Sequence record: MK250027.1
DNA length: 64,000 bases
Direction: 5' to 3' (one strand)
The notes under the pieces were generated by a model. It did not search any database and had not been told where the DNA came from. It saw only the letters and a list, made by a program, of their open reading frames with translations. Position 1 is the first letter of the stretch; the number at the start of each line of letters is the position of its first letter. A program made the translations under genes and the position numbers. This document shows, piece after piece, positions 1 through 64,000 of the stretch.

Positions 1-3000
1 AAAGTTGCACATATAACAATACGTTCTGTTACTGATGAAGCGGAATTAAAAGAAATAAAACAATATCTTCCAAATAATGAATTAATATGGGAAGAAAAGA
101 ATAGTGTTTTATGGATAAAAACAAACAATAAAACAGTACAAATTGGAGGTACTAGTAATTCAAATAATAACGGAAATCAAAATAACAATAATAGTGATAG
201 TATGACACAAGAAGAATTAATAAAAGCCCTTAAGGAAATGGGTATTGTTTATGATTCAAATAATGGGTTAGAATTAGAATAGGCAAAAGTTGAGGACATT
301 ACTTTTATTAATTCTAATTTGACAGACAAATATGTATATTCAATAGATTCAGAAGGAAATCTACATTCTACTATAGTTCCTAAAGTAACATTGAAATCAC
401 GTGTTGCAAATAAAGGCTTATATGAATCAAATAAACCAGGTTCTACATTTACAAGTCGTGGATTCGTCGCAAATCTCGTGTGTGGTGAGAAGAATACGGA
501 ATTAGGAATTGATAATACATTAAGTGCAAGTTCAAATGGTTCAATATTAAATGAATCTGATAGAATTCACATTTCTCAATTTTATGCTCCATTATCAACA
601 GATATAGAAGAAGGTAAAATAGGATGTTCTCATGCATTTATAGAGTTAACAAATACATCTCCATATGATTTCTAGTTAGATGGATGCTATTTGCATTTCT
701 TCTCACTTAATGATACAAATTAGACAACATATTATAATTTACCATTAAAGGGTGTAATTCCTGCAGGTAATACATTTTTGATTAGAGGCAAAAAATATGC
801 TGATTACAAGAATTCCAATGTATTCATTAAGGTAAATTCATTTGATATAGAATGGTTTATAGAAAAAGATCAACTTATAGATTTAACCGTTAATACTATA
901 TATAATGGATATGCACTTGCGTTAACATATGGTAATACAGTAGTAGAAAATGGAGTAGAAACAGAAATTAGTCCAGTAACAACATTAGCAAAAGTAGATA
1001 CAGATAAAACAAACAAATATAGAGATAATTATATTGACGGTATTATATATTCTTATAAAGTTGCTAATATTCCTAATACATATAGAACATGGGCTATATT
1101 TAATTCCGGATATAATGTATTATCTAATAGCTTATTTAGAGAAACATTCTTATTGGACCCATCAAAACAAGGTTATCAAGCATTGAATTCAAATAAGAAG
1201 GATACATCTAGAGTACGTCATGCTACAACAGCAGATTTCTAGTTATTATCTTTAGCAAATGAATTCATACAATTCCCAAAATCTGATTCAGTAAAAGCCG
1301 TTTCTGATTATACACCAAAAGCATCATTTGAACATAAAACAGTTATTACAGAAAAGAGTAATATTGATTTAAATAAACCAAATATGATTACATGTGCGTT
1401 TGGTATTAATATGTTAACAACAAGATGTTTTAACTGGATTTCAGGAGGTATTTTTGATGAATTCATTTGGATTAGAAAGAAAGGTAGTATAACAGCTTGG
1501 AAAGATTGTGTACGATATGAATCTTATACAAGTTCAAAATGTGGTGTTGTTACAGAAAAATCTACTAATGAAATTCAAAAGAAAACATTTAATGTTGATA
1601 ATGAAAAGATAAAGGAATTAAAAGAATGTGTATATGATAGAATAACAGGTATATTTCCTGGTACTACCACACAATATACTGCACATAAGGTAATAGTTAC
1701 ATTACCTACGCCGTCAACTGGCACATCAGAATATGAATATTGCGTTGGACGACCATTATTAGATGGTACACCTGATCCTGATCATACAAATGTATCAGAT
1801 CCATATACATTTACAATGTATGCAAGTTCTTATGTTCCTAGAGTTTATCAAACATCTGACCAACAAGGTTTCCATTGGATTGAATATCAAGTATGGGCTG
1901 GTGCAGCTAAGAAATTAAATGAATACATTAATAATACTAAGAGTACAACATATATGCCAGTATTAGTAAATACTGGTGATATGACTCAATCTGGTTCTCG
2001 TATATCAGAATGGTATGATTATTATGAAGCTGGTAAGTGTTTGTTTAACCATCTTGAACAAATGAATGTTGTTGGTAATAATGACCTTGCAAATATTGAT
2101 CCTACTATATTAGGTACGGGTGATGATGCTGGTAAATCAAATTCATTCTATTTCCATGTATTCTATTGTTATGAAGTTGATGATTTTGAAGGTACTGCTT
2201 ATCCTATCATTAATAAGAAATATATTCCATCATTATATTACTTTGGCACAACAGATTATAGATTCATAATGGTTAACTCAGAAATCACAACAAAATGTTG
2301 TAATGATTGGTTTAATATTGGTAATTATAACATTTATACAGGTTATACTATTGCATCTTCAAATAATACATATAAAACAGATAATACATGGACACCAATT
2401 TATGATAGATTATATGCTATTATGAATAATTTTACAGGTAAACAATTTATAACTGCATGTCATGAAATGCCATTTACCGTTATTACAAAAGCAAATATTA
2501 AGAAAGAAACAAATATATTAGCAGCATAGAGAAGTGCATCTGGTACATCATTGGTAGGTTCTCACTTAAATTCTATAACTGCTGAAGATACAGGTTTTGG
2601 TTTTAATTGGTTTTCAAGATTACTTGAATATTTTGCAAGTAAAGGTAAGACTAAATTATGTATTGGTGGACATAAACATACATATGCTATGACATTCCCT
2701 ATTAGAGAGAATTATACATATACAAATAATGGTGCAACTGTTGATTCAAAAACAACACCTATGCCAATGTCAGCAAATCTTAATAATAAAATTGAGCAAT
2801 CTGTTAAATGGACAAAAAAATATACATATAATGCAGATACCTGTACATTTACAGAAAGTACATCTGGCACAGAAACAGTAAATACAAGTAAATTACCTTA
2901 TATTACAAAAGATGTGAAATCAATGTCTTATAATGGTACAACAACTATTGCACAAGCTGCAAGCGCTATCTAGGGATTCTTACCATATCAATACTTAAAT

Positions 3001-3357
3001 ACGTTAACAACAAGTAATGCAATAACTTATTTAATGTGTTAGGCTACAGGTTATAAATATTCATCAAATAAAGAATTACCTGCATATACATAGGCATTCT
3101 CTGAACTTATACCATAGACAACAGAGGCAGAAAAACCAGCTTCAACATAGAAATTCCCTATGTTTATTGATATTACTTTGAATAATACTACAATTACATT
3201 TAAATTGATAAGTGTTACTAACGTATTTGATTCTGCATATTTGTTTACTCAGCGTACATATGGTACAGAAAATAGTGGATTAAACTATATGAAATTAGGA
3301 TCTAATTCTTTATATGGTACATGGCAAGCGTCATCAACAAATTTAAAGACTCTTTAA
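1..3357 (+). CDS. 5'-truncated large protein with lamin-tail-like domain and calcineurin-like (purple acid phosphatase type) metallophosphoesterase; TAG=Gln
   Basis: Frame 1 is open from base 1 to TAA TAA at 3355 with about ten in-frame TAG, joining track ORFs 319, 778, 1384, 2551 and 3160. LTD-like FIELTNTSPYDFQLDGCYL...GVIPAGNTFLIRG; metallophosphoesterase motifs SDQQ, NTGDMTQ, VGNND, GGHKHTY. Confidence 0.85.
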
Positions 3358-3383
3358 TAAAAATATCAATCTAATATAATAAT

Positions 3384-6300
3384 ATGAAATATAATGGAAC
3401 AGATAATATTATAACTGATAATGACATCCTTGTTACTTCCAGCGCTGGAAGTAACAAGGATCTTCATACAGTTATAGAAGAACAACAATATGACATTGAT
3501 GAATTAAAATCAAATGTCAAATGGATTTATAAATACGGTGGTGTCGGTGGTGTCGGTGGCTCCGGAAGTGGTTCTGTAAGTGGTGGAAAATGGTCTGCAG
3601 ATGTATATATTAATGATGTGCCAGTAACTAATGGTTCTATAACTGATTTATCGCAAAAACTTATTAATGATATAGCTCCTATTACTGTCAAAGTTTCTAT
3701 TAAAAACCCTTCTGCTGGTGGATATAAGTTTAAATTGGAATATGGATATGATGATGGTTCATTCCAAACATATCCTCAATCATTAACAACAGATAATAAT
3801 TGTAGTGTAGAATTTAATCTTAAAATTTCAAAAAATTCACAATTAGTTATAAAAGTAACAGATATAGATAATAATTATAAACAGACGATATATAAGTACT
3901 ATATTTATGGTTTAGATTATAAAATAATTCCAATGACTTATAATAGTCAAGGTGTTTTATATGAACTTAAAGATTTTGATTATAAACCTAGTCAATTTCC
4001 AAATGGTGTTGTTTATAGATTATCAATTAATAATTTCGCTGGATTTATAATTAATTATAATATTGTAAGTACTATTGATTGCAAAATTATATAGATTAAT
4101 GAATAGAATTATAAACTATATAATACAGATAAAAATAATGGTTCATATTATGATAATGAAAATTTAAAAGGTTATTTACAATCAAATGATACTATAATTA
4201 CATTAGATTATTTAATAACGCAAGATACTTTGAAAAATGAACTTAACTTTGGTTCTCAAACATTCATGGCGTATATAGAAAGTATAAGTAATGGTATTTC
4301 AAATAAAAATGAAGTAAAATCAGAATATTCTATTGTGCCTGATAGTAATCAATATGTTATATGTTTATCTGAATCTATTATGGGTAAAGTTTATGATGAT
4401 AATACAAATATTAGCATAGTAGAAGCACAAAAAGAAGGAAATGCGTTTAATGTAGGTGATTCCGTATCATTTAAATTAAGACCATTTAATTTCTCCTCTG
4501 ATACAATTGCAATTAATTATACATTAATTAATACGGAAAATGATATTAATACTTCTAGTACTATAAATTTAAAAGCAGGACGTTATATATCTCAATCATT
4601 TAAAGTATATTCGGGATGGAATAAGTTAATAATTAATACTAATATTGTAAAATATTATTATGGTGTAAAAATTTCAGCTTCTGTAAACTGGTATAATCAA
4701 AACGGTGAAAATAATTCAAAGGCAAAGAATCTAGATTTATCTTATGTTCGTTTTTATAATAGTATATCAGATAATATGAAAAATGAAACCAATTTTAAAT
4801 AGATATATGTCAATAACTATTTAGAATTAAATACTAATATAAATGCATAGGATAAAGTTATTAATTTATATAATAATAAAACGATAAATACAGCTACAAA
4901 AGTAGATACTCACTTTGCATTTAGTATTCAATTCTCAGGGGCTAATAATACAGATGATACTATTTTTGAATTAAAAAATGAAAAGAAAGATATATTATTT
5001 TCTGTAACATAGAGTTCTATTAAATGTAATTAGTTTACTAGTAATAATGATATAAAAATATATATACCAAAAGAAAATAATTATACACCATCTGATGCAA
5101 CTAAATATCATTTAGTTGATATTTATATTAAAAAAACAGATCCATATACATTAACAAAAACAGTTAATAATACAAATTCTGTTGATATGCAATATTATTT
5201 AAATGATTTAGCAGATGATATAGACGTTTCTAATTCTAAAAAAGAACCTCAATATTATATTGAAGTATATATTGATGGTATTACAGATGGTGTTACTAAA
5301 TATTTTGTATCAACATATCCAAATATATGTTATTTATGTTTAAAAAATATAAATGTATCATATAACTTATTTGAATTAGGTAAATTTAATAATGAATCAT
5401 TAAAATTTAATGATATTGACGCAGATTTATATTATTACACATATAAGTATATATTAACTAAAGGAAGTGGTGTTACAAAAAATAATATAGACTTAATATA
5501 TAACTTATCATCATTAGATTATAGTGCATCAATTTCTTCTGATTTAACAAAATAGTTGATATTAAGAAAGCATAATCAAATATGTATATCAAAAGAATAT
5601 TTAGAGCAGTTAAAAAAAATGTTAGATGTGCCTATTTATATAATAAATGTTGCACATACACGAGAGAATGATAATATTACATCTATTTTTTAGTGGTTAA
5701 ATGGAACGTATCAAGAGACTGATGATATTACTGCATGGCCTGTTCAAACGATAAGTGTTCAAGGAAAACATAAAACAGGTATTACGTATGTCGCTCCAGA
5801 TGATACAGTAGGTATAGAAGTTGAGTTTCCTGATGACGATGCATATACATAGGCATTGTTTAATATAAATATTCAAGGTTCATCAACTAGACAAAATCAT
5901 GGTAAAAACTTAGATTTAATCTTGGTTAATAAAGATACAGATACTCATAATAAATTATTATATTCTCCTAATTTTGATGAAAATGATTCAAATACATATT
6001 TACCAGAATCTAAATTTACATTAAAAGCAGATATTGTAGACTCAGGACATTCTAATAATACTGTAATGGGTAAATTTATTAATCAGAATACATAGAAATT
6101 TGATATAGCATCAAATGGACAATATAAAAGTTATATTAAAAACTGTTTGGAAGGATTTCCATGCATAATTATATTAAATGTTGATTATGAAGTTTCGGGT
6201 TCATCTTCTGAATATTATTTCATGGGTTTATATAACTTTAACTTAGGTCGTGGTTCATATTCAAATTTAGGATATGTTAATAATTCTATATTTGATAAAC

Positions 6301-9300
6301 AATTATCATCTGTAACAGCACTTAAACCATTTGAATTTTTTAAAACAACAACAGATGAATATGAATTGAGAACTGATTTTGGATGCGCAGAAATAACAGG
6401 TAATAATCATAAATTTGATTTTTCACAATGGGATGATACTATATTATATCCATTTGAAAATGAACATGGTAATACATATATGTGGGATGATATAGTAACC
6501 AGTTAGGAAGGTGCATTTAAAATCGCATTAAAATATTTCGTAAGAGATATTGCTATTTCTGGAGGTTATATATTTGATTATTTAGGTAAAGAAGCGATAG
6601 ACCATAAAAAATGGGATGCAGATGGTGGATGGAACCATATTGGCGGTGTTCCTGATGTCAGTAAACAATATAAGCGTACATCAGATGATACTACTGTATC
6701 ATATTATGATCCTACCATTAAAGTACCAGAAAAATCTAAATGGCAAACTATATTCCAACGTACAATGTAGGATGGTTTTGAATATAATGGAGATATATCA
6801 TATTCTCGATTAGATTATACATCCGCTGTAGAATATTACACAATTTGTATGGCATTTGGTTTGGTAGACTCTGTATAGAAAAATTTAAATGTTCGTACTT
6901 GGACATTAAATAAAACAAATAGAAAGGAAACAGATCCAGAAGAAAAAGATTTAACACGTTCTAAATTCTATATATCATTCTACGATATGGATACATGTTT
7001 GGGTATCGATAATAACTCTAATGATACAACAACTTTCTGTTTTTCTGATTATTGGGAATCAACTGATACTGAATAGAATGGTGTACATATTATTTCATCT
7101 ATTAATCAATACAGAGATTATTTTTCTGAAAAATATACAATTACTGATGCTTCTACAGGTATAAAATCTGGTGAAATTGGATACGATATACCATCATCAT
7201 TCTTATTTGGTGTCGCAAAATATGGTACAGAAGTATTTAACACAGATGAACTTTTAAAATTAGATTATCTTGAATATCCAACACCTACATTATTATGGAT
7301 AAGATATAGAGCAGGAAATACAACAGCATATGATAAACCTGGTACAGGATCTTTATAGAATGCACAATATTTCATGGATACTTATTATAAAAAACATATG
7401 GAAGGTGTGTCTGAATTAGTATTCAATTTAAATTATAAAGTTAAATATCTTGCATATAATATATAGGAAAAATGGGAATTTGATTCAACAAAGAAGAATA
7501 CCTTTATAGGAACATATACGATAAATAATAAAATTAATTATTCTTCAGGTTTCCATAATGATATACAAAAATTTAGAGGTCGTTCTATATATCGTGTATA
7601 TGATTGGTTAAATTCTAGATTACATATATTAGATGCATATTTTAATTTACAAGATTCACGAGAACTTTTATCTGTATCTGAAATAGAAAAATAGCATCAA
7701 ACAAATAAAAATACCACTAATACAGAACTTGTTCAATTACGTTTATCTGGCAATAACTTGGATGACAGTGTAAAAACTATAGTATCATTATTAAATACTT
7801 CTAATGATATTAACATTAAGAGTCAAATATTTAAATCTAGCACAACAGATAATCCAAAAATTAATTTTCCATCAAATCCTATAACGTTACAAGTTAAAGC
7901 TCAAAATTATTCACCAATAATGTTTGATGTCGGTGGTACAATTCAAGGTAAATATTTATTACGTTCATCTGCAAATACGTATTAGATAACATTTAGCGGT
8001 TCCGGCAATATAGCATTTGCACTTTATGGTTCAAATTAGATAACATATTTAAGTAATGTTACTTGGTATACACCAACATCAATGATAATTGAATCTTCAA
8101 ATCTTACAAATATTTATGGAAATAATCCTACATATAATGTAAGTGTTAATAAATTAATGTCTCCTGCATTATAGAAAATTGAATTAATGGGTTATAATTA
8201 TACGGGTTCATTAGAATTATCAGATATATCTACATATTCAAATTTAAATTTAATTAATATATCAAATACAGGAATAAATTTAAAGGCGACAGATATTAAT
8301 GTATCAACAATAAATGTATCTGGTGTTTCTGCTACAAAATGTGAAATTTCAAGATGTAATAAATTATCATCTTTAAAATTAAGTGAATTAAAAGTAACAG
8401 ATGAATTTTTATTAACTGTTAATTATTCAAGTAATGTATTATTTAATGAAATTGAAGCAAAACGATTCTCAGTTTCTTGCTCAGTTGTAAATTAGAATAA
8501 TACAATAGTTATTGATGGCTCACGTGGTAAATTTTAGACACTTGAAGAATTAACTATCTCTGGTTTTGCAAAAGTATAGATTTATTCTTGTCCAAAATTG
8601 TAGAAAGTTACTATTAGTGAAATTACGTCTGGAGATGATGCAAAAGATATATATTTGAAAGAACTTGCTATTATTAATTGTTGTACAGATAAATTATGTA
8701 CAGAATTTAATGTACTTTCATCTACATCATCAAGTTATGATAAAACATTAGATTTATATTCATTTAAGAAATTATCTAGAATATGCTTCTATGGAACATA
8801 GAATTTTGAACAAGCAATTTTACCAGAAACATTAAATTTGCAAGGTAGTGAATTTGGTAATTGTAAATCATTGAAATATGTAGATATTAAAACAAGTATT
8901 GGTACAAAAGCAAGTAAAATTACTATCAATGGATATGATAAATATGTATTATCTTCATCAGCTAAAAGTACTAGTGGATTAACATTTATTACATATACTG
9001 CACCAAATGTAGGATGTTTCTATAACTGTTATGAATTTAAGATGGAACGTACTGTAAATGATAGTTCAGTTGTACCTATTCGCGTAAGTAATTCCGTAAA
9101 ATCTTTGGAATACTTATTTGGACTTGATTCTCATAATAGTAATATAAATTTAGCAAAAATCTCGAATTTTATAGATAATATTTCTATAAGTAATAGTATT
9201 ACATCTATTAATTATATGTGTATGAATCAAGATGGCATTAAATTATCAAAGGAACAATTTGTCGCAGATGGACCAGATAAAGCAACCTTACACTTAGGTA

Positions 9301-12074
9301 CATTTGGTAAATTATCTAGTGGTAATCTTGTAGATGCATTTTATATTAATACGATATATATTAATAAATGGATATGGTATGATAAAGATAAAAAACAAAT
9401 AATCAGTTGTAATAATATTAATAGATTATTTGGTCAAGGTTCAAAGAATTTATATATGACAATAGATTGTTTATATCCTATACTGAATAAGATCTAGTAT
9501 TTAATTGGAATTACTAGTGGGCAGACGATAATATATCCTATATATTCAGGCTCTTCATAGAAATTTGATGTATATACAATTCTTACAGATGAAAAGAAAA
9601 CAGAAACTTCATGGAAGGATAAAACAACATATACAAAATCTTATACATTTAATGGTACTATTGGTAATTTGATTACGAATCAAGTTGTTCCTGCTCGTGC
9701 CATATTTGTTAATGAAACAGGTGCTTCTCATACAGTAGATTCTCAAGATAATACAGGTGCAATATATCCTACTGCAATGACAAGATTCAGCGGTATTTCA
9801 TTCTGTGCATCTAATGTACAATGGGATTTATATGGATTATTTAGTAAGAAATGGAAATTATAGTATATAGATTTTTTCCAAACATTTGGATTCTCTACAG
9901 TAACAGAATATGAAGATTTATTTAATGCTAAATTTATGCCATCAACATTAATAGATATTAAACATAGTTTAAATACATCATTCAACACATCTGTAGATTA
10001 TACAAGATTCTTAGATTTTAACACATTAATTACTAATTATAATAATTCAGTTCCATCAAATGCAATGTTTAATTACGAAAATGGAGATTCTCTTAATTAT
10101 GCTACAGGATTAACATTTACTAAACATATTAGCAGTGATACATTTAAAGAATGGATGGTATATATATTTAAAGCAAATAATGCTCAAGGTATAACTAACT
10201 TATTCAGAAACTGTAATATATTAGTAAGTCAAGCAGAAGCAAATAATAAATGTGATTTCAGTATAGAAACAATATTTAGCGATTATGGCGAAAATCTCGT
10301 AATAAATTAGAAAATACATAATATATATTGTTTGTTCTATAATTTACATTGTTATATTAAAGATAAGTATGATATAACTAAAACTAGTTAGTCTGCTGAA
10401 GTATAGTATATGACATTTGGTACAGATATGTTTAAATACCTTCCAAATATAACTACTGTTTCATCAGCGTTTACAAATAACTATTGGAATGACCCTATAC
10501 CATTTAATGTATTTAATAAACGTTATAAATGTGATGATACATATTATTATCTTGAATTCTTTGAAGGTACTGATATATTAGTAACTGATGAGAATAAAGG
10601 TCTTAATGAATATAAAGATAAAAAGAAAATAAGAAAGAAGATAAAATATGTTTCATATAGTTATAAATAGGTAATGAATTAGGTTAGTTCATGTTTCGCT
10701 AATATTCATTTTAATCCTGCTTATATTTCTAACAGATATACTAAAGGTTCTGATATTATTAAAGAAGCAGGTATTAATTATTATCAATTTATAAATGATG
10801 ATAACACTGTTATAAATAATGATGAGAAAATATATATTTCTGAAAAAATAAAAGTATTATTACGTTCTACTGGTAATAATAGTGATTATATATACCCATC
10901 ATATGAATATTATGATACATTAAATTTGCATGGTGCATTCTATGAAGGTAATTTTGAAAAAGCCGGCACATCTACTGGTGGTACTAATGTAACGTCTTCT
11001 ATTCAAAAAGCACCATTAACAAAATCAGTATCTGAATATTTAGAATCACTTATAGTTACACCAGATTTATTATATGGATGTCAACCATCTGCTTCAATAT
11101 AGGGTATAGTTTCTCAATCTAGTGTATCAAAAGATATGTTAACTGGTATTTTACCAGCTCATTTCTATAAGCAAATGAAAACATTAGGAGGTGGTACATA
11201 TGAAGTGTTTACAGGATGTCTTGTGATACCAAATTACGTAGGTACATATGTAAATTATGATTCTAACGGAACATTGAAACTTCGTTATAACATATATACA
11301 TTTATACCAGAAGAATTTGTAAATTCTGATATGAATAATTTATAGAATATGTTTAGATTCTATATACATTGGCCAAAACAAGGTCAAACAGAATCAGGTG
11401 TGCAAACATATGATTTTTATGTATTATCTACAAGCAATTCATTTGGAAGTAATATAACGTCATTAAATAATGCATTCCCTGTTTCATCAGTTGTTTCATA
11501 TCAATCATATGGAACTACAATAATAAATTATCAAACAGCTAACAGATCAATTCACTATAATTTACAATGTACATATTAGACTCAATCTTATGAAGCATCA
11601 AAGAAATCAGAGATATTTGGAACACTTAATTATGATAATTTGAGATATATATCAGTGTTTGATACAGGCCTTAATATGGAAATATATAAGTCATTAAATG
11701 TAACTAATTTAATAACAAGTATAAACTTATTATATGGTTACTATGGATATATATTTAACTCTTCATATGATACAAGAAATATAATATTAACAACAAATTC
11801 AGAAAATAAAAAATATTATTGTATTAATGTAAGTGCAAATTATCAATGGCAATCTAATTAGTTATCATGTAATATAATATTCCCTATATGTTCTAACACA
11901 TCAGAAACAACAAGAAGATTATTATATTTCTATGATATTCCATAGAATGCTAAATTTAATACTAACATAAGTATGTTTTCAACTTCAGAAAATAGAGAAT
12001 ATTATAAAAATATGTTTGATAGTATGTTTACATTCAATGATAATGAAAAATATAGTTATGCTACATATGAATAA
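3384..12074 (+). CDS. Giant (2896 aa) probable virion protein with CotH-like kinase domain and LRR-like C-terminal half; TAG=Gln
   Basis: All long + ORFs from 3384 to 11861 share frame 3 and the gaps I translated break only at TAG; ends at TAA 12072-12074. CotH-like motifs IQGSSTRQNHGKN, FTLKADIVDSGHSNN, EGFP...FMGLYNFN, FGLVDS(Q)KNLNVRTW, FYDMDTCLGIDN. Gly-rich linker near the N-terminus; LxxLxLS-type repeats after about 8100. Confidence 0.8.
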
Positions 12075-12096
12075 TAATATTTTTATGAATATAATT

Positions 12097-12130
12097 AAGA
12101 GAGATATAGATATACTATATCTCTCTTTTT
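12097..12130 (+). terminator. Intrinsic terminator
   Basis: 13-bp stem AAGAGAGATATAG/CTATATCTCTCTT followed by a T tract. Confidence 0.85.
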
Positions 12131-12137
12131 ATCTAAA

Positions 12138-12154
12138 AATAAATATAAAAAGAA
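12138..12154 (+). promoter_or_regulatory. Putative late-promoter 17-mer AATAAATATAAAAAGAA (copy 1)
   Basis: Identical 17-mer lies 15-17 nt upstream of the ATGs at 12170, 18605 and 32025(-); contains TAAATA, resembling the T4 late consensus TATAAATA. Confidence 0.55.
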
Positions 12155-12169
12155 TTTTTATGAATATAA

Positions 12170-15100
12170 ATGGATAATAAATGTTCAAGACCTGCTTTGA
12201 TCCATAGCTTTAATCCTAAACCATTCAAAGATATTGATACAGCCATTTTCGCGCTTAATAAGAAAGATTTAGCAACAGGTGAAATAGCTATAGCATATTA
12301 TAATGATGTTAATGAAACAAGAGGAATCGGGGCAGTAATCGCAACTGGTAATATTTTACCAGGTGGAAATCAAATATTCAAGAATACTGTATATACTGAT
12401 AAACTTATAAAAGTTGTAAAAGAATCTATTGAATCTAACTCTGTTGATATAAGTGTAATCGAAGAAAATGTAAATAATAACATTGCAGATATTGCATTAA
12501 TTAAGGAACAACTTAAATCGTTGTCTATTGATTCAAGTAATAATCAATCTTCTGTTGATAATAAGATGAATGAAATCAATGAAATCATCAGTAAAATGAA
12601 AGAAGATATGAATAATATCATAGATAATATTCATAAAGTTGTTGCTGATGCATCATAGTCTCTCACTGATTCTACAGATACTATATATACCGATTTCAAA
12701 GGAGCAGACACTTCTTTAAAAAACTATATAGATGATGAAAACTTAAAAATTTCTCAAAAAATTGATGATATTTCATTAAAAAATGTAGAAAATAAGCAAG
12801 AATTATTAGATAAAATTAATTCCAATACATCTACTCGAAACTACAATTTATGATGTTTCAACATAGTTGACTGATGACATTTCTATATTAAACAATAAGG
12901 TAGAAACTTATAATAATGACTTAAATACATCTTTAACTTATAATGTGTCTACATTAAAATCTCTTATATCAGATAATAAGAATTATGTTGATAAAAGAGA
13001 AAATCTTATCAGAGAATATATTGATTAGAAAGATAATCAATTAATATGGCTAATAGGTGATACTTCTAAACATATTCATTTCCGTATAGATAAAGAAGTT
13101 CATGACTTAAATGATAGAATTACATCTGAACACCTTGATATGAATAAAGTTGTTGCAGATAATAAAACCGATTCAAAACGCTATACAGATTAGGAAATAT
13201 CATTAGCTAAAGATTATGTGGATGAACAAACTGAATATCTTAAATCAAATATATCTCAAACTGAGTTAAACTCAAAGAAATATACAGATGAATCTATTAC
13301 TTCATTAAATAATAAGTTATCAGAATCAATTAAGAATACGTCTATATATGCAAAAGATTTATTTGATAACTCTAATGAATATGCAGATAAATTAAATAAT
13401 TCATAGAAAGTTTATATTGATGATGAACTTAGAATGCAAGATGAACGTTTAGTTGACAATATAAATTCTGTAAAAGATACTATTAATACAACAAAATCTG
13501 AATTAAATGTTTCTATTAATAAATCATATGATAATGCAGTAAAATATACAAATAAAGTACATCAAGAGACTTTACAACTTATTAAAGAATATGATAATAA
13601 AGTAAGATAGGATTTTTCTGAAGCGGATATTAAGTTAGATAATAAGATTAATGACACTTCTACATTAATTTGGAATTATATAGGCAATACATCTGATGCT
13701 ATTGTTCAATTTGTTAAAGATACATCCAAATTAAATTGGGATCATACAAATGATACATCTGATGCTATTGTTAAATATATTAATGATACATCTGACGCTA
13801 TTGTTAAATATATAAATGATACTTCCGATGCTATTATTCAATATGTAGATTAGCAAGATCAATTATAGAAAAATTATACTGACAAAGAAGTATCTACTTT
13901 GAAATCATATGTAGATACAGAAAACACTTCTATTATTGCTTATGTTGATAATCAAGATGATAAAGTATTGAGTGAAGCCTCAATTTATACAGATGGTAAA
14001 ATTCAGGAAGTAAATAATACTATCCATGATCTTGATGAAAAGGTAGAAGATTATAATAGAAATACAAATAAGTTACTTGATGATGTTTCTGAAGGTATTA
14101 TAAGAGATTATACAACTGCAATTAATAATCTTAATCAAGATGTTTCCAGAAATGATACATGGTTATATAACCATATTGAAAAATATAATACAAATTTATC
14201 TACTGCAATTACAACTAATGATTCAGATACTAAAAAATTAATTAAAGATGTTTCCGATCTTCTTGATTAGAAAATAGAAGATACATCAGATATTCTGCAA
14301 GGTGTAATAGATGCATTGAAAACACAACATAATACTGATATTACAACGACAAATACTTCTATTATGTCTTATGTTAATAATTATAATACTAGTACATCAG
14401 AAATGATTAAAGCAATGAACACTAGTATTAATACATATTGGGAAAATGCCGATGAGACTATCGAAAATTTACTTACTAATGTTTCTAATGGTATTCTTCA
14501 AAAAGTTAATAATATACAAAAAGATTTATCTACTTATATTCAAACAGCCGAATCTACTTTAAAATCATTATATGAACAAGCAGATGACGGACTTCTTGGA
14601 TATATTAATAGTTAGGACGCAAAACTTAATAGTAGTATAAATGATATTTCAACAAAGATTGTAAATAAATTTAATAATGATATTAGTATATTAAATGATA
14701 AAGTTGATACTAATTTATCTAATTTAAATACATCTATTAATAGTGTTCATGATATATTATTTAGGAAAATTGAAGATACATCTACTGAAATTGTAAGAGC
14801 TTTGAATACATCTATTAGTAATATTAATCAAAAGCTTACTACTAATGTAACTGAAATTTATGATAGGATAGATGACGTTAAAGATGATATTTTTGAAAAA
14901 CTTAATGTATCTATTAATGGTATCAATAAAATATTAACTGATAAAGATACAGCATTAGATAATAAGATTGATAATAAGTATACAACTATTATTAATGTAA
15001 TGAATACATCTGATAGTATTTTAAATGGTCGTATTACTAATTTAGAAACCAAACATACAAATGAATTATCTGAAGCTGTTAAAACATTAAATAAATTAGT

Positions 15101-16745
15101 TTCAGATACAAAGACAGAATTATCTGGTCTAGATACAGCAAATAAAACAGAATTAATAACAAAATATGATAAGTTGACTTCTGATAATAAGCAAGCTATA
15201 TCTGATTTGAAAAAAGAATTAATCAATGTATCTAATGGTATCATTACAGATTATAAGAAATTATCTAAAGATACATCTACAATGTTAGATAATAAGATTG
15301 AAGATATTTCTACTAAGATTGTAACTGCATTGAATACATCTATCAGTAATGTATATGATGAATTAACTGGAAGCATTTCAACATTATCAAAAACCGTAAA
15401 AGATACATCAGAAAATATTGTTAATAAATTAAATACATCTATTAATAAAATATTCAGTGATTTATCAAAAGCAGATACATCTTTATCTACACGTATTGAT
15501 GATGCAAGTAATTTAATTCCTAAACCATAGACAGATGCAATTACTACAGTTGATTCACAGAAATATGTATGGAGTAACGGTAATGTAGCTTCTGAAAAAT
15601 GTGTTGTTGGTGCAGGTTAGACAAATATTGTAGTAAAAGATAATAAGGTACAGTTTGTATTAGGTGCATGGAATAATGGTGCAATAGGTTTACGTTTTAC
15701 AGAAATACCAGAAACAAATACAGTTGCAAATGGTCTTTTATCTGTTGATTCTAAATTGAAGTATGATAATTACGCAAATTAGATTACTACTATTAATTCA
15801 GATATTGCAAAGACAAATACTAATTTGACTTAGGAAATTAAAGATAGAACTAATGCAGATGATTCGTTATAGTTAAAGATTACTACTATTAATGAAACTA
15901 CAATACCTAATTTACATGAAGCAATATTAACAGAAATTTACAATAAGTATGATCCTGAAATTAACTCTATAAAAAAATCAATCAATACAACGTCTACTAC
16001 ATTACAAACTAATATTGATAATTTAAGAAAAGATGCATCTACTGAAGCAAAATCTAATCTTGATAAGTTAAATACTAGTATCAATAATAATGTATATACA
16101 CCGTTGAAAAACTTAATTACTGGTGAAATTAGTAGAGTTGAAACTGATTATAAAAATGCAGATAGTACATTAAAAAAAGCTATAGAACTTATTAATAATA
16201 CAACTATTGATTCTAAAGTTAATTCACTTAAATCTGAATTAACAAAGAAGTATGATAATGAAATTAGCACAGTAAAAAATACTATTACTAATAATCAGGA
16301 TAATATTATCAATACATAGTTACCTAATCTTAAGACAACAATAGAAACAGATTATAATAAGAAGTTTGAAACAGAATCAAATGAGCGTAAGACCACTGAT
16401 TCATAGTTAAGAACTGATATTGAATTGTTAAGTACGAAAGTAGATGGTATTAATACTAATATTGGTGATAACAATACTAATGTTACTAATTTACAAACAA
16501 CAATTAAAGAACTTCAAGCAACTATTATTGAGTTGAATTCACGTATATTAGCAGTTGAAGCATACGGAACAACAAATGTCGATTTTGCAAAACGTATTGA
16601 GACGCTTGAATCTAAATACAATAAGATCACAGCAATTGAAAGTGATATTACTGGTATTAAAGAGCGACTTGATAATATTGACACTGAACATGAAGAATTA
16701 TATTCAGGTGTTTAGGATTATAATGATTCTATTAATATTAGCTGA
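12170..16745 (+). CDS. Coiled-coil fibre-like protein, paralog 1 (about 1524 aa if a +1 frameshift near 12833 is corrected)
   Basis: Frame 2 runs from ATG 12170 to TGA 12851-12853; frame 3 is open from 12780 to TGA 16743-16745 with TAG read-through. N-terminal GEIAxAYY domain shared with the next two genes; [DN]xS and 11-aa repeats. Confidence 0.7.
13653..13850 (+). repeat. Six in-frame 33-bp tandem repeats (DTSDAIVKYIN type)
   Basis: Units such as gatacatctgatgctattgttaaatatattaat (13752) and gatacatctgacgctattgttaaatatataaat (13785). Confidence 0.85.
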
Positions 16746-16767
16746 TAATATAAATATATATAGAAAT

Positions 16768-16806
16768 ATGGTGATATAGAAAATAAAAATCTATATCACC
16801 ATTTTC
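16768..16806 (+). terminator. Intrinsic terminator (GGTGATA family)
   Basis: Stem ATGGTGATATAGA/TCTATATCACCAT followed by Ts. Confidence 0.8.
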
Positions 16807-16846
16807 TATTTTAGATAAATATTTAAAATATAAAGATTTAATATAT

Positions 16847-18505
16847 ATGAATGTTTACGATTCTCCACATATGCATGGAGTAAAACCACATCCATGTCCA
16901 CCTCCTCCTGGACCACATCATGATCCTTTTCATCATGTTCCTTGTTGTGAACCACCACATCATTGTTTACCTCCACATCATTGTGAACCACCATATGGAT
17001 TAATCAATCATTATAATAAAGTATGTTTCAAGAACTATGATGAAGCTGTATATAAATTAAAAATAAAATCATTACTTCCTGGCGAAATTGCATTCGCTTA
17101 TTATTTTGATAAGAATGCAGAATATGGTATTAACGCAATTGCAGCTGTTGGTTCTATTAAATTAGGAGCAACTAATATAATCTATGATAACGCTAATGAT
17201 ATTCAATCTCTTATTGAATCCCTTTCAACAAAGGTAGATTCAAATAATGAGAAATTTGAAACAATAGTAGATCAATTCGATGATATTAATAATGTTATTA
17301 AAGACATTAGTTCTCGTTTACATAAAGCTGAAGATAAAAATAATTCTTCTAATATTGATGCATCTATTTCAGATATAGATAATAAGATTGATACTATTAT
17401 TCAAGATAACGTATCAATACATGACCGTATTGATACCCTTGATTCACAAATGGATCAAGTAACTGATTATATTGCATAGCATGAATTAGATTATCAAGCA
17501 CTTGATGCATCAGTTAAACAACTTCGTGTTGATGTAGATTCATTAGGACTAGATGATAAACTTGATGAATTAGATAAGAAGATTAATCAAACAAAAGAAG
17601 ATATACTTCTTGAAACAAAGGCAGACAATGCATCATTAGAAGCTAAACTTACACAAGAATTTAACGGTAAATTACAAGATTATTCTGATTCATTAGATAA
17701 TCTTAAAGTTGAAATCACTCAACAGATTACAGATACAGTTGAACCTTTAAAAACGGATATTTATGATTTACAAGTTAAAACAACTGAATTGGAAACAAAT
17801 ATCGGTAAAGCAAAGGATGAAGCAGTTACTGCATCCAAAGAATATACAGATAATCAAATATCAGACAAGATGCAAGGAATTAATAGTTCACTTACTGATA
17901 TGTCTAATACTATTCATGATTTATCTGATTTAATTACCAATGTTTCTACTAATGCAGATAATGAACGTAAAGAATTAAAACGGTATATTGATTAGGTTAA
18001 GTCTGATATTGAAGGTGAAAATACTCAATTTAAATCTGAAGTAAATTCTGAAATTAATAAACAGAAACAATATATTACAGATACTATTAACGGATTTAAG
18101 GCAGAATATACTGCAACAACAGATAAAGCAATTGATGAAAAAGTAAAGGTTGTATCTGATAAATTAGATAATTATATCAATGAATCTACAACTAAACATT
18201 CTGAAATTGAAGCAAAGATTTCTACTATTAAAACGGATTTTGCAACATATAAAGGTGAGTTAAACGAAACTATTGCTAACAAAATTGCAGAACAAAATAC
18301 AAATATGAGAAATTATTTGGATAACGCAATTTCAACAGATAGATCATACTATGATTCACTTTATGCACGTAAAGATCAAATACCTGTAAATGTTGTATCA
18401 GGTGCAGGTGTTACGGTAGAAAACGGTGTTGTTAATCTTAATGTTGACAGTAATGGTGTATTAACAGTAGGTGGAAAACGTTATCAATTACAACAATTGA
18501 ATTAA
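16847..18505 (+). CDS. Coiled-coil fibre-like protein, paralog 2 (552 aa) with His/Pro/Cys-rich N-terminus
   Basis: Track ORFs 16847, 17789 and 18305 are in one frame joined by TAG; TAA at 18503. Contains LLPGEIAFAYY. Confidence 0.8.
16946..16996 (+). repeat. 18-bp tandem repeat encoding CxPPHH
   Basis: tgtgaaccaccacatcat tgtttacctccacatcat tgtgaaccaccatat. Confidence 0.8.
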
Positions 18506-18530
18506 TAATTTTAACAAAATTAAATATATT

Positions 18531-18570
18531 AGAAGAGATTATTTTTATAAATAGTCTCTTCTTTTCTTTT
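18531..18570 (+). terminator. Intrinsic terminator
   Basis: AGAAGAGATTATTT/AAATAGTCTCTTCT stem (one G-U) plus T tract. Confidence 0.75.
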
Positions 18571-18587
18571 AATAAATATAAAAAGAA
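18571..18587 (+). promoter_or_regulatory. Putative late-promoter 17-mer (copy 2)
   Basis: AATAAATATAAAAAGAA, identical to 12138-12154. Confidence 0.55.
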
Positions 18588-18604
18588 ATTTAAAACAAAT
18601 AAAC

Positions 18605-21600
18605 ATGGCAGGATTTATGGATAACAAATATGGTTCACATGTTCCACCTGTTGGACTTAATGGTTTCAATAAAATATGTTTTACTGATTAGAAAGAAGCT
18701 GAAACTATGTTATTGGATAAGCCGTTAATGCCTGGCTAACTCACATTCGCATATTACTATGATAATGTTGCGACTAATGGTGTAAATGTAATGGCAGCAG
18801 TCGGAACATTAAAAGGAGAAGGTTCAAACCATATTTTTGTTAGTTATGAAACTATAAATTAGTTAATTGATTCCATTGATGATTCATTTGAAGATTTCGA
18901 TACTAGTTTAATATATATTCGGAAAGAACTTATGAGCAAGCTTTCTGCTCTTGAAGATGAACAGAATAATTTAGTTTTACAGATAAGAGATAATGTTAAT
19001 AATTCTAATGTAAGTTTTAACGAAATTTATACTAAATTAGAAGAGTTAGAAACAAATGGTAAACAATATACAGATGAGAAAATTCAAGAGATAAGAGATT
19101 ATGTCGATACATCTGTAACAAGTAAAATCAATGATTATGAAACAGTAGTTTCTGATATGATTTTAGATGCGTCTACAAAATTAGATTAGATGCAAAAAGA
19201 TTTTGAAGATAAAGCTTAGGATATTCTTGATCGTAGTAATGAAGTATATGACAATCTTGATGTTTCTCTTCGTAATTATGTTAATAATGAAATGTTAGGA
19301 ATGCAACAGTTTGTTCATAACGAAACAACACAAGCCGTTTTAGATATGAATTCAAAATATGCGGTTTTAAAGAAAGTTGTTGCATCTATTAATTCATCTG
19401 TTAATGATATTGATAAAAAACATAATGATAAGGAAACAGAATTATCAAGAAATATTGTAGAAACAGCAACACAATTAACAGAAGACTTAGAAATTGCAAA
19501 TGTTTCAATCATTAGTTATATTGATCAATAGACATCATTATTCAATAAGAAGATTGATAATAAAATCAATGAGCTTGAATTTAATACAAAAACTAAAAAT
19601 ATAGATTTAACAAATATCGTAGAAGAATACCAACATTCAGTTAAGAATGATATTGCTGTATTCAATGCATCTATGAGAACATATGTTAAATCTAGTCTTG
19701 CCACAGTTCAAACAGATGCTAATTCAAAATATTCAGAATTAAAAACTTATGTAACATCAAATGATGCTTCATTATTAAATTATGTTAATGCAATGGAAAT
19801 TGCACAAAAGACATATATTAATAAACATGATTCTGAAATCAAATCTTGGATTGCAACATCAGATACTTCTTTATTCAATATTATTCGTTCAACAGATAGT
19901 AAATTAAAAGATGATCTTGACGCGATGGATGCAAGACACCAATCAATGTATCGTACAGTCGAATCACGTCTTGATAACCTTATTGATGATATTTCTACAG
20001 ATCTTACTATCATGGTTAATGAATACGGTAAGGAAGTTAAAAACTTTACACGTAAACATGTAAATGATTTAGAGAATAAAGTTAAAGCACAAAATGTAAG
20101 TTTAATTAACTATATTGATGATAAATCTCAAGAAGCAGTAAATGAAACTCGTTTACTTAATGCTTCACTTAGAACTCAATTAAAGAATACAACAAACTTA
20201 CTTAACGCAAGTATCAATAATGCTATTCAATATACAGATGATGAAATATCTAAATTAAAATCATATGTTGATACAGAAAATACTTCTATTATTACTTATG
20301 TTAATAATCAAGATGATAAAGTAAGATTCTATGCAGATTATGGAGATAATGAAGTTCGTAAATATATTGATGAACTTGAAGAGCAACTTAAGAAATATTC
20401 TATTACTGGTGATTCTTCTGTTATCAATTATATTAAGTTAACAAAAGAAAATATTGAACAATTTGTTAAAGATGCAGATGATGATGTTTTAAAGAAAGCA
20501 TATATTCATGATGATGAAATCAAAAATGAAATGACAACTGAATATAATGCATTTGTTCGTAAGCAGAAAGATATTGATGCATCATTATTAAATTATGTTA
20601 AGAATACAGATACTTCATTATTTAATTACATAAAGGATAGAGATGAACAAATAAAGAGATGGATTGCTATTGGTGATACTTCACTTTATAACTATTTCAA
20701 AACATAGAATGCATCTTTGTTTAATTATGTAAAAACATAGGATACAGAAATATAGAATAATCTTGTTAATAGTGTTTCTAAGATAGAAAATGATATGGCA
20801 AAATTCGAGACCAGTATCAATTCAAAGATTGATTCTGCTGATATTGCTCTTGATAATAAATTAAATGCTAATAATGCTTCTATCTATACAATTCTTTCTT
20901 CTAATGATGTATCAATCATGAGTGCAGTTAATAAGAAAGATTATGAACTTGAAACAAAATTAAATAATCAAATTTCAGAAGTAAAGAACGAATTAGAAAC
21001 AAAAGACTCTTCTATTCTTAATTATGTATTGAATGCTGATACATCTATTAAATCACAACTTAATATAATTAAAGATACTATTAATAATGATATTAAAGTA
21101 TCTCTTAAAGAACTTGATACAAAAGTGGATGTAAATGATGCTTCTATTATATCTTATATTAATACAAATGACCATAAGATTGGTTCTTATATTGATACAG
21201 AAATTAATCGTGTAGAAAATCATTGCAAATCAAATGATACATCTGTTGTTAATTTTGTAAAAAAAGAAGATTCATCTATAGTTAATTATGTAAATGGTAC
21301 AGTTAAACAAGAATTACTTGATAGAATTAATGATACAAATACATCTATTATTAATTATGTTGCTGAGAATTCATCATTGTTCAATTATGTCGTTAATAAT
21401 GATACTTTACTTAAAGCACTTATTGAAAGTAAAGATGGCTCAATTTTGAATTCATTAACAAGCGCTGATGCTTCTATTATTCGTTTAATTGAGAAATATA
21501 ACTCAGAATTACATAATAAGATTAACGCAAATGATTCATCTATTAACTCAAAAGTTGATAAGTATAATTCATCTACATTTAGCCACTTTACATTAAAAGA

Positions 21601-24600
21601 TGCAGAACTTCAATCTAAACAAGAATTAGCAGATACTTCTATTGTTAATTATATTAACACAACAGTATCTGACATGAATACAAGTATCAATGAGACTTTA
21701 ACAAATATTGATAATAAAGTTGATAATGTAAAATCTGATTTAGTGAATACCATTGAAACAAACAATACATCTATTGTTAATTTTGTTAAGTTACATGATA
21801 CAAGTATTGAGAATATGATTAAGTCTAATGAAGAAGTTTATAACTATATCAATACACAAGATACTTCTATCATTAATTTCATTAAAAATAACAATACTGA
21901 TCTTGATAATAAACTATCAAGAGTTAATACTGATGTTAACAATAAGATTGATAATGTTGAATCAGATCTTTTACAGGAAATTGTTAATAAGACAAATATA
22001 CTTAATACTGATGTAAGACGAGAAATAGCTAATCTTTCTGATTAGATGAATGATTCTGATACTTCTATCCTTAATTATCTTAAAGCATCTGATAATGAGT
22101 TAAACAATAACTTATTGCAATTAGATACAAATCTTCATAATGAGTTAGATAATAATAAGGCTGAATTAACTAATAGTATTAATAATGCTATTACTGCTTA
22201 TGAGAATAAACAAACAGAATTCTAGTCTAATATTAATAATCAAATTGATACATTTAAAACAGAAGTATCTACAAATATTGATACATTAAATTAGACTATC
22301 CATAATGATATGTCTGAGTTAAGTTCTGATATTAGTACAAAGATTGCTGTTACAAATTCATCTACTATTAATTATCTTCAAAATGAAATTTCAAAGATTG
22401 ATAATAAAGTTAATAACTAGAATTCTTCATTATCTGTAGCATTTGAGAACTATAAATCCGCAACAGATACAAGTATTAAGAACAAATTAGATTCATTTGA
22501 AACTAATGTAGATAATAAGTTAAATGATAAATTTACAGAACTTAATATCACATTAGATACAAACTGGACTAATTTGATTAATTCTAATGAGCAGTTTAAG
22601 AATGAAATTCATAATGATATTGCAAATCTTGAGACTAATACAAACAATAAGTTAAATGATTTTAAATCTTACGTAGATGAGCAGAATACATTACAGGATG
22701 TAAAGAATACATCTGCTATTAGTTCACTAAGAACTGATATTTCAACATTGGATGATTAGATCAATACAAGATTAACACTTCACGAAAAGTTATGCGATAA
22801 TAATATTCAAATTGCAAAGAATGAATTATCATCAAAAATTGAAACTGTTAATACATCATTAATTAATTATATCGATTAGCAAGATACTAATATTAAGAAT
22901 GAATTTGCTGAACGTGAATCAAATCTTCTTAATTATATCAATAGTTAGGATAATGAGCTTAACAGAAAGATTGATAGCGTTAATCATGATTTAACAGAAA
23001 CAATTACAGATGTTGATCTTCGCGCAACTACTAATATTAATAATCTTCGTACAGATATGAATTATGAAGTATCACGTCTTGATAAGAAGATTGAAGATAC
23101 TGAAAGAGATATTAGAACAGATGTAAGTACAGAAGATAAAAAACTCGATGATAGAATTACATCAGTTGACCATGACATCCGTCAAGATATGAAAACAAAA
23201 GATAATGATTTACAACAACAAATAACAGATGTTAGTAAAGATTATCGTAAATTTGTTATTGATTCATCTAGCATGATTACAAAACATATTGAGAATGTTT
23301 CATCTAATATTCATTAGAGAATAACTGATACTTCTGAATGTTTATGGCAATATGTAAATGATACATCTGACGCTATTGTTAATTATTTCAAGAAACAAAA
23401 TACAGATCTTAAAGATTATTCTGATACAGAAGATAATAAATTAAAAGGTAGAATTGAAAATGTTTCATCTAAGTTAATTAATGTTAGCAACGCATTGAAT
23501 AAACTTATTGGTGTTGGAGACGTTACTTCTGCTATTGATACATTCCAAGAAATTGAAGAGTTCTTAAAAACGTATACAAATAAAGATACATTAACAAATT
23601 TATTAAAGAATAACTCTGATAATGACAAAGCTTATGCAGATAGTATATTACAAAGATATGATGAATATATAAAGAATTATATTTCTGATGGCTCTACTGA
23701 TATATATAATTATATTAATAACACTTCATCTGCAATTGTTTGGTGGGTATAGGATATTTCTAATAATTTTAAGAATTATATTGATGCAAGTGACCTTATT
23801 CTTGATGGTAAGATTAGTGAATTAAGAGAAGACCTTAATACAACTAATGATAATATTGATGATTTAAAAGATTATGTAGATCAATAGGATAGAAAAGATA
23901 GAGATTATGTTGATGATATATCCACAAAAATTGTTACATATATAAATTCTACTTCTGATGGTATTGTTAAGAACTTTAATGATACTTCTGATGGTATTGT
24001 GAGACGTTTTAATGATGCTTCTGATGGTTTATATAATTTTATTATTGATACATCTAATCGTATTGTTAATAACTTTAATGATGCTTCTGATGGTTTATAT
24101 AAATTAATATTAGACACATCTGATGATATTGTTCATCATTTTAATGATGTTTCTACTCTTATTGTTAGAAGATTTAATGACGCATCTGACGGATTATTCC
24201 ACTTAATTATGGATACTTCTAACATGATTATACATCGTTTAAATGATGTATCTGATGGTATTGTTAAGAACTTTAATGATACTTCTGACGGTATTGTCAA
24301 ACGTTTTAATGATGCTTCTGATGGATTATATGCATTAATAAAAGATTTATCAACTCGTCATAATGAAGATAACACTTTAATGCAGTCATATATCAATACA
24401 GAAATAGGTAAAGTAACCGATTCTTTAAATACTGAAGTAATACAAATCAATAAAAATATTGGTACAATAGACAAAAAATATGAAGGGAAATTTAAGACTT
24501 TATATGAAAATGATATTGCAGACATTAATTCTTCTATAACTAATATTAGAAAAGAATTTGTAACGGCTGATTATAATTCTAGCACACAAATTTATAATTA

Positions 24601-26605
24601 TTTAAAGGAAACGTACAAGAAAGAACTTACTGGAGAAATAAGTAAAGTTGATAGCAAGTTAACAAATTATATTACGTCTAATGATAAAAAAGTTAGTGAT
24701 CTTGATACTAAAATTAATAGCGTAAACTCTGATATAACAACTTTGATTAATTCAAGTTATAATGAAATTAATGGATATATTAATGATATAAGTACTCGTC
24801 TTGATAAAACTGATAAACGTTTAGATGATAGAATTACAGAAATTAATAACACATTAACAAACTCTATTCAAACTAAACATGATACATTAGATGGACGTAT
24901 TACAAAAGTTGATACTGATTTAAAAGAAAGTATTAAATCAAAATATGATTTGGTTGATGGACGTATTACTACTGTAAATGAAAATATTATTAAACGTATA
25001 GATCAATATAATACATCATTAGCAGATTATACAGACCAAGAAATCAAAACAGTTAATAATGCCATTAATAAAGTTAAATCTGATTTAACACAAGAGATTA
25101 CTAATAATGTAACTAATATTGATAGTTCTATTACACGTATTGATAATTATCTTGAACGAGGTTACTGGACAAAAGTTACTAATTATGTTGGTGGTGAAAT
25201 AACAAAAGTTGATGAAAAGATTACTAATCTTAAATCTGAAATCAATAATTCATTATCTAAAGATTATGTAACAAACGCATCACTTAATGATTATTATAAT
25301 AACACTATTAAAAAATATGTTGATGAGCAAGATGCATTATATAATACATCCGTTATAGATATATCTAATAGATTAAAGACAACAAATGATAATATTAAAT
25401 CATTAAATGATAAATTAACTGCATTAACATCTGATAATATTGATGGAACTATCAATACATATAAAGAAGTTCAAGATTTCTTAAACTCTATATCTGATAC
25501 TACTACGCTTGTAACATTATTAGCAAATAATAAAAATCAAGCTATTGAATCTGCTAATCAATATACAGATAGTTCTATAAATAATTTCAAGAATACATAT
25601 GTTAAACCTAAATTTGATAATTATGATAATTCAATATCTACAATAAATGGTGACATTAAAAATATTAATGGTAAAATAACTACTAATCAAACTGATATTA
25701 CAAATCTTACTACCAGAGTAAATAAGGCAGAAACTGATATTAAAAATATTGATGGCAATATTTCTACTATTACTACTGACATAAATAAGTTAAAAGATTT
25801 TCAAACTACTGTCAATAATAAGAATTATTTAACAGAAATTACTGTTGCTAATGATAACAAATTAGGTGGTATTAAAACTGGTTATACGCCAACCGGCGCA
25901 AATGCAAGTAAGCAATTACCAGTAACATTGAATTCTGACGGTCGTGCATATGTAACACTTACAAATTCAGCGGTCACAGGAGCATATACTTATACATTAC
26001 CAACAGCAAATAATTCTGAACTTGGTGGAATCAAAACTGGATATACTAATAATGGTAATAAGGTCAAAGTTGAAGTTGATGGTTCAGGAAATGCATATGT
26101 TGCTCTTACTGAAACAGCAGTCAAAGGCGGATTTACTTATACATTACCTACGGCTGGTACAACAACTCTCGGTGGTATCTGCACAGGGTATACCAATAGT
26201 GGATCAAATATTAAGGTTCAGATGAGTGGTAATAATGCATATGTTGGTATTACTAAAGATGCTATTGTTAGCGCTCTTAGTTATACACCTGCAAAAGGTA
26301 ATTCAGATGGTTCTAATACGTATACATTACCTAAGGCAACAGGTTCAACATTAGGTGGTATTCAAGTAGGCTTTACACAAAGTACATCTGGTTCAACACT
26401 TAATCTTCCTGTTAAATTAGATTCAAATGGTAATGCTTATATTAGTATTAACTTAACTGATTTATAGAATATTGGTGTAATAACAAATAATAATATTAAT
26501 TCACATGTAACATAGGTTATGTCTGATGACACTGCATGGGTTACTCAATCTCAATATGGAAATATCACAGATAAAGGTAGTAAAACTTATTACATTTATG
26601 AATAA
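18605..26605 (+). CDS. Giant coiled-coil tail-fibre-like protein, paralog 3 (2666 codons) with one internal TAA at 18737-18739
   Basis: Frame 2 is continuous from ATG 18605 to TAA 26603 except for TAGs and one TAA at codon 45, where the paralogs have GAA (GE motif). C-terminal YTLPxAxxxxLGGI repeats are typical of phage tail/fibre proteins. Confidence 0.7.
23948..24343 (+). repeat. Twelve in-frame 33-bp repeats (DxSDG[IL]xxxFN)
   Basis: Units at 23948, 23981, 24014 ... 24311, e.g. gatacttctgatggtattgtgagacgttttaat. Confidence 0.9.
25840..26460 (+). repeat. Four protein-level repeats of about 45-58 aa (YTLPxAxxxxLGGIxxG[YF])
   Basis: EITVANDNKLGGIKTGY, YTLPTANNSELGGIKTGY, YTLPTAGTTTLGGICTGY, YTLPKATGSTLGGIQVGF. 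Confidence 0.85.
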
Positions 26606-26622
26606 TAAATTTATATATAATA

Positions 26623-26664
26623 AAAGAGGTATAGAAAATTAAAATTCTATACCTCTTTATTTTT
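26623..26664. terminator. Bidirectional terminator between convergent genes
   Basis: AAAGAGGTATAGAA/TTCTATACCTCTTT with A/T tracts on both sides. Confidence 0.85.
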
Positions 26665-27010
26665 ATTCTTCTTTCTTTTTTCTTGTTCTTCTGACTTTCT
26701 TAGGTTTATTAATGTCAAAATCATTTTCAATTTCATTTATAAATTCATCTATAGATACAACTGCAGCTGGATCATCTATAAATGGGTCTAATTCTAACAT
26801 GAATTGAGCGAAATCATTTCTATCTCTAAGAAATGCGTTTAATCCTCGACCAGAATCATAAACAAATTGAATTATTATATATCCATCGGGATCTTTTAGA
26901 AAACTAAATCCTATTGTTTGTTTCAAATCAACAAATGTCTATCCAACTCTTACAAACGATTTAAATTTTCTATTCTTAAAAAACTCTTCATTTAATTCTA
27001 AATTATCCAT
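26663..27010 (-). CDS. Hypothetical protein (115 aa, one TAG)
   Basis: Track ORF extends through a TAG to ATG 27010 (MDNLELNEEFF...), 1 nt after the upstream gene's stop. Confidence 0.7.
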
Positions 27011-27011
27011 A

Positions 27012-28211
27012 TCATTCAAATAATGCATTTGCTGTTTTTACTGTTCCGTCTGTATTAATGTACTTATCCATACCCTTGAATATTTCTGCTTCAATTGCTT
27101 TCTTCTTATCATAACCTTCATATTGTGTACCTTTAAGCAATATTTGTGATTTAAGATTCCAAAAGCTTTCATTTGGAGTATCATTAATCATATATTCTAG
27201 TGATTCTTTATAATCTTGTATATATTCAGGGAATAATTTACTGTTAAGTTCTACCAATGTACGCTGACGCATTAATCTATCACTAAAATCAATATCATTT
27301 ATATCTCGCTTACAAACTTTTTCAAATACCGGTTTTAATTTTGATTCAGAATCAAGTAAATCTTGAACTGTATTAATACCGCATATTTCACGAACTTTCT
27401 TTTCCTTACTTGGTGTAATTCTTACTTTGCGTCCATCTTTATACCAATTATAAAATGAAGGTACACAATCACCATCGTCACCACAAAATATCTTATCAAG
27501 AACAACATTATTTGGATTCTCTACAGATAATTCCATAATAGTATTTGATTGAAGTAATTGTTTTACATAAGTCTTAGATAAATCTTCATTCTCGAAAAAT
27601 ATATCAAAATTATTATCTGATTTATTATACCATGTTTCAAATGCTTCTGGTACATAAATATAACGTTTACTACCTTTACCCTTACCTGTTGTATTATATA
27701 CTATGCAATATTGATTTGTTACTGTATTGAAATCAATAAGTTGTCTAATATCTGCATCTGCGCTTACAATGATAACATTATAATTTGGATATTTCTCGAA
27801 CACTATTTCTTTACACATACATGCAATATCATCTGCTTCACAATGCTCCACCTTTGCTACATGCATAGAATTCCTTGATAAAATCTTAAGAAGGTCATCT
27901 GAGCATTTAAATATATTATCCCAATTTATAGATTCCGACTTTTTCCTATTTGACTTATAACCAGGATTTATATCATCTCCAGGAAGAACATCTTTTCTCC
28001 ATGCATGTTGAGCGTCTGTTGCTATAATAACATTTGTAGGTTTGAATATATTAAGAATTGAACATACATCTGTTGTAAACTTATACATGAATGAACGTAC
28101 GTCTTCTATTCTGTTATATCCGTTGACCTAACCATATAAGCTATTCATAAATAATGATCTGAATAAAAGGTTAGACCAATCCAATACTAATAATACTTTC
28201 TTACTTTCCAT
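27012..28211 (-). CDS. rnh: 5'-3' exonuclease / T4 RNase H-like flap endonuclease (399 aa, one TAG)
   Basis: Extends through TAG to ATG 28211, restoring the N-terminal LVLDWSNLLFRS motif; also ATDAQHAWRK, GYKSNRK, CEADDI, VSADADIRQL, CGDDGDCVP. Confidence 0.85.
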
Positions 28212-28282
28212 TTCTCTAAAAATACGAAACTCGTTTTATTTTATATATGTATTTATTAGTATTGTTTATTTAATGTTAAAAA

Positions 28283-29665
28283 TTAAGAATTGTCTGGGAC
28301 AATTTTATACCAATACAAACTATATTTTGATTTTGATGATGTATTTGTATATCCTTTTACTTTTAGCGCATAAGACGCTTTTATATGCAAATGAATTAAA
28401 CCGCCTTCATAATCTGTAGGTATATTTATATTTGGTGATTGAGTATTTACTATATTATTATTACCATCATCCAAAAAATATGATATGCTATCATCAGTAT
28501 ATATATCATTTATAGCTGTTGCATGTTCACTAAAACCATAATTACCTGAACCCTATATAAAAAGTACAGCATCACCTGGTTCATCATTTGCACTATGTAT
28601 TGATATACCATTATCTATTGAGTGTCCAGTTATATCATCATTACCTGTATTATCAGGTATTGCTTTATTTTCTACTGTATAATATACTTTATAATATGTT
28701 ATTAATGATATATCATCTATATCTTTCATTTTTACATCATTTTCAGATAGATTATGTAATTTTGCATATAATGGTATAATTACATCAGTCTTTAATTGAT
28801 AAGCGGATATTCTAAATAATTTATTCCATTTTATAATAGTTCCTAATTTCTAATATAATGTCAAATCACATAATTTTAATGGTTGCTAATTATCTATTAT
28901 ATATTGGTCTTCTTTAGATACCAATTTATCATCATTTATAAATAATGTAGGCATATATTTATTATTAAAATATATTTTCCTACAAGGTAAATTACCACTT
29001 TTTATAACAATATATAATTCACCGGATAATAATTCCTATACAGTTGGTACATATGTTCCATCATACTAAACTGTTTCCTGCCTATCTTCTACATTTGGAT
29101 CTTGTCTTTCTTTATCAATATTAATATATTCATACCCAATTGGCATTATTTCATATGTATCTGCAACAATGTTATTATCTTTATCATCCGCGGTAAAATA
29201 ATATTCTCCATCATAATCTGTATTATTTCTGTTCTTGTCATTTAATGCTTTTATATATTCATATCCATATTCACAAAAAATATCTTCCAAACTTGCTTCA
29301 TTTGCATCTGTTGCAAATGCTTTATTTAATACACAGCCAGAAAACTTATTTATATCAATATCACCAGAATTTATTGTACTTTTATATTTTCGTAATAAAT
29401 CTAAATTATAATAATTATCATCTAATGTATTTTCATCAAAATATGTTTCATTTATCTTTACAATTCTATCTTCTGGTGTTATATCATGTCTATATGTTCC
29501 ATAATTTCTATAATACTCATTGTTTACCATATGTTCATTTGCTGCTATATCTGCAACTTTTTTATTATTTAAATCATATGATAAACGGTCATAACGATTA
29601 AATTCAAATATTTTTGTATATGAATTTAATATTTTTTCATATTCATTATTAACAATATCTGCCAT
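28283..29665 (-). CDS. Hypothetical protein (460 aa, TAG=Gln), possibly structural
   Basis: Track ORFs 29066-29665 and 28283-28474 share a frame; only TAG interruptions were seen between them. Confidence 0.7.
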
Positions 29666-29737
29666 ATATTTTGTATTATATTGTTTATATTATTTATTTT
29701 TTGATAAATAAAGAAAAATATATTGATTATTTATATA

Positions 29738-30160
29738 ATGATTACTATATATAAAGGTAAAGATGAAGATACTGCTATAATACCATTAAGTTTTTAGCTT
29801 TTGAATGGTAAGCAAAATATTAATTGGACAACTGAAATAATAAAAAATGATGCAGCTGCATATAAATCTAATATAACTGATGATAAATTAAAAAAGTAGG
29901 TAGATTCTGCTATAAATTATATAAAGTTTAATACTCCGAGCGTTACCGCAAATGAATATACAATAAGTAATGATAATAACTTAAAATCATCATTATTAGA
30001 GAACGAAATAGATTTATATTATATAGAAAATTTTACATATGTATTAGATAGTGACAGTTATACAAATTATAGTACGTCAGATGAAAAATCAAGAGGAAAA
30101 GATGATTATATGTTTACTATAATACCAAATACAATAGATGTTGAAGTAAAAAATGAATGA
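29738..30160 (+). CDS. Hypothetical protein (140 aa, two TAG; absent from ORF track)
   Basis: ATG 29738 MITIYKGKDEDTAIIPLSF(Q)LLNGK... to TGA 30158. Confidence 0.65.
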
Positions 30161-30186
30161 AAACTTTTTTACTTCAACATCATCAT

Positions 30187-32025
30187 TTATGAAAATATTA
30201 TATATTTAACTTTTACAGGAATATCATTAGGATTATATACTAATAAACTCTATAATAAATTTTTAATAGGTAATTGTTTATCATCATCTTTGCCTATTAG
30301 CATATATCCATCACCAACTCTTAGCCATAAATCATTAGAAGAAAGGTATTCCATGTACTTATATAATCCTATGATATTTTCTTTCATTCCGTCATGTGAA
30401 TCAACAAATTTAATATTTGTTTTATTAGGATTATTTTCCCACATATCATTATCTTCACTATTTACATTAGCATCTATATACATATCTGGATTATGATACT
30501 TTATAGATTCACCTTCAAATTGTTGTCGTTCCTAACTTGCAGGAAATCTATAGAAATCATTATTTATATTCTAATTATTATCATAAGCAGGAATATATAA
30601 GTTATCAAAACTATTTGTAAATCCATCATTAGATGAAATGTCATTTAACGGCAAATTATTATAATCTTCTATATATTGTTTCTTTTCATCTGGTATCAAA
30701 GCATTTATTTGAACAGTTGCTAATGCTTTTTCAAATAACATGGTTTTCTTCTATGAACGAATCTAACCACCAAAATATGAATTCAATATAGGTAATGAAA
30801 CAGGTATACAAATCTCTACCTAATCTGCAACATGATTTACCCATAATACACTTGTATCATAATCTTCATCATCAGGCCAATTAGGAATCAAAACAATACC
30901 TCTCATAGATCCATTAGGGTATTTCACGCATCCTATTCTCTTATTTAAATCTTCATAACAATTAGATGGTCCCATTGCATTTTTCATTTTAAATATAAAT
31001 GATTTTATTTCATCTAATATTTTTACAATATCATATATATTATAATAAGAAAAAACTCCTGTAAAATATTTCTTATAAATTTCTGGATACTTCTATATAA
31101 TAATATCATGAAATTTCTTTGAAAATATTAATATACCATTCTATTCAAAACATGGTAAAAAGAATCTCTTTATAACATCTATTTCATATACAAATGTATT
31201 GAAATCATCTAATATAATATCACTTAATTTAAGAAATCCTCTATAAATATCACATTCAATTCTATAATTATTATCAGATGCATTTTTTTCTCCCACTAAT
31301 CTTGGTTTATATTTTTCCAATAAACTGATAATTAAATCTTTTGTTATTTCTGGTTCTACAAAAGGAGAATCTTCAAACTCACCAACTTCGCCTTTATTAT
31401 TTTCGTCATTTCTACATATAGGAATGATTTTCACATTACGAACGATAAAGTCATATCCTTCTTCTGTACTTTCAAAATTAATATAGTCTATTTGTGATTC
31501 TGATGTATCTACATCGTCATAAGTTTTGATTGATATAGAAATAGGTACCTTTAACTTATTTAATTGATTCTGGACCAAAATTACAAATGATCCATAAGTT
31601 TCTCTTACAGTAGATGATTCGACATGAACATTATATTTTTTATTATTCTACTTATAAAGAATATCAAACCCTATATTACAATAACTCTCATAATCTTCTG
31701 TTGTTGATATAATTTCATTAATTAAGAAAAACTATGATTTATATGTTTCTCCATATTCATTTCCCTAAAGGAGATATGCTGAATGCGGTTGGAGAATTTT
31801 TGTCTCAACATTATATTGTGTTATACCAGCGGCATGAATAGTAGACATATCAATAGAAGCTAAAATATCTCCGTTTGAATCTGTTATCTATCCTTGTGAA
31901 CCTGATATATCAAATGATGTATCATCTTCATTTATAGAAGATGAACACTTATAACCTGAATCTGCTACACTGTTATCTCTTGAATATAATTGATAAAATA
32001 AATTCTTATTCTTTGTTGTTGCCAT
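30187..32025 (-). CDS. Hypothetical, probably structural protein (612 aa, TAG=Gln)
   Basis: Translated continuously from ATG 32025 (MATTKNKNLFYQLY) to TAA 30187 with only TAG interruptions; preceded by the 17-mer. Confidence 0.75.
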
Positions 32026-32042
32026 TTCTGGTATATATAAAT

Positions 32043-32059
32043 TTCTTTTTATATTTATT
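32043..32059 (-). promoter_or_regulatory. Putative late-promoter 17-mer (copy 3)
   Basis: Plus strand ttctttttatatttatt is the reverse complement of AATAAATATAAAAAGAA. Confidence 0.55.
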
Positions 32060-32067
32060 AAAATTAA

Positions 32068-32101
32068 AAAATGGAACCTATATTAAAATAAGTTCCATTT
32101 T
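32068..32101 (-). terminator. Intrinsic terminator after the tape-measure-like gene
   Basis: AAAATGGAAC/GTTCCATTTT stem. Confidence 0.6.
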
Positions 32102-32111
32102 ATATAATATA

Positions 32112-35100
32112 TTATGCATTTTTAAAGAAACCGTCTATTGTAGTATTTTTAAAATAGAATGTAACTCTACCTTGCATAGGCATATTATTACCGTAATAAT
32201 TATTGTTTGTATTACCTGATCTATTTGGTTGATGAACACCTCGTTGTTGAGTAACAGCTCTATTACCTGGTTGAACAACTTGATGTTGCTATGTATTACC
32301 TTGTGACTTATTAGTATTACTTGGTGTATTTGTAGTAATAAGGTCAAGTAATTCTCTAATACCATCAAATCTACTAAGAATCTTATTCTCATCAAGACTT
32401 TCAAACGCAAATCGCATTCTATCTACTGCAGTCGCTATATTATTAACTTTATTAGCAAACTCTTGCAACGCTTGATTACGTTTCTTTTCATTATTAATAA
32501 TCTAATCATCTAATGCTTTAAGCGCTTTACGAGCAGATTCAAGCTTTGTCGTATATATTTCTACTTTAGATGTTGTTACCTAAATCTAAGATGTAAATGT
32601 TTTTAACCTTGATGTATAAGTTCTTAATGAACCAGAAGTTACGTTCATATTTCTGTTTATTTCAGGAGACGTTAATCTCTTTATATTATTAATGAACATA
32701 TCAATATGAAGACCTAACTATTTCTAACTATTCATTTCTCTTGAAAGATATATCATCTTCTCTGCAATTTCAAGATAAAGATCCATAAACTAACCTGTTG
32801 TTTGAAAATTAACTTTTTCTGAATTATTAGATAATGATCTCATCTATGATTCCATCTTTGTTAATACAGTTCCGAACTAAGATACAATGGATGATGGTTT
32901 AACTTTATCATTATATGTAAGTTGATTTATAATCTTTCTATATACACTGGCAATCTGATAAACGCCATCTACGAATTTCTTTGCATCTTTTGTACTCTAT
33001 ATAGATGTTTCGAATATCTTACTTGAGTTACTGAAATATGTTGCTAACTATGTCAATACAGATGTAAATTTAGTCGCAACTTCACTACCTTGTGATAATA
33101 CTTTCCCTTGATCATCTGTCATCGCTTTGATAATTTTAGATAAAGAATCTACTGATTTTTTAATAGTTCCCATTACCTACATAACTATTTTTGCAGTTGA
33201 TTGAATCTTATTATATTTCTCCATATTTTCTTTAGTAGAAAGATTATCAGAAATAATAGTAATAAAATCTACAAATGCATTAGCGATATTTTTAGATATT
33301 GTTCTAATAAAATTAGGTTGTAAACACAAATAATCTTTAGACTATGCCGTTGTTCCTTTCTTATTAGATGTTAATCCTAAGAATGGTTTTAATGTTGCTG
33401 AGAAATTTTTAACTGCAGTCATTATAGGATTTATAGTATTCTTTATAATATCTGCTATTGATTCTGCTTTTTCTATAAAACCTTCATTTGCAAAACTTTG
33501 TACAAGATAATTTATAAATTCTACAAACATTCTGCCAACTTCTCTTGCAGCCTATGTAAATGCTCCTTTTTTAAGTTTCTTAGTAATAGGTATTAATTTA
33601 CCATCTTTATCTTTTTCATAATGATCTACATAAACGCCGGTAGCTAACTTTAATATTGCATCTACATATTTTCCTAATCCTTCCATAACAGGTCCAACAG
33701 AACCACCTATTGCATTTAATGCATCCTCTGTTTTATTTCCCCAAAAAGAACCATGTCTTTCAAATACTGTAACTAACTCATCTATAAAAATACCAAATGT
33801 AGTTGCTACCGAAATAGCTGCATTTAAGAAGTCATCCGGTGTTACTTTAGCTAAATGTGGAACTGTATAATTACCGTCTTTATCTTGCATATAGTAATCT
33901 GTATATGTTCCTGTTGCTAGTTTCATTATTGCATCAACAAATTTACTAACACCATCCATAATAGGCATAATAGAATCTTTCATTGCATCCATTGCCCATA
34001 TCATATTAGGTTGTAATTGTTTAAATGATGTCCCAAGCTATTCTATAAAATTACCAAATGAAGCTGATACAAATATAGCAGATGTAAAGAATATAGAAGG
34101 GTCAACCTATTCATATTCAGGTTTACCATTTTTATCATATCCTGTTACTATTTGCATCGTTGCAACTTTAATAACTGTATCAACAAATTTAGAAACTGCA
34201 TCCATAACGGGTTCCATTACCTATCCAACAGTAGATATTGCTAACATTGCATTAACTGACATCTTATCAAACGCGTCACTTAAACATTGTAAAAATATGC
34301 TAAACTATACAGATATAGCAAGAGCTGCGTTACTAAATTCTGTTGCTGTTAATTTCTTATATATTGGGTTCTTCTTATTATCATATCCTATAATATATGT
34401 TCCTGTTGCTAGTTTCATTACAACATCTACAAATTTTCCAACAGTATCAATAATAGGATTAAGCGCTAATGTTAACACGCTTAATACAACAAGTTTTAAA
34501 GCAACCATTGCGTTAAATCCGGCACTTAATTTAGAAATAAATGTTGTAAATCCATTTGTAACTGCTTCTGCTGCCTATTCAAATACAGTTGCTGGTAAAT
34601 GTTCATACATAGGTTTACCATTATCATCATATCCTGCTATATAATTCATTGTAGCAACTTTCATTATAATATCAATATATTTTGATATTGTATTTAATAT
34701 AGGTCTTAATGCTAATGAAATAACTAATGCCATTGCAGTTCCATTAAAACCGCTAAATGCTTTAACAATAGCTTGCATAGATCCTAAAACACTATTTTTA
34801 TCATCATTACCTTTACCTATCATCAATTCAGAAAATGTTTGAATCATCTTAGCATTACATATTTCTGTTATATATTTCATCTCAGAAACAGTTAATGCTA
34901 ATACACCAAATACTGCCATAATAATAGGTGAAAAAGCTGCTGCCGCTGTTGCCTATACCATCTATACAGGATTTGGAGCTGCTGCTTTTATAACATCAAA
35001 CATTACTTCAAATAATGTTACTGCAGTCTCCCCTGTTTTTTTAAGTTTCTCAGTATTATATGGTAACATTAATTCCAACGCTTTCATGAATAATATCATG

Positions 35101-38081
35101 GTTCCTGTTACAACAGTCATCACACCTGCAATTGCCGTCATTACTACAGCACCTAATGTAATAAATGGAAGAATAGGCGTCATCGCACCTAATGCAGTCA
35201 TAAATGTTCCCATAATAGTTAACAAACCTATCATTGTAGCTGCACCTAAAAATACTGCGCCACCTTTATTTAAATCATCAATTTTCTTTGCTTCCCATGC
35301 GAATAAAACCATTGTTCCTCCAACAATATCCATCACTGCACCAATAGCGGACATAACAATACCACCTATAATAGTATCTGGTAAAAATTTCTCTAATTTA
35401 GAAACACCGTACATTACCAAACCCATTAGACCTAAAACACCTGCCATAACAGCAGCACCTAAAAATACTGCACCACCTTCATTTAATTCTAATATTTTCT
35501 TAGATTCTATTGCAAATGCTAAACATGCAGTCCCTATTACTAACATAACTATTGCAACTGCAGTCATAATAACTGCACCAACTGCTAATTCAACTGCATA
35601 CTTATCTGCGAATTTTCCTATAAAGAATAATACAGTTCCAAATATCGCTAATGTTCCTATCACAACACCTGCACCTATTAATGCGTCGTCCCACATTTTA
35701 CCAATAGGAATCAATATATCTTTAACAATCAATGATATACCTAATAAAATAAATGCCATTGCCGCTGTTGCAAATATTGCATATGCTGCTTTCTTACCAT
35801 CTACTTTAGCCAAGAAATAAGTACCTGCAATAAGAGTAATAATAATGAATAATGTAATACCCATTCCTATACCTGCTTCTTTACCATTCTAACCTATAGG
35901 AATAAGTAAATCTTTTGTAATCAATGCAATACCCATATAAATAATTGCAAGAGTAGCAGTAGCAAGAACACCCCATAAGGCTTTCTTTCCATTTACCATA
36001 TTCAATACATAAACGCCTGCAACTAATCCTGCTATTATAAACATTGTTACTATTGCACCTAAATAAACTTCCGGCGCTTTCTTTCCAATAGGTATTAAAA
36101 ACGCAACAGATATAATAGCAACCAATGCAAACACAGCAGATATTTTAATAAGATTATTTACCCCTCTATCTATACGTTTACCATGTTTATCTAATGATTT
36201 AACTGCAAATATGCCTAATGCTATAATAAAAGATATAACCAACGCACCTTTTGATACATCATCTAATCTCTTGCCAATAGGTGCCAATAATGTTGCTGAC
36301 ACCAAAGCTATAATTGCAAATACAGCAGAAATCTTTAACATTGCATCTGTAGCGTATGTTAATTTCTTATTACCTATTTTAGACAATTTATTAACAATGA
36401 AAATAGTTCCTGCAGTAAATAATGTAAGTATTCCTATAGATGCAAGTATAGTTTCCGTACTATTATTTTTAACAGTTAACGATAATAATAACATTGATAC
36501 AGATAATGACATAATCATTATTCCAATACCAGTTAAAACACCCTGTACATTTTTAAGGCTCTTATCTAATTTCTTCTCTGATAAATCTTCTATCAAACTC
36601 TTAAATCCAGAAACAGCAACTCTCATAACAATTAAACTTGCTACAACTGCAGTTAATCCAACAATCTTAGTTACAATAGATAATCCTATAATAATACCGC
36701 CTATCATACCTATTGCTGAACTTAAACTTCTTATTATCACCTATGCTCCTTTTACATCTTTAACTTTTAATTTTTTAGCTAAATCTGTAATAGTATTCTT
36801 CATGAATTTAATCAAATACCTAACTACTAAAACAGATTCAATTATTGTTTTAAAAGATGTTAGCTTAATAGTTAATGCAATGAATACAATACCGTATAAT
36901 AATGTTTTCAATGCATTATTCCATGCATTCATAAAAGATGATAAAACTTTAACTTGTTTTACATCCCATTTTTCTTTTAATATTGTGTTAAAGAAATCTA
37001 CTATTTTCTATGCACGTTTCTGTGTTAATGATTTTACAGCAAACATGAAATTAAGAATCTATATCTTCTTAATATCAAATATTACATTTAATAGCTATAC
37101 CATACTATTAACAGTTTGTGCAACCGTTTTATTATCTGGTATTTCCGTTGCAAATGCGACAAAGAAACTCGCAAGCATTTTAGCAGTAATAGGATTCAAT
37201 ACCTTCATTACTTTAAATATAGAAAACTTCTATTCAGGATCTGCTATCTTTACTAAAGGATCTAATATACCACCAATATATTTAACGTTCTCACTTATTT
37301 CTTTTCCTTTTAAATATTTAGCGATCTATCCTATGAACTAACCTAATTGTCTGCCTAATAACCAACCTCTTATAGGATTAAGACTTATCTACATTTTAAA
37401 AACATTTGATGTTACCAATGCGGATAATCCTCCCATCAAGTCTCCAATGGGTTTAATTATTTTTTGAATATCTTTATTTTTTAATTTCGTTTTACTAATA
37501 GACGAAACTAATGCAGATATAAATTTGCCTAAACGTTGTGCAGTTTTAACATCAAGCTTCCCAATATTTTCCTATAACTTAATCATATCAAGAGCAACAA
37601 GTTTGGACATTGTTTCAACAACTGCTTTAATTATACCGACACTTCGTCCTACTGATTTAGAATTCTATATTGTTAACCCTTGTATAAAATCAACTATTTT
37701 TTTTGCGCCTTCTGCATTTATTTCTGTCATTTTATTAATAGCTTTCAGAAAACTATCAATATTTGTAAATGTATTGTCATCAACTTTAAGACTTGATAAA
37801 ACTGTATTTACATTTCCTATAGATGTGGCAACTTTATTCAAAACATCATTGTCAATCTATTCCATGGATACAAGTCCTTTTGACAACTTCTCCAACTATT
37901 CTCCAACAGTTGCTGCTGATTCCTCTTTAGCAGTCTCAACGATACCCTATAACAAACTGATTATAGTAGAATCAGCTTTCTGTTCAATAGTTTCTTTCTT
38001 TTTCTCCTATTGCTGACTTACCATAGTGTCCAAAATATTAAATATACCGTTAAGTGCTTCTTCTGAAGACATTTGTGCCAT
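32112..38081 (-). CDS. Tape-measure-like protein (1989 aa, TAG=Gln) with long hydrophobic segment and internal repeats
   Basis: Track fragments 33342-36932 share one frame; ATG 38081 (MAQMSSEEALNG) to TAA 32112. Mostly helical, Ala/Ile/Leu-rich, with a multi-TM-like region at about 34900-36750. Confidence 0.7.
33380..34720 (-). repeat. Five repeats of about 85-90 aa in the tape-measure-like protein
   Basis: P[IV]xxx[IV]xK[FY][VI]Dxx[MIL]K[LV]AT...[GH]Y[DE]xxxxPxY...FxxAA...FxxF; e.g. PILNTISKYIDIIMKVATMNYIAGYDDNGKPMY, PIIDTVGKFVDVVMKLATGTYIIGYDNKKNPIY, PVMEGLGKYVDAILKLATGVYVDHYEKDKDGKL. Confidence 0.8.
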
Positions 38082-38104
38082 ATCGTTTTAATGTAATTTA
38101 ATTT

Positions 38105-38464
38105 TTACTTAGATGTTGTTTTCTTCTTCTGAACAACATAAACAGATTTATCTTTTAATGATTTTACTGTATATATAATACCGGAGTTTTTATCATATAA
38201 TGTTCCATATTCATAAGCCTTATTATTGTCACCATCTTTAATAGATGTTTTTATCCATTTATCATATTGAGGTAATGAATCTGACATAATTAAAGAATCT
38301 AATTGAGTAGAATTTAATGTATCATTATTCATTGTACGTACGGATGTAATAGCAACTGAATATACAGAATCTTTTACCTAATTATTATTCTTTGTACCAC
38401 ATGAATTAAATGATACCATAAGGCTCAATAAAGAACCAACTAAAATATACTTTAAACTTTTCAT
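38105..38464 (-). CDS. Predicted lipoprotein (119 aa, one TAG)
   Basis: TAG read-through gives MKSLKYILVGSLLSLMVSFNS-CGTKNNN(Q): basic N-region, hydrophobic core, Cys lipobox. Confidence 0.7.
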
Positions 38465-38512
38465 ATTTTAAGTTTATTTAACTAAATATTTAATATATTT
38501 ATTTTTAGAATA

Positions 38513-38541
38513 TAGACTATATCATTATATTAATATATAAT
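38513..38541 (+). promoter_or_regulatory. sigma70-like promoter TAGACT-N17-TATAAT
   Basis: Exact 17-nt spacer upstream of ATG 38571; the same architecture occurs at 54586-54614 and 48897-48925. Confidence 0.65.
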
Positions 38542-38570
38542 TTATTATAAGTAAAACTATATATTCAAAT

Positions 38571-39080
38571 ATGGCAAGAAAAAAGAAAGACAATGATGAA
38601 GAAGTTGAAAAAATAAAAACTCCTAAAGCTATTGGTCCATATGACATTATATCTATGATGTTTACTAATTTTGAAGGATTCAATAAATTATCTAATACTA
38701 TATTAGATAAGAATTTCTTTATGATTAATAGAGTATTCAGTATTAAATATCCTTTACAAGGTGCATTATTTAATAGATTGAATATTAATACGGCAGGTGT
38801 TATTAAATCATGGGCAATGTTTATATCTAATAAAGAAGGATATGGACGTGTGCCTTATTTTGTATATACAAAAGGTGCGAAAAAATCAGCAGTTTCAACA
38901 TCAAAAACTGATAAATTAGATAAAGAATTAATTAAAGAATATTGTAAACGTTATAAAATTAATCTAAAAGATTTCGATATGTTAAATTCATTATATCATG
39001 ATGAATTAATTAATGATGTTAAACGATATGAAAAATTAATTTCTATTAAAGAACAAGAAAAAAATATTACAAAAAAATAA
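38571..39080 (+). CDS. Hypothetical protein; weak resemblance to T4 gp62 clamp-loader small subunit
   Basis: FMINRVFS resembles the FMINRALS-type motif of gp62 homologues; size is similar. Recognition from memory only. Confidence 0.35.
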   Translation: MARKKKDNDEEVEKIKTPKAIGPYDIISMMFTNFEGFNKLSNTILDKNFFMINRVFSIKYPLQGALFNRLNINTAGVIKSWAMFISNKEGYGRVPYFVYTKGAKKSAVSTSKTDKLDKELIKEYCKRYKINLKDFDMLNSLYHDELINDVKRYEKLISIKEQEKNITKK

Positions 39081-39098
39081 AAATCATAATAAACAAAA

Positions 39099-39728
39099 AT
39101 GATGAAAATTTATCCACAAGATTTAGTTAAGTCAATTCAAAAAGTAATTGACTCAGGTAAAGTTGAAATTACAACTTTTAAGGATTACAATGAGAATTTT
39201 ATTAAAGAAATAAATTCATGTGAGATACATATTAAATTTACTATTGATAGTAATGACAAACGAGATGCAATTATAATTATTAATAATTCAGATATTACGT
39301 CTCAATTTATTAATACATGGAGGACATCAGCACCAGGTAAATTTATGGCTCGTGATTTTAAGAAAAATAATAAAGATTTTATTGGAAACACTCTTTATCA
39401 TGTAGTTAAGTTTGAACTTAATGGAGAAAAAATGATGATATTGGTTCGACTACTTAATGAGATTACTCAAGATTGTACAGTAGAGGAAACAAAAGAACTT
39501 ATTGAAGAATATGGTGACCTTACAATTAGTGGAAAAATCTTTTCCCTTATTAAAATTGTAAGAGATAACAATAGAGATGGATGGAATTCATGGGATCGTT
39601 ATAAATCACGTGATAATAATTATCATATGAACCTTTATGAATCTTCATCATACATTGATGAAACAGATAATGACAATGACAATGAAGAAATTTCAGATGA
39701 TTCTAGTGAATCTGAACCTTTATTTTAA
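39099..39728 (+). CDS. Hypothetical protein with acidic tail
   Basis: Intact 209-aa ORF, coupled (TAATG) to the next gene. Confidence 0.7.
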   Translation: MMKIYPQDLVKSIQKVIDSGKVEITTFKDYNENFIKEINSCEIHIKFTIDSNDKRDAIIIINNSDITSQFINTWRTSAPGKFMARDFKKNNKDFIGNTLYHVVKFELNGEKMMILVRLLNEITQDCTVEETKELIEEYGDLTISGKIFSLIKIVRDNNRDGWNSWDRYKSRDNNYHMNLYESSSYIDETDNDNDNEEISDDSSESEPLF

Positions 39729-40777
39729 TGATTAAAGATATATCACAAATAAAGGATAAATCTGTTAGTTTTATAAAGGAATTTATTAATAACTGTACGA
39801 TAGAAGAAAAAATAGATGCTCATTATGTCATTGTTGAGATAACATCTAAACAACATATTACTATTAAAAAAGCAAATGGAAAAGTAGTTGATAGAGTTGA
39901 TATGATATTAAACAATATGTGGAGTCAATTAGTCACTGATTGGAATTTTATTAAACTTGCTAATCAGGAGTTTTTTAACACACATATTGGATATAATATA
40001 TCGATGTTTTATTTTCCTAATAATAAGCCTTTACTGACAGAATATCCAGATAATATAAAATATCTTATAGATAGAATTACATATAATGACGAATTAATTA
40101 ATGTAGATTCATTTGTAAATAAATTGAAATTAAAAGATAAGTTCAATATTCATATTAAACATAATTTAACAAAGAATTTATCAAATGAAATAGATACCAT
40201 TAATAAAATTAACGGTGATAGAAAATCAGATATTAATTATAAGTTATTATTTCAAAATATAATTGATAGATCTACATTATTAGCAAAAGAGCCTGAAGGA
40301 TTTATTTATAAATGGAAAAAGAATCTTTATCAGTTAACATATTATGATAGAAAAAAAATAATTCCAGAAAAAACTCAATATGAATATTTGCTTTGTGATT
40401 TTGTATCTTATTGTAAGTCACATAATTATCAAGATAAGATTCATCATAGTTATGTAAAAACCGTATGTTCTTTATTCAATGATTATATAATTAATTGGGA
40501 AGAGGTAAATCATAATATTGAAAATAATATAGATATAAACAGTATTCAATCACCATCATTAGGAACGACTTTTGATATGGGATATGAATATATACCTGAT
40601 ATTATTACAATGAATTTATGCAAATCAAATGAATTATATAAAAGTATATTTAAAGTATTATTAGCGAACCTTCGTAGAGGAAAAGATAATAGTAAATGTA
40701 TATACATGAATAAGAAACAAGTTGATGATTGGAATATTATAATGAAAAATATTAAGATTAGAACTTTAACTATTTAA
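39728..40777 (+). CDS. Divergent nucleotidyltransferase / RNA-ligase-like protein
   Basis: IEEKIDA resembles ligase motif I (KxDG); PEGFIYK resembles motif IV (EGxVxK). Confidence 0.45.
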   Translation: MIKDISQIKDKSVSFIKEFINNCTIEEKIDAHYVIVEITSKQHITIKKANGKVVDRVDMILNNMWSQLVTDWNFIKLANQEFFNTHIGYNISMFYFPNNKPLLTEYPDNIKYLIDRITYNDELINVDSFVNKLKLKDKFNIHIKHNLTKNLSNEIDTINKINGDRKSDINYKLLFQNIIDRSTLLAKEPEGFIYKWKKNLYQLTYYDRKKIIPEKTQYEYLLCDFVSYCKSHNYQDKIHHSYVKTVCSLFNDYIINWEEVNHNIENNIDINSIQSPSLGTTFDMGYEYIPDIITMNLCKSNELYKSIFKVLLANLRRGKDNSKCIYMNKKQVDDWNIIMKNIKIRTLTI

Positions 40778-40810
40778 TAAATATATAAAGTTAAATATTT
40801 TTATAGAATT

Positions 40811-41077
40811 ATGACCCATATTCATTATAATATAACAAGTACACATGTTAATCCAGAAATTCCAGGTGATAATATAGAAATTCATGAACCAAAGGAAAAA
40901 CCGGTTGAGAAAATACCTGGTTGGATGCATGTAGATCCTATAAGTACATAGATAGATTTAGAATCTGTTGCTTATCAATTATCAGATTATAAATTTACAC
41001 CAGGGTTTAAAGTTACTGTAGATGATTTACTTCATCCAAAACCTTTAGATTATGAGGCAACACCTAAATTTAAATAA
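40811..41077 (+). CDS. Hypothetical protein (88 aa, one TAG; absent from track)
   Basis: ATG 40811 MTHIHYNITSTHVNPEIPG... to TAA 41075; AATAAATATA upstream at 40776. Confidence 0.6.
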
Positions 41078-41080
41078 ATG

Positions 41081-41116
41081 AAAGAGGAATAACAAGCAAG
41101 TTATTCCTCTTTTTAT
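41081..41116. terminator. Bidirectional terminator
   Basis: AAAGAGGAATAAC/GTTATTCCTCTTT. Confidence 0.85.
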
Positions 41117-41125
41117 ATTCTATAA

Positions 41126-41407
41126 TTAAATAGAATAATTAATATTCATAATATCAAAAAGTTGATTAAGATGATCTGTTGTTTGAACTTCTACAGATGC
41201 AACAGTATTATGTTCATCATTATCAATAATACATGTCCAATTTCTTCCTACCATATTTGTTTGTAAATTATGAATAGTTATTGTAAATGTATGATTAAGT
41301 TCTCCTACAGTTTTATAAAAGTAATCTGCTTCATCAAAATCTGCAAAACCTTTATCATGATTATATTCAAATTTATGAAATAAAAGTAAATCCTTTGTAA
41401 TATCCAT
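41126..41407 (-). CDS. Hypothetical protein
   Basis: Intact 93-aa ORF in an operon. Confidence 0.7.
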   Translation of the reverse strand: MDITKDLLLFHKFEYNHDKGFADFDEADYFYKTVGELNHTFTITIHNLQTNMVGRNWTCIIDNDEHNTVASVEVQTTDHLNQLFDIMNINYSI

Positions 41408-41417
41408 GTTTAATTAT

Positions 41418-42272
41418 TTAATCTTCATCATTTAAATCCTCAAATTCTTCATATGATAATAGTAATTTATCATATTCTTTAATCATTGTAGATAAAATTT
41501 GTTTTTGCTCTGATACATATTGTTTATCAAAATGCCAACATTGTCCTGCATATTTACATGGAATAAACATACCGTTTTGACTTTCTAACATTATACAGAA
41601 TGATGCCCAATTTACAACTGATTCTGAAAGTTCTTTCCAATTTATAGTTGAATTATTATAAAAACTCATAACACCATTCATTTGAGAAAATTGATTCCAA
41701 CAATAATTATATGGCATATAGTCTCTATATTCATCACTATTTAAATCTGTGACAACAAATAGTATACCTCCAGTAAATTCATTAAATACATTATCGCCTA
41801 CACCAATCAATTCCAAACATTTCTTCATCTTTGGAATTTCATATGTCATTGCTTTATATATAGAATATTTCTCATATATAACAGTATATTCATATTTTTC
41901 TGAAGTATGAAATACTGAACACATTTTTGTTATATTTTCAAAAAGTGTTTTAATATTATCTTTTTGTTCTTCATATGAAACATATTTATTATAATCTCGT
42001 AATATCGTAGATATAATATTATTAAATTTCATATTTAATTTTCCCTCTATCATTCGAGTGGTTTCATCCTCTTCATATTCAAAATCATCACTACCTCCAT
42101 ACTCATCCATATATCCTATAACAGGAATATGCATAGGTATTAATGGACTTTCTAAATAAGTAGGATTATTTCCAAGTTTATGCTTATTTCTACGACAAAT
42201 AATAGCAATTACTTTCTCTCTATTCCTTATTGGAATTCTTGAATGAAATCCAGATACACAAAAATCACCCAT
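41418..42272 (-). CDS. Hypothetical protein
   Basis: Intact 284-aa ORF. Confidence 0.75.
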   Translation of the reverse strand: MGDFCVSGFHSRIPIRNREKVIAIICRRNKHKLGNNPTYLESPLIPMHIPVIGYMDEYGGSDDFEYEEDETTRMIEGKLNMKFNNIISTILRDYNKYVSYEEQKDNIKTLFENITKMCSVFHTSEKYEYTVIYEKYSIYKAMTYEIPKMKKCLELIGVGDNVFNEFTGGILFVVTDLNSDEYRDYMPYNYCWNQFSQMNGVMSFYNNSTINWKELSESVVNWASFCIMLESQNGMFIPCKYAGQCWHFDKQYVSEQKQILSTMIKEYDKLLLSYEEFEDLNDED

Positions 42273-42275
42273 AAC

Positions 42276-42761
42276 TTATTTTAAATTATTAATATAATCA
42301 GCCATCTTAGTTTTCCAATTGTTTGCCTTTGCAATATGACAAATATAGTTAACTGCATACTCAAAACAATTTTCTAATGTATTCCATGTCATATCAAATG
42401 AATGTGGATTTTCACCAAGAGTTTGTGCAAACTTACTTGAATATATAATATCAAAATACCAATCTTTATGCTCTCTATTATATCCAGGCTCGATAATAAT
42501 ACCAAGATGTTTTTCTAACCAATCAACTGCGTCAAATACAGTAGGTGCTGGAATCCAATTAGGCGACGGATATTCAACTTCCCATTCTTTATCGCGTTGA
42601 CACAGATCTCCAGTATGCCATGTACGTTCAGCAACAGTTTCACCATTCTTTGATTTAACACCTTTAATACCAATTGGTGTATTCATATACAAATCTTCTG
42701 TATATTCATCGAATCCTAATTTATTAAGAATTTGTGAAGATGCAAAATTAATATGTTTCAT
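42276..42761 (-). CDS. Hypothetical protein
   Basis: Intact 161-aa ORF downstream of a TATCTTTG promoter. Confidence 0.75.
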   Translation of the reverse strand: MKHINFASSQILNKLGFDEYTEDLYMNTPIGIKGVKSKNGETVAERTWHTGDLCQRDKEWEVEYPSPNWIPAPTVFDAVDWLEKHLGIIIEPGYNREHKDWYFDIIYSSKFAQTLGENPHSFDMTWNTLENCFEYAVNYICHIAKANNWKTKMADYINNLK

Positions 42762-42784
42762 AATTATTTTATTTTATATTACAT

Positions 42785-42795
42785 TACAAAGATAC
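42785..42795 (-). promoter_or_regulatory. Bacteroidota sigmaA-type -7 element GTATCTTTGTA
   Basis: Matches the TAnnTTTG consensus; the identical 11-mer occurs at six intergenic sites, each upstream of a minus-strand gene. Confidence 0.75.
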
Positions 42796-42820
42796 ATATA
42801 ATTTTGGAATATAAAAAATA

Positions 42821-43258
42821 TTACTTATCTTTTTCTTCTGCATCTACATATTTCCAATACTGATCTATTATCTTATTCCATAATAATTCATATGAAAACC
42901 CATAATTATTATCAGGTCCAAATACTTTCATTTCATTTGAAGTAACCACATAATTGATTTGATATTTTCCCCTTTTTATTTTAAAAAAATTATCTTCATT
43001 TAATTCGTCTGAACCAGTATAACTAAATATTCTAATATTATAATGTTTACTTGATGTTATATGAACGCATGCATATAAATATGGTTGATAGTTTATTTTA
43101 TATACATAATATGTATTTTCACAAATTTTATTAAATAGCAATTGTATACATTGTACATCACAAAAATCCGGTATTTCTTTATTAAATGGTGGAAATACAA
43201 TATTTTCATCCATTACAGGCTTATCTTTTTTCTTAAATATGTTATTAAACAGTTTCAT
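42821..43258 (-). CDS. Hypothetical protein
   Basis: Intact 145-aa ORF. Confidence 0.7.
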   Translation of the reverse strand: MKLFNNIFKKKDKPVMDENIVFPPFNKEIPDFCDVQCIQLLFNKICENTYYVYKINYQPYLYACVHITSSKHYNIRIFSYTGSDELNEDNFFKIKRGKYQINYVVTSNEMKVFGPDNNYGFSYELLWNKIIDQYWKYVDAEEKDK

Positions 43259-43261
43259 TAT

Positions 43262-43930
43262 TCAATCTTCAATAATTTTTAAATCATCTGGTATATAACA
43301 ATCACTACCTAAATATTTAATATATTCTTTAACTGGTTTCTTTACTTTTTTCCAATATGGTAAGTTATTATCTTTGCTTTGATAATATATATAACTATCA
43401 AAATATGTTATTTCTTCAATATTTCCATTATGTTCAACTTTACATACTTTATAATTATCTTCATCGAAATAACTTGCAAGATCCATCCATACTAATAAAT
43501 CTTCTAATATCATTATTGACAACGGTGAAGTGTTATATGTATTAGTTTTTTTCTTTTCATATATAATATTTCCATTATTATCTTTCAATACTGTTAATCC
43601 TTTATAATCACCTGTAATTTGCCAATTTGGATTATCAATAAAATATTGTAATAAAAATTCTAATGGTTTTCGCTCTTCTTGAATTATAGAATAATCTATT
43701 GAAAAATTATATTCACTAAACCTTAAATTATCTTCTATACATTGTCGTATGTCTATAGCAAAATGTTGCTTCTAATCATGTGTTAATGTATAATATTCAT
43801 ATTTAGCAATATTTAATGCATGTTGATGTGCGGCTATTGTATGTCTACCAATTGCATATCTATATGACATCCATACTAAATCTTCATGATAACTTTTATC
43901 GAATATATTATCCTAATCTTTTTTCTTCAT
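43262..43930 (-). CDS. Hypothetical protein (222 aa, two TAG)
   Basis: Track ORF 43262-43588 extends to ATG 43930 MKKKD(Q)DNIF...LVWMSYRYAIGRHT; TATAAATA at 43947-43954 upstream. Confidence 0.75.
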
Positions 43931-44019
43931 ATAAAATAAAAAAGTCTATTTATAATTATATAAAAATATACATAAGTTGTTTATTAATAAATATAATAAA
44001 TAAAAATAAACTAATTATC

Positions 44020-44922
44020 ATGAAATTCATTAAATTATTTGATAATAAAGAATAGTTAGATAATTATGCCAATGGAATTTCACATCGAGATGGCGCATTT
44101 ATACTATCTGAAAAAAAAAAAGAGAAACTAAGTATTATTGATGAAAGACATCCAGGTCCAAACTGTATTTATGTATAGGATTTAAATATGTCTCCATTAT
44201 CATTAGAATCAAATTCGTCGAAAGATGTAAAAGTTGGCTCAATATTATATGTAAACACTAATAATAAGTTAACATTAAATAATGAACCTGGTAATATGGC
44301 AATTGCTATATGTGTATGTCCATCAGTTACAGAAGATTTTGAAGCTGGTAATTCAACCGGTGAAAGTAAAGTAAAAACTGCACGTTTTTGTAGTCTTTAC
44401 TATATGAATTAGGATATAGTAGGTACTGCTAGTATTAATGATACAACAGTATAGTTTAATATGAAAGGATATACTATAGGAAATACATATGGTAATAGAT
44501 CTAGTACTAGTTATATTGGTGGTAAAAAAAATACATAGATATTAGTAGAAAAATCATCATATTATTATGATACTAAAAGATTATTATGTAATATATCATT
44601 TTCTGATACTTATAATGGTGTTTTTCTTGGCTGTAATGCTGCAGTTTCTGCTGCTGTATATAGTATACGTGGTACAAAAAGAGGTGATTGGTATTTACCA
44701 TCAGTGGGAGAATTAAAAGAGATGTATAGTAAAATTTCCATAATCAATCCTATTAGAAAACAACTAGTTAATGAAGAATACAAAATGTAGGGGCATTATT
44801 GGACAAGTTATGAATATAATGCAGACAATGAATCTGCAATATTATTCACCAATGGTGCTATAACATATGCTGATAAAAAAATGAGTAAAAGAGTAATACC
44901 ATTTTTAGCGGTTTCTATATAA
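44020..44922 (+). CDS. DUF1566/Lcl-C-like (C-type-lectin fold) domain protein (300 aa, six TAG)
   Basis: Continuous with TAG=Gln; C-terminal GDWYLPSVGELKEMY...YWTSYEYNA...KRVIPFLAV. Confidence 0.75.
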
Positions 44923-44927
44923 AATAT

Positions 44928-44962
44928 TAAGGTGATAATATTTTTGAAATATTATCACCTTA
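44928..44962. terminator. Bidirectional terminator (GGTGATA family)
   Basis: 16-bp stem TAAGGTGATAATATTT/AAATATTATCACCTTA. Confidence 0.85.
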
Positions 44963-44968
44963 TTTAAT

Positions 44969-45649
44969 TTACTTCTTATATAAAATATTATCAATCATTC
45001 CTTTAGAACCATATGATTTTGCTTCTTCTGCTGTCATCCAAAAATCTCTATCTGCATCAGATTTAATTTTTTTCATTGTTTGCCCAGAATGATTTGCAAT
45101 AATATCATAAAGTTCTGTTTTTAACTTATTTATTTCTTTACATGTAATTTCTATATCACTTGCTTGGGTATGATCTCCAGTAGATGACATAGGTTGGTGA
45201 ATCATTACACGTGAATGTGGTAATGCGTATCTTTTTCCTTCAGTTCCTGCACAAAGTAATATACTAGCCATACTAGCTGCCATACCGGCACATATAGTAG
45301 ATACATCAGACCTTATAAATTGCATTGTATCATATATCTCTAATCCTGAATATACATCACCACCTGGTGAATTAATATAAATAGAAATATCAGTATTATC
45401 TACATTATCAAGATACAATAATTGAGATGTAATAATATTAGCACTTTCTGCTGTTACAGGATTACCTAAGAAAATAATTCTATCCATCATCAATCTTGAG
45501 AATACATCCATTTGTGATACGTTAAGTTGTCGTTCCTCAAGTATAGTAGGATTTTGATAACCCATATTTATACCATTCATATAATCATGTAAGTAAAGAC
45601 TACTTACATTTCTTGAATTCATAAACTTTTCAAAATCAGTTTTAATCAT
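44969..45649 (-). CDS. clpP: ATP-dependent Clp protease proteolytic subunit
   Basis: DVFSRLMMDRIIFLG, YINSPGG, AASM (Ser), MIHQP (His), DRDFWMTAEEA (Asp). Confidence 0.97.
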   Translation of the reverse strand: MIKTDFEKFMNSRNVSSLYLHDYMNGINMGYQNPTILEERQLNVSQMDVFSRLMMDRIIFLGNPVTAESANIITSQLLYLDNVDNTDISIYINSPGGDVYSGLEIYDTMQFIRSDVSTICAGMAASMASILLCAGTEGKRYALPHSRVMIHQPMSSTGDHTQASDIEITCKEINKLKTELYDIIANHSGQTMKKIKSDADRDFWMTAEEAKSYGSKGMIDNILYKK

Positions 45650-46142
45650 CTATATTATAGTATTTCTTTCTAAAACATTTTTTTAGTAATGATACAACAT
45701 GAATATTAGGAAATTCACAAGGATTATTAGGATTTGTTTCATTATAAATATCGGGATAACAATCTAATATAAATTTAACAACTCCTTGAGATCTAGATAC
45801 TCCAGCTGAACAATGAACATAAATATCTTTTCCTAAATTATTCTCTATAAAATTAAATAATTCATTTGCTTGATTATCTGTTAATCCTTTAATTGAATTT
45901 GCATATTTAATTTCATCTTCTGTTATATCATCTCCATATGCATATAATAAATTATAATCTGTAATATCATAAAAGTCTAAATTAATAACATTATCTCTTG
46001 ATTTAAATATATGATATTCATCTTTTGCATTTGGTTCACATATAGATATTATTGCTATATTATCTGGTAATGTATTGTTATCCCATTTATTTTTATTCAT
46101 TAACGATTTAAATCCGTCAAATCCTGTACACCAAATTTTCAT
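45642..46142 (-). CDS. Cys-based protein tyrosine / dual-specificity phosphatase
   Basis: Signature VHCSAGVSRS (HCxxGxxRS). Confidence 0.85.
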   Translation of the reverse strand: MKIWCTGFDGFKSLMNKNKWDNNTLPDNIAIISICEPNAKDEYHIFKSRDNVINLDFYDITDYNLLYAYGDDITEDEIKYANSIKGLTDNQANELFNFIENNLGKDIYVHCSAGVSRSQGVVKFILDCYPDIYNETNPNNPCEFPNIHVVSLLKKCFRKKYYNIDD

Positions 46143-46777
46143 AATTTACTTAATTGAATTTCTAATTCATGTATATGTGATAATTCTTTATCTATCTCAT
46201 CATTTAAATAATCTATTCTATCTTGCGATTTTTTAATTAAGCGTTTAAGTTCATCTGATAATATATTATTTTCATCAAAATAATTTGAAATGATTTTTTT
46301 AATATTATCTATTCCGTTAACAAATGTTTTAAATTCATCATCTGTTAATTTAAAAGAAATTTGATTATTTAAATTATAAACATATATTTTTTCTTTTAAT
46401 GATTTACATTCTTTTAAAAAGAGTTCTATATTTTCATCTATTATAAAATCTAAATCATAATCAGTAAATTTGACAAAAGTATTAATTTCAAAATTATCAT
46501 ACTTTGGATTAATAAATACGTCGTTAAATATATAATTTACATAATAGAATAAATCAACTCCATAAATATCATGAAACGAATCTGTATGACATACTATAAA
46601 ATCTCCTAATTTCATATTAGAAAAATATCCATAATCGAAATCAAATATTTTTATTGTTCTATTTAATAAATCAATTGGTATATTATCTTTTAAAATTTTA
46701 GGAAAATCATTTTCATCAGGACATTCTAATAATTTATGAATATCCTGATATATGTTTTTTAATTTCTCATATTCCAT
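46139..46777 (-). CDS. Hypothetical protein
   Basis: Intact 212-aa ORF with ATGA coupling to the next gene. Confidence 0.7.
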   Translation of the reverse strand: MEYEKLKNIYQDIHKLLECPDENDFPKILKDNIPIDLLNRTIKIFDFDYGYFSNMKLGDFIVCHTDSFHDIYGVDLFYYVNYIFNDVFINPKYDNFEINTFVKFTDYDLDFIIDENIELFLKECKSLKEKIYVYNLNNQISFKLTDDEFKTFVNGIDNIKKIISNYFDENNILSDELKRLIKKSQDRIDYLNDEIDKELSHIHELEIQLSKL

Positions 46778-46779
46778 AT

Positions 46780-47469
46780 TTAAATAAACTTTTTAATATA
46801 TTTTAATGTATCATGAATATCTTGAGAAAACTTAAACAATGCTTCCTTTGTTTTAAGATTAATATCTTTATATAGTTGTTCTTTCGTTTCAAACCCTATA
46901 GCATCATCTGATTTCATCCATGATTTCTGTATAACTGCAGTATGCCTATTACTATCATTAATAGTAATATTATCCCAATTATTACCATATATATTAATTT
47001 CTGTATATACAATAGTTACTCTATTATTAATAATATTTACATCTTCTAACATAATATAAGTATCATTAATATTATAATCAAAACCACATGGTTCTACACC
47101 ATATGTTATATCTTTATAAAAATCATTATCTACTTTTCGCATAACTTTACCAGTATCTAAATAATTATGCTGAATAAAATCACGTAATTCAATATTATAT
47201 TGAGATATAAAATTACCGCATGGACATTGTTCAGTCAAAAATATTTGCATATTATATGGTAAATATCTAAAATCTTCATTATTAACATTTAAATAACGAC
47301 GTTTTACTAATTTAAATGTATAATCAATATTATTGATATTAATAGTTACTTCTTCCTTTGCACAAAAATCTTGATATGTATGCAACTTATTTAAAAGACG
47401 TTTAAATAATGTAGCAACTCTATCACAACCTAAATCATTTACTGAAATATCATATACTTCAAAATTCAT
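46780..47469 (-). CDS. Hypothetical protein
   Basis: Intact 229-aa ORF. Confidence 0.7.
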   Translation of the reverse strand: MNFEVYDISVNDLGCDRVATLFKRLLNKLHTYQDFCAKEEVTININNIDYTFKLVKRRYLNVNNEDFRYLPYNMQIFLTEQCPCGNFISQYNIELRDFIQHNYLDTGKVMRKVDNDFYKDITYGVEPCGFDYNINDTYIMLEDVNIINNRVTIVYTEINIYGNNWDNITINDSNRHTAVIQKSWMKSDDAIGFETKEQLYKDINLKTKEALFKFSQDIHDTLKYIKKFI

Positions 47470-47503
47470 AGTTATATTATTTTTTAATTAAACATTCTAT
47501 TAA

Positions 47504-47514
47504 TACAAAGATAC
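47504..47514 (-). promoter_or_regulatory. Bacteroidota-type -7 element GTATCTTTGTA
   Basis: Identical 11-mer upstream of ATG 47469. Confidence 0.75.
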
Positions 47515-47536
47515 ATAAAATTATTAAAAATAAAAA

Positions 47537-47578
47537 ATAGTAATTAAGAAAACTAATATTAAATTTCTTAATTACTAT
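47537..47578 (-). terminator. Intrinsic terminator
   Basis: 15-bp stem ATAGTAATTAAGAAA/TTTCTTAATTACTAT. Confidence 0.8.
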
Positions 47579-47587
47579 ATATTTTAA

Positions 47588-47794
47588 TTACTTTGATGAC
47601 GAGCTAGATGATGATGGAAATAATAATTTAGCAACTGTCATCAAACACAATGCATGAATATATGTAATTGTTGGTAAACCAAATAAATATGGCATAACAT
47701 AATTCCAACAAATCATAAATATAATTGCACCTAAAATAATAAATATAATTGCAACTAAAATAGTTACAATTGATGTCCATATAAAAGTTTTCAT
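47588..47794 (-). CDS. Small membrane protein (two TM)
   Basis: 68 aa with two hydrophobic stretches. Confidence 0.65.
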   Translation of the reverse strand: MKTFIWTSIVTILVAIIFIILGAIIFMICWNYVMPYLFGLPTITYIHALCLMTVAKLLFPSSSSSSSK

Positions 47795-47890
47795 ATAATT
47801 TATTTACTTGTAATTAATGCAAATAGAATATTTGATAATACATTAAATCTAAACTTCTTTTTTGCATATCTACCTTTATTTTTTATTTGT

Positions 47891-48115
47891 TCATACTTCA
47901 TTATTTCTATTATTATAATAATTAATCAAATCAACTTTCATTTCTTTATTAAATTGATTATTTCTTTTTCTATTTCTAATAACTCTATCTTCTGCTATTT
48001 CACAATTATAACGTTTCCATTTATTTAAAATAGAACGTCTATACTTTGGTTTAATTTTATCTTTATTATCATGCATATAATCATATACAGCTTGTTCTTT
48101 AAAATTATTACTCAT
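47891..48115 (-). CDS. Small basic hypothetical protein
   Basis: Intact 74-aa ORF. Confidence 0.6.
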   Translation of the reverse strand: MSNNFKEQAVYDYMHDNKDKIKPKYRRSILNKWKRYNCEIAEDRVIRNRKRNNQFNKEMKVDLINYYNNRNNEV

Positions 48116-48149
48116 AGTATATTTTATAAAGATATTTTATTTTCAAAAT

Positions 48150-48890
48150 AATAAAAAATAAACATCAAAATTGTGGTTCTAAATCTTACTGCTACTTACT
48201 AAGACTACAATTTTGATGTTTATAAAAGCAATCATTCATTATCCTGCAGCATCCATATTAGTATAAGTTTCATTGCAATAGAACTTTACAACTATAGTGA
48301 TAATCCACTTATACATTCTTTTACTCTAAAGTCTTTTATATAACTTTATCATACATAATATATGTACTGTCCATCAATAAAAGGTTCTTTATTTCATCAT
48401 GGTTTTATATCGTATAAACAACCCTCTGTATATCACTGATTCATTTCTTTACATTTAGAAATCAGGGTCTTTAAGCCTCAACGTTTGGCTGTAACTATTA
48501 TCCTCAACCATTACCAGATAATGTCATCTTGTTTTTGTGGTGCATCTCACATACCTCCTTTAATCATAAAACAAGCAAAACTACTAAGACAAATAACGTT
48601 TCTTAGAACTTCTACGAATTTACGCTCATATCAAATCATCATCTGATATAGACACCTAAATTAAGTGAATAAAGTTTACGACTCAATATAAAATTTTATA
48701 TCTCAACCTTTATCAAAAATGATTCATTAAATTCTTTTAAGGAACTTATTTCTAATTAAATGAAGGATTCATTTAAAATAGGTTCTCCCGAAAACATGCG
48801 GTTTATCCTTACTCATTATAATTATAATAAGCGTTGTTTATAGCACTCATTAGAATTCATTATGTATTATCTAACTCTCATTTATAATAT
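48150..48890 (-). ncRNA. Large structured ncRNA candidate A (about 740 nt), family unassigned
   Basis: No ORF in the track; bounded by a TAGACA-N17-TATAAA promoter and a terminator; many stems (AAATGAA/TTCATTT, ATATCAGAT/ATTTGATAT, CTAAGA/TCTTAG, CTTGTTTT/AAAACAAG, CTGATT/AATCAG). Confidence 0.55.
48158..48223 (-). terminator. Terminator closing ncRNA candidate A
   Basis: 17-bp stem ATAAACATCAAAATTGT/ACAATTTTGATGTTTAT followed on the minus strand by a T tract. Confidence 0.75.
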
Positions 48891-48896
48891 TCATAA

Positions 48897-48925
48897 TTTA
48901 TATGATATTAAAAGCAAAATGTCTA
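48897..48925 (-). promoter_or_regulatory. sigma70-like promoter TAGACA-N17-TATAAA
   Basis: Plus strand tttata (48897-48902) and tgtcta (48920-48925), 17 nt apart. Confidence 0.6.
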
Positions 48926-49003
48926 ATATCATATTATAAATTATTTGTCTCGTTAGATATTATCAAAATTTCAAAGATCTCTTCATTGTTATTTTATTAA
49001 CAA

Positions 49004-49014
49004 TACAAAGATAC
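49004..49014 (-). promoter_or_regulatory. Bacteroidota-type -7 element GTATCTTTGTA
   Basis: Identical 11-mer, pointing toward ncRNA candidate A. Confidence 0.7.
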
Positions 49015-49065
49015 ACATTCTTTTTTAATAAAAAAAATATTCTAAGAAAAAATTAAAAATATTTT

Positions 49066-49866
49066 TTATCTTACAAAACATGTTGCATATCCATGTTCAA
49101 CCTTAATAAATAATACTTCACCATTTAACCACAATTTATCAAATGGCGTTTTATCACCATTTTCTTGCATATCTTTATGTTCATCAATAGCATATTTCTC
49201 AATGTCATCAATACTACCTTTATAATAATTCTTTATGTTATCAGATTCAAGATATGCAATTCGCGACTTACATTCGTCAAGAAGTTCTTCAAATACAGGA
49301 ACAGATTTATTACAAAATCTGTCATACTCATTCTGAAAATTAATATTAGATGAACAAATACCATTTGTAATAATACGAGATACATTTTCAAGTTTCTCTA
49401 GATTATCAAGGTCTACATAAAAATCATCGCATGTAATATCATTATCTTTATACATACCAATAACATGAACTTTTGCATTCCATAATTCACACCATTTATT
49501 TGCACCATCTTCTATAAGCTGTCCAAAATCATTATCATGAAAATCAAACATAATCATGAAATTTTTATCAACCTTAATATCACTAGTTTCATATGGATCA
49601 CCTTTATACTTATGACCATCATAAAGACCTGTAAGATATGAAGAACGACTTATCCTTAAAATCTCTTTCAAACAAAAATCCTTAATTTTTTTATATTCTT
49701 CATCATTTAGATTATCAGTTCCATCAAGCAAATCTAATACTGAGTCATAATATTTTTCTTCATTTTTTACATAGTCATAAGACATATCTACAAATGGCTT
49801 GCCGAACATACGAATTTCAGATTTATTCATATCTTCTTGCATCTTCTTAAGATCTATTTCTTTCAT
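49066..49866 (-). CDS. Hypothetical protein
   Basis: Intact 266-aa ORF. Confidence 0.75.
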   Translation of the reverse strand: MKEIDLKKMQEDMNKSEIRMFGKPFVDMSYDYVKNEEKYYDSVLDLLDGTDNLNDEEYKKIKDFCLKEILRISRSSYLTGLYDGHKYKGDPYETSDIKVDKNFMIMFDFHDNDFGQLIEDGANKWCELWNAKVHVIGMYKDNDITCDDFYVDLDNLEKLENVSRIITNGICSSNINFQNEYDRFCNKSVPVFEELLDECKSRIAYLESDNIKNYYKGSIDDIEKYAIDEHKDMQENGDKTPFDKLWLNGEVLFIKVEHGYATCFVR

Positions 49867-49879
49867 ATTTCTTAATTAT

Positions 49880-50821
49880 TTACATTGTTCCATCATTAGG
49901 TTGCAAACACATAATTCCACGTTCTCGCCACATCTTAACCACTTTAGAAGAATCTTCCAATACAAACAATACATTATAATAAGGTTCAATATATTCCTTA
50001 TATAAATTATATTTACAATCTGGACCCTTTGTAAAATTCTTCAAAGGTCTCATTAACACCTTATCAACATTACCAATAAGGTTATTCTTCAACCAATCTT
50101 CTGTTGCATGTCTAATATCGTCTGTATCTTCTCTACCTGTCAATATAATGACATCCACTGATTTATCGGCAATATATGTATTAACAAGTTGGCAAAGTTG
50201 CTTACATGGTTTATCATCCCTCATGCTATCAGCAGCACCATTACCATAAAATGGCCGACCTTGAAGATTAAAACAAAGTGTAGCATCCATATCTACAAGA
50301 ATACAATTCTTCTTCGTTTCATCAAACTTCTTAAAGCTATTATATTGCTTATTATTAAGTTGTGTAGCAATAAAGTTTCTATATCGCCTATAAGTAGATT
50401 TGATAACGGATTCACCTATAGGATTAGATCTAAATGAATCTCTTCTAATACATTCCTCTACCGATACATCAAAGAAATCCTTAAATTCCAATGTATAATG
50501 ATACTCATTATGTGTCTCATTATACTTATCAATTCTATCTTGCATTTCTTTCCATCCCTTTGGATTCAGGTTCATATTATCCATAATGATATTCCAACCT
50601 TTTTCCATAGGTGATTTAAAAAATGCATCTGTCATATCTTTAATAACAGAAAGTTTCTCACGTGATTCTACCCAATACTCACCGAACATGTTTCTAAGAG
50701 AATCCCAATTAATTCTAATTCTCTCAGTTGGTTTCTCCTTTACCCAATGTTCAGCGAATGTAGACTTACCAGACGCTTGAATACCTCTTGTCAATATAAT
50801 TACCCTTTCTTTCATATTCAT
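49880..50821 (-). CDS. pseT: Polynucleotide 5'-kinase / 3'-phosphatase (T4 PseT-like)
   Basis: P-loop RGIQASGKST, RINWDSLR, IMDNMNL; HAD motifs DMDATL, TGRE, LEDS. Confidence 0.92.
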   Translation of the reverse strand: MNMKERVIILTRGIQASGKSTFAEHWVKEKPTERIRINWDSLRNMFGEYWVESREKLSVIKDMTDAFFKSPMEKGWNIIMDNMNLNPKGWKEMQDRIDKYNETHNEYHYTLEFKDFFDVSVEECIRRDSFRSNPIGESVIKSTYRRYRNFIATQLNNKQYNSFKKFDETKKNCILVDMDATLCFNLQGRPFYGNGAADSMRDDKPCKQLCQLVNTYIADKSVDVIILTGREDTDDIRHATEDWLKNNLIGNVDKVLMRPLKNFTKGPDCKYNLYKEYIEPYYNVLFVLEDSSKVVKMWRERGIMCLQPNDGTM

Positions 50822-50839
50822 ATTTTATTTAATTAGCAA

Positions 50840-50850
50840 TACAAAGATAC
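50840..50850 (-). promoter_or_regulatory. Bacteroidota-type -7 element GTATCTTTGTA
   Basis: Identical 11-mer upstream of pseT. Confidence 0.75.
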
Positions 50851-50991
50851 ATAATTTTTAGGAAAATAAAAAATTAATTATTATCAAATACTATATTTTC
50901 AACAAAATTAAGTTTCTTATAATTTCTATTCTTTGAATACTTATCGATTATTTTTAAAAAATCGACCATAAATCTATAATCAAATTCTGGT

Positions 50992-51210
50992 TTATTCATC
51001 TTTTAACATCATTGCAAGAATAACAGATTTCATACATGTCATATATCCTTTAAGATACATATCTTTCAACATCAACCAAATTCTTTCAAATTCATCTGGT
51101 ATCTTTTCACTTGTATCATCAGATATATTAGAGTTACCGACAATAGTTTTAAGCTCTCGCCGTGCTTGATAATCAGCCATTGCATTTAATTTATTCTTAT
51201 TAAATTCCAT
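50992..51210 (-). CDS. Hypothetical protein
   Basis: Intact 72-aa ORF. Confidence 0.65.
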   Translation of the reverse strand: MEFNKNKLNAMADYQARRELKTIVGNSNISDDTSEKIPDEFERIWLMLKDMYLKGYMTCMKSVILAMMLKDE

Positions 51211-51213
51211 ATT

Positions 51214-51909
51214 TTATTTAGATTTTAATCCTAAACAATATTCTTTATTAATATTATCAATAAAAGAATTAATTCTAATTCTTAGTAATTCTGATTCTTC
51301 TTCAAATTCCTTAATTTTATCAATGTCTTTTTTAATATCATCTATATTATGATTTAACAAATATTCATACGTATTAGGTTTAGATACTTTAAAATAATAA
51401 ATATCTTCATTCATAATATTATTATGATTTAAAGCACATAATAAATGATAAGATTCCTCATTTGCAGATGAACCATGATAACCATATCCATCACTTTCAA
51501 AATATATACATAATGGTCCATAACTATAATGTCCACCTGGATATACAGTTGTTCTTAATGAGTTAATATGAAATGATTTACATATATTATATTTCTTATC
51601 TAAATAATCATTCAATAACTTATTAATACTCATCATTTGAAGATCTAATAATCTATCTAAATTTATATCATTATTCTTACTTATATATACACTGGAAACT
51701 TCTTTTACAACTGAATCAATATCTAATTCATAATTCTCGTCTGTATATAAATGAAGAATACAAAGAAATAATCTATGTATATATTCTTTCTTATCGTAAT
51801 TTATATATGCAGTTTTTAATTTTTCTACATAATCATCTGTCACCTTCTTATTGATGTTATATTCGATATTCTTTATAAATTCTTTTTGCTCATTCTATGT
51901 CATAATCAT
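51214..51909 (-). CDS. Hypothetical protein (231 aa; TAG at codon 5)
   Basis: Track GTG start extends to ATG 51909 (MIMT(Q)NEQKEF), overlapping the upstream TGA in an ATGA arrangement. Confidence 0.65.
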
Positions 51910-52103
51910 TGCTCTTTTATTTTTCTTAAAATAAATTTAGGTTCTTGATAATAAAAATAATCTATTGTTTTATCATCTATAATGTTCAAATTATATAATG
52001 CTTGTGAAAACCTAATATCCTTATATGTCGTAAGATACTTCTTTAATATATCTAATATTTCCATATTAGCATTGTATCTCTCAAATGTTTCTTTAGTTTC
52101 CAT
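51906..52103 (-). CDS. Hypothetical protein
   Basis: 65-aa ORF, translationally coupled on both sides. Confidence 0.65.
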   Translation of the reverse strand: METKETFERYNANMEILDILKKYLTTYKDIRFSQALYNLNIIDDKTIDYFYYQEPKFILRKIKEQ

Positions 52104-52501
52104 TAGAATAACGGATTAATTTTTATCTCGTTTGTTTTACTATATTCTTGTACATCTAAATTCAATGTTTCATTTAGCCAATCAGCAATTAAATGTCTGT
52201 GACAAAATTCATCTGGTTTTTCAAAACAACATAAAGCACAATCTTTATTACCTGTTATAAACTTTAATCTATCTATAAATAAAGTTGGTTCTTTAAATAT
52301 AGATAAAACTTCAGCTTTATATCGTTTTCTAAACTCTTGATGATTGCTTCTACAATTATTCAATATATCTGGTGTAGGTGCGATACTTGCTAAGTTAACC
52401 CCTTTGAAATCATTTGGCGGATAACAACACACACCTATAGGAATAATATTATTCTTTATAAGATTATTAATATTACCAAAATAGCTTGTATATATTTTCA
52501 T
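52103..52501 (-). CDS. DUF488 family protein
   Basis: MKIYTSYF, IAPT, ALCCFEKPDEFCHRHLIADWL. Confidence 0.8.
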   Translation of the reverse strand: MKIYTSYFGNINNLIKNNIIPIGVCCYPPNDFKGVNLASIAPTPDILNNCRSNHQEFRKRYKAEVLSIFKEPTLFIDRLKFITGNKDCALCCFEKPDEFCHRHLIADWLNETLNLDVQEYSKTNEIKINPLF

Positions 52502-52710
52502 ACACGAAATAAACTATATATTTCATTATAAGTTTCTTTTGATATTGGATATGATACTATATTACAATATTCTCCGAAATTCTGATCAACATCTACCATA
52601 TAACCTTGTTTATATGTATCATAATAGCATCTTACTATATGTGAAACATTAACTAAACCTGAATATGTATCAATAAATTTATTATAATTTTTATTTTTTA
52701 ACTTAATCAT
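52498..52710 (-). CDS. Hypothetical protein (70 aa)
   Basis: Likely start is ATG 52710 (MIKLKNK); the longer track version overlaps the + strand T5orf172 gene. Confidence 0.6.
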   Translation of the reverse strand: MIKLKNKNYNKFIDTYSGLVNVSHIVRCYYDTYKQGYMVDVDQNFGEYCNIVSYPISKETYNEIYSLFRV

Positions 52711-52769
52711 AATACTAAAACTATATAACTTAATGTTTATATAATATATAAATGTTTTTGTTTTATTTA

Positions 52770-53093
52770 ATGGGAGGTTTTGTTTATTTAATTTGCGATC
52801 CTGAATAGAATTGTTATAAAATAGGTGTAACAAGGAATATAGCATAGAATAGATTAAAGTAGTTATAGACTGGTAACTCATCAAAATTACATATGGTTTC
52901 AAATATATATTGTGAATATCCTTTTAGACTTGAAACAATGTTACATAATAAATTCAATCATAAACGTGCAAATGGTGAATGGTTCTATTTAGAATAGGAA
53001 GATATAAGTAATTTTAAAACTATATGTGAAGAAACAATATAGATGATTAATGTAATGAAAGATAATCCATTCTTTAGTAAAGATTTAAAATGA
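52770..53093 (+). CDS. T5orf172 / GIY-YIG-like domain protein (107 aa; all six Gln codons are TAG; absent from track)
   Basis: GFVYLI...YKIGVT...NRLK(Q)L(Q)TGN...LHNKF..KRANGEWF. Confidence 0.9.
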
Positions 53094-53135
53094 ATAAAGG
53101 TGATATAAGAATAATAAAACTTATATCACCTTTAT
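53094..53135. terminator. Bidirectional terminator (GGTGATA family)
   Basis: 16-bp stem ATAAAGGTGATATAAG/CTTATATCACCTTTAT. Confidence 0.85.
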
Positions 53136-53137
53136 TT

Positions 53138-53413
53138 TTAATTATCGTTCTTTTCTAATTCCTTATTAATATAATCCATATCTTCATCTGTTAAATCGCC
53201 AAATGATGTGAATAAATCTTTATTAATAAGTCCATATCTCATAAGATATGCTAATGTCATTCTTACAGCATAATCTGCAATATCATAAGTTGTTGTAACT
53301 TCTAAATTTTGTAAATCTGGATTATTACCAACTACATTAGAAACTTTATCAACAATCTTATCACATGTTTTTTTCATTGAATTTAATTCATTATTTGTTA
53401 ATTTGGTACTCAT
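53138..53413 (-). CDS. Hypothetical protein (91 aa)
   Basis: Likely start is ATG 53413 (MSTKLTNNE), downstream of TAAACT-N18-TATAAT. Confidence 0.65.
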   Translation of the reverse strand: MSTKLTNNELNSMKKTCDKIVDKVSNVVGNNPDLQNLEVTTTYDIADYAVRMTLAYLMRYGLINKDLFTSFGDLTDEDMDYINKELEKNDN

Positions 53414-53469
53414 AATATCATTAAATAATTTAATTATTATATTACAACGATATGCATAAAGTTTAGAAA

Positions 53470-53985
53470 TAAAAAATGAGTTATTAGACTTATGCACAAT
53501 CTAATAACTCACAAACACTTTATTCTAAATTTATTATATTTACATCTTATTTAAAGATGTCCCTCATGTTGTTATTCGTACGAACATAAGTTTCTGCCTC
53601 TTATGATTCACTTTAACGTTTGCCCGTTATATAATGAATGTTCATACTGAACTTCGTTATGTCCATAAGGACAAATGGCTGAGAACTTGACCAACACCTA
53701 CTCTCAATGCTGTAACGTTGGAGTTACATGTTCACACAACTCTTATTTCTAAGAGGTTGAGAGCATACCCACGACTTTTGTAAAAAATCGTAAACTCTTA
53801 CTTGATAGGTTTCATAGAAATTCATTTCATACCAACTTCCTTGGAAGGATTCAATGTGTCCCCACATTTAGCACGATACTACTCTTACTATTCTCATGTC
53901 TTTCCTTGCGGTACTCGAATCATGTCTACATATTACAGTAGAATAAGGGTATTTTAACCACCAAGTGTCGCACACTTTTGCTTAT
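53470..53985 (-). ncRNA. Large structured ncRNA candidate B (about 510 nt) with GNRA tetraloops; family unassigned
   Basis: No ORF; visibly higher GC than the flanks; stems AATGTG-GGGA-CACATT, CTCTTA-GAAA-TAAGAG, CC-GCAA-GG flanked by AGTA/AAAG, TGTAAC/GTTACA, TGTCC/GGACA, long-range CTCTCAA/TTGAGAG; TATAAT at 53991-53996. Confidence 0.7.
53477..53511 (-). terminator. Terminator closing ncRNA candidate B
   Basis: TGAGTTATTAGA/TCTAATAACTCA with a T tract on the minus strand. Confidence 0.8.
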
Positions 53986-54039
53986 ACATAATTATATGTT
54001 AAATAAAATAATTTCCAATATTATTATTCTTATTATATA

Positions 54040-54580
54040 TTCTTTAGACTTGAAAGACGAGGTGCGACCAATAGCATTTCTTCCTTTTGAGAAGAACCCA
54101 CTAAATCGCCTTTCTGAAATTTCGTTACACCAATGTAACCATATTTCTACTCTTATAACTTACCTATTGTTTTTCAATAGTAATCTTACCATTTCTGAAC
54201 AAGTTACCAGCTTGTATAAATTATTTGGTTTATAATTTATATAAGATTCATTATAACAATTAATATTAGCACTGGGAATTGGTATTCCGATCACTAAATA
54301 TCCATAAACTTAAACTTCTATTGTATTACTACTCACATCAGTTGTCTATCAAACTTCCAATGTATATAAACTTCATCTCAGGAATTATCCCATCAATTTC
54401 CCATTTATACAGGCACTTACTAAGTTTGGTTTTCTGTAGAATGCTCATTATTCATAAACATCGATAAACATGTCTACTGTTTACCTTTATCACATCACTG
54501 CTTTATCCTTACCCCACCGAAACCATGGGTTTATATTTCAAAGAACTCATCTTGAATAAAATAAATTCATTCAAATTTTA
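54040..54580 (-). ncRNA. Large structured ncRNA candidate C (about 540 nt)
   Basis: No credible ORF; TAGACT-N17-TATAAT immediately upstream; stems CTATTG/CAATAG, GTTACA/TGTAAC, TTCTTC/GAAGAA, TATAAATTAT/ATAATTTATA, GGAAT/ATTCC, ACAAG/CTTGT. Confidence 0.55.
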
Positions 54581-54585
54581 TACTT

Positions 54586-54614
54586 ATTATATAATCAATA
54601 ATTTAAAAAGTCTA
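54586..54614 (-). promoter_or_regulatory. sigma70-like promoter TAGACT-N17-TATAAT
   Basis: Plus strand attata and agtcta 17 nt apart; a second copy TAGACT-N17-TATAAA at 54702-54730. Confidence 0.65.
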
Positions 54615-54756
54615 TATTTTAATAGATATATTTCAAAATTTTTATTGTTAACTGTTATTAAAAATATTAAATATTAAAATCTTTTTAAACTTGATTCTAA
54701 ATTTATATATTAAATTAAATAGAAAGTCTATATTTCAATACAATATTTTTAAAAAA

Positions 54757-54933
54757 TTATTTTAAACAATATTCTAAATCAAATATAAAGTCTCCTAATA
54801 GTTCAATCTTTTTCCTAATAAGTTCTGATTCTAAATCAAATTTATGATCTATACAAAAATTTAATTCAATATATAACTTATCTCTATTAGATTTCCATTT
54901 ATCTATTAATTCTTTCTTTGTTAATTTTTCCAT
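54757..54933 (-). CDS. Small hypothetical protein (58 aa; absent from track)
   Basis: MEKLTKKELIDKWKSNRDKLY... to TAA; starts 1 nt after the upstream stop. Confidence 0.6.
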   Translation of the reverse strand: MEKLTKKELIDKWKSNRDKLYIELNFCIDHKFDLESELIRKKIELLGDFIFDLEYCLK

Positions 54934-54934
54934 C

Positions 54935-55459
54935 TTAAAAATTCATTATATTTACACCAGCAATAGAAAGAAATTTTATATTCTTAATAATTTCACATGC
55001 TTTATCTTCTGGAAATATAATTTTAAAATCATCATAAACATCCATTACTTCTTGCCATTTACATTCATCTCTTGGTGCTTCCATAGAAGTATATATTTTA
55101 GCAATAAGCATTCTTTTTTTAAATTGATTATAAAACGTACTTCTTGGATACATCCCATGTTCATATCCTCCATTTGGATGATGTCCCATCCAATCAGGTT
55201 CAATATAATGACTCCATTTTACTCCTTCAAAATATAAAGTCTTATCTGGTTTTACACTAATAGAAATACTTTTATTTTTATCTTTTTGATATTCTATAAA
55301 TTCAAGAAAATTATTTAATGCATCAAGATATTTCTCTGCATATTCTGCTTCTTCTTTTTTATCAAAAATATAACTAAAACCAAAAGTATTATCTACAACT
55401 TCATATTTTACTTTTGTCTCAATCTTATTAATCATATTATTATTTTTATAATTAATCAT
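54935..55459 (-). CDS. Hypothetical protein
   Basis: Intact ORF; start probably ATG 55459 or 55434. Confidence 0.65.
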   Translation of the reverse strand: MINYKNNNMINKIETKVKYEVVDNTFGFSYIFDKKEEAEYAEKYLDALNNFLEFIEYQKDKNKSISISVKPDKTLYFEGVKWSHYIEPDWMGHHPNGGYEHGMYPRSTFYNQFKKRMLIAKIYTSMEAPRDECKWQEVMDVYDDFKIIFPEDKACEIIKNIKFLSIAGVNIMNF

Positions 55460-55604
55460 TTTCTCCCCATGGTAATTCACTATCTGGATCTATTACATCA
55501 CCACCATGATTACCATCTACATTAAAACCTGATTGAAAATTACTCATAATATTCATGTCAACAGGAATAACATTAATATTTGGTTTTATATAATTCTTTT
55601 TCAT
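55452..55604 (-). CDS. 50-aa peptide with MKKxYxKP leader-like motif (absent from track)
   Basis: MKKNYIKPNINVIPVDMNIMSNFQSGFNVDGNHGGDVIDPDSELPWGEND. Confidence 0.65.
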   Translation of the reverse strand: MKKNYIKPNINVIPVDMNIMSNFQSGFNVDGNHGGDVIDPDSELPWGEND

Positions 55605-55647
55605 ATTAAAATTCTTCAACTCGTTATTCAAATAATGTTTTCTAAAA

Positions 55648-55926
55648 TTATTTAACTGTTACTTTAATTTTAGATTCTGTTACCTTTCCATTAACTACAG
55701 TATTTATAGTATCAATAGAAATAGAATCCAAACTCTTAATGAATACATTAGGAATTTTTTCTATAGTAATTAAACTATCTCTATATTGAATAGAATCTTT
55801 ACTCAAATTAATTGTATCATGTATAGGTTCTTGATTCAAACTAGGAATATGTTTATTAATCCAAAAATATTGAACAGCAATACCAATAATAATTCCAATA
55901 ATAAATGTCCAAAAAATATGTTTCAT
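55648..55926 (-). CDS. Small protein with N-terminal membrane anchor
   Basis: MKHIFWTFIIGIIIGIAVQYFW hydrophobic start. Confidence 0.65.
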   Translation of the reverse strand: MKHIFWTFIIGIIIGIAVQYFWINKHIPSLNQEPIHDTINLSKDSIQYRDSLITIEKIPNVFIKSLDSISIDTINTVVNGKVTESKIKVTVK

Positions 55927-55950
55927 TTTTCTATATTATTTAAAATAAAA

Positions 55951-56157
55951 TTAAACTTTTAAATTAACTAAATCTTTATACTTTATTTCTTTATACTTTG
56001 TTTTATTAATAGATATAAAAATAGGCTTATCAGTATAACTTTTATAATAATTTAACGATTCGTCTTTACTAATAAACCACTTTGTTTCTTTATCTAAAAT
56101 TTTTCCAGATAAACTTCTTCCTAATCCTATCCGAATAATAATATTATTTTTCAACAT
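55951..56157 (-). CDS. Hypothetical protein
   Basis: 68-aa ORF next to the gap; start uncertain. Confidence 0.45.
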   Translation of the reverse strand: MLKNNIIIRIGLGRSLSGKILDKETKWFISKDESLNYYKSYTDKPIFISINKTKYKEIKYKDLVNLKV

Positions 56158-56199
56158 AATTAAAAATAATTTTTCAAAAAGAAATTTATAAATTAATTA

Positions 56200-56632
56200 N
56201 NNNNNNNNNNNNNNNNNNNNNNNNNNNNNNNNNNNNNNNNNNNNNNNNNNNNNNNNNNNNNNNNNNNNNNNNNNNNNNNNNNNNNNNNNNNNNNNNNNNN
56301 NNNNNNNNNNNNNNNNNNNNNNNNNNNNNNNNNNNNNNNNNNNNNNNNNNNNNNNNNNNNNNNNNNNNNNNNNNNNNNNNNNNNNNNNNNNNNNNNNNNN
56401 NNNNNNNNNNNNNNNNNNNNNNNNNNNNNNNNNNNNNNNNNNNNNNNNNNNNNNNNNNNNNNNNNNNNNNNNNNNNNNNNNNNNNNNNNNNNNNNNNNNN
56501 NNNNNNNNNNNNNNNNNNNNNNNNNNNNNNNNNNNNNNNNNNNNNNNNNNNNNNNNNNNNNNNNNNNNNNNNNNNNNNNNNNNNNNNNNNNNNNNNNNNN
56601 NNNNNNNNNNNNNNNNNNNNNNNNNNNNNNNN
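56200..56632. other. Assembly gap (run of N)
   Basis: About 430 N characters. Confidence 0.98.
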
Positions 56633-56651
56633 NTTTATAATTTGTTGTAAA

Positions 56652-57374
56652 TCAATTCTTTAACTTATTTACTGTATTATTAAATACATTATTAAACTCT
56701 TCTTCTGTTATATAAGACATCTTTTCATCTAAACGTTCATCCAATACGTCTTTAATATCGACTGATTCTCTTTTAATCATGAAATAATCAGATCCGTCTA
56801 ACCATGATTTTACTAATACTCTTGTAATATCTAAATTACCTTGATAATCTTTATCTATACCATGAATCTTTACATACTCATATACAGGTATAAATTTATC
56901 TGATATTTTTTCATCTTTTTCTTTATCAGATAAATTTTGTGTTTCTAAATCATCAATGAATTTAGTGAATAATGTTTTATTAAATTCTATACGAGTTGTT
57001 CTGTTCTTTAAATATGATACAGGTAAAATCGGTACTTCTGTTGTAATGGGGAAATCATCACTTAAAGGACATATTTGTTCTACAACCCAAACGATATATT
57101 CATTATTAACATTGAATTTATTTAGATTATATGTTTGTCGTTTATCATGACTTAAATTCCACACTTTATCAGAATAAGGAATGACCGCAATATATGTTTC
57201 ATTAAAAATATCTTTTCCTAATTGTTCAGATGTAACTTTACATTTATTTGATTCATCATCTCTATGATAATTGATACAATATAATTTTACTCCATCAGGA
57301 ATTAAGATTTTATTTTCACATGATTCATATGCAAATCTCCAAATCTTATATTCTTTATATTTTGCTTTACTCAT
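56652..57374 (-). CDS. Hypothetical protein
   Basis: Intact 240-aa ORF. Confidence 0.75.
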   Translation of the reverse strand: MSKAKYKEYKIWRFAYESCENKILIPDGVKLYCINYHRDDESNKCKVTSEQLGKDIFNETYIAVIPYSDKVWNLSHDKRQTYNLNKFNVNNEYIVWVVEQICPLSDDFPITTEVPILPVSYLKNRTTRIEFNKTLFTKFIDDLETQNLSDKEKDEKISDKFIPVYEYVKIHGIDKDYQGNLDITRVLVKSWLDGSDYFMIKRESVDIKDVLDERLDEKMSYITEEEFNNVFNNTVNKLKN

Positions 57375-57391
57375 TATTTACTTATATTATT

Positions 57392-57700
57392 TTATCTTCC
57401 TATACAATCATCATCTCCCCATCGGTTTTTAATTACTAATCCATTATCATTTATAAAACAATTACATTTCATTCCAAGTTGAATATATAATGATTTTTCA
57501 TAATTTATTGTTATAGGAAGTTCACCATATATAGTGTATGTGTTATTTTTATTCATAATACATATATTACCATATGTTTCAGGATATTTTGGATATAATT
57601 TATTGCGCTTTGCAAAGGCGATATTTAATTCTAAGATATGAATTTTTATATAATTTGGTATTTCATCCATATCTTTTTGTTGAATAGTTTCGTTTTTCAT
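57392..57700 (-). CDS. Hypothetical protein
   Basis: Intact 102-aa ORF. Confidence 0.65.
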   Translation of the reverse strand: MKNETIQQKDMDEIPNYIKIHILELNIAFAKRNKLYPKYPETYGNICIMNKNNTYTIYGELPITINYEKSLYIQLGMKCNCFINDNGLVIKNRWGDDDCIGR

Positions 57701-57720
57701 ATATTTAAAATAAAACTTAA

Positions 57721-57770
57721 GAAAAACTTAAGAAAATGATTAAATTCTCTATGTTTTTCTTAAGTTTTTC
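57721..57770 (-). terminator. Inverted repeat / probable terminator
   Basis: GAAAAACTTAAGAAAA/TTTTCTTAAGTTTTTC. Confidence 0.6.
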
Positions 57771-57854
57771 TAAGAAATTTTGATGTATTTTTCAAACGAG
57801 TATACTCCTACTGTAAATTTAAAAATACTCGTTTTAGATACTTAAAACAGTACA

Positions 57855-58505
57855 TTATTTTTGATTAACACTTGAGTTATATTCAGCTCTAACTTTCTCA
57901 ATTGCATCACACATATTTACAGACTTTCCTGTATTCTTATCAATCGTATTACAATCATCTTCTGGATCACCGACAAGTTCTTTGTATACTTCATATGCCT
58001 CTGGAAATTCATCCTTCAACTTATTAACAGTAGTAATATTATTCAATACACAAAGAACAGACTTTCCCCATTTTGCAATATCAAACATTTTCATAAGAAT
58101 CTGTTTGCATTCATTAAACAAATCAGGATGATTACTCTTAAGATATTTAAGAACATTCTCTGAATTATATCCTGAATTCTTTGTATCATTAAACATCTTT
58201 AAAAATACATTATGAATTTCAAAATCAGGATAATAAAAGCAATTCAAGCATTCACAACGTTTTGGCTCTTCTCCTTTCTCAAAGAAATAATGTCCATAAA
58301 TGCGAACAGTATTCATATCCATAAATTTTTCGTGGTCCTTAATAAAATCACGAACATCCTTTGGTACTTGATTAAACAAAAATCTAGAAATCTCTTCAGA
58401 CTTCTCCTTAATTTGTGGAGTAATTTCCTTTGCACAACGATTACGATACATGCGATTTGCAATATGTTCTCTTACTTCTTTAGTTAACTTCTTATATGCT
58501 ACCAT
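57855..58505 (-). CDS. Hypothetical protein
   Basis: Intact 216-aa ORF. Confidence 0.75.
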   Translation of the reverse strand: MVAYKKLTKEVREHIANRMYRNRCAKEITPQIKEKSEEISRFLFNQVPKDVRDFIKDHEKFMDMNTVRIYGHYFFEKGEEPKRCECLNCFYYPDFEIHNVFLKMFNDTKNSGYNSENVLKYLKSNHPDLFNECKQILMKMFDIAKWGKSVLCVLNNITTVNKLKDEFPEAYEVYKELVGDPEDDCNTIDKNTGKSVNMCDAIEKVRAEYNSSVNQK

Positions 58506-58537
58506 TTTTTACTAATAATTAAAATGTTAAATATATT

Positions 58538-59095
58538 TTATTTTTTTCTCTTTACTTTAGTATATGGATCATTCCATACGCCTTCAATAATCAATTTACC
58601 ATGTGGAATATTAAATTTTGTTTCAATATCCTCTATAGTTACCGTATATTTTTTTGAATTCTCTTTATCTGAATTAATCTTATTTCTTAATTCTTTTTCT
58701 TTTTGCTTACGATATTCATTGCATTCAATAGGATTATCAAATAATGCAATATCCCATTTATTAGGATTAACATTCCGAGATACCTGATGAATACCTAAAT
58801 TATAAGGGATCATAGATTTTACTTTTGTATATGATAATTTATTTTCACGAACAATTTTATCTATTAATGATTCTACTGCAGGTGAATATGGAGTAAAGAA
58901 AGCATACTTATTTTTATGTTCATCTAATTTTACAATTACAGGAACAATAAAATTAAAAGATACTTTCCCCTTATTCAATATAATAGGGCATGCCCATATT
59001 AACTTATTAAAATCTTTACTTAAAAAATCAACATAAGGTGTAAAATCATTAGGCATCAATAAGTTATCTAATGATTTAATATTAATAATTCTCAT
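58538..59095 (-). CDS. Hypothetical protein (probable paralog of 59165-59854)
   Basis: Intact 185-aa ORF with a shared C-terminal motif. Confidence 0.7.
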   Translation of the reverse strand: MRIINIKSLDNLLMPNDFTPYVDFLSKDFNKLIWACPIILNKGKVSFNFIVPVIVKLDEHKNKYAFFTPYSPAVESLIDKIVRENKLSYTKVKSMIPYNLGIHQVSRNVNPNKWDIALFDNPIECNEYRKQKEKELRNKINSDKENSKKYTVTIEDIETKFNIPHGKLIIEGVWNDPYTKVKRKK

Positions 59096-59164
59096 ATTTT
59101 CTTATTTTGTTAAAATAATATAAACATTTTTAGTATATTTTAATATAATAATTGTTAACTGTTA

Positions 59165-59854
59165 TTAATATAAATCTCGATGAAGAGATGAATCAAATAA
59201 ACAATTCATAGATTCATATGAATCAACAATTATAAGTTCATCTGGTTTAATACCTAATAAATTTGTAATATCTGTAATTGTATATACATGATGTCCATCT
59301 GTTTGTTTCTTTAACATTTTATAGTAATTCTCAAATGCTTTACGATAACCTTCAGCATCTTCGTATGTAGCAAAAATTTTTGCATTCTTTGCAGAATTCT
59401 CTAAAAATGTTAATTTTGATTCATTATCTTTTTCATATACATTCAATGTAATCCAATCATAACGAACATTAAAAGTTAAATCGATCTTTTTCTTATTAAG
59501 TTCCTTTGCGGATATTGAAGTGATACCTAAGGTTGTACTAAATTTATTAATAAGATTATATGTACTAATTCCTATAAGTGAGTAATTTTCACGATTGGGA
59601 TATACAGAATGATCAATATTATTCTTACGAATAAATGCAGGAATAATTTTATTGTTATAAATTCTATCATTCCTATATTGAATAGTACAAACCCATACAA
59701 TACGATATGGAATATTACAAGTAACTGGATTATTCATTACTTTCTTAATATTCTCATCTGATGTGATATAATTGTCAAGTTCTTTTGTTGTATCAATAAA
59801 GAACTTATTATATGAATTTAATTCATCACGCAATTCATTTAAAGACTTTTTCAT
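59165..59854 (-). CDS. Hypothetical protein
   Basis: Intact 229-aa ORF. Confidence 0.7.
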   Translation of the reverse strand: MKKSLNELRDELNSYNKFFIDTTKELDNYITSDENIKKVMNNPVTCNIPYRIVWVCTIQYRNDRIYNNKIIPAFIRKNNIDHSVYPNRENYSLIGISTYNLINKFSTTLGITSISAKELNKKKIDLTFNVRYDWITLNVYEKDNESKLTFLENSAKNAKIFATYEDAEGYRKAFENYYKMLKKQTDGHHVYTITDITNLLGIKPDELIIVDSYESMNCLFDSSLHRDLY

Positions 59855-59882
59855 TATCTATTGTTTTTTAATTATTCATTAT

Positions 59883-59893
59883 TACAAAGATAC
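59883..59893 (-). promoter_or_regulatory. Bacteroidota-type -7 element GTATCTTTGTA
   Basis: Identical 11-mer upstream of ATG 59854. Confidence 0.75.
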
Positions 59894-59968
59894 ATAAATT
59901 ATATGTAAAATAAAAAAGTCTGACTAAATATTTCTATTTAATCAGACATTATTAACAATATTTAATTT

Positions 59969-61135
59969 TTATGCATATAAATATATTTTTTTCATTTCTT
60001 TACCAGAAGGTGTTGTAAATGTTATAACTGCATATTTTCTTTCAAATCCATCCCATTCGCATTCCATATCTTCACCTCTGCCATTATAACGGTCCGCATC
60101 ATCAAGGTCTCGTTTTAAATCAAGCTTTGCTTTCCAATTAGGCTTCTTTGTTGATTGAATTGATTTTTTATATTCAATACATTTTTTTGAATTATGTGCA
60201 AGCAATCTTAAATCAAACCTATCAAATATGCGAGATCGTTTTCCTGACACTCTTTCATCTGAAATATCCATTATATCTAATGGTTTACATTTCAATGTAT
60301 TCTGAATATATTTATTCAATGATAGGAATTCTTTACATGGTTTAGAAATATACTTAATGGAATCAACCCATGGTTTATCATCATTATTACTTAGCCAACT
60401 ACTATATGGTTTATGAATACCATCAATACGTGTGTAGTTAGGTAAATCTATTTTATACAATTTATATGTATAAATATCTTCCATTAATCCATCAATATCA
60501 CCATTTGGATAATATTTTTCTAATATATTTTCATTATCATAATAAAAATTATTAATATTAATATCGATAATAGGAAACTTTTCAGTTTTTTTATTTGCTA
60601 TATATTTCTTTAATAGTTTTGAAATAACTTCTTGCTTATTATTTGATGATGATGAAGTATTTCTTGAAGATGATGTACCTCTTAATGTTCCAGATAATAC
60701 ACGTTCACTTGCATTTACACCAAACTCTTGTAATGTAATATTTGAACCAATAAGTTTATTAATCCATCTAACAATTTCATTCGCTGATATAGGATTTACT
60801 CTAAATACTTTTGTAAATGCTTCTATTGTAGCATCTGTACGCTTTGGTATTTTTGCTTCTGTTTCACCTACAAATGTATAAATCAATTTTGGATTTCCAA
60901 AAGACATAAGCTTACATTTTCTTCCTTGTTTAATAATACGAAGAACATAAGATTGATTTGTTGGTGTATATACCATATACAAATAATATACAGGATAACC
61001 TGTGGTTCCATTTGATTTTAATTTTACAAGATTACATCTATAATATGCTCCATCAGCAGAAGCAATATTTTCAAATGCAAATTTAACTGCTTGCTTTTCT
61101 GTTGTATCTAAAGATTCAAATAATTTATTAATCAT
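59969..61135 (-). CDS. Hypothetical protein (388 aa, two-domain with Ser/Asn linker)
   Basis: Intact ORF. Confidence 0.75.
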   Translation of the reverse strand: MINKLFESLDTTEKQAVKFAFENIASADGAYYRCNLVKLKSNGTTGYPVYYLYMVYTPTNQSYVLRIIKQGRKCKLMSFGNPKLIYTFVGETEAKIPKRTDATIEAFTKVFRVNPISANEIVRWINKLIGSNITLQEFGVNASERVLSGTLRGTSSSRNTSSSSNNKQEVISKLLKKYIANKKTEKFPIIDININNFYYDNENILEKYYPNGDIDGLMEDIYTYKLYKIDLPNYTRIDGIHKPYSSWLSNNDDKPWVDSIKYISKPCKEFLSLNKYIQNTLKCKPLDIMDISDERVSGKRSRIFDRFDLRLLAHNSKKCIEYKKSIQSTKKPNWKAKLDLKRDLDDADRYNGRGEDMECEWDGFERKYAVITFTTPSGKEMKKIYLYA

Positions 61136-61186
61136 TATATTATTAAAATTATTTAAGTTTAATATAATATATTTATATCTAATTAA

Positions 61187-62347
61187 TTACCATCTATGAT
61201 AACGTTTTCTATATGAATAATTACCAGATGGATTATTTTCTGTATAATCATTTGTAATTACCCAATATGAAATTCCAACATTATATAGTAACATAATAAT
61301 AAGAATAGCAATATACCATCCTGTACTTAATTCTATATTAATATAATTAAAATCAGAAAATTCTTTCCTATTCCAATTTGTATCAATTTGTGTATCTAAC
61401 CATTCAGCATATTCTTTAAAATTAATGGTAGGATGATTAATGAAATAATCACGTGTTTTTACTTCAAGCAAAGGTTTATCACACCATGAAAATGGATTAC
61501 ACCAAATAATTTTATTATTCTTTATACCAAGACATACAATAAACTCGTTCTTATTTCCACCTTGCCAATATGCCTTTTGCATTTCTGATATTTCTATGTT
61601 AGATGTATTGTAACAACATATCAATACATGAATTTGATTCTTTGGACCTCTGTAGCCATTCAAATACCTAACAGCGTCAATATCAGATTCATTTGCGTTA
61701 TATCCAATTATTGGATTCTGATCATATAACTTAGTTTCAGGATATTCATATAAACCATTTTCTTTTGCATCTTCTTTACTTATATTAGAATATTTAAAGA
61801 TAGAATATGAAGATGCTTTTACTTTATTCTGATACATATGTGTCCATGTTACAGGATATGAATTCTCTCTTGTTCTATTCCAATATGTAATATATGCATC
61901 TCCATCTTCTAAATGATAATTTCTATGCATATCTTTAAATACTGGTTGCGTATTTAATTTTTTACATATATACTGATAATCTTTTTTAGATATTGATTCT
62001 TTATCTCCATGTATTGTTTCATAAATATATTCAGCAGGATGGTATCTTCGTTCAGGTACTGTATATGTTACGGTTCGTGTTTTACCGTTACCACATGAAA
62101 CAGTTCTAGTATGTGTTACCATAACTATTTCATCCCATGGTTCATAATATGTTACTTTACTTATTAAATCACTTAAATATTCTGTGTCTAATGATGATAT
62201 ATATACAAATGAATATTTAAGGCCAAGAAATAATAATAATGATGGTACAGCTACAATAAAATATTCCCATATTGCAGTTTGCTTACGAAATTTCCATGCT
62301 AATATTATTATTGTAATAATAGGTATTAAAAAAATTATTATTTCCAT
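61187..62347 (-). CDS. Membrane protein (two N-terminal TM, one C-terminal TM)
   Basis: Hydrophobic termini flanking a soluble domain. Confidence 0.75.
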   Translation of the reverse strand: MEIIIFLIPIITIIILAWKFRKQTAIWEYFIVAVPSLLLFLGLKYSFVYISSLDTEYLSDLISKVTYYEPWDEIVMVTHTRTVSCGNGKTRTVTYTVPERRYHPAEYIYETIHGDKESISKKDYQYICKKLNTQPVFKDMHRNYHLEDGDAYITYWNRTRENSYPVTWTHMYQNKVKASSYSIFKYSNISKEDAKENGLYEYPETKLYDQNPIIGYNANESDIDAVRYLNGYRGPKNQIHVLICCYNTSNIEISEMQKAYWQGGNKNEFIVCLGIKNNKIIWCNPFSWCDKPLLEVKTRDYFINHPTINFKEYAEWLDTQIDTNWNRKEFSDFNYINIELSTGWYIAILIIMLLYNVGISYWVITNDYTENNPSGNYSYRKRYHRW

Positions 62348-62381
62348 ATATTATTATTTTATTTAAAATTAAAAATTATGT

Positions 62382-62392
62382 TACAAAGATAC
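62382..62392 (-). promoter_or_regulatory. Bacteroidota-type -7 element GTATCTTTGTA
   Basis: Identical 11-mer upstream of ATG 62347. Confidence 0.75.
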
Positions 62393-62411
62393 ATATAATT
62401 TATAAAATAAA

Positions 62412-62449
62412 AAATCTTATAGATAAAAACTAATTTACCTATAAGATTT
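62412..62449 (-). terminator. Intrinsic terminator
   Basis: AAATCTTATAG/CTATAAGATTT. Confidence 0.7.
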
Positions 62450-62465
62450 AAATAAGTGTTGTTAT

Positions 62466-62999
62466 TTAATAGATTCTTTTAAAGTTTTCATAAAAATCTT
62501 TCGCATGCTTTACAAAATACGGACCATCAGGACAATCATTATATACTGCTTTATATAAAACTAAATCTTCATTTTTTCTCCAGTAATAATTTGGGTGTTC
62601 TAAATATTCATCATCAAAATATTCAGGATCTAAATCAATATCTTTAAATAATAGATGTTCTTGAACTAATTCATATTCTCTATGTTCAAAATCTTTTGCA
62701 TTTTTATAGATATATCTTCCAATACCTTTATTCTCTATATTCCATTCTGTTTGATACCAATATTCACTTAAGCTTCTATCATGTTCATCAGGAAATTTAT
62801 CTTGATTCATATATTCCTTATTAACATGAAGATAATGAAACGTATCTTGAACATATCCACCAAACCAACAAATTCCTAATATAAGTTCTTTTTGTGTATC
62901 ATGAATTTCGACAACTCTCATACCTTGAGTCATTTTAGGAAATTCTTTACAACAATGAAATATATAATCTCCTTCTTTTATATCTTTTAGCTTTTTCAT
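62466..62999 (-). CDS. Protein with C-terminal DUF1653-like domain
   Basis: EDLVLYKAVYND..G.YFVKHAKDF resembles the DUF1653 E-x-LV-x-Y-x-A-x-Y...V-R-P..MF pattern; TAAACT-N17-TACAAT upstream (63021-63049). Confidence 0.5.
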   Translation of the reverse strand: MKKLKDIKEGDYIFHCCKEFPKMTQGMRVVEIHDTQKELILGICWFGGYVQDTFHYLHVNKEYMNQDKFPDEHDRSLSEYWYQTEWNIENKGIGRYIYKNAKDFEHREYELVQEHLLFKDIDLDPEYFDDEYLEHPNYYWRKNEDLVLYKAVYNDCPDGPYFVKHAKDFYENFKRIY

Positions 63000-63310
63000 T
63001 TCTTTCTAATTAAGTTTTTAATTGTATAAAAATATAAAAATTTAGTTTATTAAATATTGTTAATTAAAATATTTTTATTAATTTTTTCCCCAATATTATT
63101 ATGGTATTTTTTAATATAATAATTAAAATTATTATTTTTAACTATGAATGAAACTAATGTGAAAGAACCTAAACGTATAAAGCAATATATAGATACACAT
63201 ATATGGTTAAGTTTTTGTAAATTATTAAAAGCTTATGTTTTAATAAGTAATAATTTATATATTTATTTGCTTTATAAAAATTAAAATTTTATGAACGCAT
63301 ACATAAATTG

Positions 63311-63991
63311 TTATTTGTTTGTAATATTAAATAATAATTCTACTTCTTCTAATAAACTTACTTTATTTTCTTCTATTATTTTCTTTGAATATGATAATTT
63401 CATATTCTTCCATGTTTCTAATAGAAACTTTATATGTTCTGCTAAGAATTTATTCCAATCATGAATTCTCATCTCGTCTTTCAAACCACATGCACATTGT
63501 GTGAAATAATCAGATGAAAATGAAACTAATATATCACATTCTCTTAATATCCGTTGATATAAATTTAAATCATCATCATTAATCATATAAGGATAACATG
63601 TTGCATCTATATTATCTCCTATAATTTTAATCAAATGATTACATGATTCATCATTAATAAATTCAGTTCTAATATAATTCTTCATTACATCTTTTGCGAT
63701 ATTGATATTTGTAATATCATCATATTTTCCTGCGCTATGATTAAAATCATGAAATATTGCAGACATTAAAAGAATATATAAGCCTTCATTATCTAATTTA
63801 AATTCATAATTATCAGTTTGACTTTCTTCATATATACAACATATATGATACATCATCGCAAATGTATGGTTTATATTATGATATGGATTTGTAAGAGATA
63901 TACAATTATTAATATAATATGTAAATAATTTCTTTAAATCTTCATTTGCATTTATATATGTTAAAACTTTTACTTGATCTGTATTAATCAT
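63311..63991 (-). CDS. HD-domain (PDEase-like) phosphohydrolase
   Basis: NPYHNINH, AIFHDFNH, LRECDI. Confidence 0.8.
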   Translation of the reverse strand: MINTDQVKVLTYINANEDLKKLFTYYINNCISLTNPYHNINHTFAMMYHICCIYEESQTDNYEFKLDNEGLYILLMSAIFHDFNHSAGKYDDITNINIAKDVMKNYIRTEFINDESCNHLIKIIGDNIDATCYPYMINDDDLNLYQRILRECDILVSFSSDYFTQCACGLKDEMRIHDWNKFLAEHIKFLLETWKNMKLSYSKKIIEENKVSLLEEVELLFNITNK

Positions 63992-64000
63992 ATTTAATAA

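What the first reader, a model, noticed from the sequence alone, without database searches (positions are those of the whole stretch)
1..12074. Adjacent giant phosphatase and CotH-kinase proteins at the head of a fibre gene cluster
Seen: a lamin-tail plus purple-acid-phosphatase-type protein sits immediately upstream of a 2896-aa protein with CotH kinase motifs and LRR-like repeats; both are TAG-rich and followed by three fibre-like genes. Known: CotH kinases phosphorylate spore coat/extracellular proteins and often co-occur with lamin-tail domains. Inference: a virion-borne kinase/phosphatase pair that might modify the Ser/Thr-rich fibres or host surface components.
Basis: partly seen in the sequence, partly recalled or inferred. 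Interest (0 to 1): 0.68.

Follow-up and report, generated by a model that had tools for sequence, protein, structure and literature searches.

The report
Paired phosphatase and CotH kinase cassette
Two neighbouring giant late genes of the Prevotella megaphage Lak-B8 encode a purple-acid-phosphatase-like enzyme and a highly divergent CotH-type kinase fused to leucine-rich repeats; the same two-gene cassette is found, always together, in many crAss-like gut phages and in Bacillus phage G, where the domains are already annotated but nobody knows what they do.

Summary
The window is Prevotella megaphage Lak-B8 (100% identity), which reads TAG as Gln. Protein 1 (window 1-3357; cut by the window edge, full length 1,570 aa) has a lamin-tail Ig fold plus a purple-acid-phosphatase-like metallophosphoesterase (Z 22.6). 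Protein 2 (3384-12074, 2,896 aa) contains a CotH kinase fold (Z 19.2 to B. cereus CotH) followed by BspA-type LRRs. Pfam misses the CotH domain. A profile chain through phage G gp353 maps the two experimentally essential CotH aspartates (D228, D251) onto invariant D1162 and D1201. The phosphatase keeps six of seven PAP metal ligands (Tyr to Gln, motif-III His to Asn). The pair is an obligate cassette: the same 35 deposited phages carry both, as do 74 of 74 informative IMG/VR loci in each direction. Carriers include Lak, crAss-like phages, DAC/SJC03 and Bacillus phage G. GenBank already annotates the crAss-like versions as "phosphatase" and "spore coat protein-like/CotH kinase". Virion location, substrates and activity remain untested. 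The neighbouring "fibres" are Lak-specific helical-repeat paralogues that are not notably Ser/Thr-rich. Verdict: real and catalytically plausible; a new member of an annotated but unstudied phage family.

The parts
1..3357 (+). Protein 1, C-terminal 1,118 codons of a 1,570-aa LTD + PAP-like metallophosphoesterase (5' end lies upstream of the window; in-window Met at 202)
   Evidence: (P0123, 100% identity)
553..1056 (+). Lamin-tail-type Ig-fold domain of protein 1
   Evidence: Pfam LTD E 6e-4, below cut-off; Foldseek probability 1.0 to lamin Ig folds; VIA Z 7.3, model residues 38-205
1291..3354 (+). PAP-like module: FN3-like N-domain plus binuclear metallophosphoesterase domain and C-terminal beta elements
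   Evidence: VIA Z 22.6, 386-392 residues aligned to kidney-bean/sweet-potato PAP, model 284-971; Foldseek E 7e-14; hhalign 99.95% to phage G gp352, which passes Pfam Pur_ac_phosph_N and Metallophos
1858..2679 (+). Metallophosphoesterase motif block: TD(1072)QQG, NTGD(1112)MTQ, VGN(1145)ND, CH(1273)EMP, GH(1343)KH(1345); all listed ligands invariant in 30 homologues
   Evidence: the same signature in phage G gp352
3384..12074 (+). Protein 2, 2,896 aa, 38 in-frame TAG=Gln; start 26 nt after the protein 1 stop
   Evidence: P0003 99% identical gene call
3384..5750 (+). Lineage-variable N-terminal ~790 aa of protein 2 (short conserved helix ending KYGG, Gly-rich linker, beta-rich region); not alignable to phage G gp353
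5751..7703 (+). CotH-type atypical kinase core (residues 790-1440), about 290 aa larger than B. cereus CotH through family-conserved insertions
   Evidence: AF2 pTM 0.82; Foldseek probability 1.0 to 5JDA/5JD9; VIA Z 19.2; hhalign 99.0-99.2% to Pfam-positive CotH proteins
6867..6884 (+). Catalytic-loop motif D1162-S-V-Q(TAG)-K-N1167, equivalent to CotH D228...N233
6984..6992 (+). Metal-binding motif D1201-M-D1203 (FYDMD), equivalent to CotH D251-Y-D253
8106..9083 (+). Leucine-rich repeat region, BspA/LRR_5 type (approximate limits, residues ~1575-1900); LRR-like repeats continue towards the C-terminus
   Evidence: profile hits to 4fs7/4gt6 E 8e-10 and 1e-6; LRR_5 in homologue P0088; LRR families in gp353 and crAss002 gp20; homology to gp353 runs to near the C-terminus
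12170..26605 (+). Four downstream ORFs (12170-12853, 12783-16745, 16847-18505, 18791-26605) of apolipoprotein-like helical repeats; paralogues of each other and of two ORFs upstream of protein 1. Context only, not a conserved part of the cassette

Best explanation
The locus is the Lak-B8 copy of a strictly conserved two-gene phage cassette. Gene 1 encodes a multi-domain protein: a lineage-specific N-terminus, a tail-fibre-like Mtd_N-type segment, a lamin-tail Ig fold, an FN3-like PAP N-domain and a binuclear metallophosphoesterase. Gene 2 starts 26 nt downstream (overlapping or abutting in other phages). It encodes a giant with a lineage-specific N-terminus, a CotH-type atypical kinase core with intact catalytic Asp/Asn/Asp residues, a long BspA-type LRR region and a conserved C-terminal part. 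SHOWN: the folds, the conserved catalytic and metal-binding residues, orthology to crAss-like gp20/gp19, crAss002 gp19/gp20 and phage G gp352/gp353, obligate co-occurrence and fixed order, late (TAG-recoded) structural-module context, and near-absence from sampled host-phylum chromosomes. INFERRED: both are active enzymes that work as a unit and are carried on the virion as enzymatically armed appendages. The variable N-termini would serve as adaptors to each phage's particle. The conserved bodies would carry out one common phospho-transfer and phospho-hydrolysis task on a target that does not depend on host envelope type, most simply each other or another phage or universal envelope component. 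The kinase can only work where ATP is available, that is in the infected cell during assembly or at or after penetration. The PAP/PhoD/GpdQ-like hydrolase needs only metals and could act outside the cell.
For: Identity of the genome and code: PMC11165621. Protein 1 fold; invariant ligands; orthology to Pfam-positive gp352: 99.95%, E 1.8e-37. Protein 2 fold. Profile chain: canonical CotH to phage-G-type CotH 97.6% (E 2.7e-12), then phage-G-type to the Lak core 99.2% (E 6.5e-20); direct to gp353 99.0%, and 99.9% over 1,251 columns for the whole body. D228/D251 numbering verified on a Sporosarcina CotH that is 3e-150 to 5JD9; their essentiality is from PMC7821199. Catalytic residues are invariant across 15-37 sequences down to 25% identity. 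Cassette: the same 35 phage records hit by both proteins, with protein 1 upstream on the same strand wherever coordinates were compared; 74/74 and 74/74 informative IMG/VR loci; tight spacing. Structural context: portal and peptidase upstream in Lak; head genes upstream in cr124_1; the Crassvirales review lists phosphatase domains among tail-spike subunits (PMC10136315); Mtd_N, ConA-like lectin and LRR domains in the phage G orthologues. Phage specificity: 1 of 401 Bacteroidota genomes matched.
Against: No virion proteome, expression or activity data were found for any member. The phosphatase lacks the PAP Tyr ligand (Gln1115) and the motif-III His (Asn1146), both usually important for catalysis. 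Extracellular ATP is scarce, so a kinase on the outside of a particle has no obvious energy source. In phage G the pair sits among non-structural genes (GGDEF, nucleases). Conserved C-terminal bodies with variable N-termini are unlike classical receptor-binding fibres. The fold models are predictions, and the residue mapping to CotH is transitive: the direct profile comparison fails.
Confidence: 0.5

Rival explanations
1. Morphogenetic role inside the infected cell, by analogy with the spore coat. The CotH kinase phosphorylates phage structural proteins (possibly itself or protein 1) late in infection to drive or pattern assembly, and the phosphatase reverses or edits this. Presence in the mature virion is incidental or absent.
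For: CotH's only proven role is phosphorylation-driven assembly of a protein shell (PMC7821199). ATP is available only in the cytoplasm. The genes are late and TAG-recoded. The pair is embedded among large structural-type repeat proteins in Lak. Strict kinase/phosphatase pairing fits an antagonistic pair on one substrate.
Against: The neighbouring repeat proteins are not conserved with the pair and lack Ser-rich tracts like CotB/CotG. LTD, FN3, lectin and LRR domains are typical of extracytoplasmic binding proteins. PAP/PhoD-type enzymes are normally extracytoplasmic (established knowledge of those families).
Confidence: 0.2
2. Largely non-catalytic adhesin or structural giants. The CotH and phosphoesterase folds serve as binding modules (as fungal CotH invasins bind a host receptor), with the LRR and Ig domains mediating attachment.
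For: Mucorales CotH proteins act as invasins that bind GRP78 (PMC6561750). Protein 1 has lost the Tyr ligand and the motif-III His. There are abundant binding-type domains.
Against: The catalytic Asp/Asn/Asp and six metal ligands are invariant down to 25% identity and between Gram-positive and Gram-negative phages. That is hard to explain without catalysis or at least nucleotide/metal binding. Binding surfaces would be expected to vary with the host.
Confidence: 0.12
3. Ejected effectors. The proteins are packaged and delivered into the host cell with the DNA (like N4/crAss vRNAP or T7 internal proteins), where the kinase and phosphatase rewire host proteins early in infection.
For: The pair lies near the portal and a peptidase and among helical-repeat proteins that resemble ejection or tape-measure proteins. 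ATP would be available after ejection. The conserved enzymatic body is independent of envelope type.
Against: Proteins of 1,570 and 2,896 aa built of Ig, FN3 and LRR beta-rich domains are poor candidates for passage through a tail channel. Mtd_N and lectin domains in the phage G orthologues point to external fibres. No homologue was found among the ΦcrAss001 virion chains in the PDB sequence set.
Confidence: 0.1
4. Artefact: the long ORFs arise only from reading TAG through and are not real genes.
For: Under table 11 the region breaks into ORFs of 100-380 aa.
Against: TAG columns behave as Gln. There are hundreds of full-length homologues, including standard-code ones with no in-frame TAG (crAss002 gp20, SJC03_83, phage G gp353). 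The fold models are confident. Code 15 is published for Lak (PMC11165621).
Confidence: 0.01

Closest known systems
crAss-like phage gene pair: cr124_1 (Burzaovirus faecalis) gp20 'phosphatase' + gp19 'spore coat protein-like protein; similar to spore coat protein/internalin/CotH kinase'; ΦcrAss002 gp19 'phosphatase' + gp20 'transferase/internalin-J, LRR'
   Same: Orthologous full-length proteins (about 37-44% identity to the Burzaovirus type, about 25-31% to the crAss002 type), with the same order, strand and tight spacing, the same catalytic motifs, and a structural-module context.
   Different: Lak belongs to an unrelated deep-branching order with a 550-kb genome. The N-terminal regions and the flanking genes differ. 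The Lak records carry no annotation. ΦcrAss002 uses the standard code.
Bacillus phage G gp352 (metallophosphoesterase) + gp353
   Same: The same two-gene cassette. gp352 is Mtd_N/LTD/Pur_ac_phosph_N/Metallophos with the same TDQQG, GDxxQN and GNND signature. gp353 is CotH + LRR + C-terminal body, alignable over 1,251 columns.
   Different: Gram-positive host. The proteins are shorter (866 and 2,055 aa). gp353 passes Pfam CotH and has a ConA-like lectin domain before the kinase. Its neighbours are non-structural genes.
Bacillus spore-coat kinase CotH (B. subtilis CotH; B. cereus CotH structures 5JD9/5JDA)
   Same: The same atypical kinase fold (Z 19.2). Equivalents of the catalytic D228, N233 and D251/D253 are conserved.
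   Different: Stand-alone protein of about 360 aa, against a 650-aa core with conserved insertions inside a 2,896-aa protein. There is no direct sequence or profile similarity. Known CotH substrates (Ser-rich CotB/CotG) have no counterpart here.
Purple acid phosphatases (kidney bean, sweet potato), and related PhoD, GpdQ and SMPDL3A phosphodiesterases
   Same: FN3-like N-domain plus binuclear metallophosphoesterase fold (Z 22.6; GpdQ 18.8, SMPDL3A 18.1, PhoD 16.1). Five metallophosphoesterase motifs are present in order.
   Different: The chromophoric Tyr ligand (GDxxY) is Gln, and the GNH(D/E) His is Asn. The domain is embedded in a 1,570-aa phage protein with an LTD. The substrate is unknown.
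Bacterial LTD-containing extracellular or membrane-associated hydrolases (LTD fused to calcineurin-like phosphoesterases; Pfam PF00932 description, recalled from memory)
   Same: An LTD Ig fold N-terminal to a calcineurin-like phosphoesterase.
   Different: Those are cellular proteins, whereas this family was found in only 1 of 401 sampled Bacteroidota genomes when searched with the partner's core. The association recalled here was not tested directly.
Other phage CotH-domain proteins (CotH fused to hypervariable C-type lectin; short CotH + LamG proteins)
   Same: A CotH kinase domain encoded in phage structural regions. Benler et al. 2021 call such proteins 'currently unstudied' (PMC8008677). 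BFVD lists several named viral CotH models.
   Different: The short forms (585-790 aa) lack the LRR body and are not paired with a protein-1-like gene.

Membership tests
CotH kinase family (Pfam PF08757) | Match to the family HMM above the gathering score | tested here: not met
   No hit for the whole protein or four segments even at E<=10; none in a six-frame search of the nearest record; NCBIfam none. The orthologue phage G gp353 does pass (60.3 bits against a cut-off of 23.8).
CotH kinase family (Pfam PF08757) | CotH atypical kinase fold | tested here: met
   AF2 model pTM 0.82; 5JDA/5JD9 are the only confident Foldseek hits; VIA Z 19.2, 327/359 residues aligned, rmsd 3.8 A; the next best are PI3K/PIKK kinases at Z<=6.2.
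CotH kinase family (Pfam PF08757) | Profile-level homology to proteins that pass the family HMM | tested here: met
   99.0% to the gp353 domain; 99.2%, E 6.5e-20 to 15 PF08757 proteins. Those proteins match Bacillales spore-coat CotH at 97.6%. The direct comparison with spore-coat CotH fails.
CotH kinase family (Pfam PF08757) | Catalytic Asp (B. subtilis D228) and metal-binding Asp (D251), whose mutation inactivates CotH | tested here: met
   D228 maps to D1162, N233 to N1167, D251 to D1201 and D253 to D1203 through the two-step alignment. These are invariant in 15-37 homologues. The mapping is transitive and no 3-D geometry was inspected.
CotH kinase family (Pfam PF08757) | ATP-dependent Ser/Thr phosphotransfer | not testable with these tools
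   Requires a biochemical assay.
Purple acid phosphatase / calcineurin-like metallophosphoesterase (PF00149, PF16656) | Match to the Metallophos HMM above the gathering score | tested here: not met
   18.8 bits against a cut-off of 21.5 for the Lak protein. Met by orthologues: gp352 49.3, crAss002 gp19 30.3, P0133 25.1 bits.
Purple acid phosphatase / calcineurin-like metallophosphoesterase (PF00149, PF16656) | PAP two-domain fold (FN3-like N-domain plus metallophosphoesterase sandwich) | tested here: met
   Foldseek E 7e-14; VIA Z 22.6, 386-392 of ~424 residues aligned, rmsd 3.2-3.4 A.
Purple acid phosphatase / calcineurin-like metallophosphoesterase (PF00149, PF16656) | Seven invariant PAP metal ligands (Asp, Asp, Tyr, Asn, His, His, His), including the Fe(III)-tyrosinate that defines 'purple' | tested here: not met
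   Six are present and invariant (D1072, D1112, N1145, H1273, H1343, H1345). The Tyr position of GDxxY is an invariant Gln1115. The register was read from the motifs, and the PAP ligand list is from established knowledge. So this is a PAP-like metallophosphoesterase, not a true purple acid phosphatase.
Purple acid phosphatase / calcineurin-like metallophosphoesterase (PF00149, PF16656) | GNH(D/E) motif-III histidine | tested here: not met
   G1144-N1145-N1146-D1147 is invariant, with the same GNND in gp352.
Lamin tail domain (PF00932) | HMM match above the gathering score, or the lamin Ig fold | tested here: inconclusive
   The HMM match is below cut-off (20.6 against 34.3 bits). The fold matches lamin A/C and B1 Ig domains at Foldseek probability 1.0 but only Z 7.0-7.3, which is in the range common for small beta-sandwiches.
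BspA-type leucine-rich repeats (PF13306 LRR_5) | Repeated LRR_5 units | tested here: met
   The family profile hits LRR_5 structures 4fs7 (E 7.9e-10, several repeats) and 4gt6. Homologue P0088 gives only a sub-threshold LRR_5 match (25.2 bits against a cut-off of 27.7). Orthologues gp353 and crAss002 gp20 show several LRR families, near or just above their cut-offs.
Phage tail fibre/spike (virion appendage) proteins | Physical presence in the virion; encoded in the structural module; N-terminal attachment/trimerisation element | tested here: inconclusive
   The structural-module context is met in Lak and in crAss-like phages, but not clearly in phage G. There are weak Mtd_N (gp352) and collagen-trimerisation hits. 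No proteome data were found. There was no sequence match to the PDB chain set, which should include the crAss001 virion atlas.

The most novel reading that the evidence does not exclude
The cassette is a virion-borne kinase/phosphoesterase machine shared by horizontally unrelated phage orders (Crassvirales, the Lak 'Grandevirales', DAC/SJC03-like phages, phage G) and by hosts of both envelope types. On this reading it carries out a so far undescribed phosphorylation-dependent step of phage adsorption, penetration or particle assembly. It would be the first case of a phage structural appendage that uses reversible phosphorylation.
Probability: 0.25. Interest if true: 0.75.

Novelty: new member of a known kind. 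Interest (0 to 1): 0.5.

Why it matters
CotH-type kinases are understood only in Bacillus spore-coat assembly. Their presence in phages has been noted in a single sentence as "unstudied". This analysis adds three things. First, the phage version keeps the catalytic residues even though it is invisible to Pfam. Second, it never occurs without a specific PAP-like phosphoesterase partner. Third, the cassette spans some of the most abundant human-gut phages (crAss-like), the largest gut phages (Lak) and the cultured megaphage G. Because ΦcrAss002, the DAC/SJC03 phages and phage G can be grown, the function is directly testable. A phosphorylation step in virion assembly or host entry would be a new element of phage biology and possibly a determinant of host interaction in the gut.

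Tried and rejected
- **Direct family scans of protein 2:** nothing CotH-like in Pfam (whole protein and four segments at E<=10), PHROGs or NCBIfam.
- **Sequence and profile searches against PDB chains:** no CotH, PAP or crAss001 virion protein was found with the single proteins, the two family profiles, or even a Pfam-positive CotH profile.
- **Direct hhalign, spore-coat CotH against the Lak core:** failed at probability 0.2-0.6%. Only the chain through phage-G-type proteins works.
- **Complex prediction on the conserved N-terminal helices:** not run, because the daily limit was exhausted. There is therefore no evidence either way on physical binding.
- **Sequencing runs:** no RNA run holds the stretch.
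- **Shared N-terminal '...KYG' helix between proteins 1 and 2:** hhalign probability 4%, not significant.
- **'Third gene' of the trio:** no detectable homology between Lak and the crAss-like or crAss002 loci, so I dropped the idea of a conserved three-gene module.
- **Short CotH + LamG phage proteins:** not paired with a phosphatase.
- **Literature:** no virion-proteome statement for crAss002 gp19/gp20 or phage G gp352/gp353. Nguyen et al. 2016 is not held.
- the codon column was mis-indexed and is ignored; one search gives the corrected values.
- **Big representative-protein search:** not used, because no claim here rests on absence of relatives.

Full report
**Identity of the window and genetic code.** Bases 1-12074 are 100% identical to Prevotella phage Lak-B8 (MK250027, positions 434001-446074) and about 78% identical to the Lak-A genomes. 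Under table 11 the region breaks into ORFs of 100-380 aa. With TAG read as Gln it gives 1..3357 (5'-open) and 3384..12074 (2,896 aa, 38 in-frame TAG), followed by four more long ORFs.

The recoding is shown by the data, not assumed. At the 38 TAG-aligned columns, homologues carry Gln in 17.2% of cells. That compares with 18.0% at Lak's own CAA/CAG columns and a 3.5% background. One TAG (Q1165) lies inside the catalytic-loop motif, where 19 of 25 homologues have Q. Standard-code orthologues (crAss002 gp20, SJC03_83, phage G gp353) have no in-frame TAG at all. Code 15 is also published for Lak (PMC11165621). In-frame TAGs are confined to the late or structural ORFs of the window.

**Protein 1.** The window cuts this gene. 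The full product is 1,570 aa (P0123, 100% identity). Pfam gives only sub-threshold LTD and Metallophos hits.

An AlphaFold2 model of residues 600-1570 (pTM 0.87) matches plant purple acid phosphatases over both the FN3-like N-domain and the metallophosphoesterase domain (Foldseek E 7e-14; VIA Z 22.6 with 386-392 residues aligned at 3.2-3.4 A). Lower-scoring matches are GpdQ (Z 18.8), SMPDL3A (18.1) and PhoD (16.1). An upstream domain matches lamin Ig folds (Foldseek probability 1.0; Z about 7).

Across 30 homologues of about 40% identity, the candidate metal ligands D1072, D1112, N1145, H1273, H1343 and H1345 are invariant. Two positions differ from the PAP pattern, and both are also invariant: the Tyr of GDxxY is Gln1115, and the His of GNH(D/E) is Asn1146.

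**Protein 2.** No library recognises a CotH domain in it. A 26-sequence alignment showed a conserved core at residues ~826-1421. The family profile hits BspA-type LRR structures (4fs7 E 8e-10).

The AlphaFold2 model of residues 790-1440 (pTM 0.82) has B. cereus CotH kinase as its only confident match (Foldseek probability 1.0). VIA gives Z 19.2 with 327 of 359 residues aligned at 3.8 A, and the next best hits are PI3K/PIKK kinase domains at Z 6.2 or less. The core is about 290 residues larger than CotH because of insertions that are themselves conserved within the family.

**Catalytic residues.** B. subtilis CotH is inactivated by D228Q or D251A (PMC7821199). I obtained a canonical CotH from a Sporosarcina genome. 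It is 363 aa, matches the 5JD9 sequence at E 3e-150, and has D228 in QNFDGFVHN and D251/D253 in PWDYDATWG.

Direct profile comparison of 30 Bacillales CotH domains with the Lak core fails, but a two-step chain holds:
- Canonical CotH to 15 Pfam-positive phage-G-type CotH proteins: 97.6%, E 2.7e-12, 309 columns.
- Those 15 proteins to the Lak/crAss core: 99.2%, E 6.5e-20, 348 columns (also 99.0% directly to gp353).

Reading through the chain, D228 maps to D1162, N233 to N1167, D251 to D1201 and D253 to D1203. All four are invariant in alignments reaching 25% identity. The caveat is that the mapping is transitive and I could not inspect the 3-D geometry.

**An obligate, widely distributed and already annotated cassette.** Both proteins have hundreds of homologues. 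In crAss-like phage cr124_1 (Burzaovirus faecalis), the orthologues are annotated as gp20 "phosphatase" and gp19 [quoted passage not shown], just downstream of the head genes. In cultured ΦcrAss002 they are gp19 "phosphatase" and gp20 "transferase/internalin-J, LRR". In the 167-kb Bacteroides phage SJC03 they are genes 82 and 83.

In Bacillus phage G, gp352 is Mtd_N/LTD/Pur_ac_phosph_N/Metallophos, with the last two above Pfam's cut-offs. gp353 is ConA-like lectin + CotH (E 3e-16, above cut-off) + LRRs. Protein 1's family aligns to gp352 at 99.95% over 692 columns and shares the TDQQG, GDxxQN and GNND signature. Protein 2's family aligns to gp353 at 99.9% over 1,251 columns, from the start of the kinase to near the C-terminus.

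The co-occurrence numbers are as follows:
- **Deposited phages:** exactly the same 35 records are hit by either protein, with protein 1 directly upstream on the same strand wherever the coordinates were compared.
- **IMG/VR, baiting with the CotH core:** all 74 loci contain a protein 1 homologue on the same strand. In 73 it ends 2.0-4.1 kb before the core; in the exception (L135) the contig end cuts off the upstream side.
- **IMG/VR, baiting with protein 1:** 74 of 78 loci have the core 2.0-4.2 kb downstream. The other four end within 325 bp of a contig edge and are uninformative.
- **Boundary of the pairing:** shorter CotH + LamG phage proteins are not paired with a phosphatase.
- **Host-phylum chromosomes:** the core profile matched only 1 of 401 sampled Bacteroidota genomes, as a weak fragmented hit at a contig start.

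BFVD already holds named viral models of this fold. Benler et al. 2021 mention phage CotH domains as "currently unstudied" (PMC8008677). A Crassvirales review lists phosphatase domains among tail-spike subunits (PMC10136315). I found no paper that discusses the pairing.

**Context in Lak.** Upstream lie a T4-like portal (Pfam E 1.6e-59), a papain-like peptidase, a PRPP synthetase and two apolipoprotein-like helical-repeat proteins. Downstream lie four more paralogues of that repeat family. These are Lak-specific, have ordinary Ser+Thr content (14-23%) and lack Ser-rich tracts. They are therefore weak candidates for a universal substrate.

**Interpretation.** Four things are shown:
- There are two real late genes encoding a PAP-like metallophosphoesterase with an LTD and a CotH-type kinase with LRRs.
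- Their active-site residues are under strong constraint.
- The genes are inherited and exchanged only as a pair.
- The enzymatic bodies are conserved between phages of Gram-negative and Gram-positive hosts, whereas the N-termini are lineage-specific.

I infer, at about 0.5 confidence, that they work as a unit and are virion appendage components. On that model the variable N-termini dock to each phage's particle, and the conserved bodies carry out a common phospho-transfer and hydrolysis task on a target that does not depend on the host envelope. The kinase can act only where ATP is present, either in the cytoplasm during assembly or at or after entry.

The rivals are a purely intracellular, spore-coat-like morphogenetic role (0.2), non-catalytic adhesins (0.12) and ejected effectors (0.1). 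No virion proteome, expression or binding evidence could be obtained.

**Verdict.** The Lak genes are new members of a phage family that is annotated in relatives but functionally unstudied. The new elements here are the verified catalytic residues, the strict pairing and its breadth across phage orders. Interest is moderate, at 0.5.

Noticed in passing
window 12170-12853 and 12783-16745: The 227-aa ORF overlaps the next 1,320-aa ORF by 71 nt in a different frame. It resembles the N-terminal part of paralogues 16847-18505 and L118:16658-18031 (E ~1e-15). The two may be one gene split by a programmed frameshift or an assembly error.
   Followed up: no
L118:16658-20609 and window 12170-26605: Six paralogous apolipoprotein-like helical-repeat proteins (227 to 2,604 aa) flank the enzyme pair on both sides. 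They have weak PHROG hits to tape-measure and baseplate-hub families, and no detectable similarity to the genes following the pair in crAss-like phages.
   Followed up: partly
window 38000-64000 versus 1-38000: In-frame TAG codons are abundant in the large late or structural ORFs (10-38 per gene). They are absent or nearly absent from the ~25 short ORFs at 38-64 kb, which fits stop-codon recoding restricted to late genes.
   Followed up: partly
window 32112-38081 (- strand): A 1,989-aa ORF with 36 in-frame TAG has no Pfam hit. Its neighbours at 28283-32025 (460 and 612 aa) are also unassigned, and 27012-28211 is a 5'-3' exonuclease.
   Followed up: partly
L135/L136 (IMGVR_UViG_3300031994_000435, 28 kb): One viral contig carries two CotH-giant genes with a protein 1 gene between them, so the giant is duplicated in this phage.
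   Followed up: no
L271/L272 (genome G314, contig C1, bases ~3100-5000): This is the only hit among 401 sampled Bacteroidota genomes: a weak, two-piece match to the kinase core at the very start of a contig. It may be a phage contig binned into a MAG, or a decayed copy.
   Followed up: no
L118:2233-2994: A GIY-YIG homing-endonuclease-like ORF with 8 in-frame TAG sits upstream of the T4-like portal gene of Lak-B8.
   Followed up: no
P0123 residues ~125-155; P0002 residues ~30-55: Both proteins have a short, highly conserved N-terminal helix ending in 'KYG'. In some protein 1 homologues it grazes Pfam's collagen trimerisation domain (E ~5e-4, below cut-off). Profile comparison of the two helices is not significant (probability 4%).
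   Followed up: yes
Lak against crAss-like homologues: Lak proteins 1 and 2 are 37-44% identical over nearly full length to those of ~100-kb crAss-like phages, although Lak is described as a separate deep-branching order. This suggests horizontal exchange of the cassette among Bacteroidota phages.
   Followed up: no

What the first reader, a model, noticed from the sequence alone, without database searches (positions are those of the whole stretch)
1..38464. TAG is reassigned to Gln (genetic code 15)
Seen: dozens of track fragments fuse into single-frame genes of up to 2896 codons broken only by TAG. Every gene end I checked is TAA or TGA, and TAG falls in Gln-expected motif positions (RLKQLQTG). 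Known: code 15 is described in Lak megaphages of Prevotella and other gut phages. Standard annotation would miss or shatter most of the left half.
Basis: partly seen in the sequence, partly recalled or inferred. Interest (0 to 1): 0.65.

Follow-up and report, generated by a model that had tools for sequence, protein, structure and literature searches.

The report
Known TAG-to-glutamine recoding, Lak-B8 megaphage

Summary
Confirmed, and already known. Window 1-25000 is 100% identical to Prevotella phage Lak-B8 (MK250027.1, 434001-459000). That genome's own paper reports code 15, TAG-free regions and TAG-rich structural regions.

- **Open frames:** with TAG as sense, 54 fragments in 1-38464 fuse into 13 frames. 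Coding density rises from 0.64 to 0.97. Making TGA or TAA sense instead gives only 0.70 and 0.79. The largest frame has 2896 codons, 38 TAG, and no TAA or TGA before its TAA stop. The longest such run in shuffled sequence is 211 codons.
- **Residue identity:** orthologues in Lak-A1 and Lak-C1 align end to end through the TAGs. Where the partner has a sense codon it is Gln in 64 of 143 cases. Gln beats Glu by 247 bits.
- **Machinery:** the Lak-B8 record has a tRNA with anticodon CUA and a tRNA-Gln-like acceptor stem. It also has a TAG-free RF2 gene. No GlnRS match was found.

- The cited RLKQLQTG motif lies at 52851-52874, outside the stated interval, in a MUG113/T5orf172 gene with 6 TAGs.
- A second recoded gene lies at 43780-44922.
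- The minus-strand genes of 38.5-64 kb avoid TAG entirely, so use of the code is mosaic.

The parts
1..3357 (+). 3' part (1118 codons) of a gene that starts upstream of the window. It has 10 in-frame TAG and ends in TAA.
   Evidence: It is 86% identical over all 1118 residues to residues 406-1522 of a Lak-A1 frame. Pfam gives only weak LTD and Metallophos matches, below the cut-offs.
3384..12074 (+). Giant gene of 2896 codons with 38 in-frame TAG, ending in TAA. Function unknown.
   Evidence: It aligns end to end at 68% identity with a 2871-codon Lak-A1 frame. No significant Pfam or PHROG match.
12170..16745 (+). One gene of about 1525 codons with 18 in-frame TAG. In Lak-B8 it is split into 12170-12853 and 12783-16745 by a 2-base (TA) deletion near 12832. 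It encodes a long helical-repeat protein.
   Evidence: It is a single 1537-codon frame in Lak-A1 and Lak-C1. The indel was located. TAG positions come, leaving out the overlapped ends of the two frames. Pfam Apolipoprotein repeat 3.9e-24, just under the cut-off. PHROG tape-measure 6e-6.
16847..18505 (+). Gene of 552 codons with 2 TAG, ending in TAA. It is a helical-repeat paralogue of its neighbours.
18791..26605 (+). Giant gene of 2604 codons with 19 TAG, ending in TAA. It encodes a helical-repeat protein.
   Evidence: Pfam Apolipoprotein 2.7e-29, six stretches. 63% identical end to end to Lak-A1 and Lak-C1. It also matches the 12783-16745 protein's orthologue at 21-23% identity, so the two are paralogues.
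26663..27028 (-). Gene of 121 codons with 1 TAG.
   Evidence: 88% identical to Lak-A1.
27012..28211 (-). 5'-3' exonuclease (FEN-like) gene of 399 codons. Its 1 TAG is at codon 28, inside the conserved N-terminal domain.
   Evidence: Pfam 5_3_exonuc_N 1.4e-15, residues 7-164. TAG position. 93% identical to Lak-A1.
28283..29665 (-). Gene of 460 codons with 5 TAG.
30187..32025 (-). Gene of 612 codons with 12 TAG.
   Evidence: 81% identical to Lak-A1.
32112..38081 (-). Giant gene of 1989 codons with 36 TAG, ending in TAA.
   Evidence: tblastn covers 100% of it in all 15 Lak records, at 70-74% identity in Lak-A and Lak-C.
38105..38464 (-). Gene of 119 codons with 1 TAG. It is the last gene of the contiguous recoded block.
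43780..44922 (+). It runs opposite to the surrounding TAG-free genes.
   Evidence: Homologues in Lak-A and Lak-C at 37-38% identity, E 7e-45. Pfam Lcl_C 1.3e-4, below the cut-off.
52752..53093 (+). Recoded gene outside the interval: 113 codons, 6 TAG, with a MUG113/T5orf172 (GIY-YIG-like) domain. It holds the motif RLKQLQTG at 52851-52874 with both Q written TAG.
   Evidence: Pfam MUG113 1.3e-17 with Q and 5.8e-16 with X. It is the only copy in the genome, with 4 TAG inside the domain.
38571..64000 (.). Block of mostly small genes that avoid TAG both as sense and as stop. The 30 minus-strand genes hold 5490 codons and 2 TAG, both in doubtful N-terminal stretches. The block includes ClpP (44969-45649), a DSP-like phosphatase (45642-46142) and a polynucleotide kinase/phosphatase (49880-50821).
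   Evidence: 65 TAG are expected at the left-half rate and 2 are seen, Poisson P 1.3e-25.

Best explanation
The window is positions 434001-498000 of the 551,627-bp genome of Prevotella phage Lak-B8. In this phage UAG is translated as glutamine (NCBI table 15).

Shown here:
- A subset of genes carries in-frame TAG at about 1.2% of codons. In this window it is the 38-kb block of giant genes plus two isolated genes.
- These frames are conserved through the TAGs in other Lak clades.
- TAG alternates with CAA and CAG between orthologues.
- The genome holds a tRNA with anticodon CUA that shares U1-A72, G2-C71, G3-C70 and A73 with the phage's own tRNA-Gln genes.
- The genome holds a TAG-free release factor 2 gene. 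RF2 reads UAA and UGA but not UAG.

Inferred:
- The CUA tRNA is charged by the host's glutaminyl-tRNA synthetase, because no match to the GlnRS catalytic-domain family was found in the phage.
- Genes free of TAG can be translated as soon as the DNA enters a standard-code Prevotella cell.
- TAG-rich genes yield full-length protein only once the suppressor tRNA has built up.
- The literature holds that the TAG-rich genes are mostly structural.
For: - **Identity of the window:** 100% identity over window 1-25000 to MK250027.1 434001-459000.
- **Frames:**. Density rises from 0.64 to 0.97 with TAG as sense; the TGA-sense and TAA-sense controls give 0.70 and 0.79.
- **Chance:**. Observed run 2899 codons, longest in 100 shuffles 211.
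- **Conservation through TAG:**
- **Codon partners of B8 TAG in Lak-A1:** TAG 43, CAA 17, CAG 16, AAA 9, GAA 8. CAA is two mutations from TAG, so this reflects selection on the residue and not mutational nearness.
- **Likelihood over 143 sites:** Q -425 bits, E -672, K -744, Y -1152.
- **Pfam test on the T5orf172 gene with each of 20 residues at TAG:** Q has the best summed score, 111.5 bits. E scores 110.6, N 109.9, Y 102.1, L 93.4 and W 83.8.
- **tRNA-CUA:** at record 415017-415088, 61.7 bits to RF00005, closest to tRNA-Gln(UUG). It is 95% conserved in Lak-A1 and Lak-C1, against about 76% for the DNA of window 1-23890.
- **RF2:** prfB 402 bits against prfA 216, GGQ present, no TAG.
- **Published for this genome and clade:** PMC6784885, PMC8346664, bioRxiv 10.1101/2021.08.26.457843.
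Against: - No peptide evidence exists for Lak phages in anything I could reach. The meaning of TAG is inferred from alignments and from the tRNA.
- The Pfam residue scan cannot separate Q from E or N.
- No tRNA lies in the window itself. The tRNA and RF2 are 19 kb and 141 kb upstream of the window.
- The late-gene reading is weak within this window. The giant proteins have no secure function, and a replication or repair type gene, the 5'-3' exonuclease, also carries a TAG.
- How host RF1 is kept from ending translation at UAG is unknown.
Confidence: 0.95

Rival explanations
1. TAG is not a constitutively reassigned codon but a conditional one. Early in infection it stops translation through host RF1. 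Later, once the phage tRNA-CUA and RF2 have built up, it is read as Gln. In-frame TAGs would then act as a timer that holds back a set of genes. This refines the main explanation and does not contradict it.
For: - TAG use is strongly two-sided. It is 1.18% of codons in the left block and 0.04% in 30 minus-strand genes of the right half, P 1.3e-25.
- The first 50 kb of the genome shows the same mix of TAG-free and TAG-rich genes.
- RF2 and its neighbours on the same strand are TAG-free.
- The model is proposed in 10.1101/2021.08.26.457843.
- TAG-free regions and TAG-rich structural regions are described in PMC6784885.
Against: - There are no timing data.
- The same preprint notes that in Lak most DNA replication genes are also in the alternative code.
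- In the window a 5'-3' exonuclease has a TAG at codon 28.
- The tRNA-CUA gene sits just downstream of a TAG-rich frame, 8 TAG in 253 codons.
Confidence: 0.4
2. TAG is a sense codon but stands for a residue other than Gln. Candidates are Glu, Lys, Tyr, Trp, Leu or pyrrolysine.
For: - ARAGORN labels any CUA tRNA 'Pyl'.
- In the Pfam residue scan E and N score nearly as well as Q.
- E and K are the next commonest partners of TAG.
Against: - Q is 247 bits better than E and more than 700 bits better than Y or W.
- E and K are also the commonest replacements of ordinary CAA and CAG codons in the same alignments.
- The tRNA shares its acceptor stem and discriminator base with the phage's tRNA-Gln genes.
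- Y, W and L score 9 to 28 bits worse in the Pfam scan.
Confidence: 0.02
3. The TAGs are real stops. On this view the left half is a field of pseudogenes, or gene fragments created by assembly or sequencing error.
For: None beyond the fact that table 11 breaks the frames. One real frame break does exist in this genome, the 2-base deletion near 12832.
Against: - TAA and TGA are absent from frames of up to 2896 codons, while they make up 5-15% of codons in the other two frames.
- 43 TAG positions are conserved between Lak-B8 and Lak-A1, which are about 76% identical in DNA, and the protein alignment continues on both sides of each TAG.
- Nine independently assembled Lak-B genomes share the frames.
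Confidence: 0.01

Closest known systems
Lak megaphages of Prevotella, genetic code 15 (Devoto et al. 2019, PMC6784885; Crisci et al. 2021, PMC8346664)
   Same: It is the same object. The window is 100% identical to Lak-B8. The papers report low coding density under code 11, TAG read as Q, a CTA suppressor tRNA, RF2, large TAG-free regions, TAG-rich structural regions, and a universal TTA-anticodon tRNA with no sign of TAA recoding.
   Different: Nothing of substance. The GenBank records carry no annotation. The gene coordinates, the TAG counts per gene and the 2-base deletion in one Lak-B8 gene are details that I did not see in the passages I read.
TAG-recoded crAss-like and other gut phages (Borges et al., bioRxiv 10.1101/2021.08.26.457843; Peters et al. 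2022, PMC9523058)
   Same: TAG is read as Gln in phages of standard-code Bacteroidota hosts. They have suppressor tRNAs, and recoded codons are concentrated in a subset of genes.
   Different: They are unrelated lineages with much smaller genomes. [quoted passage not shown] No such evidence was available for Lak.
NCBI translation table 15 (Blepharisma nuclear code)
   Same: The same codon table: TAG is Gln, and TAA and TGA are stops.
   Different: From established knowledge, it is a genome-wide nuclear code of a ciliate. Here the code belongs to a virus that must impose it on a host cell using the standard code, and many of its genes avoid TAG altogether.
Amber suppressor tRNA-Gln (supE type) of Escherichia coli
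   Same: From established knowledge, it is a tRNA of glutamine identity with anticodon CUA that GlnRS charges and that inserts Gln at UAG. The Lak tRNA has U1-A72, G2-C71, G3-C70, G10 and U35, as read from the sequence.
   Different: supE gives partial read-through in a genome where TAG remains a stop. Here TAG is never seen as a gene end in the window, and it occurs 159 times in frame in the genes listed under parts. Charging of the Lak tRNA was not tested.

Membership tests
Phage with stop codon TAG reassigned to Gln (code 15) | Long conserved reading frames interrupted only by TAG, never by TAA or TGA | tested here: met
   Orthologous frames in Lak-A1 and Lak-C1 align through the TAGs.
Phage with stop codon TAG reassigned to Gln (code 15) | Coding density is restored by freeing TAG in particular, and not by freeing another stop codon | tested here: met
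   Density goes from 0.64 to 0.97 for TAG, to 0.70 for TGA and to 0.79 for TAA.
Phage with stop codon TAG reassigned to Gln (code 15) | TAG is not used as a gene terminator | tested here: met
   All right-half ORFs of 150 aa or more have identical 3' ends under table 11 and under TAG=Q. The 50 tiled genes end in TAA (42) or TGA (8).
Phage with stop codon TAG reassigned to Gln (code 15) | TAG columns align with Gln in homologues | tested here: met
   64 of 143 sense partners are Q, and Q is 247 bits ahead of E. The Pfam residue scan puts Q first, but only narrowly.
Phage with stop codon TAG reassigned to Gln (code 15) | The genome encodes a suppressor tRNA with anticodon CUA | tested here: met
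   It is not in the window. It lies in the same genome record at 415017-415088, has a Gln-like acceptor stem, and is conserved in Lak-A1 and Lak-C1.
Phage with stop codon TAG reassigned to Gln (code 15) | Peptides show Gln at TAG positions | not testable with these tools
   No proteomic data could be reached. Metaproteomic support exists only for crAss-like phages (PMC9523058, abstract).
Lak megaphage clade | Sequence identity to a curated Lak genome | tested here: met
   100% over 25 kb to Lak-B8, 99.4-100% to seven listed Lak-B genomes, and about 76% to Lak-A.
Lak megaphage clade | Phage-encoded release factor 2 | tested here: met
   PCRF domain 1.3e-49. prfB 402 bits, above its 370-bit cut-off. 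Best PDB matches are RF2.

The most novel reading that the evidence does not exclude
The mosaic of TAG-free and TAG-rich genes could be a working code switch, with more parts than the published tRNA-CUA and RF2 pair. The conserved tRNA with anticodon UUA could help read UAG by wobble. The phage RF2, which has SPY where the RF2s of E. coli solved in the PDB have SPF, could have a changed stop-codon preference. The two recoded genes set against the strand of the TAG-free block (43780-44922 and 52752-53093) would then be late-expressed islands. The evidence here excludes none of this and shows none of it.
Probability: 0.15. Interest if true: 0.45.

Novelty: already known. Interest (0 to 1): 0.1.

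Why it matters
For the scan, it shows that a reader working from raw sequence can recognise a stop-codon reassignment and name the right phage group. For annotation, the GenBank records of all 15 Lak genomes carry no features. A table-11 gene caller would break the left 38 kb into about 54 pieces. Biologically it adds nothing to what was published in 2019-2021 for this same genome.

Tried and rejected
- **Whole genome for the Python box:** not held. I worked through the public record by handle instead.
- **tRNA in the window:** none.
- **Rfam families in the window:** none at the gathering score.
- **Function of the recoded genes:** Pfam and PHROGs leave nearly all of them without one. The only matches are helical-repeat, weak tape-measure and 5'-3' exonuclease.
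- **Residue opposite the exonuclease's TAG in solved structures:** the sequence search of solved structures with TAG written X found nothing.
- **The protein-atlas search:** I did not resend them there or send them to any other outward tool. No fold or atlas evidence on the giant proteins was therefore obtained.
- **Phage-encoded GlnRS:** no match to the catalytic-domain family PF00749.
- **More copies of the MUG113/T5orf172 gene, to compare TAG and Q among paralogues:** only one copy exists.
- **Not used:** the large protein searches, structure prediction, complex prediction and the read tools. The claim did not depend on them.
- **The N run at 56200-56633:** left as it is. No locus I fetched covers the corresponding stretch of any Lak genome.
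Full report
**What the window is.** A megablast of window 1-25000 against the phage records gave 100% identity over the full length to Prevotella phage Lak-B8, MK250027.1, positions 434001-459000. Identity was 99.4-100% to six other Lak-B genomes and about 76% to Lak-A. The window is therefore positions 434001-498000 of the 551,627-bp circular genome assembled from baboon faeces. That genome is described in Devoto et al. 2019, where B8 is named as the largest genome of the study (PMC6784885). None of the Lak records carries any annotation.

**The observation.**
- Under table 11 the left 38 kb holds only short ORFs, the longest 822 aa.
- With TAG read as a residue, the same DNA gives frames of 1118 (open at the window's start), 2896, 1320, 552 and 2604 codons on the + strand. 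On the - strand it gives frames of 121, 399, 460, 612, 1989 and 119 codons.
- A simple greedy tiling of ORFs of 60 aa or more raises coding density in 1-38464 from 0.640 (54 pieces, median 97 aa) to 0.967 (13 pieces, median 552 aa). Freeing TGA gives 0.696 and freeing TAA gives 0.793, so the effect is specific to TAG.
- In 3384-12074 the reading frame holds 38 TAG, no TGA and only its terminal TAA. The two other frames hold 158 and 423 TAA+TGA.
- The longest TAA/TGA-free run in the left half is 2899 codons. In 100 shuffles the mean is 128 and the maximum 211.

**Is TAG translated, and as what?** I fetched the orthologous 43 kb of Lak-A1 and Lak-C1.
- Every left-half frame aligns end to end with one frame there, at 53-93% protein identity, straight through the TAGs (also for the 1989-codon gene in all 15 Lak records).
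- In well-aligned columns the 126 Lak-B8 TAGs face, in Lak-A1, TAG 43 times, CAA 17, CAG 16, AAA 9 and GAA 8. The rest are scattered. Ordinary CAA and CAG codons of Lak-B8 face CAA 86, TAG 31, CAG 27, GAA 21 and AAA 15. TAG thus behaves as a synonym of the Gln codons. CAA is two mutations from TAG, which argues for selection on the residue and against mutational nearness.
- I counted both directions and left out TAG-TAG pairs. The 143 sense partners are then Q 64, E 16, K 15, S 10 and N 9, down to Y 2 and W 1.
- I scored these partners against the substitution pattern of each of the 20 residues in the same alignments. This gives Q -425 bits, E -672, K -744, Y -1152 and W -1130.

**A test outside the Lak clade.**
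- RLKQLQTG exists with both Q written TAG, but at 52851-52874 on the + strand.
- It lies in a 113-codon frame, 52752-53093, with six TAGs.
- That frame matches Pfam MUG113 (1.3e-17) and T5orf172 (4.2e-12). It still matches with X at the TAGs (5.8e-16), so the match does not depend on assuming Q.
- I placed each of the 20 residues at the TAGs in turn. Q has the best summed score (64.6 + 46.9 bits). E (64.7 + 45.9) and N (64.2 + 45.7) follow closely. Y, L, W and other hydrophobic residues are 9-28 bits worse.
- This test agrees with Gln and excludes the near-cognate candidates Tyr, Trp and Leu. It does not on its own separate Q from E or N.

**The machinery.**
- The window has no tRNA.
- A search of the whole Lak-B8 record with the Rfam tRNA model gave 34 matches, mostly in two clusters at 125-140 kb and 423-426 kb.
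- ARAGORN finds a tRNA with anticodon CUA at 415017-415088, 19 kb upstream of the window. It also finds a tRNA with anticodon UUA at 346509-346580, and tRNA-Gln genes with UUG and CUG.
- Among 30 phage tRNAs, the CUA tRNA is closest to tRNA-Gln(UUG). It shares U1-A72, G2-C71, G3-C70 and discriminator A73 with both tRNA-Gln genes.
- It is 95% identical in Lak-A1 and Lak-C1, with the anticodon kept. Those two genomes have a second CUA tRNA about 830 bases away.
- A 378-codon TAG-free gene at record 291973-293109 is a release factor 2. It scores prfB 402 bits against prfA 216, has GGQ, and its best PDB matches are RF2.
- No match to the glutaminyl/glutamyl-tRNA synthetase catalytic-domain family was found. 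Charging by the host enzyme is therefore inferred, as the literature also assumes.

**Mosaic use.** The recoding does not fill the window.
- The 12 left-half genes of 100 aa or more hold 146 TAG in 12,335 codons (1.18%).
- The 30 minus-strand genes of 38.5-64 kb hold 2 TAG in 5490 codons. Both lie in doubtful N-terminal stretches. 65 are expected at the left-half rate, P 1.3e-25.
- None of these genes ends in TAG either. They read the same under both codes.
- Two genes on the opposite strand inside this block are recoded. One is 43780-44922, with 380 codons, 7 TAG, a C-terminal end resembling the Lcl C-terminal domain, and homologues in Lak-A and Lak-C at 37-38% identity. The other is the MUG113/T5orf172 gene.
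- The first 50 kb of the genome shows the same mix of TAG-free and TAG-rich genes.
- This pattern is published. Devoto et al. describe large TAG-free regions and TAG-rich regions that hold most structural genes. Borges et al. propose that recoding delays late genes.
- In this window the late or structural reading rests only on weak hints: helical-repeat proteins with faint tape-measure matches. A 5'-3' exonuclease also carries a TAG, at codon 28.

**Comparison with what is known.** Everything above is already reported for this clade and this genome.
- Code 15, confirmed with the FACIL code-inference tool, and the TAG-free regions: PMC6784885.
- The CTA suppressor tRNA, RF2, Q as the aligned residue in 75-85% of cases, and a TTA-anticodon tRNA in 51 of 51 Lak genomes with no sign of TAA recoding: PMC8346664.
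- RF2 in Lak and the code-switch model: 10.1101/2021.08.26.457843.

The finding is a correct rediscovery.

**Limits.**
- No peptide evidence for Lak was available.
I sent them nowhere else afterwards, so the giant proteins remain without a fold-level annotation.
- The N run at 56200-56633 was left untouched, and no fetched locus covers its counterpart in any Lak genome.

**Verdict.**
- Observation: confirmed.
- Interpretation: supported, with corrected boundaries.
- Novelty: already known.
- Interest: low.

Noticed in passing
window 12170-16745, break near 12832: The frames 12170-12853 and 12783-16745 are one 1537-codon gene in Lak-A1 and Lak-C1. Lak-B8 lacks two bases (TA in ...ACATCTATACTC...) that Lak-B1 and Lak-B5 have. 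The gene is therefore frame-shifted in this genome only, either as a strain variant or as an assembly slip.
   Followed up: yes
window 52752-53093 (+): A MUG113/T5orf172 (GIY-YIG-like) gene has the highest TAG density in the window, 6 in 113 codons. It runs against the strand of the surrounding TAG-free genes and overlaps a 134-codon minus-strand ORF (52498-52902) that has no family match. It is the only copy in the genome. It may be a homing-endonuclease-like insert.
   Followed up: partly
window 43780-44922 (+): A recoded 380-codon gene (7 TAG) with a C-terminal end resembling the Lcl C-terminal domain lies in the TAG-free block on the opposite strand. Its Lak-A and Lak-C homologues (37-38% identity) lie at quite different places in those genomes.
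   Followed up: partly
window 38571-64000: The 30 minus-strand genes avoid TAG both as sense and as stop (2 in 5490 codons, 65 expected). The block includes ClpP (44969-45649), a dual-specificity-phosphatase-like protein (45642-46142) and a polynucleotide kinase/phosphatase (49880-50821).
   Followed up: yes
Lak-B8 record 346509-346580 (L017:1501-1573), outside the window: A tRNA with anticodon UUA, which would pair with the stop codon UAA, is 97-98% conserved in Lak-A1 and Lak-C1. Yet TAA ends most genes and never occurs inside the long frames. It is reported as universal in Lak (PMC8346664) and unexplained there too.
   Followed up: partly
Lak-B8 record 291973-293109 (L034:1408-2544), outside the window: The phage RF2 has SPY where the solved E. 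coli RF2 chains it aligns with have SPF, the tripeptide that reads the stop codon. I did not check whether this changes its specificity or how common it is.
   Followed up: no
window 12783-16745, 16847-18505, 18791-26605: These three neighbouring genes are paralogues of one another, with 20-26% identity across many offset alignments. They are built of long helical repeats that match the Pfam Apolipoprotein model. They are a family of giant repeat proteins of unknown role.
   Followed up: partly
L039 and L040 (Lak-C1, Lak-A1) against L013 (Lak-B8): Lak-A1 and Lak-C1 have two CUA-anticodon tRNA genes about 830 bases apart. In Lak-B8 only one was detected in the whole record. The stretch upstream of it holds a 253-codon frame with 8 TAG.
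   Followed up: no
window 56200-56633: A run of 434 N. It was left as it is, in line with the operators' note.
   Followed up: no

What the first reader, a model, noticed from the sequence alone, without database searches (positions are those of the whole stretch)
12138..62392. Codon usage tracks promoter class: TAG-free genes behind host-type promoters, TAG genes behind (A/T)ATAAATA
Seen: the five protein operons directly behind GTATCTTTGTA and the TAGACT-N17-TATAAT operon at 38571 contain no in-frame TAG. TAG-containing genes at 12170, 16847, 18605, 28211, 29665, 29738, 32025, 38464, 40811, 43930 and 44020 have (A/T/G)ATAAATA shortly upstream. One counterexample is 59969-61135, which has TATAAATA but no TAG. 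Known: TATAAATA is the T4 gp55 late promoter, and recoding has been proposed to time late-gene translation. Inference: a two-layer (transcription plus code) late switch is readable gene by gene.
Basis: partly seen in the sequence, partly recalled or inferred. Interest (0 to 1): 0.7.

Follow-up and report, generated by a model that had tools for sequence, protein, structure and literature searches.

The report
Promoter class predicts amber-codon use
In this 552-kb gut megaphage (Prevotella phage Lak-B8), genes behind a host-like promoter almost never contain the recoded stop codon TAG, while genes behind a T4-style late promoter are full of it; this ties the phage's genetic-code switch to its transcription programme, though only from sequence, with no expression data.

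Summary
The window is Prevotella phage Lak-B8 (MK250027.1), positions 434001-498000, a TAG-recoded megaphage. All 11 listed TAG genes have (A/G/T)ATAAATA ending 16-38 nt before their ATG. All six GTATCTTTGTA copies are intergenic, and the units behind them are TAG-free.

Genome-wide figures:
- An unbiased k-mer contrast recovers the same two motifs.
- ATAAATA sits 12-45 nt upstream of 91/158 TAG-containing operon leaders against 29/205 TAG-free ones. Dinucleotide shuffles expect about 21 in each class.
- It outranks the other 20 orderings of A5T2; only words overlapping it come near.
- 58 early sites match a position weight matrix (0 in the control).
- In-frame TAG is 0.95 per 1000 codons behind early promoters and 11.9 behind late ones. 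Out-of-frame TAG and GC are equal.
- The result replicates in Lak-A2, and both motifs are phylogenetic footprints.

A gp55-like late sigma gene exists outside the window and itself carries three in-frame TAGs.

- GTATCTTTGTA fits the Bacteroidetes TAnnTTTG box.
- TAGAC-N17-TATAAT is a third class and is not host-type for Prevotella.
- "Gene by gene" is overstated: about 58% sensitivity.

No RNA data exist. The code-timing idea and T4-type late promoters are both known; the link between them appears new.

The parts
42785..42795 (-). Early-class promoter core GTATCTTTGTA (-7 box TAtcTTTG). Heads the TAG-free operon 42276-42761, 41418-42272, 41126-41407.
   Evidence: also present in Lak-A2
47504..47514 (-). 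Early-class promoter core. Heads the TAG-free operon 46780-47469, 46139-46777, 45642-46142 (DSP-like phosphatase, weak match) and 44969-45649 (ClpP).
49004..49014 (-). Early-class promoter core followed by a unit with no protein gene (48116-49003).
48116..49003 (-). Candidate early non-coding RNA. 875 nt with no ORF longer than 41 aa, ending in a strong hairpin plus T-run.
   Evidence: fold z = -4.7; no Rfam or tRNA hit
50840..50850 (-). Early-class promoter core. Heads the TAG-free operon 49880-50821 (polynucleotide kinase/phosphatase) and 49066-49866.
59883..59893 (-). Early-class promoter core. Heads a TAG-free run of about 10 genes from 59854 down to 54757, which contains the masked gap.
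62382..62392 (-). Early-class promoter core. Heads the TAG-free gene 61187-62347.
56200..56633 (.). Masked or unread stretch inside the early operon. Its flanks are contiguous and no called ORF crosses it.
38513..38541 (+). Third-class promoter TAGACT-N17-TATAAT. Heads the TAG-free operon 38571-40777.
   Evidence: both hexamers conserved and the spacer diverged in Lak-A2
54586..54614 (-). Second third-class site, TAGACT-N17-TATAAT, followed by about 1.07 kb without a convincing ORF (53519-54585).
12138..12145 (+). Late-class motif AATAAATA, 24 nt before the ATG of 12170-12853 (1 TAG). The unit continues into the ORF ending at 16745 (19 TAGs; start called at 12783, uncertain).
16814..16821 (+). 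Late-class motif GATAAATA, 25 nt before 16847-18505 (2 TAGs).
18571..18578 (+). Late-class motif AATAAATA, 26 nt before the small ORF 18605-18739 (1 TAG). The unit continues into 18791-26605 (2604 aa, 19 TAGs).
28250..28257 (-). Late-class motif AATAAATA, 38 nt before 27012-28211 (1 TAG), followed by 26663-27028 (1 TAG).
29691..29710 (.). Back-to-back divergent late motifs: AATAAATA(-) 25 nt before 28283-29665 (5 TAGs), and GATAAATA(+) 27 nt before 29738-30160 (2 TAGs).
32052..32059 (-). Late-class motif AATAAATA, 26 nt before 30187-32025 (12 TAGs).
38496..38503 (-). Late-class motif AATAAATA, 31 nt before 38105-38464 (1 TAG). The unit continues into 32112-38081 (1989 aa, 36 TAGs).
   Evidence: conserved in Lak-A2
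40776..40783 (+). Late-class motif AATAAATA, 27 nt before 40811-41077 (1 TAG). It lies directly after the TAG-free operon.
   Evidence: a 26-nt block around it is fully conserved in Lak-A2 while the flanks diverge
43947..44002 (.). Divergent late motifs: TATAAATA(-) 16 nt before 43262-43930 (2 TAGs), and two AATAAATA(+) 26 and 17 nt before 44020-44922 (6 TAGs).
61170..61177 (-). Late-type motif TATAAATA, 34 nt before the TAG-free gene 59969-61135 (388 aa).
   Evidence: P of zero TAG is about 0.01 at the late-class rate
1..12074 (+). TAG-rich late unit. A 1570-aa gene starts upstream of the window and has 15 TAGs in all, 10 of them inside the window; then 3384-12074 (2896 aa, 38 TAGs). The leader motif lies at Lak-B8 about 432.6 kb, 27 nt before that gene's ATG.
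   Evidence: no family hits

Best explanation
The window is part of a T4-like, TAG-recoded megaphage (Lak-B8). Its transcription signals fall into discrete classes, and these coincide with the code its genes need.

Early class. The consensus is a T-run (TTTTTTTATTT), about 12 nt, then TGTATCTTTGTA, with roughly 58 sites in the genome. It has the geometry and the -7 box (TAnnTTTG) of Bacteroidetes primary-sigma promoters. It is most likely read by unmodified host RNA polymerase at the start of infection. Genes behind it can be translated with the host's standard code because they avoid in-frame TAG. They include a release-factor-2 homologue, two sigma-70-family factors, tRNA arrays, ClpP and a polynucleotide kinase/phosphatase.

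Late class. The consensus is (A>G>T, never C)ATAAATA-N4-AA, with no upstream element, ending about 20-30 nt before the start codon. It has the sequence and layout of the T4 late promoter (TATAAATA at -13 to -6). It is most likely read by host core polymerase carrying the phage's gp55-like sigma. Genes behind it use TAG for about a third of the glutamine-type codons (CAA, CAG, TAG), so they cannot be completed until the phage's amber suppressor tRNA(CTA) is active.

Late proteins are thus gated twice, by promoter and by code.

Shown: the motifs, their positions, their conservation, the frame-specific TAG partition, and the presence of the gp55-like, RF2 and tRNA(CTA) genes.
Inferred: which polymerase or sigma reads each class, and the order in time.
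For: Early class.
- GTATCTTTGTA occurs 41 times against 1 for the reversed control, and 40 of 41 copies are intergenic.
- The position weight matrix finds 58 sites and 0 in reversed sequence.
- Only 2 of 56 first genes behind a site carry a TAG, each within the last 4 codons.

Late class.
- An unbiased k-mer contrast gives AATAAATA in 55/120 upstream regions of TAG>=2 genes against 14/205 for TAG-free genes.
- The motif end peaks 20-29 nt before the ATG: 65 of 113 occurrences.
- Two extra conserved A's follow it, the second being the 6th nt after the motif, where T4 starts transcription (PMC1524935).
- There is no upstream conservation, as in T4 (PMC2988020).

Partition.
- Early units: 217 genes, 39 TAGs in 40,982 codons. 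Late units: 278 genes, 1197 TAGs in 100,516 codons.
- Out-of-frame TAG is equal (21.6 vs 24.2 and 14.1 vs 15.0 per 1000 codons) and GC is equal (0.271 vs 0.270).
- Composition-matched and shuffle controls agree.
- It replicates in 400 kb of Lak-A2, p 5e-15.
- Footprints against Lak-A2: ATAAATA is 94-98% identical per position against 65-82% for the ten bases either side; TGTATCTTTG is 96-100% against 57-89% for its near flanks (single loci).

Machinery.
- gp55-like gene at Lak-B8 405195-405581: phrog_234 4e-11, 29% identity to T4 gp55 at E 3e-7, and the only PDB hit is 7d7c_F.
- RF2 homologue: TAG-free and second gene of an early operon.
- tRNA(CTA) at 415017-415089.
- Iyer 2021 places Lak-B8 among T4-like jumbo phages that lack their own polymerase and carry sigma factors (PMC7824862).
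Against: - No transcript data exist for any Lak phage in the runs on offer, so start sites and timing are unproven.
- 42% of TAG-containing leaders lack a perfect motif. 88 genes could not be assigned to a class, and these run at 6.9 TAG per 1000 codons.
- 30 late-motif leaders are TAG-free where 14.5 are expected.
- The gp23-like capsid gene has only one TAG, at codon 11.
- T4's co-activator gp33 and sliding clamp gp45 were not detected with their PHROG profiles.
- The early core is far more invariant than host promoters need to be, which could mean a phage factor reads it.
- The -33 TTTG of the host consensus appears only as a T-run.
- Gene calls come from my own simple caller. Some starts are wrong: 16 of 49 single-TAG genes carry the TAG in the first 12 codons, where 4.1 are expected.
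Confidence: 0.68

Rival explanations
1. ATAAATA is not a promoter. It is a 5'-leader signal of post-switch genes, for example a translation-initiation enhancer or an RNA-processing site, and transcription starts elsewhere.
For: The motif keeps a tight distance to the start codon, with its end 20-29 nt upstream in 65 of 113 cases. Bacteroidetes mRNAs lack strong Shine-Dalgarno sites (own knowledge). No 5'-end data exist.
Against: It is found at operon leaders and hardly ever before internal genes: 3 of 55 TAG+ genes with a gap under 25 nt. It often lies just after a terminator hairpin and T-run. It matches the T4 late promoter in sequence, in its lack of an upstream element and in the conserved A's where T4 starts transcription. 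The matching gp55-like sigma is encoded.
Confidence: 0.1
2. The TGTATCTTTG class is not read by the host primary sigma. One of the two phage sigma-70-family factors reads it, so it is a phage-specific (middle) class and the true immediate-early promoters are something else.
For: The 10-mer is essentially invariant in 57 of 58 sites, including the two 'nn' positions of TAnnTTTG that the host consensus leaves free. Lak-B8 encodes two sigma-70-family proteins. 122 TAG-free leaders have no assigned motif.
Against: At least one of the phage sigma genes (341178-342113) lies in a unit headed by this motif, at 340024, so something else must read it first. The core fits TAnnTTTG, and the T-run lies where the -33 element would be. 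RF2 and tRNA arrays, which are needed early, are behind it.
Confidence: 0.17
3. The correlation reflects module ancestry rather than timing. TAG-free blocks would be accessory cassettes that spread with their own promoter, and TAG-rich blocks the old core. Promoter class and TAG use would then be inherited together without any functional coupling.
For: TAG-free units carry typical accessory genes such as ClpP, a phosphatase, PNKP, DUF488 and a PDEase-like protein. Lak-A2 has an extra gene inserted behind one early promoter. The early promoter plus its leader is nearly identical at many sites.
Against: GC content and out-of-frame TAG frequency are the same in both classes, so only the reading frame is purged of TAG. 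The code-switch machinery itself (RF2, sigma factors, tRNAs) is in the TAG-free class. Both motif classes are conserved as footprints between Lak clades.
Confidence: 0.06

Closest known systems
Bacteriophage T4 late transcription (TATAAATA promoters read by gp55, with gp33 and the gp45 sliding clamp)
   Same: An 8-bp A/T box with a variable first base. No -35 element. A conserved A where T4 starts transcription. Sites on both strands, often divergent. A gp55-family protein is encoded.
   Different: The first base is mostly A (68%), with G allowed and C never. The Lak gp55-like protein has 128 aa against 185. gp33 and gp45 homologues were not detected. The host is a Bacteroidetes. The genes behind the promoter need a changed genetic code.
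Stop-codon recoding as a timer of late or lytic genes (Borges et al., bioRxiv 10.1101/2021.08.26.457843; Devoto et al. 2019, PMC6784885)
   Same: Lak phages read TAG as sense. They carry tRNA(CTA) and RF2. Structural regions use TAG, and a share of genes stays compatible with the standard code.
   Different: Those papers argue from gene function and genome maps. The word 'promoter' does not occur in either. Here the split is tied to two sequence-defined transcription classes and to a frame-specific depletion, and the late sigma gene itself is found to need suppression.
Bacteroidetes primary-sigma promoters (-33 TTTG / -7 TAnnTTTG)
   Same: The early core contains TAtcTTTG. A T-rich element lies 24 nt upstream of the TA, the place of the -33 box.
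   Different: The phage version is a near-invariant 10-12-mer with fixed 'nn' = TC. The upstream element is a T-run without a conserved G. Recognition by host polymerase is not tested.
Early/middle/late promoter cascades of T4-like jumbo phages that carry several sigma factors (group 2 of Iyer et al. 2021, PMC7824862)
   Same: No phage RNA polymerase is reported. The phage has a minimal sigma plus RpoD-like sigmas. There are three promoter-like classes.
   Different: A third class, TAGAC-N17-19-TA(T/A)AAT, precedes tRNAs and ORF-free regions, and may be where the suppressor tRNAs are transcribed. That link is not described for any T4-like phage to my knowledge.

Membership tests
T4-type late promoter | 8-bp box TATAAATA, with the first base variable in relatives | tested here: met
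   Consensus from 91 sites: first base A 62, G 16, T 13, C 0, followed by ATAAATA (the seven bases used to select the sites). An unbiased k-mer search recovers it. Reference: PMC1524935.
T4-type late promoter | No conserved -35 element | tested here: met
   Information content is at most 0.65 bit at every position from -30 to -2 relative to the motif. Reference: PMC2988020.
T4-type late promoter | Transcription starts 6 nt downstream of the box | not testable with these tools
   Only indirect support: conserved A's at the 5th and 6th nt after the box (IC 1.4 and 1.2), kept at 90% between Lak-B8 and Lak-A2. No RNA runs are available.
T4-type late promoter | Lies upstream of late (virion) genes | tested here: inconclusive
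   The window's giant TAG-rich proteins give only weak tape-measure-like hits. The gp23-like capsid gene has ATAAATA 54 nt upstream. Most Lak proteins have no known function.
T4-type late promoter | Cognate factors gp55, gp33 and the gp45 clamp are encoded | tested here: inconclusive
   gp55-like found at E 6.4e-10. gp33 (phrog_254) gives only E 0.018 inside a 609-aa ORF, and gp45 (phrog_223) gives no match. Iyer 2021 reports gp33 orthologues for the group.
gp55 family of late sigma factors | Sequence match to the family, including the region-2-like core | tested here: met
   phrog_234 is the best family at 4e-11. BLASTP against T4 gp55 gives 29% over 107 aa, E 3e-7. The only PDB match is 7d7c_F gp55, E 0.014. 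The shared motif NP(F/H)AY(Y/I)T is also present in more distant relatives. Pfam Sigma70_r2 scores 20 bits, below its cut-off.
gp55 family of late sigma factors | C-terminal sliding-clamp-binding tail | tested here: inconclusive
   T4 gp55 ends ...SLDFLYEAND. The Lak protein ends ...SLDNNIHSF. This is a resemblance seen by eye only.
Bacteroidetes sigma-A promoter | -7 box TAnnTTTG | tested here: met
   TAtcTTTG occurs in 57 of 58 matrix sites. Consensus taken from PMC7366714.
Bacteroidetes sigma-A promoter | -33 box TTTG at the right spacing | tested here: inconclusive
   A conserved T-run starts 24 nt upstream of the TA. It is 93-100% conserved against Lak-A2, but the G is not conserved.
Bacteroidetes sigma-A promoter | Read by host holoenzyme | not testable with these tools
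   This needs in vitro transcription or a reporter in Prevotella.
TAG-recoded phage with standard-code early genes (Borges model) | In-frame TAG in long conserved ORFs, a suppressor tRNA(CTA), an RF2 gene, and a TAG-free gene set | tested here: met
   ORFs of 1989-2896 aa appear only when TAG is read as sense. tRNA(CTA) is present and conserved in Lak-A2. RF2 is found at 7e-32 and is TAG-free. 370 of 583 genes are TAG-free.
Sigma-70-type -35/-10 promoter (third class) | Two hexamers 17-19 nt apart, enriched between genes | tested here: met
   TAGAC-N17-19-TATAAT: 17 of 20 copies are intergenic, against 0 of 6 and 1 of 9 for two control patterns. At 38513 both hexamers are kept and the spacer diverged in Lak-A2. 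Which sigma reads it is unknown.

The most novel reading that the evidence does not exclude
The two layers are wired in series rather than in parallel. The gp55-like late sigma gene carries three in-frame TAGs in every Lak genome examined, so it cannot be made until amber suppression is on. The cascade would run in four steps:
1. Host sigma-A reads the TGTATCTTTG promoters, giving TAG-free early genes that include RF2 and phage sigma-70-like factors.
2. A third promoter class, TAGAC-N17-TATAAT, perhaps read by a phage sigma-70-like factor, transcribes the suppressor tRNAs.
3. The late sigma is translated.
4. AATAAATA promoters fire.
A change of genetic code would then be the master timer of a transcription programme.
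Probability: 0.3. Interest if true: 0.8.

Novelty: new variant of a known kind. Interest (0 to 1): 0.6.

Why it matters
The idea that phages use stop-codon recoding to delay late proteins rests so far on gene annotations in genomes where most genes have no known function. Here promoter class, read from DNA alone, independently sorts the genes into the same two sets. The depletion of TAG in the early set is specific to the reading frame.

This gives the hypothesis a sequence-level test that it passes. It also supplies about 58 early and about 120 late promoter candidates for an uncultured 552-kb phage. And it raises a sharper question: why gate late genes twice, and which gate comes first?

The TAG codons inside the late sigma gene make that question testable with a few purified components. 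On the practical side, the motifs can improve gene calling and class prediction in recoded T4-like megaphages.

Tried and rejected
- RNA evidence.
- Rfam on the whole window, and permissively on 47900-49100, found nothing above threshold. ARAGORN, with and without introns, found no tRNA in the window.
- gp33 and gp45 profiles gave no convincing match in Lak-B8.
- I searched for a further motif in the 179 unassigned leaders. AACAAAT and ATAAAGTA are orientation-biased but have no consistent position, so I did not accept them as a class.
- Idea: early genes use TAG as their real stop. TAG within the last 12 codons is not enriched (5 observed, 4.1 expected), so I dropped it.
- Idea: conservation of the three TAGs in the sigma gene proves selection. 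At 88.6% nucleotide identity, nine unchanged bases are expected with probability about 0.34, so this is weak evidence only.
- The ATAAATA 27 nt before the sigma gene in Lak-B8 sits in a terminator-hairpin loop and is absent from Lak-A2 and Lak-C1. I do not count it as that gene's promoter.
- The TAGAC site 1.2 kb upstream of tRNA(CTA) is not conserved in Lak-A2, although another TAGAC site about 120 nt further upstream is. The promoter of the suppressor tRNA stays open.
- PHROG and Pfam scans of the window's TAG-rich proteins gave almost nothing.
- Structure prediction of the gp55-like protein was not attempted, because proteins from record-handle loci are not accepted by that tool.
- Paralogue search for the two ORF-free stretches found nothing meaningful.

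Full report
**What the window is.** The window has 20-32% GC. Under the standard code it is broken into many short ORFs. When TAG is read as sense it resolves into giant ORFs: 2896, 2604 and 1989 aa with 38, 19 and 36 in-frame TAGs. Window 38000-48000 is 100% identical to Prevotella phage Lak-B8, MK250027.1, at 472000-482000. Motif positions fix the offset at +434000. Lak phages are uncultured megaphages of about 550 kb that read TAG as an amino acid and carry tRNA(CTA) and RF2 (PMC6784885). Borges et al. proposed that such recoding delays late and lytic proteins (10.1101/2021.08.26.457843). Neither paper mentions promoters.

- For genome-wide work I joined the public record outside the window to the window itself, so the N run stayed in place.
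- When I used Lak-A2, I first located the homologues of the gap's flanks (99.8-100.5 kb and 101.0-102.4 kb). I then fetched only 120001-520000.
- The flanks are 550 nt apart in the window and in nine Lak-B records. The two sides are therefore contiguous and the estimated length is right.
- No called ORF crosses the gap. Gene 56652-57374(-) stops 18 nt to its right, and gene 55951-56157(-) starts 43 nt to its left.
- All three minus-strand frames close within four codons of the left edge. The gap can hide at most a small ORF or a signal inside the early operon that starts at 59893.

**Checking the observation in the window.**
- All six GTATCTTTGTA copies are on the minus strand and intergenic.
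- Five copies head operons without any in-frame TAG. The sixth heads 875 nt without an ORF.
- The operon 38571-40777, behind TAGACT-N17-TATAAT, is TAG-free.
- Each of the 11 named TAG genes begins with ATG, contains 1-12 TAGs, and has (A/G/T)ATAAATA ending 16-38 nt upstream.
- The counterexample 59969-61135 is as described.
These are 3384-12074, the ORF ending at 16745, 18791-26605 and 32112-38081.

**Is it more than chance?** I called genes on the whole 551,627-bp genome with a simple hexamer caller that reads TAG as sense. This gave 583 genes, of which 370 have no TAG.
AATAAATA occurs in 55/120 against 14/205. TATCTTTG occurs in 0/120 against 44/205.
- Among genes with an upstream gap of at least 25 nt, ATAAATA ends 12-45 nt before the start in 91/158 TAG-containing genes and 29/205 TAG-free genes. 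The odds ratio is 8.2 and p is 1.6e-18.
- Of the 21 orderings of five A's and two T's, ATAAATA ranks first by far. The next two are overlapping shifts of it. Words that do not overlap it stay at odds ratios of about 0.5-2.5.
- Dinucleotide-preserving shuffles expect 20.8 +/- 4.1 and 20.6 +/- 4.0 for the two classes. The motif is therefore at chance level before TAG-free genes and 4.4-fold enriched before TAG genes.
- A position weight matrix built from the 41 exact early sites finds 58 sites, and none in reversed sequence.

I then assigned every gene to the nearest upstream promoter on its strand.

| Class | Genes | Codons | In-frame TAGs | TAG per 1000 codons | Genes with a TAG |
|---|---|---|---|---|---|
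| Early | 217 | 40,982 | 39 | 0.95 | 9% |
| Late | 278 | 100,516 | 1197 | 11.9 | 60% |

Fisher's test on genes with and without TAG gives p 3e-33. The contrast is specific to the reading frame. TAG in the +1 frame is 21.6 against 24.2 per 1000 codons, and in the +2 frame 14.1 against 15.0. GC is 0.271 against 0.270. Base composition and gene length therefore do not explain it.

**Independent support from a relative.** In 400 kb of Lak-A2, which is 77-89% identical to Lak-B8 where aligned, the same tables hold.
- The late motif precedes 63/114 TAG+ leaders against 17/153 TAG-free leaders (p 5e-15).
- The early motif precedes 34/153 TAG-free leaders against 2/114 TAG+ leaders.
- Across 51 orthologous late sites, each base of ATAAATA is 94-98% identical, while the ten bases on either side run at 65-82%. 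The two A's further downstream run at 90%.
- Across 28 early sites, TGTATCTTTG is 96-100% identical against 57-89% for its near flanks. The upstream T-run is 93-100% identical.
- Single-locus alignments in the window show the same at 38496, 38513 and 40776.

**What the signals look like.** The early consensus is TTTTTTTATTT, about 12 nt, then (A/G)TGTATCTTTGTA and a conserved leader, usually 30-60 nt before the ATG.
- It contains TAtcTTTG, an instance of the Bacteroidetes sigma-A -7 box TAnnTTTG. The T-run lies where the -33 TTTG would be (PMC7366714).

The late consensus is (A 68%, G 18%, T 14%, C 0%)ATAAATA-N4-AA with no conserved upstream element. Its end lies 20-29 nt before the ATG in 65 of 113 cases, and it often comes directly after a terminator hairpin.
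- T4's late promoter is TATAAATA at -13 to -6. The first base varies between A and T in T4 relatives, and there is no -35 element (PMC1524935, PMC2988020).
- The second conserved A in Lak is the sixth base after the box, which is the T4 start position.

A six-frame profile search of Lak-B8 with the T4 gp55 family (phrog_234) gives one hit, at 405246-405494 with E 6.4e-10, containing three TAGs.
- Read with TAG as Gln, the 128-aa protein has phrog_234 as its best family (4e-11).
- It aligns to T4 gp55 at 29% identity over 107 aa (E 3e-7).
- Its only match among 177,635 PDB sequences is gp55 in the T4 late transcription complex, 7d7c_F.
- Lak-B8 also encodes two sigma-70-family proteins. One, of 311 aa, is TAG-free and lies in an early-class unit. 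The other, of 337 aa, has no internal TAG, only one 8 codons before its stop. Its transcription class is unclear, because my assignment puts it behind a late-type motif.
- There is an RF2 homologue that is TAG-free and is the second gene of an early operon.
- tRNA arrays lie behind early promoters.
- gp33 and the gp45 clamp were not detected. Iyer et al. place Lak-B8 in the T4-like jumbo group, which has sigma factors and no polymerase of its own (PMC7824862).

The gp55-like gene needs amber suppression itself. Its three TAGs are present in Lak-A2, Lak-C1 and seven IMG/VR Lak contigs.
- This suggests the code switch acts upstream of the late transcription switch.
- The evidence is thin. The Lak copies are close relatives, and nine unchanged bases are expected about one time in three.
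- The promoter of the sigma gene is unclear, and so is that of tRNA(CTA).

**Corrections and limits.**
- TAGAC-N17-19-TATAAT is a real third class, but it is not host-type for a Bacteroidetes host. 17 of 20 copies are intergenic, against 0 of 6 and 1 of 9 for control patterns.
- Some copies precede tRNA-Glu by 40 nt, a tRNA array, tRNA(TTA), or ORF-free stretches, including window 54586-54614.
- The rule is statistical, not gene by gene. 42% of TAG+ leaders lack a perfect motif, and 88 genes are unassigned.
- 30 of 124 late-motif leaders are TAG-free, where 14.5 are expected.
- My gene starts are sometimes wrong.
- No RNA data exist. Who reads which promoter, and when, is inference.

**Functions in the window.** The TAG-free units encode ClpP (44969-45649), a phosphatase-like protein (weak match, below the Pfam cut-off), a polynucleotide kinase/phosphatase (49880-50821), a DUF488 protein and a weak, sub-threshold phosphodiesterase-like match. 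The TAG-rich giants give only weak tape-measure-like hits.

**Verdict.** Both ingredients were known: T4-type late promoters, and recoding as a late-gene timer. I found no description of their coincidence, of the Lak promoter classes, or of the TAG-dependent late sigma gene in the literature searched.

Noticed in passing
window 48116-49003 (-): A complete unit with an early promoter (49004-49014), 875 nt with no ORF longer than 41 aa, and a strong terminator hairpin plus T-run. The fold z-score is -4.7. There is no Rfam or tRNA match. It is a candidate early non-coding RNA of unknown kind.
   Followed up: partly
window 53519-54614 (-): A TAGACT-N17-TATAAT site (54586-54614) is followed by about 1.07 kb without a convincing ORF, tRNA or Rfam hit, before gene 53138-53518.
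   Followed up: partly
Lak-B8 about 94.9, 222.5, 336.2-337.8, 385.3-385.5 and 545.3-545.6 kb (outside the window): A repeated intergenic cassette, mostly as pairs of TAGAC-N17-TA(T/A)AAT sites about 215-310 nt apart, with similar downstream sequence (aaatactggtattttgag... and aaatatgttagtatttaagg...). No gene lies within 120 nt. It may be a family of small RNA genes.
   Followed up: no
Lak-B8 405195-405581 (+) (L019:15195-15581): The gp55-like late sigma gene has three in-frame TAGs, kept in all Lak copies seen. Its C-terminus ...SLDNNIHSF resembles the clamp-binding tail ...SLDFLYEAND of T4 gp55 by eye.
   Followed up: partly
Lak-B8 414232-415089 (+): The amber suppressor tRNA(CTA) lies 24 nt after an ORF with 8 in-frame TAGs. 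By eye its translation looks like a GIY-YIG homing endonuclease. Both are conserved in Lak-A2, with a paired change in the tRNA's anticodon stem.
   Followed up: partly
Lak-B8 54828-56831 (-): The gp23-like major capsid gene (PF07068, 2.4e-19) has a single TAG, at codon 11, and none in the following 656 codons. Several other long genes with a late motif have no TAG at all (854, 647, 638, 605 and 551 aa).
   Followed up: partly
whole genome: the 112 late-class leaders whose start is fixed by a motif 18-35 nt upstream: TAG is somewhat biased to the 5' end. Density is 15-21 per 1000 codons in the first 26 codons against 10.6 beyond codon 200. The median relative position of the first TAG is 0.089 against 0.140 expected (p 0.003). 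44 of the 112 genes have a TAG within the first 25 codons.
   Followed up: partly
Lak-B8 346509-346581 (+): A tRNA with anticodon TTA, which would read the stop codon TAA, lies 322 nt after a TAGAC-type site and 620 nt after an early promoter. TAA is the main stop codon of this genome (198 of 217 early-class genes).
   Followed up: no
window 29691-29710, 38496-38541 and 43947-44002: Promoter motifs sit back to back in short divergent intergenic regions: late/late, late/third-class and late/late. T4 likewise has late promoters on both strands.
   Followed up: no
window 51214-51909 (-) and 53138-53518 (-): Two genes in an otherwise TAG-free block have one TAG among their first few codons if the upstream start is used. 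For 51909 this is an ATG that overlaps the previous gene's stop by 4 nt; for 53518 it is a GTG. If a downstream GTG is the start, neither has a TAG. The starts are unresolved.
   Followed up: partly
window 52752-53093 (+): My caller picked a 113-aa ORF with 6 TAGs antisense to 52498-52902(-). It is probably spurious, and shows that reading TAG as sense inflates antisense ORFs.
   Followed up: no

What the first reader, a model, noticed from the sequence alone, without database searches (positions are those of the whole stretch)
53470..53985. Stand-alone ornate ncRNA (about 510 nt) with GNRA loops and a group II-like 5' end but no visible catalytic domain V
Seen: an ORF-free, GC-elevated minus-strand block between a TATAAT (53991-53996) and a clean terminator. 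It is packed with stems whose loops are GNRA only on the minus strand (GGGA, GAAA, GCAA). It also has an AGUA-CC-GCAA-GG-AAAG E-loop-like module and a nested CUCUCAA/UUGAGAG helix enclosing two hairpins. The 5' end carries GUGCGACAC. Known: GUGYG starts group II introns, and large RNA-only motifs (ROOL, GOLLD) occur in phages. Inference: no domain V (AGC triad/GAAA/AC bulge), intron ORF or split host gene is visible, so this may be an independently transcribed large RNA of an unknown or intron-derived class.
Basis: partly seen in the sequence, partly recalled or inferred. Interest (0 to 1): 0.85.

Follow-up and report, generated by a model that had tools for sequence, protein, structure and literature searches.

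The report
Divergent GOLLD RNA in Lak megaphage
The flagged block is the back half of a roughly 1,000-base non-coding RNA of Prevotella megaphage Lak, a divergent member of the known phage GOLLD family (RNAs that assemble into hollow RNA cages); it is abundant in animal-gut RNA libraries and is not related to group II introns.

Summary
The conserved, ORF-free, structured RNA runs from about 54579-54561 to about 53592. A variable tail and an intrinsic terminator (53512-53476) follow.

The window is Prevotella phage Lak-B. Rfam finds nothing at curated thresholds. In E-value mode the GOLLD model RF02032 matches 54114-53676 end to end (62.8 bits, E 1e-15, gathering score 150). Relatives in other huge gut phages score 45-113 bits. 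They sit in tRNA/tmRNA islands, and several carry a tRNA in the GOLLD linker.

The "GUGCGAC group II start" is one strand of a covarying pairing that bridges the linker. Canonical GOLLDs have this pairing at the same place with other letters.

Covariation supports both halves of the RNA. Contigs from four animal-gut RNA-seq studies cover only this RNA and leave its flanks empty.

Differences from canonical GOLLDs:
- a 5' half with no detectable similarity to theirs
- a conserved 84-nt 3' extension
- no tRNA nearby

Cage assembly is inferred, not shown. Verdict: new, divergent member of a known kind; moderate interest.

The parts
54586..54733 (-). Upstream AT-rich region with two copies of ATATAGACTTT (54733-54723 and 54617-54607). 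The second copy is followed by TATAAT at 54591-54586. Candidate promoter only.
   Evidence: The motif occurs exactly only twice in the window, both times here. TAGACT-17-TATAAT was scored, but promoter-like sites in this region are no more frequent than in shuffles (20 found against 19 expected). This part is inferred.
54115..54579 (-). 5' domain, about 465 nt. It contains motifs conserved across the Lak-type family (AAGGAUAAnnCAGUGAUG, CACnGAAAAG, GAGUnGUAAnACAAUAG) and Lak-specific insertions. The 5' end is uncertain between about 54579 and 54561.
   Evidence: Alignment A4 and RNAalifold give 57 pairs, 44 with changes on both sides. RNA-seq contigs reach 54561, 54549 and 54511. No similarity to the 5' halves of three canonical GOLLDs.
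54052..54114 (-). First hairpin of the GOLLD 3' domain (P13/P14-like). The outer stem is GAAAGGCGA with UCGUCUUUC. The apical loop UCAAAAG is conserved. The internal-loop strand GUCGCAC lies at 54068-54062.
   Evidence: RF02032 model positions 1-63. Covariation. Coordinates.
53984..54051 (-). Variable AU-rich linker (J13/15-like). Several relatives have a tRNA at this position.
   Evidence: tRNAs in the linker. 14 variable sites in 54000-54049 within the Lak clade. The linker is replaced in an RNA-seq variant, 58 nt by 68 nt.
53676..53983 (-). Conserved GOLLD 3' core. It comprises AAGCAAAAGU, GUGCGAC (53973-53967, pairs with 54068-54062), a long-range helix (53966-53958 with 53808-53800), AUACCC (53952-53947) with GGGUAU (53770-53765), hairpins with CGCAA, GGGA and GAAA loops, the CUCUCAA/UUGAGAG helix, and a terminal hairpin with the loop UUCUCAG.
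   Evidence: RF02032 match at 62.8 bits, E 1e-15. 68 pairs, 53 with double-sided changes. The tool count on the last 124 nt gives 95.4% paired, 26 of 31 pairs with changes on both sides, and 0 of 500 shuffles as high. At most 2 variable sites per 50 nt within the Lak clade.
53592..53675 (-). Lak-specific conserved 3' extension made of three or four hairpins. It may be a remnant of the insert-bearing tRNA that follows the RNA in relatives.
   Evidence: 3 variable sites per 50 nt down to about 53600, then 26 per 50. The X1 RNA-seq contig ends at 53592. Partial alignment to the relatives' tRNA. No tRNA match in the Rfam scan at E<=10. The origin is inferred.
53466..53591 (-). Variable tail with an intrinsic terminator (hairpin 53512-53476 plus a U run).
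   Evidence: Lak-A/C have a different hairpin plus U run at the same place.

Best explanation
The region 54579/54561-53592 on the minus strand encodes a stand-alone non-coding RNA of about 970-990 nt in Prevotella megaphage Lak. It is a divergent member of the GOLLD family.

Shown:
- Its 3' half has the GOLLD 3'-domain architecture: a first hairpin, a variable linker and a conserved multi-helix core.
- A pairing that bridges the linker occurs at the same place in canonical GOLLDs.
- Both halves carry extensive compensatory substitutions across huge-phage relatives.
- RNA libraries from animal guts contain contigs that cover just this RNA and not its flanks.

Inferred:
- It is transcribed from its own promoter just upstream of 54580 and ends at or before the terminator at 53512-53476.
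- Like the three GOLLDs solved by cryo-EM, it probably assembles with copies of itself into a closed dihedral RNA cage, with the AU-rich linker facing inward (about 50% likely). The 3' domains would form the rings and the family-specific 5' domain the caps.
- Because the 5' cap domain differs, the subunit number may differ from 12 or 14.
- The biological role is probably tied to tRNA or translation during infection, as in relatives where tRNAs flank the RNA and sit in its linker. This remains unknown, as it does for all GOLLDs.
For: Identity of the window: the RNA region (53450-54650) is 100% identical to Lak-B2/B4/B7/B8, and the RNA is present in all 15 Lak records.

Rfam: GOLLD RF02032 matches 54114-53676 on the minus strand, model 1-416 of 416, 62.8 bits, E 1.1e-15.

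Relatives: they were found with three independent DNA motifs. They score 45.5-113.5 bits, full length. They lie in tRNA/tmRNA islands with tRNAs in the linker.

Reciprocal test: a covariance model built only from the Lak-type last 124 nt finds canonical GOLLD L193 (226 bits to Rfam) at exactly its 3' end, E 5e-5.

Linker-bridging pairing: GUCGCAC/GUGCGAC in Lak. It covaries within the family. It is present at the same position in canonical GOLLDs as CCUGAAG/CUUCAGG, GGGGAAG/CUUUCCC and GGGGCAG/CUGUCCC.

Covariation:
- 53 of 68 pairs (3' domain) and 44 of 57 pairs (5' domain) show changes on both sides.
- The tool count gives 95.4% paired, 26 of 31 pairs, 0 of 500 shuffles as high, and a score of 0.748 against at most 0.116 when slid.

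Expression, from four RNA-seq studies:
- Contigs of 971, 926, 880 and 832 nt lie on 53592-54561.
- Flanks 53224-53547 and 54601-55300 have depth 0.
- The neighbouring gene has depth 6 against 3,800-9,000 on the RNA.

Strand: the match, the G-U pairs and the terminator are all on the minus strand. The minus-strand fold is -233 kcal/mol against -173 for the plus strand.

Coding: no ORF with or without TAG=Q.

Family properties come from PMC12286853 and PMC12990946.
Against: - The Rfam score is far below the curated gathering score (62.8 against 150), and 17.6 bits are flagged as composition bias.
- The 5' half has no detectable sequence similarity to the 5' halves of three canonical GOLLDs.
- ARAGORN and Rfam at gathering thresholds find no tRNA in the 64-kb window, unlike the usual GOLLD context.
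- Logan contigs cannot show strand, exact ends or a single transcript.
- The promoter call is no better than chance.
- Multimer formation and function are extrapolated from other family members.
- I could not map the known inter-subunit contacts onto this sequence.
- The covariation structures were derived from the same alignments they were scored on.
Confidence: 0.85

Rival explanations
1. One reading: a stand-alone RNA of an unknown class, or one derived from a group II intron whose catalytic domain V has been lost.
For: GUGCG occurs at 53973-53969. Rfam reports nothing at curated thresholds.
Against: No group II family (domain V/VI or D1-D4 models) matches at E<=10. GUGCGAC is about 600 nt inside the RNA. 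It pairs with GUCGCAC at 54068-54062 and covaries with it, and the same pairing exists in canonical GOLLDs with unrelated letters. The GOLLD model matches end to end.
Confidence: 0.02
2. A separate RNA class that only resembles the GOLLD 3' domain by convergence or by a biased, spurious covariance-model match.
For: Score below the gathering cut-off with a composition-bias term. Unrelated 5' half. nhmmer sees only marginal sequence similarity to canonical 3' domains (E about 1e-3).
Against: Relatives with zero bias reach 79-113 bits over the whole model. There is a reciprocal hit on a canonical GOLLD in the correct register. Signature motifs are shared: the UCAAAAG loop, AAGCAAAAGU, the CGCAA loop and the UCUCAG terminal loop. 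So is the unannotated linker-bridging pairing. The relatives have the same genomic habit: phage tRNA islands and a tRNA in the linker.
Confidence: 0.06
3. Two RNAs rather than one: the transcript is cut in the linker, as tRNA excision would do in relatives. That would give a 5' piece (5' domain plus first hairpin) and a 3' core. The two pieces could stay together through the linker-bridging pairing or act separately.
For: Relatives carry a tRNA in the linker, which RNase P and RNase Z would be expected to excise. The linker-bridging pairing could hold the halves together. One RNA-seq run has separate short high-depth pieces (X3).
Against: The Lak linker has no tRNA. Contigs of 832-971 nt cross the linker in three runs. 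Published work proposes that linker tRNAs stay covalently attached inside the cage (PMC12286853, PMC12990946).
Confidence: 0.1
4. A decayed protein-coding gene, or the long leader of the downstream gene (53413-53141).
For: It lies between minus-strand genes, and the next ORF starts about 50 nt after the terminator.
Against: No long ORF in either code. Substitutions are compensatory in helices. A terminator separates it from the gene. RNA-seq contigs stop at 53592-53700, and the gene region has depth 0 in all four runs.
Confidence: 0.02

Closest known systems
GOLLD RNA (Rfam RF02032; Weinberg et al. 2009; cryo-EM structures of env-38, PDB 9MEE, and Streptococcus agalactiae GOLLD, PDB 9L0R)
   Same: - Phage-encoded and ORF-free, about 1 kb.
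- Two-domain layout with a conserved 3' domain matched end to end by the family model.
- A variable internal linker after the first hairpin; relatives have a tRNA there.
- A linker-bridging pairing at the same place.
- Conserved UCAAAAG, AAGCAAAAGU, GNRA (L24-like) and UCUCAG loops.
- High abundance in RNA libraries.
   Different: - Scores 62.8 bits against the curated 150.
- The 5' half is unrelated in sequence to three canonical members.
- An extra conserved 84-nt 3' extension.
- Own terminator, with no tRNA found in the 64-kb window.
- The loop matched to the model's CGCAA hairpin is GGGA in Lak.
- The host lineage is a Bacteroidota-infecting megaphage with TAG recoding. No paper in the searched library reports GOLLD from such phages.
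ROOL RNA (Rfam RF03087)
   Same: A large, ornate, phage-associated RNA found near tRNA islands that forms RNA-only cages. The likely mode of action is the same.
   Different: No ROOL match at E<=10. ROOL has intertwined 5' and 3' regions rather than two separable domains (PMC12286853).
Group II intron
   Same: Only the pentamer GUGCG and a richness in GNRA loops.
   Different: No domain V/VI, no D1-D4 match, no intron ORF and no exons. The pentamer is internal and base-paired.

Membership tests
GOLLD RNA | Statistically significant, full-length match of the conserved 3' domain to the family covariance model | tested here: met
   RF02032 model 1-416 of 416, E 1.1e-15, minus strand 54114-53676. 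Relatives reach E 1e-9 to 5e-29.
GOLLD RNA | Reaches Rfam's curated gathering score (150 bits) | tested here: not met
   62.8 bits for the window and 45.5-113.5 for relatives. Canonical controls score 180-295. This is a curation threshold, not a biological property.
GOLLD RNA | Reciprocal recognition: a model built from these sequences finds canonical GOLLDs in register | tested here: met
   R1 (the last 124 nt, Lak-type sequences only) hits L193 6954-7081 at E 5.4e-5, with the same 3' end as the Rfam match. L188 is hit only at E 0.21.
GOLLD RNA | A variable linker after the first 3'-domain hairpin (J13/15) that may carry a tRNA, closed by a covarying pairing | tested here: met
   The linker is 54051-53984. 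tRNAs sit in the linker in L005, L014, L026, L044 and L047. The pairing GUCGCAC/GUGCGAC covaries and is present in canonical L188, L193 and L194.
GOLLD RNA | Helices of the 3' domain supported by compensatory substitutions | tested here: met
   26 of 31 pairs with changes on both sides, 0 of 500 shuffles as high.
GOLLD RNA | A less conserved 5' domain of about 400 nt preceding the 3' domain | tested here: met
   A structured 5' domain of about 465 nt is conserved within the Lak-type family. It is unrelated in sequence to canonical 5' halves. The literature describes this region as variable.
GOLLD RNA | Encoded in phages or prophages, often next to tRNA arrays | tested here: inconclusive
   Phage origin is met. 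tRNA arrays are adjacent in all non-Lak relatives. No tRNA is found in the 64-kb Lak window.
GOLLD RNA | Accumulates as an abundant RNA during phage growth | tested here: inconclusive
   Contigs in four RNA-seq studies cover only the RNA, at depths up to thousands against 0-6 on the flanks. Strand, ends and timing are not shown.
GOLLD RNA | Homo-oligomeric dihedral nanocage (10-, 12- or 14-mer) | not testable with these tools
   Known for env-38 and Sag GOLLD. This needs mass photometry or cryo-EM of the Lak RNA.
Group II intron | Domain V/VI, the D1-D4 scaffold and a 5' GUGYG at the splice site | tested here: not met
   No group II family matches at E<=10. GUGCG is internal and paired.
ROOL RNA | Match to the ROOL covariance model | tested here: not met
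   No match at E<=10 in 53300-54400, and none at gathering score in the window.

The most novel reading that the evidence does not exclude
The Lak-type RNAs form a separate GOLLD subfamily. A shared ring-forming 3' domain is joined to an unrelated cap domain (plus an 84-nt extension in Lak), so it would build a cage of different stoichiometry or geometry. In Lak it has become independent of tRNA arrays and is among the most abundant phage transcripts in gut RNA. This would point to a cage function that is not simply tRNA storage.
Probability: 0.25. Interest if true: 0.7.

Novelty: new member of a known kind. Interest (0 to 1): 0.5.

Why it matters
GOLLD is one of very few natural RNAs known to build protein-free cages, and its function is unknown. 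This finding extends the family to Lak megaphages and to other 295-412 kb gut phages of animals and people. It shows that Rfam's cut-off misses this branch.

It provides about 25 diverse sequences in which the ring-forming 3' domain is kept while the cap domain is swapped. That is a natural experiment for how the cap sets subunit number.

Lak's copy has no tRNA in or near it. That tests the idea that GOLLD cages exist to hold tRNAs. Its abundance in public gut metatranscriptomes makes it experimentally reachable.

Tried and rejected
- Rfam at gathering thresholds on the whole window gave nothing. Only the E-value mode revealed GOLLD.
- The group II, RNase P, tmRNA and ROOL ideas gave no matches.
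- ARAGORN finds no tRNA in the window.
- Reading the region with TAG=Q, the Lak code, gives no convincing ORF.
- PHROG scans of seven neighbouring proteins gave no function.
- The sigma-70-type promoter scan found no more sites than in shuffles, so I treat the promoter as unproven.
- Searching whole Lak-A1 and Lak-C1 records for further copies returned zero candidates at the tool's first look, which is uninformative. Two complete relatives (412 kb and 295 kb) have one copy each.
- The genome-contig scan with the 5'-domain motif gave 120 rows and stopped at its limit. Only one row is real: a 2-kb contig binned as Clostridium sp., probably phage.
- Testing whether the Lak 3' extension is a tRNA gave no match. 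Only a partial alignment links it to the relatives' insert-bearing tRNA.
- I tried to map the published inter-subunit contacts (L14, L15/L20, L21, L24) onto Lak. Without the solved sequences and a structure-aware aligner, only L14 (UCAAAAG) and L24 (GNRA) could be placed, and only by position.
- No complex or structure prediction was attempted, because the tools handle proteins only.

Full report
**What is at the coordinates**

These are TATAAT (53996-53991), GUGCGAC (53973-53967) and the AGUA-CC-GCAA-GG-AAAG module. There are also GGGA, GAAA and GCAA loops, and the CUCUCAA/UUGAGAG helix (53763-53757 with 53707-53701) that encloses two hairpins. A clean terminator sits at 53512-53476.

The block folds better than shuffled sequence (z -4.09). 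It has no ORF of note under table 11 or with TAG read as Gln. Raised G+C does not stop at 53985; it continues to about 54600.

**What the window is**

The RNA region (53450-54650) is 100% identical to Prevotella phage Lak-B2/B4/B7/B8. It is 88-90% identical to Lak-A1, Lak-A2 and Lak-C1, and all 15 Lak records contain it. The conserved stretch in those genomes runs from about 54577 to about 53575, roughly twice the flagged length.

**Identity**

Rfam at curated thresholds reports nothing in the window. In E-value mode the GOLLD model RF02032 matches 54114-53676 on the minus strand over all 416 model positions. The score is 62.8 bits with E 1.1e-15, against a gathering score of 150.

According to Kretsch et al. 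(PMC12286853), GOLLD has three parts:
- a variable 5' region
- a universally conserved 3' region
- a disordered variable linker inside the 3' region, which sometimes holds a tRNA

The Rfam model corresponds to that 3' region. In the Lak RNA the first hairpin is 54114-54052 and the AU-rich linker is 54051-53984. The conserved core is 53983-53676.

The flagged feature begins in the middle of the RNA.

**Relatives**

Three short DNA motifs, taken from different parts of the RNA, retrieved huge-phage contigs from IMG/VR. A profile search sorted them into three groups:
- twelve full-length relatives, 65-90% identical to one another and about 50% to Lak
- three more distant ones, about 55% identical
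- eight still more distant

All carry a full-length GOLLD match below the cut-off, at 45.5-113.5 bits. All lie in tRNA/tmRNA islands. Several have a tRNA inside the linker. Two complete genomes of 412 kb and 295 kb have one copy each.

Canonical GOLLDs fetched as controls score 180-295 bits.

**Is it really GOLLD?**

Three tests independent of the Rfam score agree.

1. A covariance model built only from the last 124 nt of Lak-type sequences finds canonical GOLLD L193 at exactly its 3' end (E 5e-5). It finds L188 in the same register, though weakly (E 0.21).
2. GUCGCAC (54068-54062) lies in the 3'-side internal loop of the first hairpin. It pairs with GUGCGAC (53973-53967) just after the linker. 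The pairing covaries within the family: GCUCCAC/GUGGAGC, GUCACGC/GCGUGAC, GCUGAAC/GUUCGGC. Canonical GOLLDs have a 7-bp complement at the same two places with unrelated letters: CCUGAAG/CUUCAGG, GGGGAAG/CUUUCCC, GGGGCAG/CUGUCCC. The supposed group II 5' end is one strand of this GOLLD pairing.
3. Signature loops of the family model are kept: UCAAAAG, AAGCAAAAGU, CGCAA, a GNRA loop at the L24-like hairpin, and UCUCAG.

No group II, ROOL, RNase P or tmRNA model matches, even at E<=10.

**Structure and covariation**

For the 3' domain (22 sequences), RNAalifold predicts 68 pairs, and 53 of them show changes on both sides. The long-range helix 53966-53958 with 53808-53800 also covaries.

For the 5' domain (17 sequences) there are 57 pairs, 44 with changes on both sides. 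My own controls give 53 against a shuffle mean of 34 (maximum 42), and 44 against 25.6 (maximum 34). Slid partners give 12-30. These structures were derived from the same alignments, so the comparison is partly circular.

The tool count on a model-made alignment of 29 sequences for the last 124 nt is stronger:
- 95.4% of cells paired
- 26 of 31 pairs with changes on both sides
- 0 of 500 shuffles as high
- score 0.748 against at most 0.116 when slid

The full RNA folds to -233 kcal/mol on the minus strand and -173 on the plus strand.

**Ends and expression**

I laid Logan contigs from four animal-gut RNA-seq runs, from four studies, on 52900-55300. They lie only on the RNA:
- X1: one 971-nt contig, equal to 53592-54561
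- X7: a 926-nt contig on 53630-54511
- X4: contigs of 832 and 880 nt, reaching from 53676-53677 to 54510
- X3: pieces at word depths of 3,800-9,000

The flanks 53224-53547 and 54601-55300 have depth 0 in all four runs. The neighbouring gene reaches 6 in one run. DNA contamination would not give this pattern, so the RNA accumulates to high levels. Contigs cannot show strand or exact ends.

Within the Lak clade, including five more metagenome variants, variable sites number:
- at most 2 per 50 nt in the 3' core
- 14 in the linker
- 3-13 in the 5' domain
- 3 in 53675-53600
- 26 beyond about 53600

The conserved RNA therefore ends near 53592, the same place as the X1 contig. What follows is a variable tail with a terminator.

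Upstream, an exact 11-mer (ATATAGACTTT) occurs only twice in the window, both times just before the RNA. The second copy is followed by TATAAT at 54591-54586. This promoter assignment is weak.

**How Lak's copy differs**

- Its 5' half is conserved among Lak-type RNAs but has no detectable similarity to the 5' halves of three canonical GOLLDs.
- It carries Lak-specific insertions in the 5' domain.
- It has an 84-nt conserved 3' extension.
- Its linker has no tRNA, and ARAGORN and Rfam at gathering thresholds find no tRNA in the 64-kb window.

In relatives a tRNA follows the RNA by 13-15 nt. That tRNA has 64 nt where the anticodon arm should be. The Lak extension aligns partly with its 5' half, so it may be a remnant. 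This is inference.

Linkers without a tRNA in several relatives keep GGUUCAAA-like stretches that resemble a T-loop. This suggests decayed tRNAs.

**Mechanism**

Solved GOLLDs assemble without protein into dihedral cages. The S. agalactiae 3' domain alone forms mainly decamers. The full-length S. agalactiae RNA forms dodecamers, and env-38 forms 14-mers. The 5' domain acts as the cap that fixes the number, and the linker points inward (PMC12286853 and PMC12990946).

By homology I expect the Lak RNA to form such a cage, with a stoichiometry set by its own cap domain. I put this at about 50%, because no tool here can test it. The biological role is unknown for the whole family.

**Novelty**

The held literature has 34 papers that mention GOLLD. 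None links it to Lak, megaphages, huge or jumbo phages, or Prevotella. I classify this as a new, divergent member of a known kind, of moderate interest.

Noticed in passing
L014 6100-5984, 5990-5869, 5873-5751 (minus); L005 9662-9784, 9778-9900, 10082-10202; also L007, L011, L019, L020, L024, L026, L027, L044, L045, L047, L051: A structured element of about 120 nt occurs 1-5 times per locus. It is often in head-to-tail tandem between a tRNA and the GOLLD-like RNA of the non-Lak huge phages. Conserved motifs are GAUACCAGAGGAGAAC, GAUGUAGACAAAUGGGCA and GUGCAAAUC. 36 pairs are predicted, 23 with changes on both sides. There is no Rfam match at E<=0.01, and it is absent from the window. It looks like an undescribed small RNA family.
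   Followed up: partly
L007 5916-6040; L011 3736-3858; L014 4637-4757; L005 11390-11510: A tRNA lies directly 3' of the GOLLD-like RNA in relatives. It has good acceptor, D and T arms but 64 nt in place of the usual 11-nt anticodon region (Rfam tRNA 34-42 bits; ARAGORN does not call it). It may be an insert- or intron-bearing tRNA, or a tRNA-like processing signal.
   Followed up: partly
L011 1352-1443, L014 2301-2377, L019 8838-8923: tRNAs with anticodon CUA (reported by ARAGORN as Pyl) lie in the same tRNA islands, together with phage tmRNA genes. This fits TAG recoding in these huge phages, as described for Lak phages in published work outside the papers read here.
   Followed up: no
window about 56200-56500: A stretch with zero G+C in the composition profile is presumably a run of N, either an assembly gap or masked.
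   Followed up: no
window 54733-54723 and 54617-54607: The exact 11-mer ATATAGACTTT occurs only twice in 64 kb. The copies are 116 nt apart and both lie just upstream of the RNA, each followed about 17 nt later by a TATAA-like hexamer. They may be tandem promoters.
   Followed up: partly
L133 (2,010-bp contig binned as Clostridium sp. SUG825): This is the only true Lak-type GOLLD among the 120 genome contigs rows returned by the motif scan. The short contig is probably a phage fragment binned into a bacterial MAG.
   Followed up: no
window 53866-53851: The hairpin aligned to the Rfam model's CGCAA-loop hairpin has a GGGA loop in Lak, L035 and L037, but GGCA in most relatives. If this loop makes an inter-subunit contact, as the corresponding region does in solved GOLLDs, the contact differs in Lak.
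   Followed up: no

What the first reader, a model, noticed from the sequence alone, without database searches (positions are those of the whole stretch)
54040..54580. Third structured non-coding block, in tandem with candidate B and possibly one 1.1-kb transcript
Seen: a perfect TAGACT-N17-TATAAT directly upstream, at least six clean hairpins and no strong terminator before block B. Its 3' part carries GUCGCAC, complementary to the GUGCGAC at the 5' end of B about 90 nt downstream. It shares GUAAGGAUAAA and UGAUAAAGGU in the same order with candidate A (54502/54483 versus 48802/48706). Inference: either a related RNA or the 5' half of a bipartite or processed RNA. The short shared words could be chance in AT-rich DNA.
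Basis: partly seen in the sequence, partly recalled or inferred. Interest (0 to 1): 0.68.

Follow-up and report, generated by a model that had tools for sequence, protein, structure and literature searches.

The report
GOLLD giant RNA in Lak megaphage
The flagged block is the front half of a single, roughly 1,000-base non-coding RNA of the known GOLLD family (giant phage RNAs that self-assemble into hollow cages; function unknown), here in a Prevotella Lak megaphage, where the standard Rfam cut-off misses it.

Summary
The window is a Prevotella Lak-B megaphage (100% identical to Lak-B2/B4/B7/B8). Blocks "C" (54040-54580) and "B" (about 53580-53980), both on the minus strand, are one RNA gene of the GOLLD family.

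- **Family match.** Rfam GOLLD (RF02032) aligns end to end (1-416/416) to 54114-53676 at E=1.3e-15, 62.8 bits. That is below the curated cut-off of 150, so default scans miss it. An independent profile built from 25 non-Lak GOLLD cores hits the window once (E=6.7e-33).
- **What block C is.** It holds the variable GOLLD 5' domain plus the first hairpin of the conserved 3' domain. The AT-rich gap between C and B is the family's variable linker, which holds a tRNA in one relative.
GUCGCAC:GUGCGAC is a real helix across that linker. It forms in 114 of 117 relatives and is 99.4% paired, with compensatory changes at all seven positions.
- **Expression.** RNA-library contigs of 832-971 nt from four studies bridge C and B and stop at the conserved borders.
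- **Kinship with candidate A.** Not supported.
- **Unusual traits.** The gene has its own promoter-like box and terminator, a conserved ~100-nt 3' extension, and no tRNA within 38 kb.

Verdict: a new member of a known kind. Its function is unknown, as it is for the whole family.

The parts
54586..54614 (-). Promoter-like box: TAGACT (54614-54609), 17-nt spacer, TATAAT (54591-54586). It is part of the conserved ATATAGACTTTTTAAATTAT.G.TTATATAA.
   Evidence: Conserved in Lak-C1/A2 and in Lak-A1, where it sits about 240 nt further upstream. Four copies in Lak-C1 against 0 in the reversed control, one directly before a tRNA cluster. That it acts as a promoter is inferred.
54700..54734 (-). Second, upstream copy of the same box: AATATAGACTTT at 54734-54723, followed by a 17-nt spacer and TATAAA.
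   Evidence: The same tandem pair is seen in the nearest held record, G001.
54115..54577 (-). GOLLD 5' domain, about 460 nt, the variable half of the RNA.
   Evidence: Conservation against Lak-A/C starts at about 54577. It is 86.9% identical to Lak-C1, with 1-2-nt indels and compensatory stem changes. It is partly alignable to the 5' domains of L121 and L163. No ORF under code 11, code 4 or TAG=Q.
54502..54529 (-). Opening hairpin of the 5' domain (CCCAU-GGUUUCG-GUGGG) followed by UAAGGAUAAA, the recurrent GOLLD 5' start motif.
   Evidence: Exact UAAGGAUAA is present in 27 of 77 non-redundant upstream regions, 86-393 nt (26 of 27 at 286-393 nt) before the 3' domain. The hairpin stem differs in L163 and L121 while the GCCUUC-type loop is kept.
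54046..54114 (-). First hairpin of the conserved GOLLD 3' domain (Rfam model positions 1 to about 64), with the UCAAAAG loop.
   Evidence: 100% identical in Lak-C1 and Lak-A1, one difference in Lak-A2. Its three stem segments are 86-94% paired with covariation across 22 sequences.
54062..54068 (-). 5' strand (GUCGCAC) of the helix that spans the linker. It sits in the bulge on the 3' side of the first hairpin.
53985..54045 (-). AT-rich variable linker. It corresponds to the disordered, cage-interior linker of solved GOLLD structures, which holds a tRNA in some members.
   Evidence: 68.9% identical to Lak-C1, with indels. Replaced by 68 different letters in one RNA-library contig. Holds a tRNA in L017. 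PMC12286853.
53967..53983 (-). Invariant AAGCAAAAGU (53983->53974) followed by the 3' strand GUGCGAC (53973->53967) of the linker-spanning helix.
53676..53984 (-). Core of the GOLLD 3' domain, running from AAGCAAAAGU through the CGCAAGG loop to CUCAGCC.
   Evidence: Rfam RF02032 alignment to model position 416. nhmmer profile of 25 non-Lak cores: 53984-53677, E=6.7e-33. 98.1% identical to Lak-C1.
53575..53675 (-). Conserved 3' extension beyond the end of the family model. It contains four short hairpins and was seen only in the Lak lineage.
   Evidence: 91.9% identical to Lak-A/C. Covered by RNA-library contigs down to 53592. Absent in L017, L036, L026 and L121, whose RNAs end at the last family hairpin.
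53466..53574 (-). Variable tail (53574-53513) and an intrinsic terminator (stem-loop 53512-53476 plus a U-run).
   Evidence: The terminator stem has a different sequence in Lak-A/C but still pairs. The tail is only 41.9% identical.

Best explanation
[quoted passage not shown] A variable tail and an intrinsic terminator follow, ending near 53466. The gene is carried by a Prevotella Lak-B megaphage.

The AT-rich gap is the family's variable linker. Block B is the rest of the 3' domain.

Shown here: family membership by sequence and structure, covariation of the helices, one copy per genome, and presence of the whole unit as contigs of about 830-970 nt in RNA libraries.

Inferred by analogy with solved GOLLD structures, not tested here: the RNA folds into two domains and self-assembles without protein into a closed homo-oligomeric cage of 10-14 copies in solved members, with the linker pointing inward.

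Inferred: transcription starts a few bases after the TAGACT-N17-TATAAT box and most transcripts end or are trimmed near 53590.

The biological role is unknown for the whole family. The current hypotheses involve encapsulating or sequestering translation components such as tRNAs or ribosomes during phage infection.
For: - **Identity of the window.** 100% identical to Prevotella phage Lak-B2/B4/B7/B8.
- **Not coding.** No ORF under code 11, code 4 or TAG=Q, although TAG=Q clearly applies elsewhere in the window. Indels between Lak clades are 1-2 nt.
- **Family match.** Rfam GOLLD covers 1-416/416 at 54114-53676, E=1.3e-15. A bridging relative, L017, scores 96 bits, E=1.3e-25, with a tRNA in the linker. 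A profile built without any Lak sequence gives a single hit, E=6.7e-33.
- **Structure.** Across 22 sequences 93.4% of cells are paired, against 62% in shuffles and 46% or less in slid controls. The linker-spanning helix is 99.4% paired, with double changes at 7 of 7 pairs. RNAalifold predicts that helix on its own. It forms 7 of 7 pairs in 114 of 117 instances and in 25 of 27 distinct sequence combinations, against 39 of 550 with foreign strands.
- **Conservation gradient as described for the family.** 3' core 98%, first hairpin 100%, 5' domain 87%, linker 69%, flanking genes 68-76%.
- **5' domain.** It opens with the recurrent hairpin + UAAGGAUAA motif and is alignable to L163 and L121.
- **RNA libraries.** In four studies, contigs of 971, 832, 926 and 880 nt bridge C and B and end at 53592-53677 and 54510-54561, with word depth up to about 3,800.
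- **Family properties.** PMC12286853 and PMC12990946.
Against: - The Rfam score (62.8 bits) is well below the curated cut-off of 150, and 10 model pairs are flagged non-canonical in the Lak alignment.
- The usual tRNA neighbourhood is missing. There is no tRNA in the 64-kb window, and the nearest in Lak-C1 are 38 and 46 kb away.
- Contigs from RNA libraries cannot prove transcription, strand or ends (tool caveat).
- A TTGGAA-N16-TATAAT match inside the linker (54018-53991) could in principle start a separate B transcript.
- In Lak-A1 about 240 nt separate the promoter box from the RNA start, so the exact 5' end is uncertain.
- Oligomerisation and function are untested here.
Confidence: 0.93

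Rival explanations
1. C and B are two separately transcribed small RNAs that merely lie in tandem. B would start from the TTGGAA-N16-TATAAT match inside the AT-rich spacer.
For: There is a promoter-like match at 54018-53991 on the minus strand. B is far better conserved than C, 98% against 87%.
Against: The family model spans the spacer, starting at 54114 inside C. The covarying 7-bp helix joins the two sides. There is no terminator between them. RNA-library contigs from four studies bridge the spacer. Promoter-like hexamers are at chance frequency in this AT-rich DNA. The difference in conservation is the known 5'/3' asymmetry of GOLLD.
Confidence: 0.03
2. It is a long structured 5' leader or cis-regulatory element of the downstream gene at 53497-53138 (119 aa).
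For: It is on the same strand and directly upstream of that ORF.
Against: A strong intrinsic terminator (15-bp stem plus U-run) lies between the RNA and the ORF, and it is kept by compensatory change in Lak-A/C. RNA-library contigs stop at 53592-53677 and none reaches the ORF. Related GOLLDs sit in tRNA arrays with unrelated downstream genes.
Confidence: 0.02
3. It is a protein-coding gene read in an unusual code, or a decayed pseudogene. This phage does recode TAG.
For: The first 38 kb of the window only make long ORFs with TAG=Q.
Against: The stretch has no ORF on the RNA (minus) strand longer than 47 aa, and none on either strand over 109 aa, under code 11, code 4 or TAG=Q. Indels between clades are 1 and 2 nt. 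Substitutions are compensatory in stems. The stretch is more conserved than the neighbouring genes, which is the opposite of a pseudogene.
Confidence: 0.005
4. It is a different class of large RNA (ROOL, a group I or II intron, RNase P RNA, tmRNA) that only resembles GOLLD locally.
For: No family reaches its curated cut-off.
Against: Only GOLLD gives a significant match in a permissive search of the stretch; the rest is noise at E of about 3-5. ARAGORN finds no tRNA or tmRNA. The GOLLD alignment is end to end, and an independent profile confirms it.
Confidence: 0.01

Closest known systems
GOLLD RNA (Rfam RF02032; Weinberg et al. 2009; cryo-EM structures of env-38 and Streptococcus agalactiae GOLLD, PMC12286853 and PMC12990946)
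   Same: Two-domain layout with a conserved 3' domain of about 440 nt and a variable 5' domain of about 460 nt. First hairpin with a UCAAAAG loop, a variable linker, the invariant AAGCAAAAGU, a CGCAAGG loop and a terminal CUCAGCC. The covarying linker-spanning helix. Phage-borne. Size above 800 nt. High abundance in RNA libraries.
   Different: - Scores 62.8 bits, below the curated 150.
- At most 66% identical in the core to the nearest non-Lak relative.
- Not in or beside a tRNA array.
- An autonomous unit with its own promoter-like box and separate terminator.
- A conserved ~100-nt 3' extension after the last family hairpin, giving about 1.0 kb mature and about 1.1 kb primary length.
- Host phage is a 550-kb, TAG-recoded megaphage of Bacteroidota.
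GOLLD copies in tRNA arrays of other phage or MAG contigs: L163 (uncultured bacterium bin), L121 and L017 (IMG/VR)
   Same: L163 aligns over 718 nt (63.5%), including half of the 5' domain. L121 shares the 5' start and several 5' motifs. L017 shares the first hairpin and core.
   Different: All three lie between or next to tRNA genes, and L017 even has one inside the linker. L121 and L017 end at the last family hairpin without the Lak extension.
ROOL RNA (RF03087)
   Same: Large ornate phage-associated RNA, often near tRNAs, that forms RNA-only cages. The function is equally unknown (PMC5737381, PMC12286853).
   Different: No sequence or structure match here. ROOL has intertwined rather than separate 5' and 3' regions.

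Membership tests
GOLLD RNA (RF02032) | Match to the family covariance model of the conserved 3' domain | tested here: inconclusive
   The alignment is full length (1-416/416) at 54114-53676, E=1.3e-15, but scores 62.8 bits against the curated cut-off of 150. By the curators' threshold it fails; by E-value and coverage it passes. An independent nhmmer profile of 25 non-Lak cores gives E=6.7e-33, 109 bits, covering positions 2-297 of 302.
GOLLD RNA (RF02032) | Conserved helices of the 3' domain are kept with covariation | tested here: met
   48 pairs in 9 helices over 22 sequences including Lak-B. 93.4% of cells are paired against 62.0% in shuffles (0 of 500 reach it) and 46% or less when slid. 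42 pairs show double changes. This covers only part of the model's pairs. MAFFT and RNAalifold did not recover the 3'-most helices.
GOLLD RNA (RF02032) | Helix joining the bulge of the first hairpin to the bases just after AAGCAAAAGU, across the variable linker | tested here: met
   GUCGCAC:GUGCGAC in Lak. The helix forms 7 of 7 pairs in 114 of 117 instances and in 25 of 27 distinct combinations, against 39 of 550 in the control. It is 99.4% paired. I could not match it to a P-number of the published model, because the original 2009 paper is not held.
GOLLD RNA (RF02032) | Conserved 3' half, less conserved 5' half, variable linker | tested here: met
   3' core 98.1%, first hairpin 100%, 5' domain 86.9%, linker 68.9% identity between Lak-B and Lak-C1. 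In one RNA-library variant the 5' part is replaced by 370 unlike letters while the 3' part is kept.
GOLLD RNA (RF02032) | Size above about 800 nt | tested here: met
   The conserved unit 54577-53575 is about 1,000 nt. RNA-library contigs are 832-971 nt.
GOLLD RNA (RF02032) | Phage or prophage location, often in or near tRNA islands (typical, not obligatory) | tested here: not met
   Phage location: yes. tRNA proximity: no. There is no tRNA in the 64-kb window, and in Lak-C1 the nearest tRNAs are 38 and 46 kb away. The literature says 'often', so this is a departure in context, not an exclusion. The same promoter-like box does precede a tRNA cluster elsewhere in Lak-C1.
GOLLD RNA (RF02032) | RNA-only homo-oligomeric cage | not testable with these tools
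   Known from cryo-EM of other members. It would need in-vitro transcription with mass photometry or cryo-EM.
ROOL RNA / group I and II introns / RNase P RNA / tmRNA | Match to the respective Rfam model or ARAGORN | tested here: not met
   No such match at E of 10 or less on 53400-54700 or 47400-55000. ARAGORN finds nothing.

The most novel reading that the evidence does not exclude
The Lak RNA may represent a distinct architectural subtype of GOLLD. It would be an autonomous stable-RNA gene uncoupled from tRNA arrays, with a conserved extra 3' module of about 100 nt (four hairpins) and a tRNA-free linker.

Its cage could therefore differ in subunit number or carry an added docking surface. 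In a phage that switches genetic code during infection, it might act on the translation apparatus, for example by sequestering ribosomes, tRNAs or a release factor. It might also act together with the neighbouring unclassified ~750-nt RNA candidate A.
Probability: 0.25. Interest if true: 0.6.

Novelty: new member of a known kind. Interest (0 to 1): 0.4.

Why it matters
GOLLD is one of the largest and most elaborate bacterial and phage RNAs. It was recently shown to build protein-free nanocages, yet it has no known function.

- **A gap in annotation.** The GenBank Lak records carry no annotation at all, no paper in the searched library links GOLLD to megaphages, and the curated Rfam threshold misses this RNA.
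- **A natural variant without tRNA context.** This copy has its own transcription signals and an added 3' module. That helps separate what is intrinsic to GOLLD from what comes from co-transcription with tRNAs.
- **It appears abundant in gut samples.** It reaches high word depth in gut and pig-gut RNA libraries.
- **The family is under-called.** A simple three-anchor pattern returned at least 114 pattern matches, presumably GOLLD cores, in IMG/VR, mostly on 80-190-kb contigs, and the one below-threshold relative tested (L017) also scores under Rfam's cut-off.

For a specialist this is useful rather than surprising, because GOLLD is already known to be phage-borne.

Tried and rejected
- **Coding readings.** ORF lists under code 11, code 4 and TAG=Q show nothing in 53518-54935.
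- **Rfam at curated thresholds.** The whole window gave 0 hits. A permissive search on 7.6 kb also missed GOLLD because of the speed filters. Only a 1.3-kb slice showed it.
- **Kinship of A and C.** No significant local alignment. Candidate A has no Rfam hit and no GOLLD core. A 17-mer scan for candidate A in IMG/VR found only Lak-like contigs plus two chance matches.
- **The genome search with RF02032 on the complete Lak-C1 and Lak-A1 records.** The loose first look produced no candidates even at the known locus, so that blank says nothing. Copy number was taken from a pattern search instead.
- **5' domain across lineages.** RNAalifold on Lak + L163 + L121 failed because the MAFFT alignment was too noisy to give a consensus fold. 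Only motif-level conservation and the opening hairpin can be claimed. Within Lak, 11 pairs show double changes.
- **Chance hits in the scans.** 9 of the 15 genome contigs pattern hits were chance matches by profile check. Most hits of the first 17-mer scan were also chance.
- **Antisense ORFs.** The exact-sequence look-up of the ORFs at 53978-54235 and 54279-54467 found nothing.
- **Papers not held.** The 2009 GOLLD paper and the 2020 Mycobacterium GOLLD paper are not held, so published helix numbers could not be mapped.
- **Covariance model not attempted.** At about 300 positions, calibration would exceed the tool's time limit, so nhmmer was used instead.
- **N-run.** The run of N near 56200-56600 was left untouched.

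Full report
**What the window is.** A 1,151-base query covering blocks B and C is 100% identical to Prevotella phage Lak-B2, B4, B7 and B8. It is 99.6-99.7% identical to the other Lak-B genomes and 89-90% identical to Lak-A and Lak-C. The first 38 kb of the window make long ORFs only when TAG is read as glutamine: 2,896 aa with 38 TAG codons, and 2,604 aa with 19. From about 45 kb onward the genes lie on the minus strand and read in the standard code. The finding lies in this standard-code part.

**Checking the observation.**
- TAGACT-N17-TATAAT lies at 54614-54586.
- The fold of 54040-54580 is more stable than shuffles, z = -3.1.
- The only minus-strand terminator-like site is at 53512-53476, downstream of block B.
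- The two words shared with candidate A are exact.

**It is RNA, not protein.** The stretch 53518-54935 has no ORF worth the name under code 11, code 4 or TAG=Q. Aligned with Lak-C1, A2 and A1, it differs by indels of one or two bases. Its substitutions keep stems paired, for example UAUAAAUUAU/AUAAUUUAUA in Lak-B against UAUGGAUUAU/AUAAUCCAUG in Lak-C1. The neighbouring genes are 68-76% identical between Lak-B and Lak-A/C. The non-coding unit is much better conserved, with sharp borders at about 54577 and about 53575.

**What it is.** A 17-base word from block B pulled out Lak relatives from IMG/VR. It also pulled out partial matches in other large phage contigs, all inside tRNA arrays. In one of these, L017 on a 386-kb contig, a tRNA sits exactly where Lak has the AT-rich spacer between C and B, and the flanks read GGUCAAC...GUUGGUC in place of GUCGCAC...GUGCGAC.

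A permissive Rfam search of that locus gave GOLLD (RF02032) at 96.2 bits, E=1.3e-25, full length. The same search on window 53400-54700 gave GOLLD at 54114-53676, covering model positions 1-416 of 416, 62.8 bits, E=1.3e-15. The curated cut-off is 150 bits. That explains why the whole-window scan found nothing. A 7.6-kb permissive scan also missed it because of the speed filters.

As an independent test I collected GOLLD 3' cores from IMG/VR with a three-anchor pattern, which gave at least 114 loci. I built a profile from 25 cores, none of them from Lak, and searched the window. There is a single hit, 53984-53677 on the minus strand, E=6.7e-33, covering positions 2-297 of 302.

**Anatomy.** All coordinates are on the minus strand.

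| Part | Coordinates | Note |
|---|---|---|
| 5' domain | 54577-54115 | opens with a hairpin plus UAAGGAUAAAG |
| First 3'-domain hairpin | 54114-54046 | UCAAAAG loop; GUCGCAC in its 3' bulge |
| Variable linker | 54045-53985 | AT-rich |
| Invariant word + helix strand | 53983-53967 | AAGCAAAAGU then GUGCGAC |
| 3' core | to 53676 | ends in CUCAGCC |
| 3' extension | 53675-53575 | conserved, seen only in Lak |
| Variable tail | 53574-53513 | |
| Terminator | 53512-53466 | stem differs in Lak-A/C but still pairs |

Identity to Lak-C1 by part is 86.9% for the 5' domain, 100% for the first hairpin, 68.9% for the linker, 98.1% for the 3' core, 91.9% for the extension and 41.9% for the tail. A conserved 3' half, a looser 5' half and a free linker are what the literature describes for GOLLD. 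In the solved structure the 5' region is residues 1-420, the 3' region 421-833 and the disordered linker 497-538, and the linker sometimes carries a tRNA (PMC12286853; PMC12990946).

**The 7-bp pairing.**
- The seven bases after AAGCAAAAGU pair 7 of 7 with a heptamer about 15 nt after the UCAAAAG loop in 114 of 117 scoreable instances.
- The pairing holds in 25 of 27 distinct sequence combinations. With 3' strands borrowed from other lineages it holds in 39 of 550.
- On a 22-sequence alignment that includes Lak-B, RNAalifold predicts this helix by itself.
- A formal count gives 99.4% of cells paired, with double changes at all seven pairs. The whole tested structure (48 pairs) is 93.4% paired, against 62% in shuffles and 46% or less when partners are slid.

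The pairing is real, conserved, and part of the family.

**One transcript or two.** Assembled contigs from four RNA libraries of four different studies (gut and pig-gut samples) were laid on 53300-54900. Contigs of 971, 832, 926 and 880 nt cover 53592-54561, 53677-54510, 53630-54511 and 53676-54510 (the last two in separate pieces, their middle parts replaced by unlike sequence). They bridge the linker, and nearly all of each contig's length lies inside this unit. Word depth reaches about 3,800 in one run.

Contigs cannot prove strand, ends or transcription, and relatives' flanks are too divergent to be laid. Even so, contig lengths that equal the conserved unit in four studies fit a stable RNA of about 0.85-1.0 kb. 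One variant keeps the 3' domain but has 370 unlike letters in place of 368 in the 5' domain, and 68 in place of 58 in the linker. That again matches the family's pattern.

**Transcription signals.** Plain sigma-70-like matches are at chance level in this AT-rich DNA. The longer box ATATAGACTTT-N14-17-TATAA is a better marker.
- It is conserved upstream of the RNA in Lak-C1 and A2. In Lak-A1 it is also present, but about 240 nt further away because of an insertion.
- It is duplicated in Lak-B at 54734-54700.
- It occurs four times in the 540-kb Lak-C1 genome and zero times in the reversed control. One copy ends 24 nt before a tRNA-Glu/Leu/Thr cluster and one lies 75 nt before a 472-aa ORF.

That it is a promoter is an inference, and the host's usual promoter type is different. 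The exact 5' end is open.

**Context and relatives.** Lak-C1, Lak-A1 and the nearest held Lak-B record each carry one copy. Lak-C1 has 32 tRNA genes, the nearest of them 38 and 46 kb from the RNA, and the 64-kb window has none. This departs from the usual tRNA-array setting of GOLLD. L121, L163 and L017 all lie among tRNAs. L121 and L017 end at the last family hairpin, and L163's copy (about 945 nt) runs up to within about 10 nt of the next tRNA.

The nearest non-Lak relative is L163, a small contig of an unnamed bin. It is 65.9% identical over the core and 63.5% over 718 nt, which includes half of the 5' domain. Two contigs binned to rumen Prevotellaceae also carry GOLLD cores. The neighbours of the Lak gene are mostly small proteins without family. 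A polynucleotide kinase/phosphatase lies about 3 kb downstream.

**Candidate A.** The two shared words do not extend into an alignment: the score is 28 against 26.8 +/- 2.9 for shuffles. In Lak-A/C, both A's copies and the GOLLD's copies of these words differ from the Lak-B words. Candidate A has no GOLLD core and no Rfam match.

GUAAGGAUAAA is meaningful within C, because hairpin + UAAGGAUAA is a recurrent start of GOLLD 5' domains (27 of 77 non-redundant upstream regions). Candidate A is itself a conserved, ORF-free unit of about 750 nt with its own covarying terminator. It is a separate, unclassified candidate.

**Mechanism.**
- Shown here: family membership, structure conservation, single copy, and presence as a unit in RNA libraries.
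- Inferred from solved relatives: folding into two domains and protein-free assembly into a closed cage with the linker inside.
- Unknown for the whole family: the biological role. Published ideas are encapsulation or sequestration of tRNAs, ribosomes or other components during infection.

**Novelty and verdict.** No paper in the searched library links GOLLD to Lak phages or megaphages, the GenBank Lak records are unannotated, and the curated threshold misses this RNA. It is a new, divergent member of a known family. It has an unusual context (no tRNAs, its own signals) and an added 3' module. It is useful for annotation and for work on GOLLD function, but not surprising in kind.

Noticed in passing
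window 48150-48990 (minus strand): Candidate A is a second ORF-free unit of about 750 nt. Its core is about 90% identical between Lak-B and Lak-A/C, with indels of 1, 2, 9 and 14 nt. It has its own intrinsic terminator (48215-48150) whose stem covaries, and 15 pairs with double compensatory changes. There is no Rfam match and no GOLLD core, and it was found only in Lak-like contigs. It is an unclassified large RNA candidate.
   Followed up: partly
window 49006-49013 (minus strand): TATCTTTG, a match to the Bacteroidota -7 promoter box (TAnnTTTG; consensus from my own knowledge), lies just upstream of candidate A inside a stretch that is invariant in Lak-A/B/C. A similar box precedes the GOLLD of L163.
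   Followed up: no
window 1-38100: Giant ORFs appear only when TAG is read as glutamine: 3384-12074 is 2,896 aa with 38 TAG codons, 18791-26605 is 2,604 aa, and 32112-38081 on the minus strand is 1,989 aa. Genes from about 45 kb onward contain no in-frame TAG. This is the known Lak code switch, visible within one window.
   Followed up: partly
window 54935-55631 (minus strand): The 181-aa ORF (54935-55480) and the overlapping 59-aa ORF are absent from Lak-A and Lak-C, where the flanks are contiguous. This is a Lak-B-specific insertion just upstream of the GOLLD promoter region. It has no family match.
   Followed up: no
window 53078-53143: A near-perfect palindrome of about 60 nt lies in the gap between the ORFs ending at 53138 and 52902. 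It hits microRNA-precursor models on both strands at noise level and matches itself in reverse in Lak-A/C. It is probably a bidirectional terminator or a protein-binding site. GC skew changes sign around 52600-53100.
   Followed up: no
window 49880-50821 (minus strand): A T4-type polynucleotide 5'-kinase/3'-phosphatase (PHROG 505, E=2.8e-58; Pfam HAD_PNKP), an RNA-repair enzyme, lies between candidate A and the GOLLD gene. A DUF488 protein is at 52103-52501.
   Followed up: no
L168 (Lak-C1 MK250029.1 335900-337500), locus 129-669: The same promoter-like box ATATAGACTTT-N-TATAA is followed here by about 540 nt without any ORF before a 310-aa gene. This may be another non-coding RNA of the phage.
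   Followed up: no
L039-L144 (IMG/VR), L154, L157, L162, L163, L165, L166 (genome contigs): A three-anchor pattern (AAGCAAAAGU ... CGCAAGG ... CUCAGC) returned at least 114 pattern matches, presumably GOLLD 3' cores, in IMG/VR, mostly on 80-190-kb contigs, plus six in bacterial MAG contigs, two of them binned to rumen Prevotellaceae. The one below-threshold relative tested (L017) scores 96 bits against Rfam's cut-off of 150, so the family is probably under-called by default scans.
   Followed up: partly
window about 56200-56600: A run of N (composition 0 in the profile).
   Followed up: no
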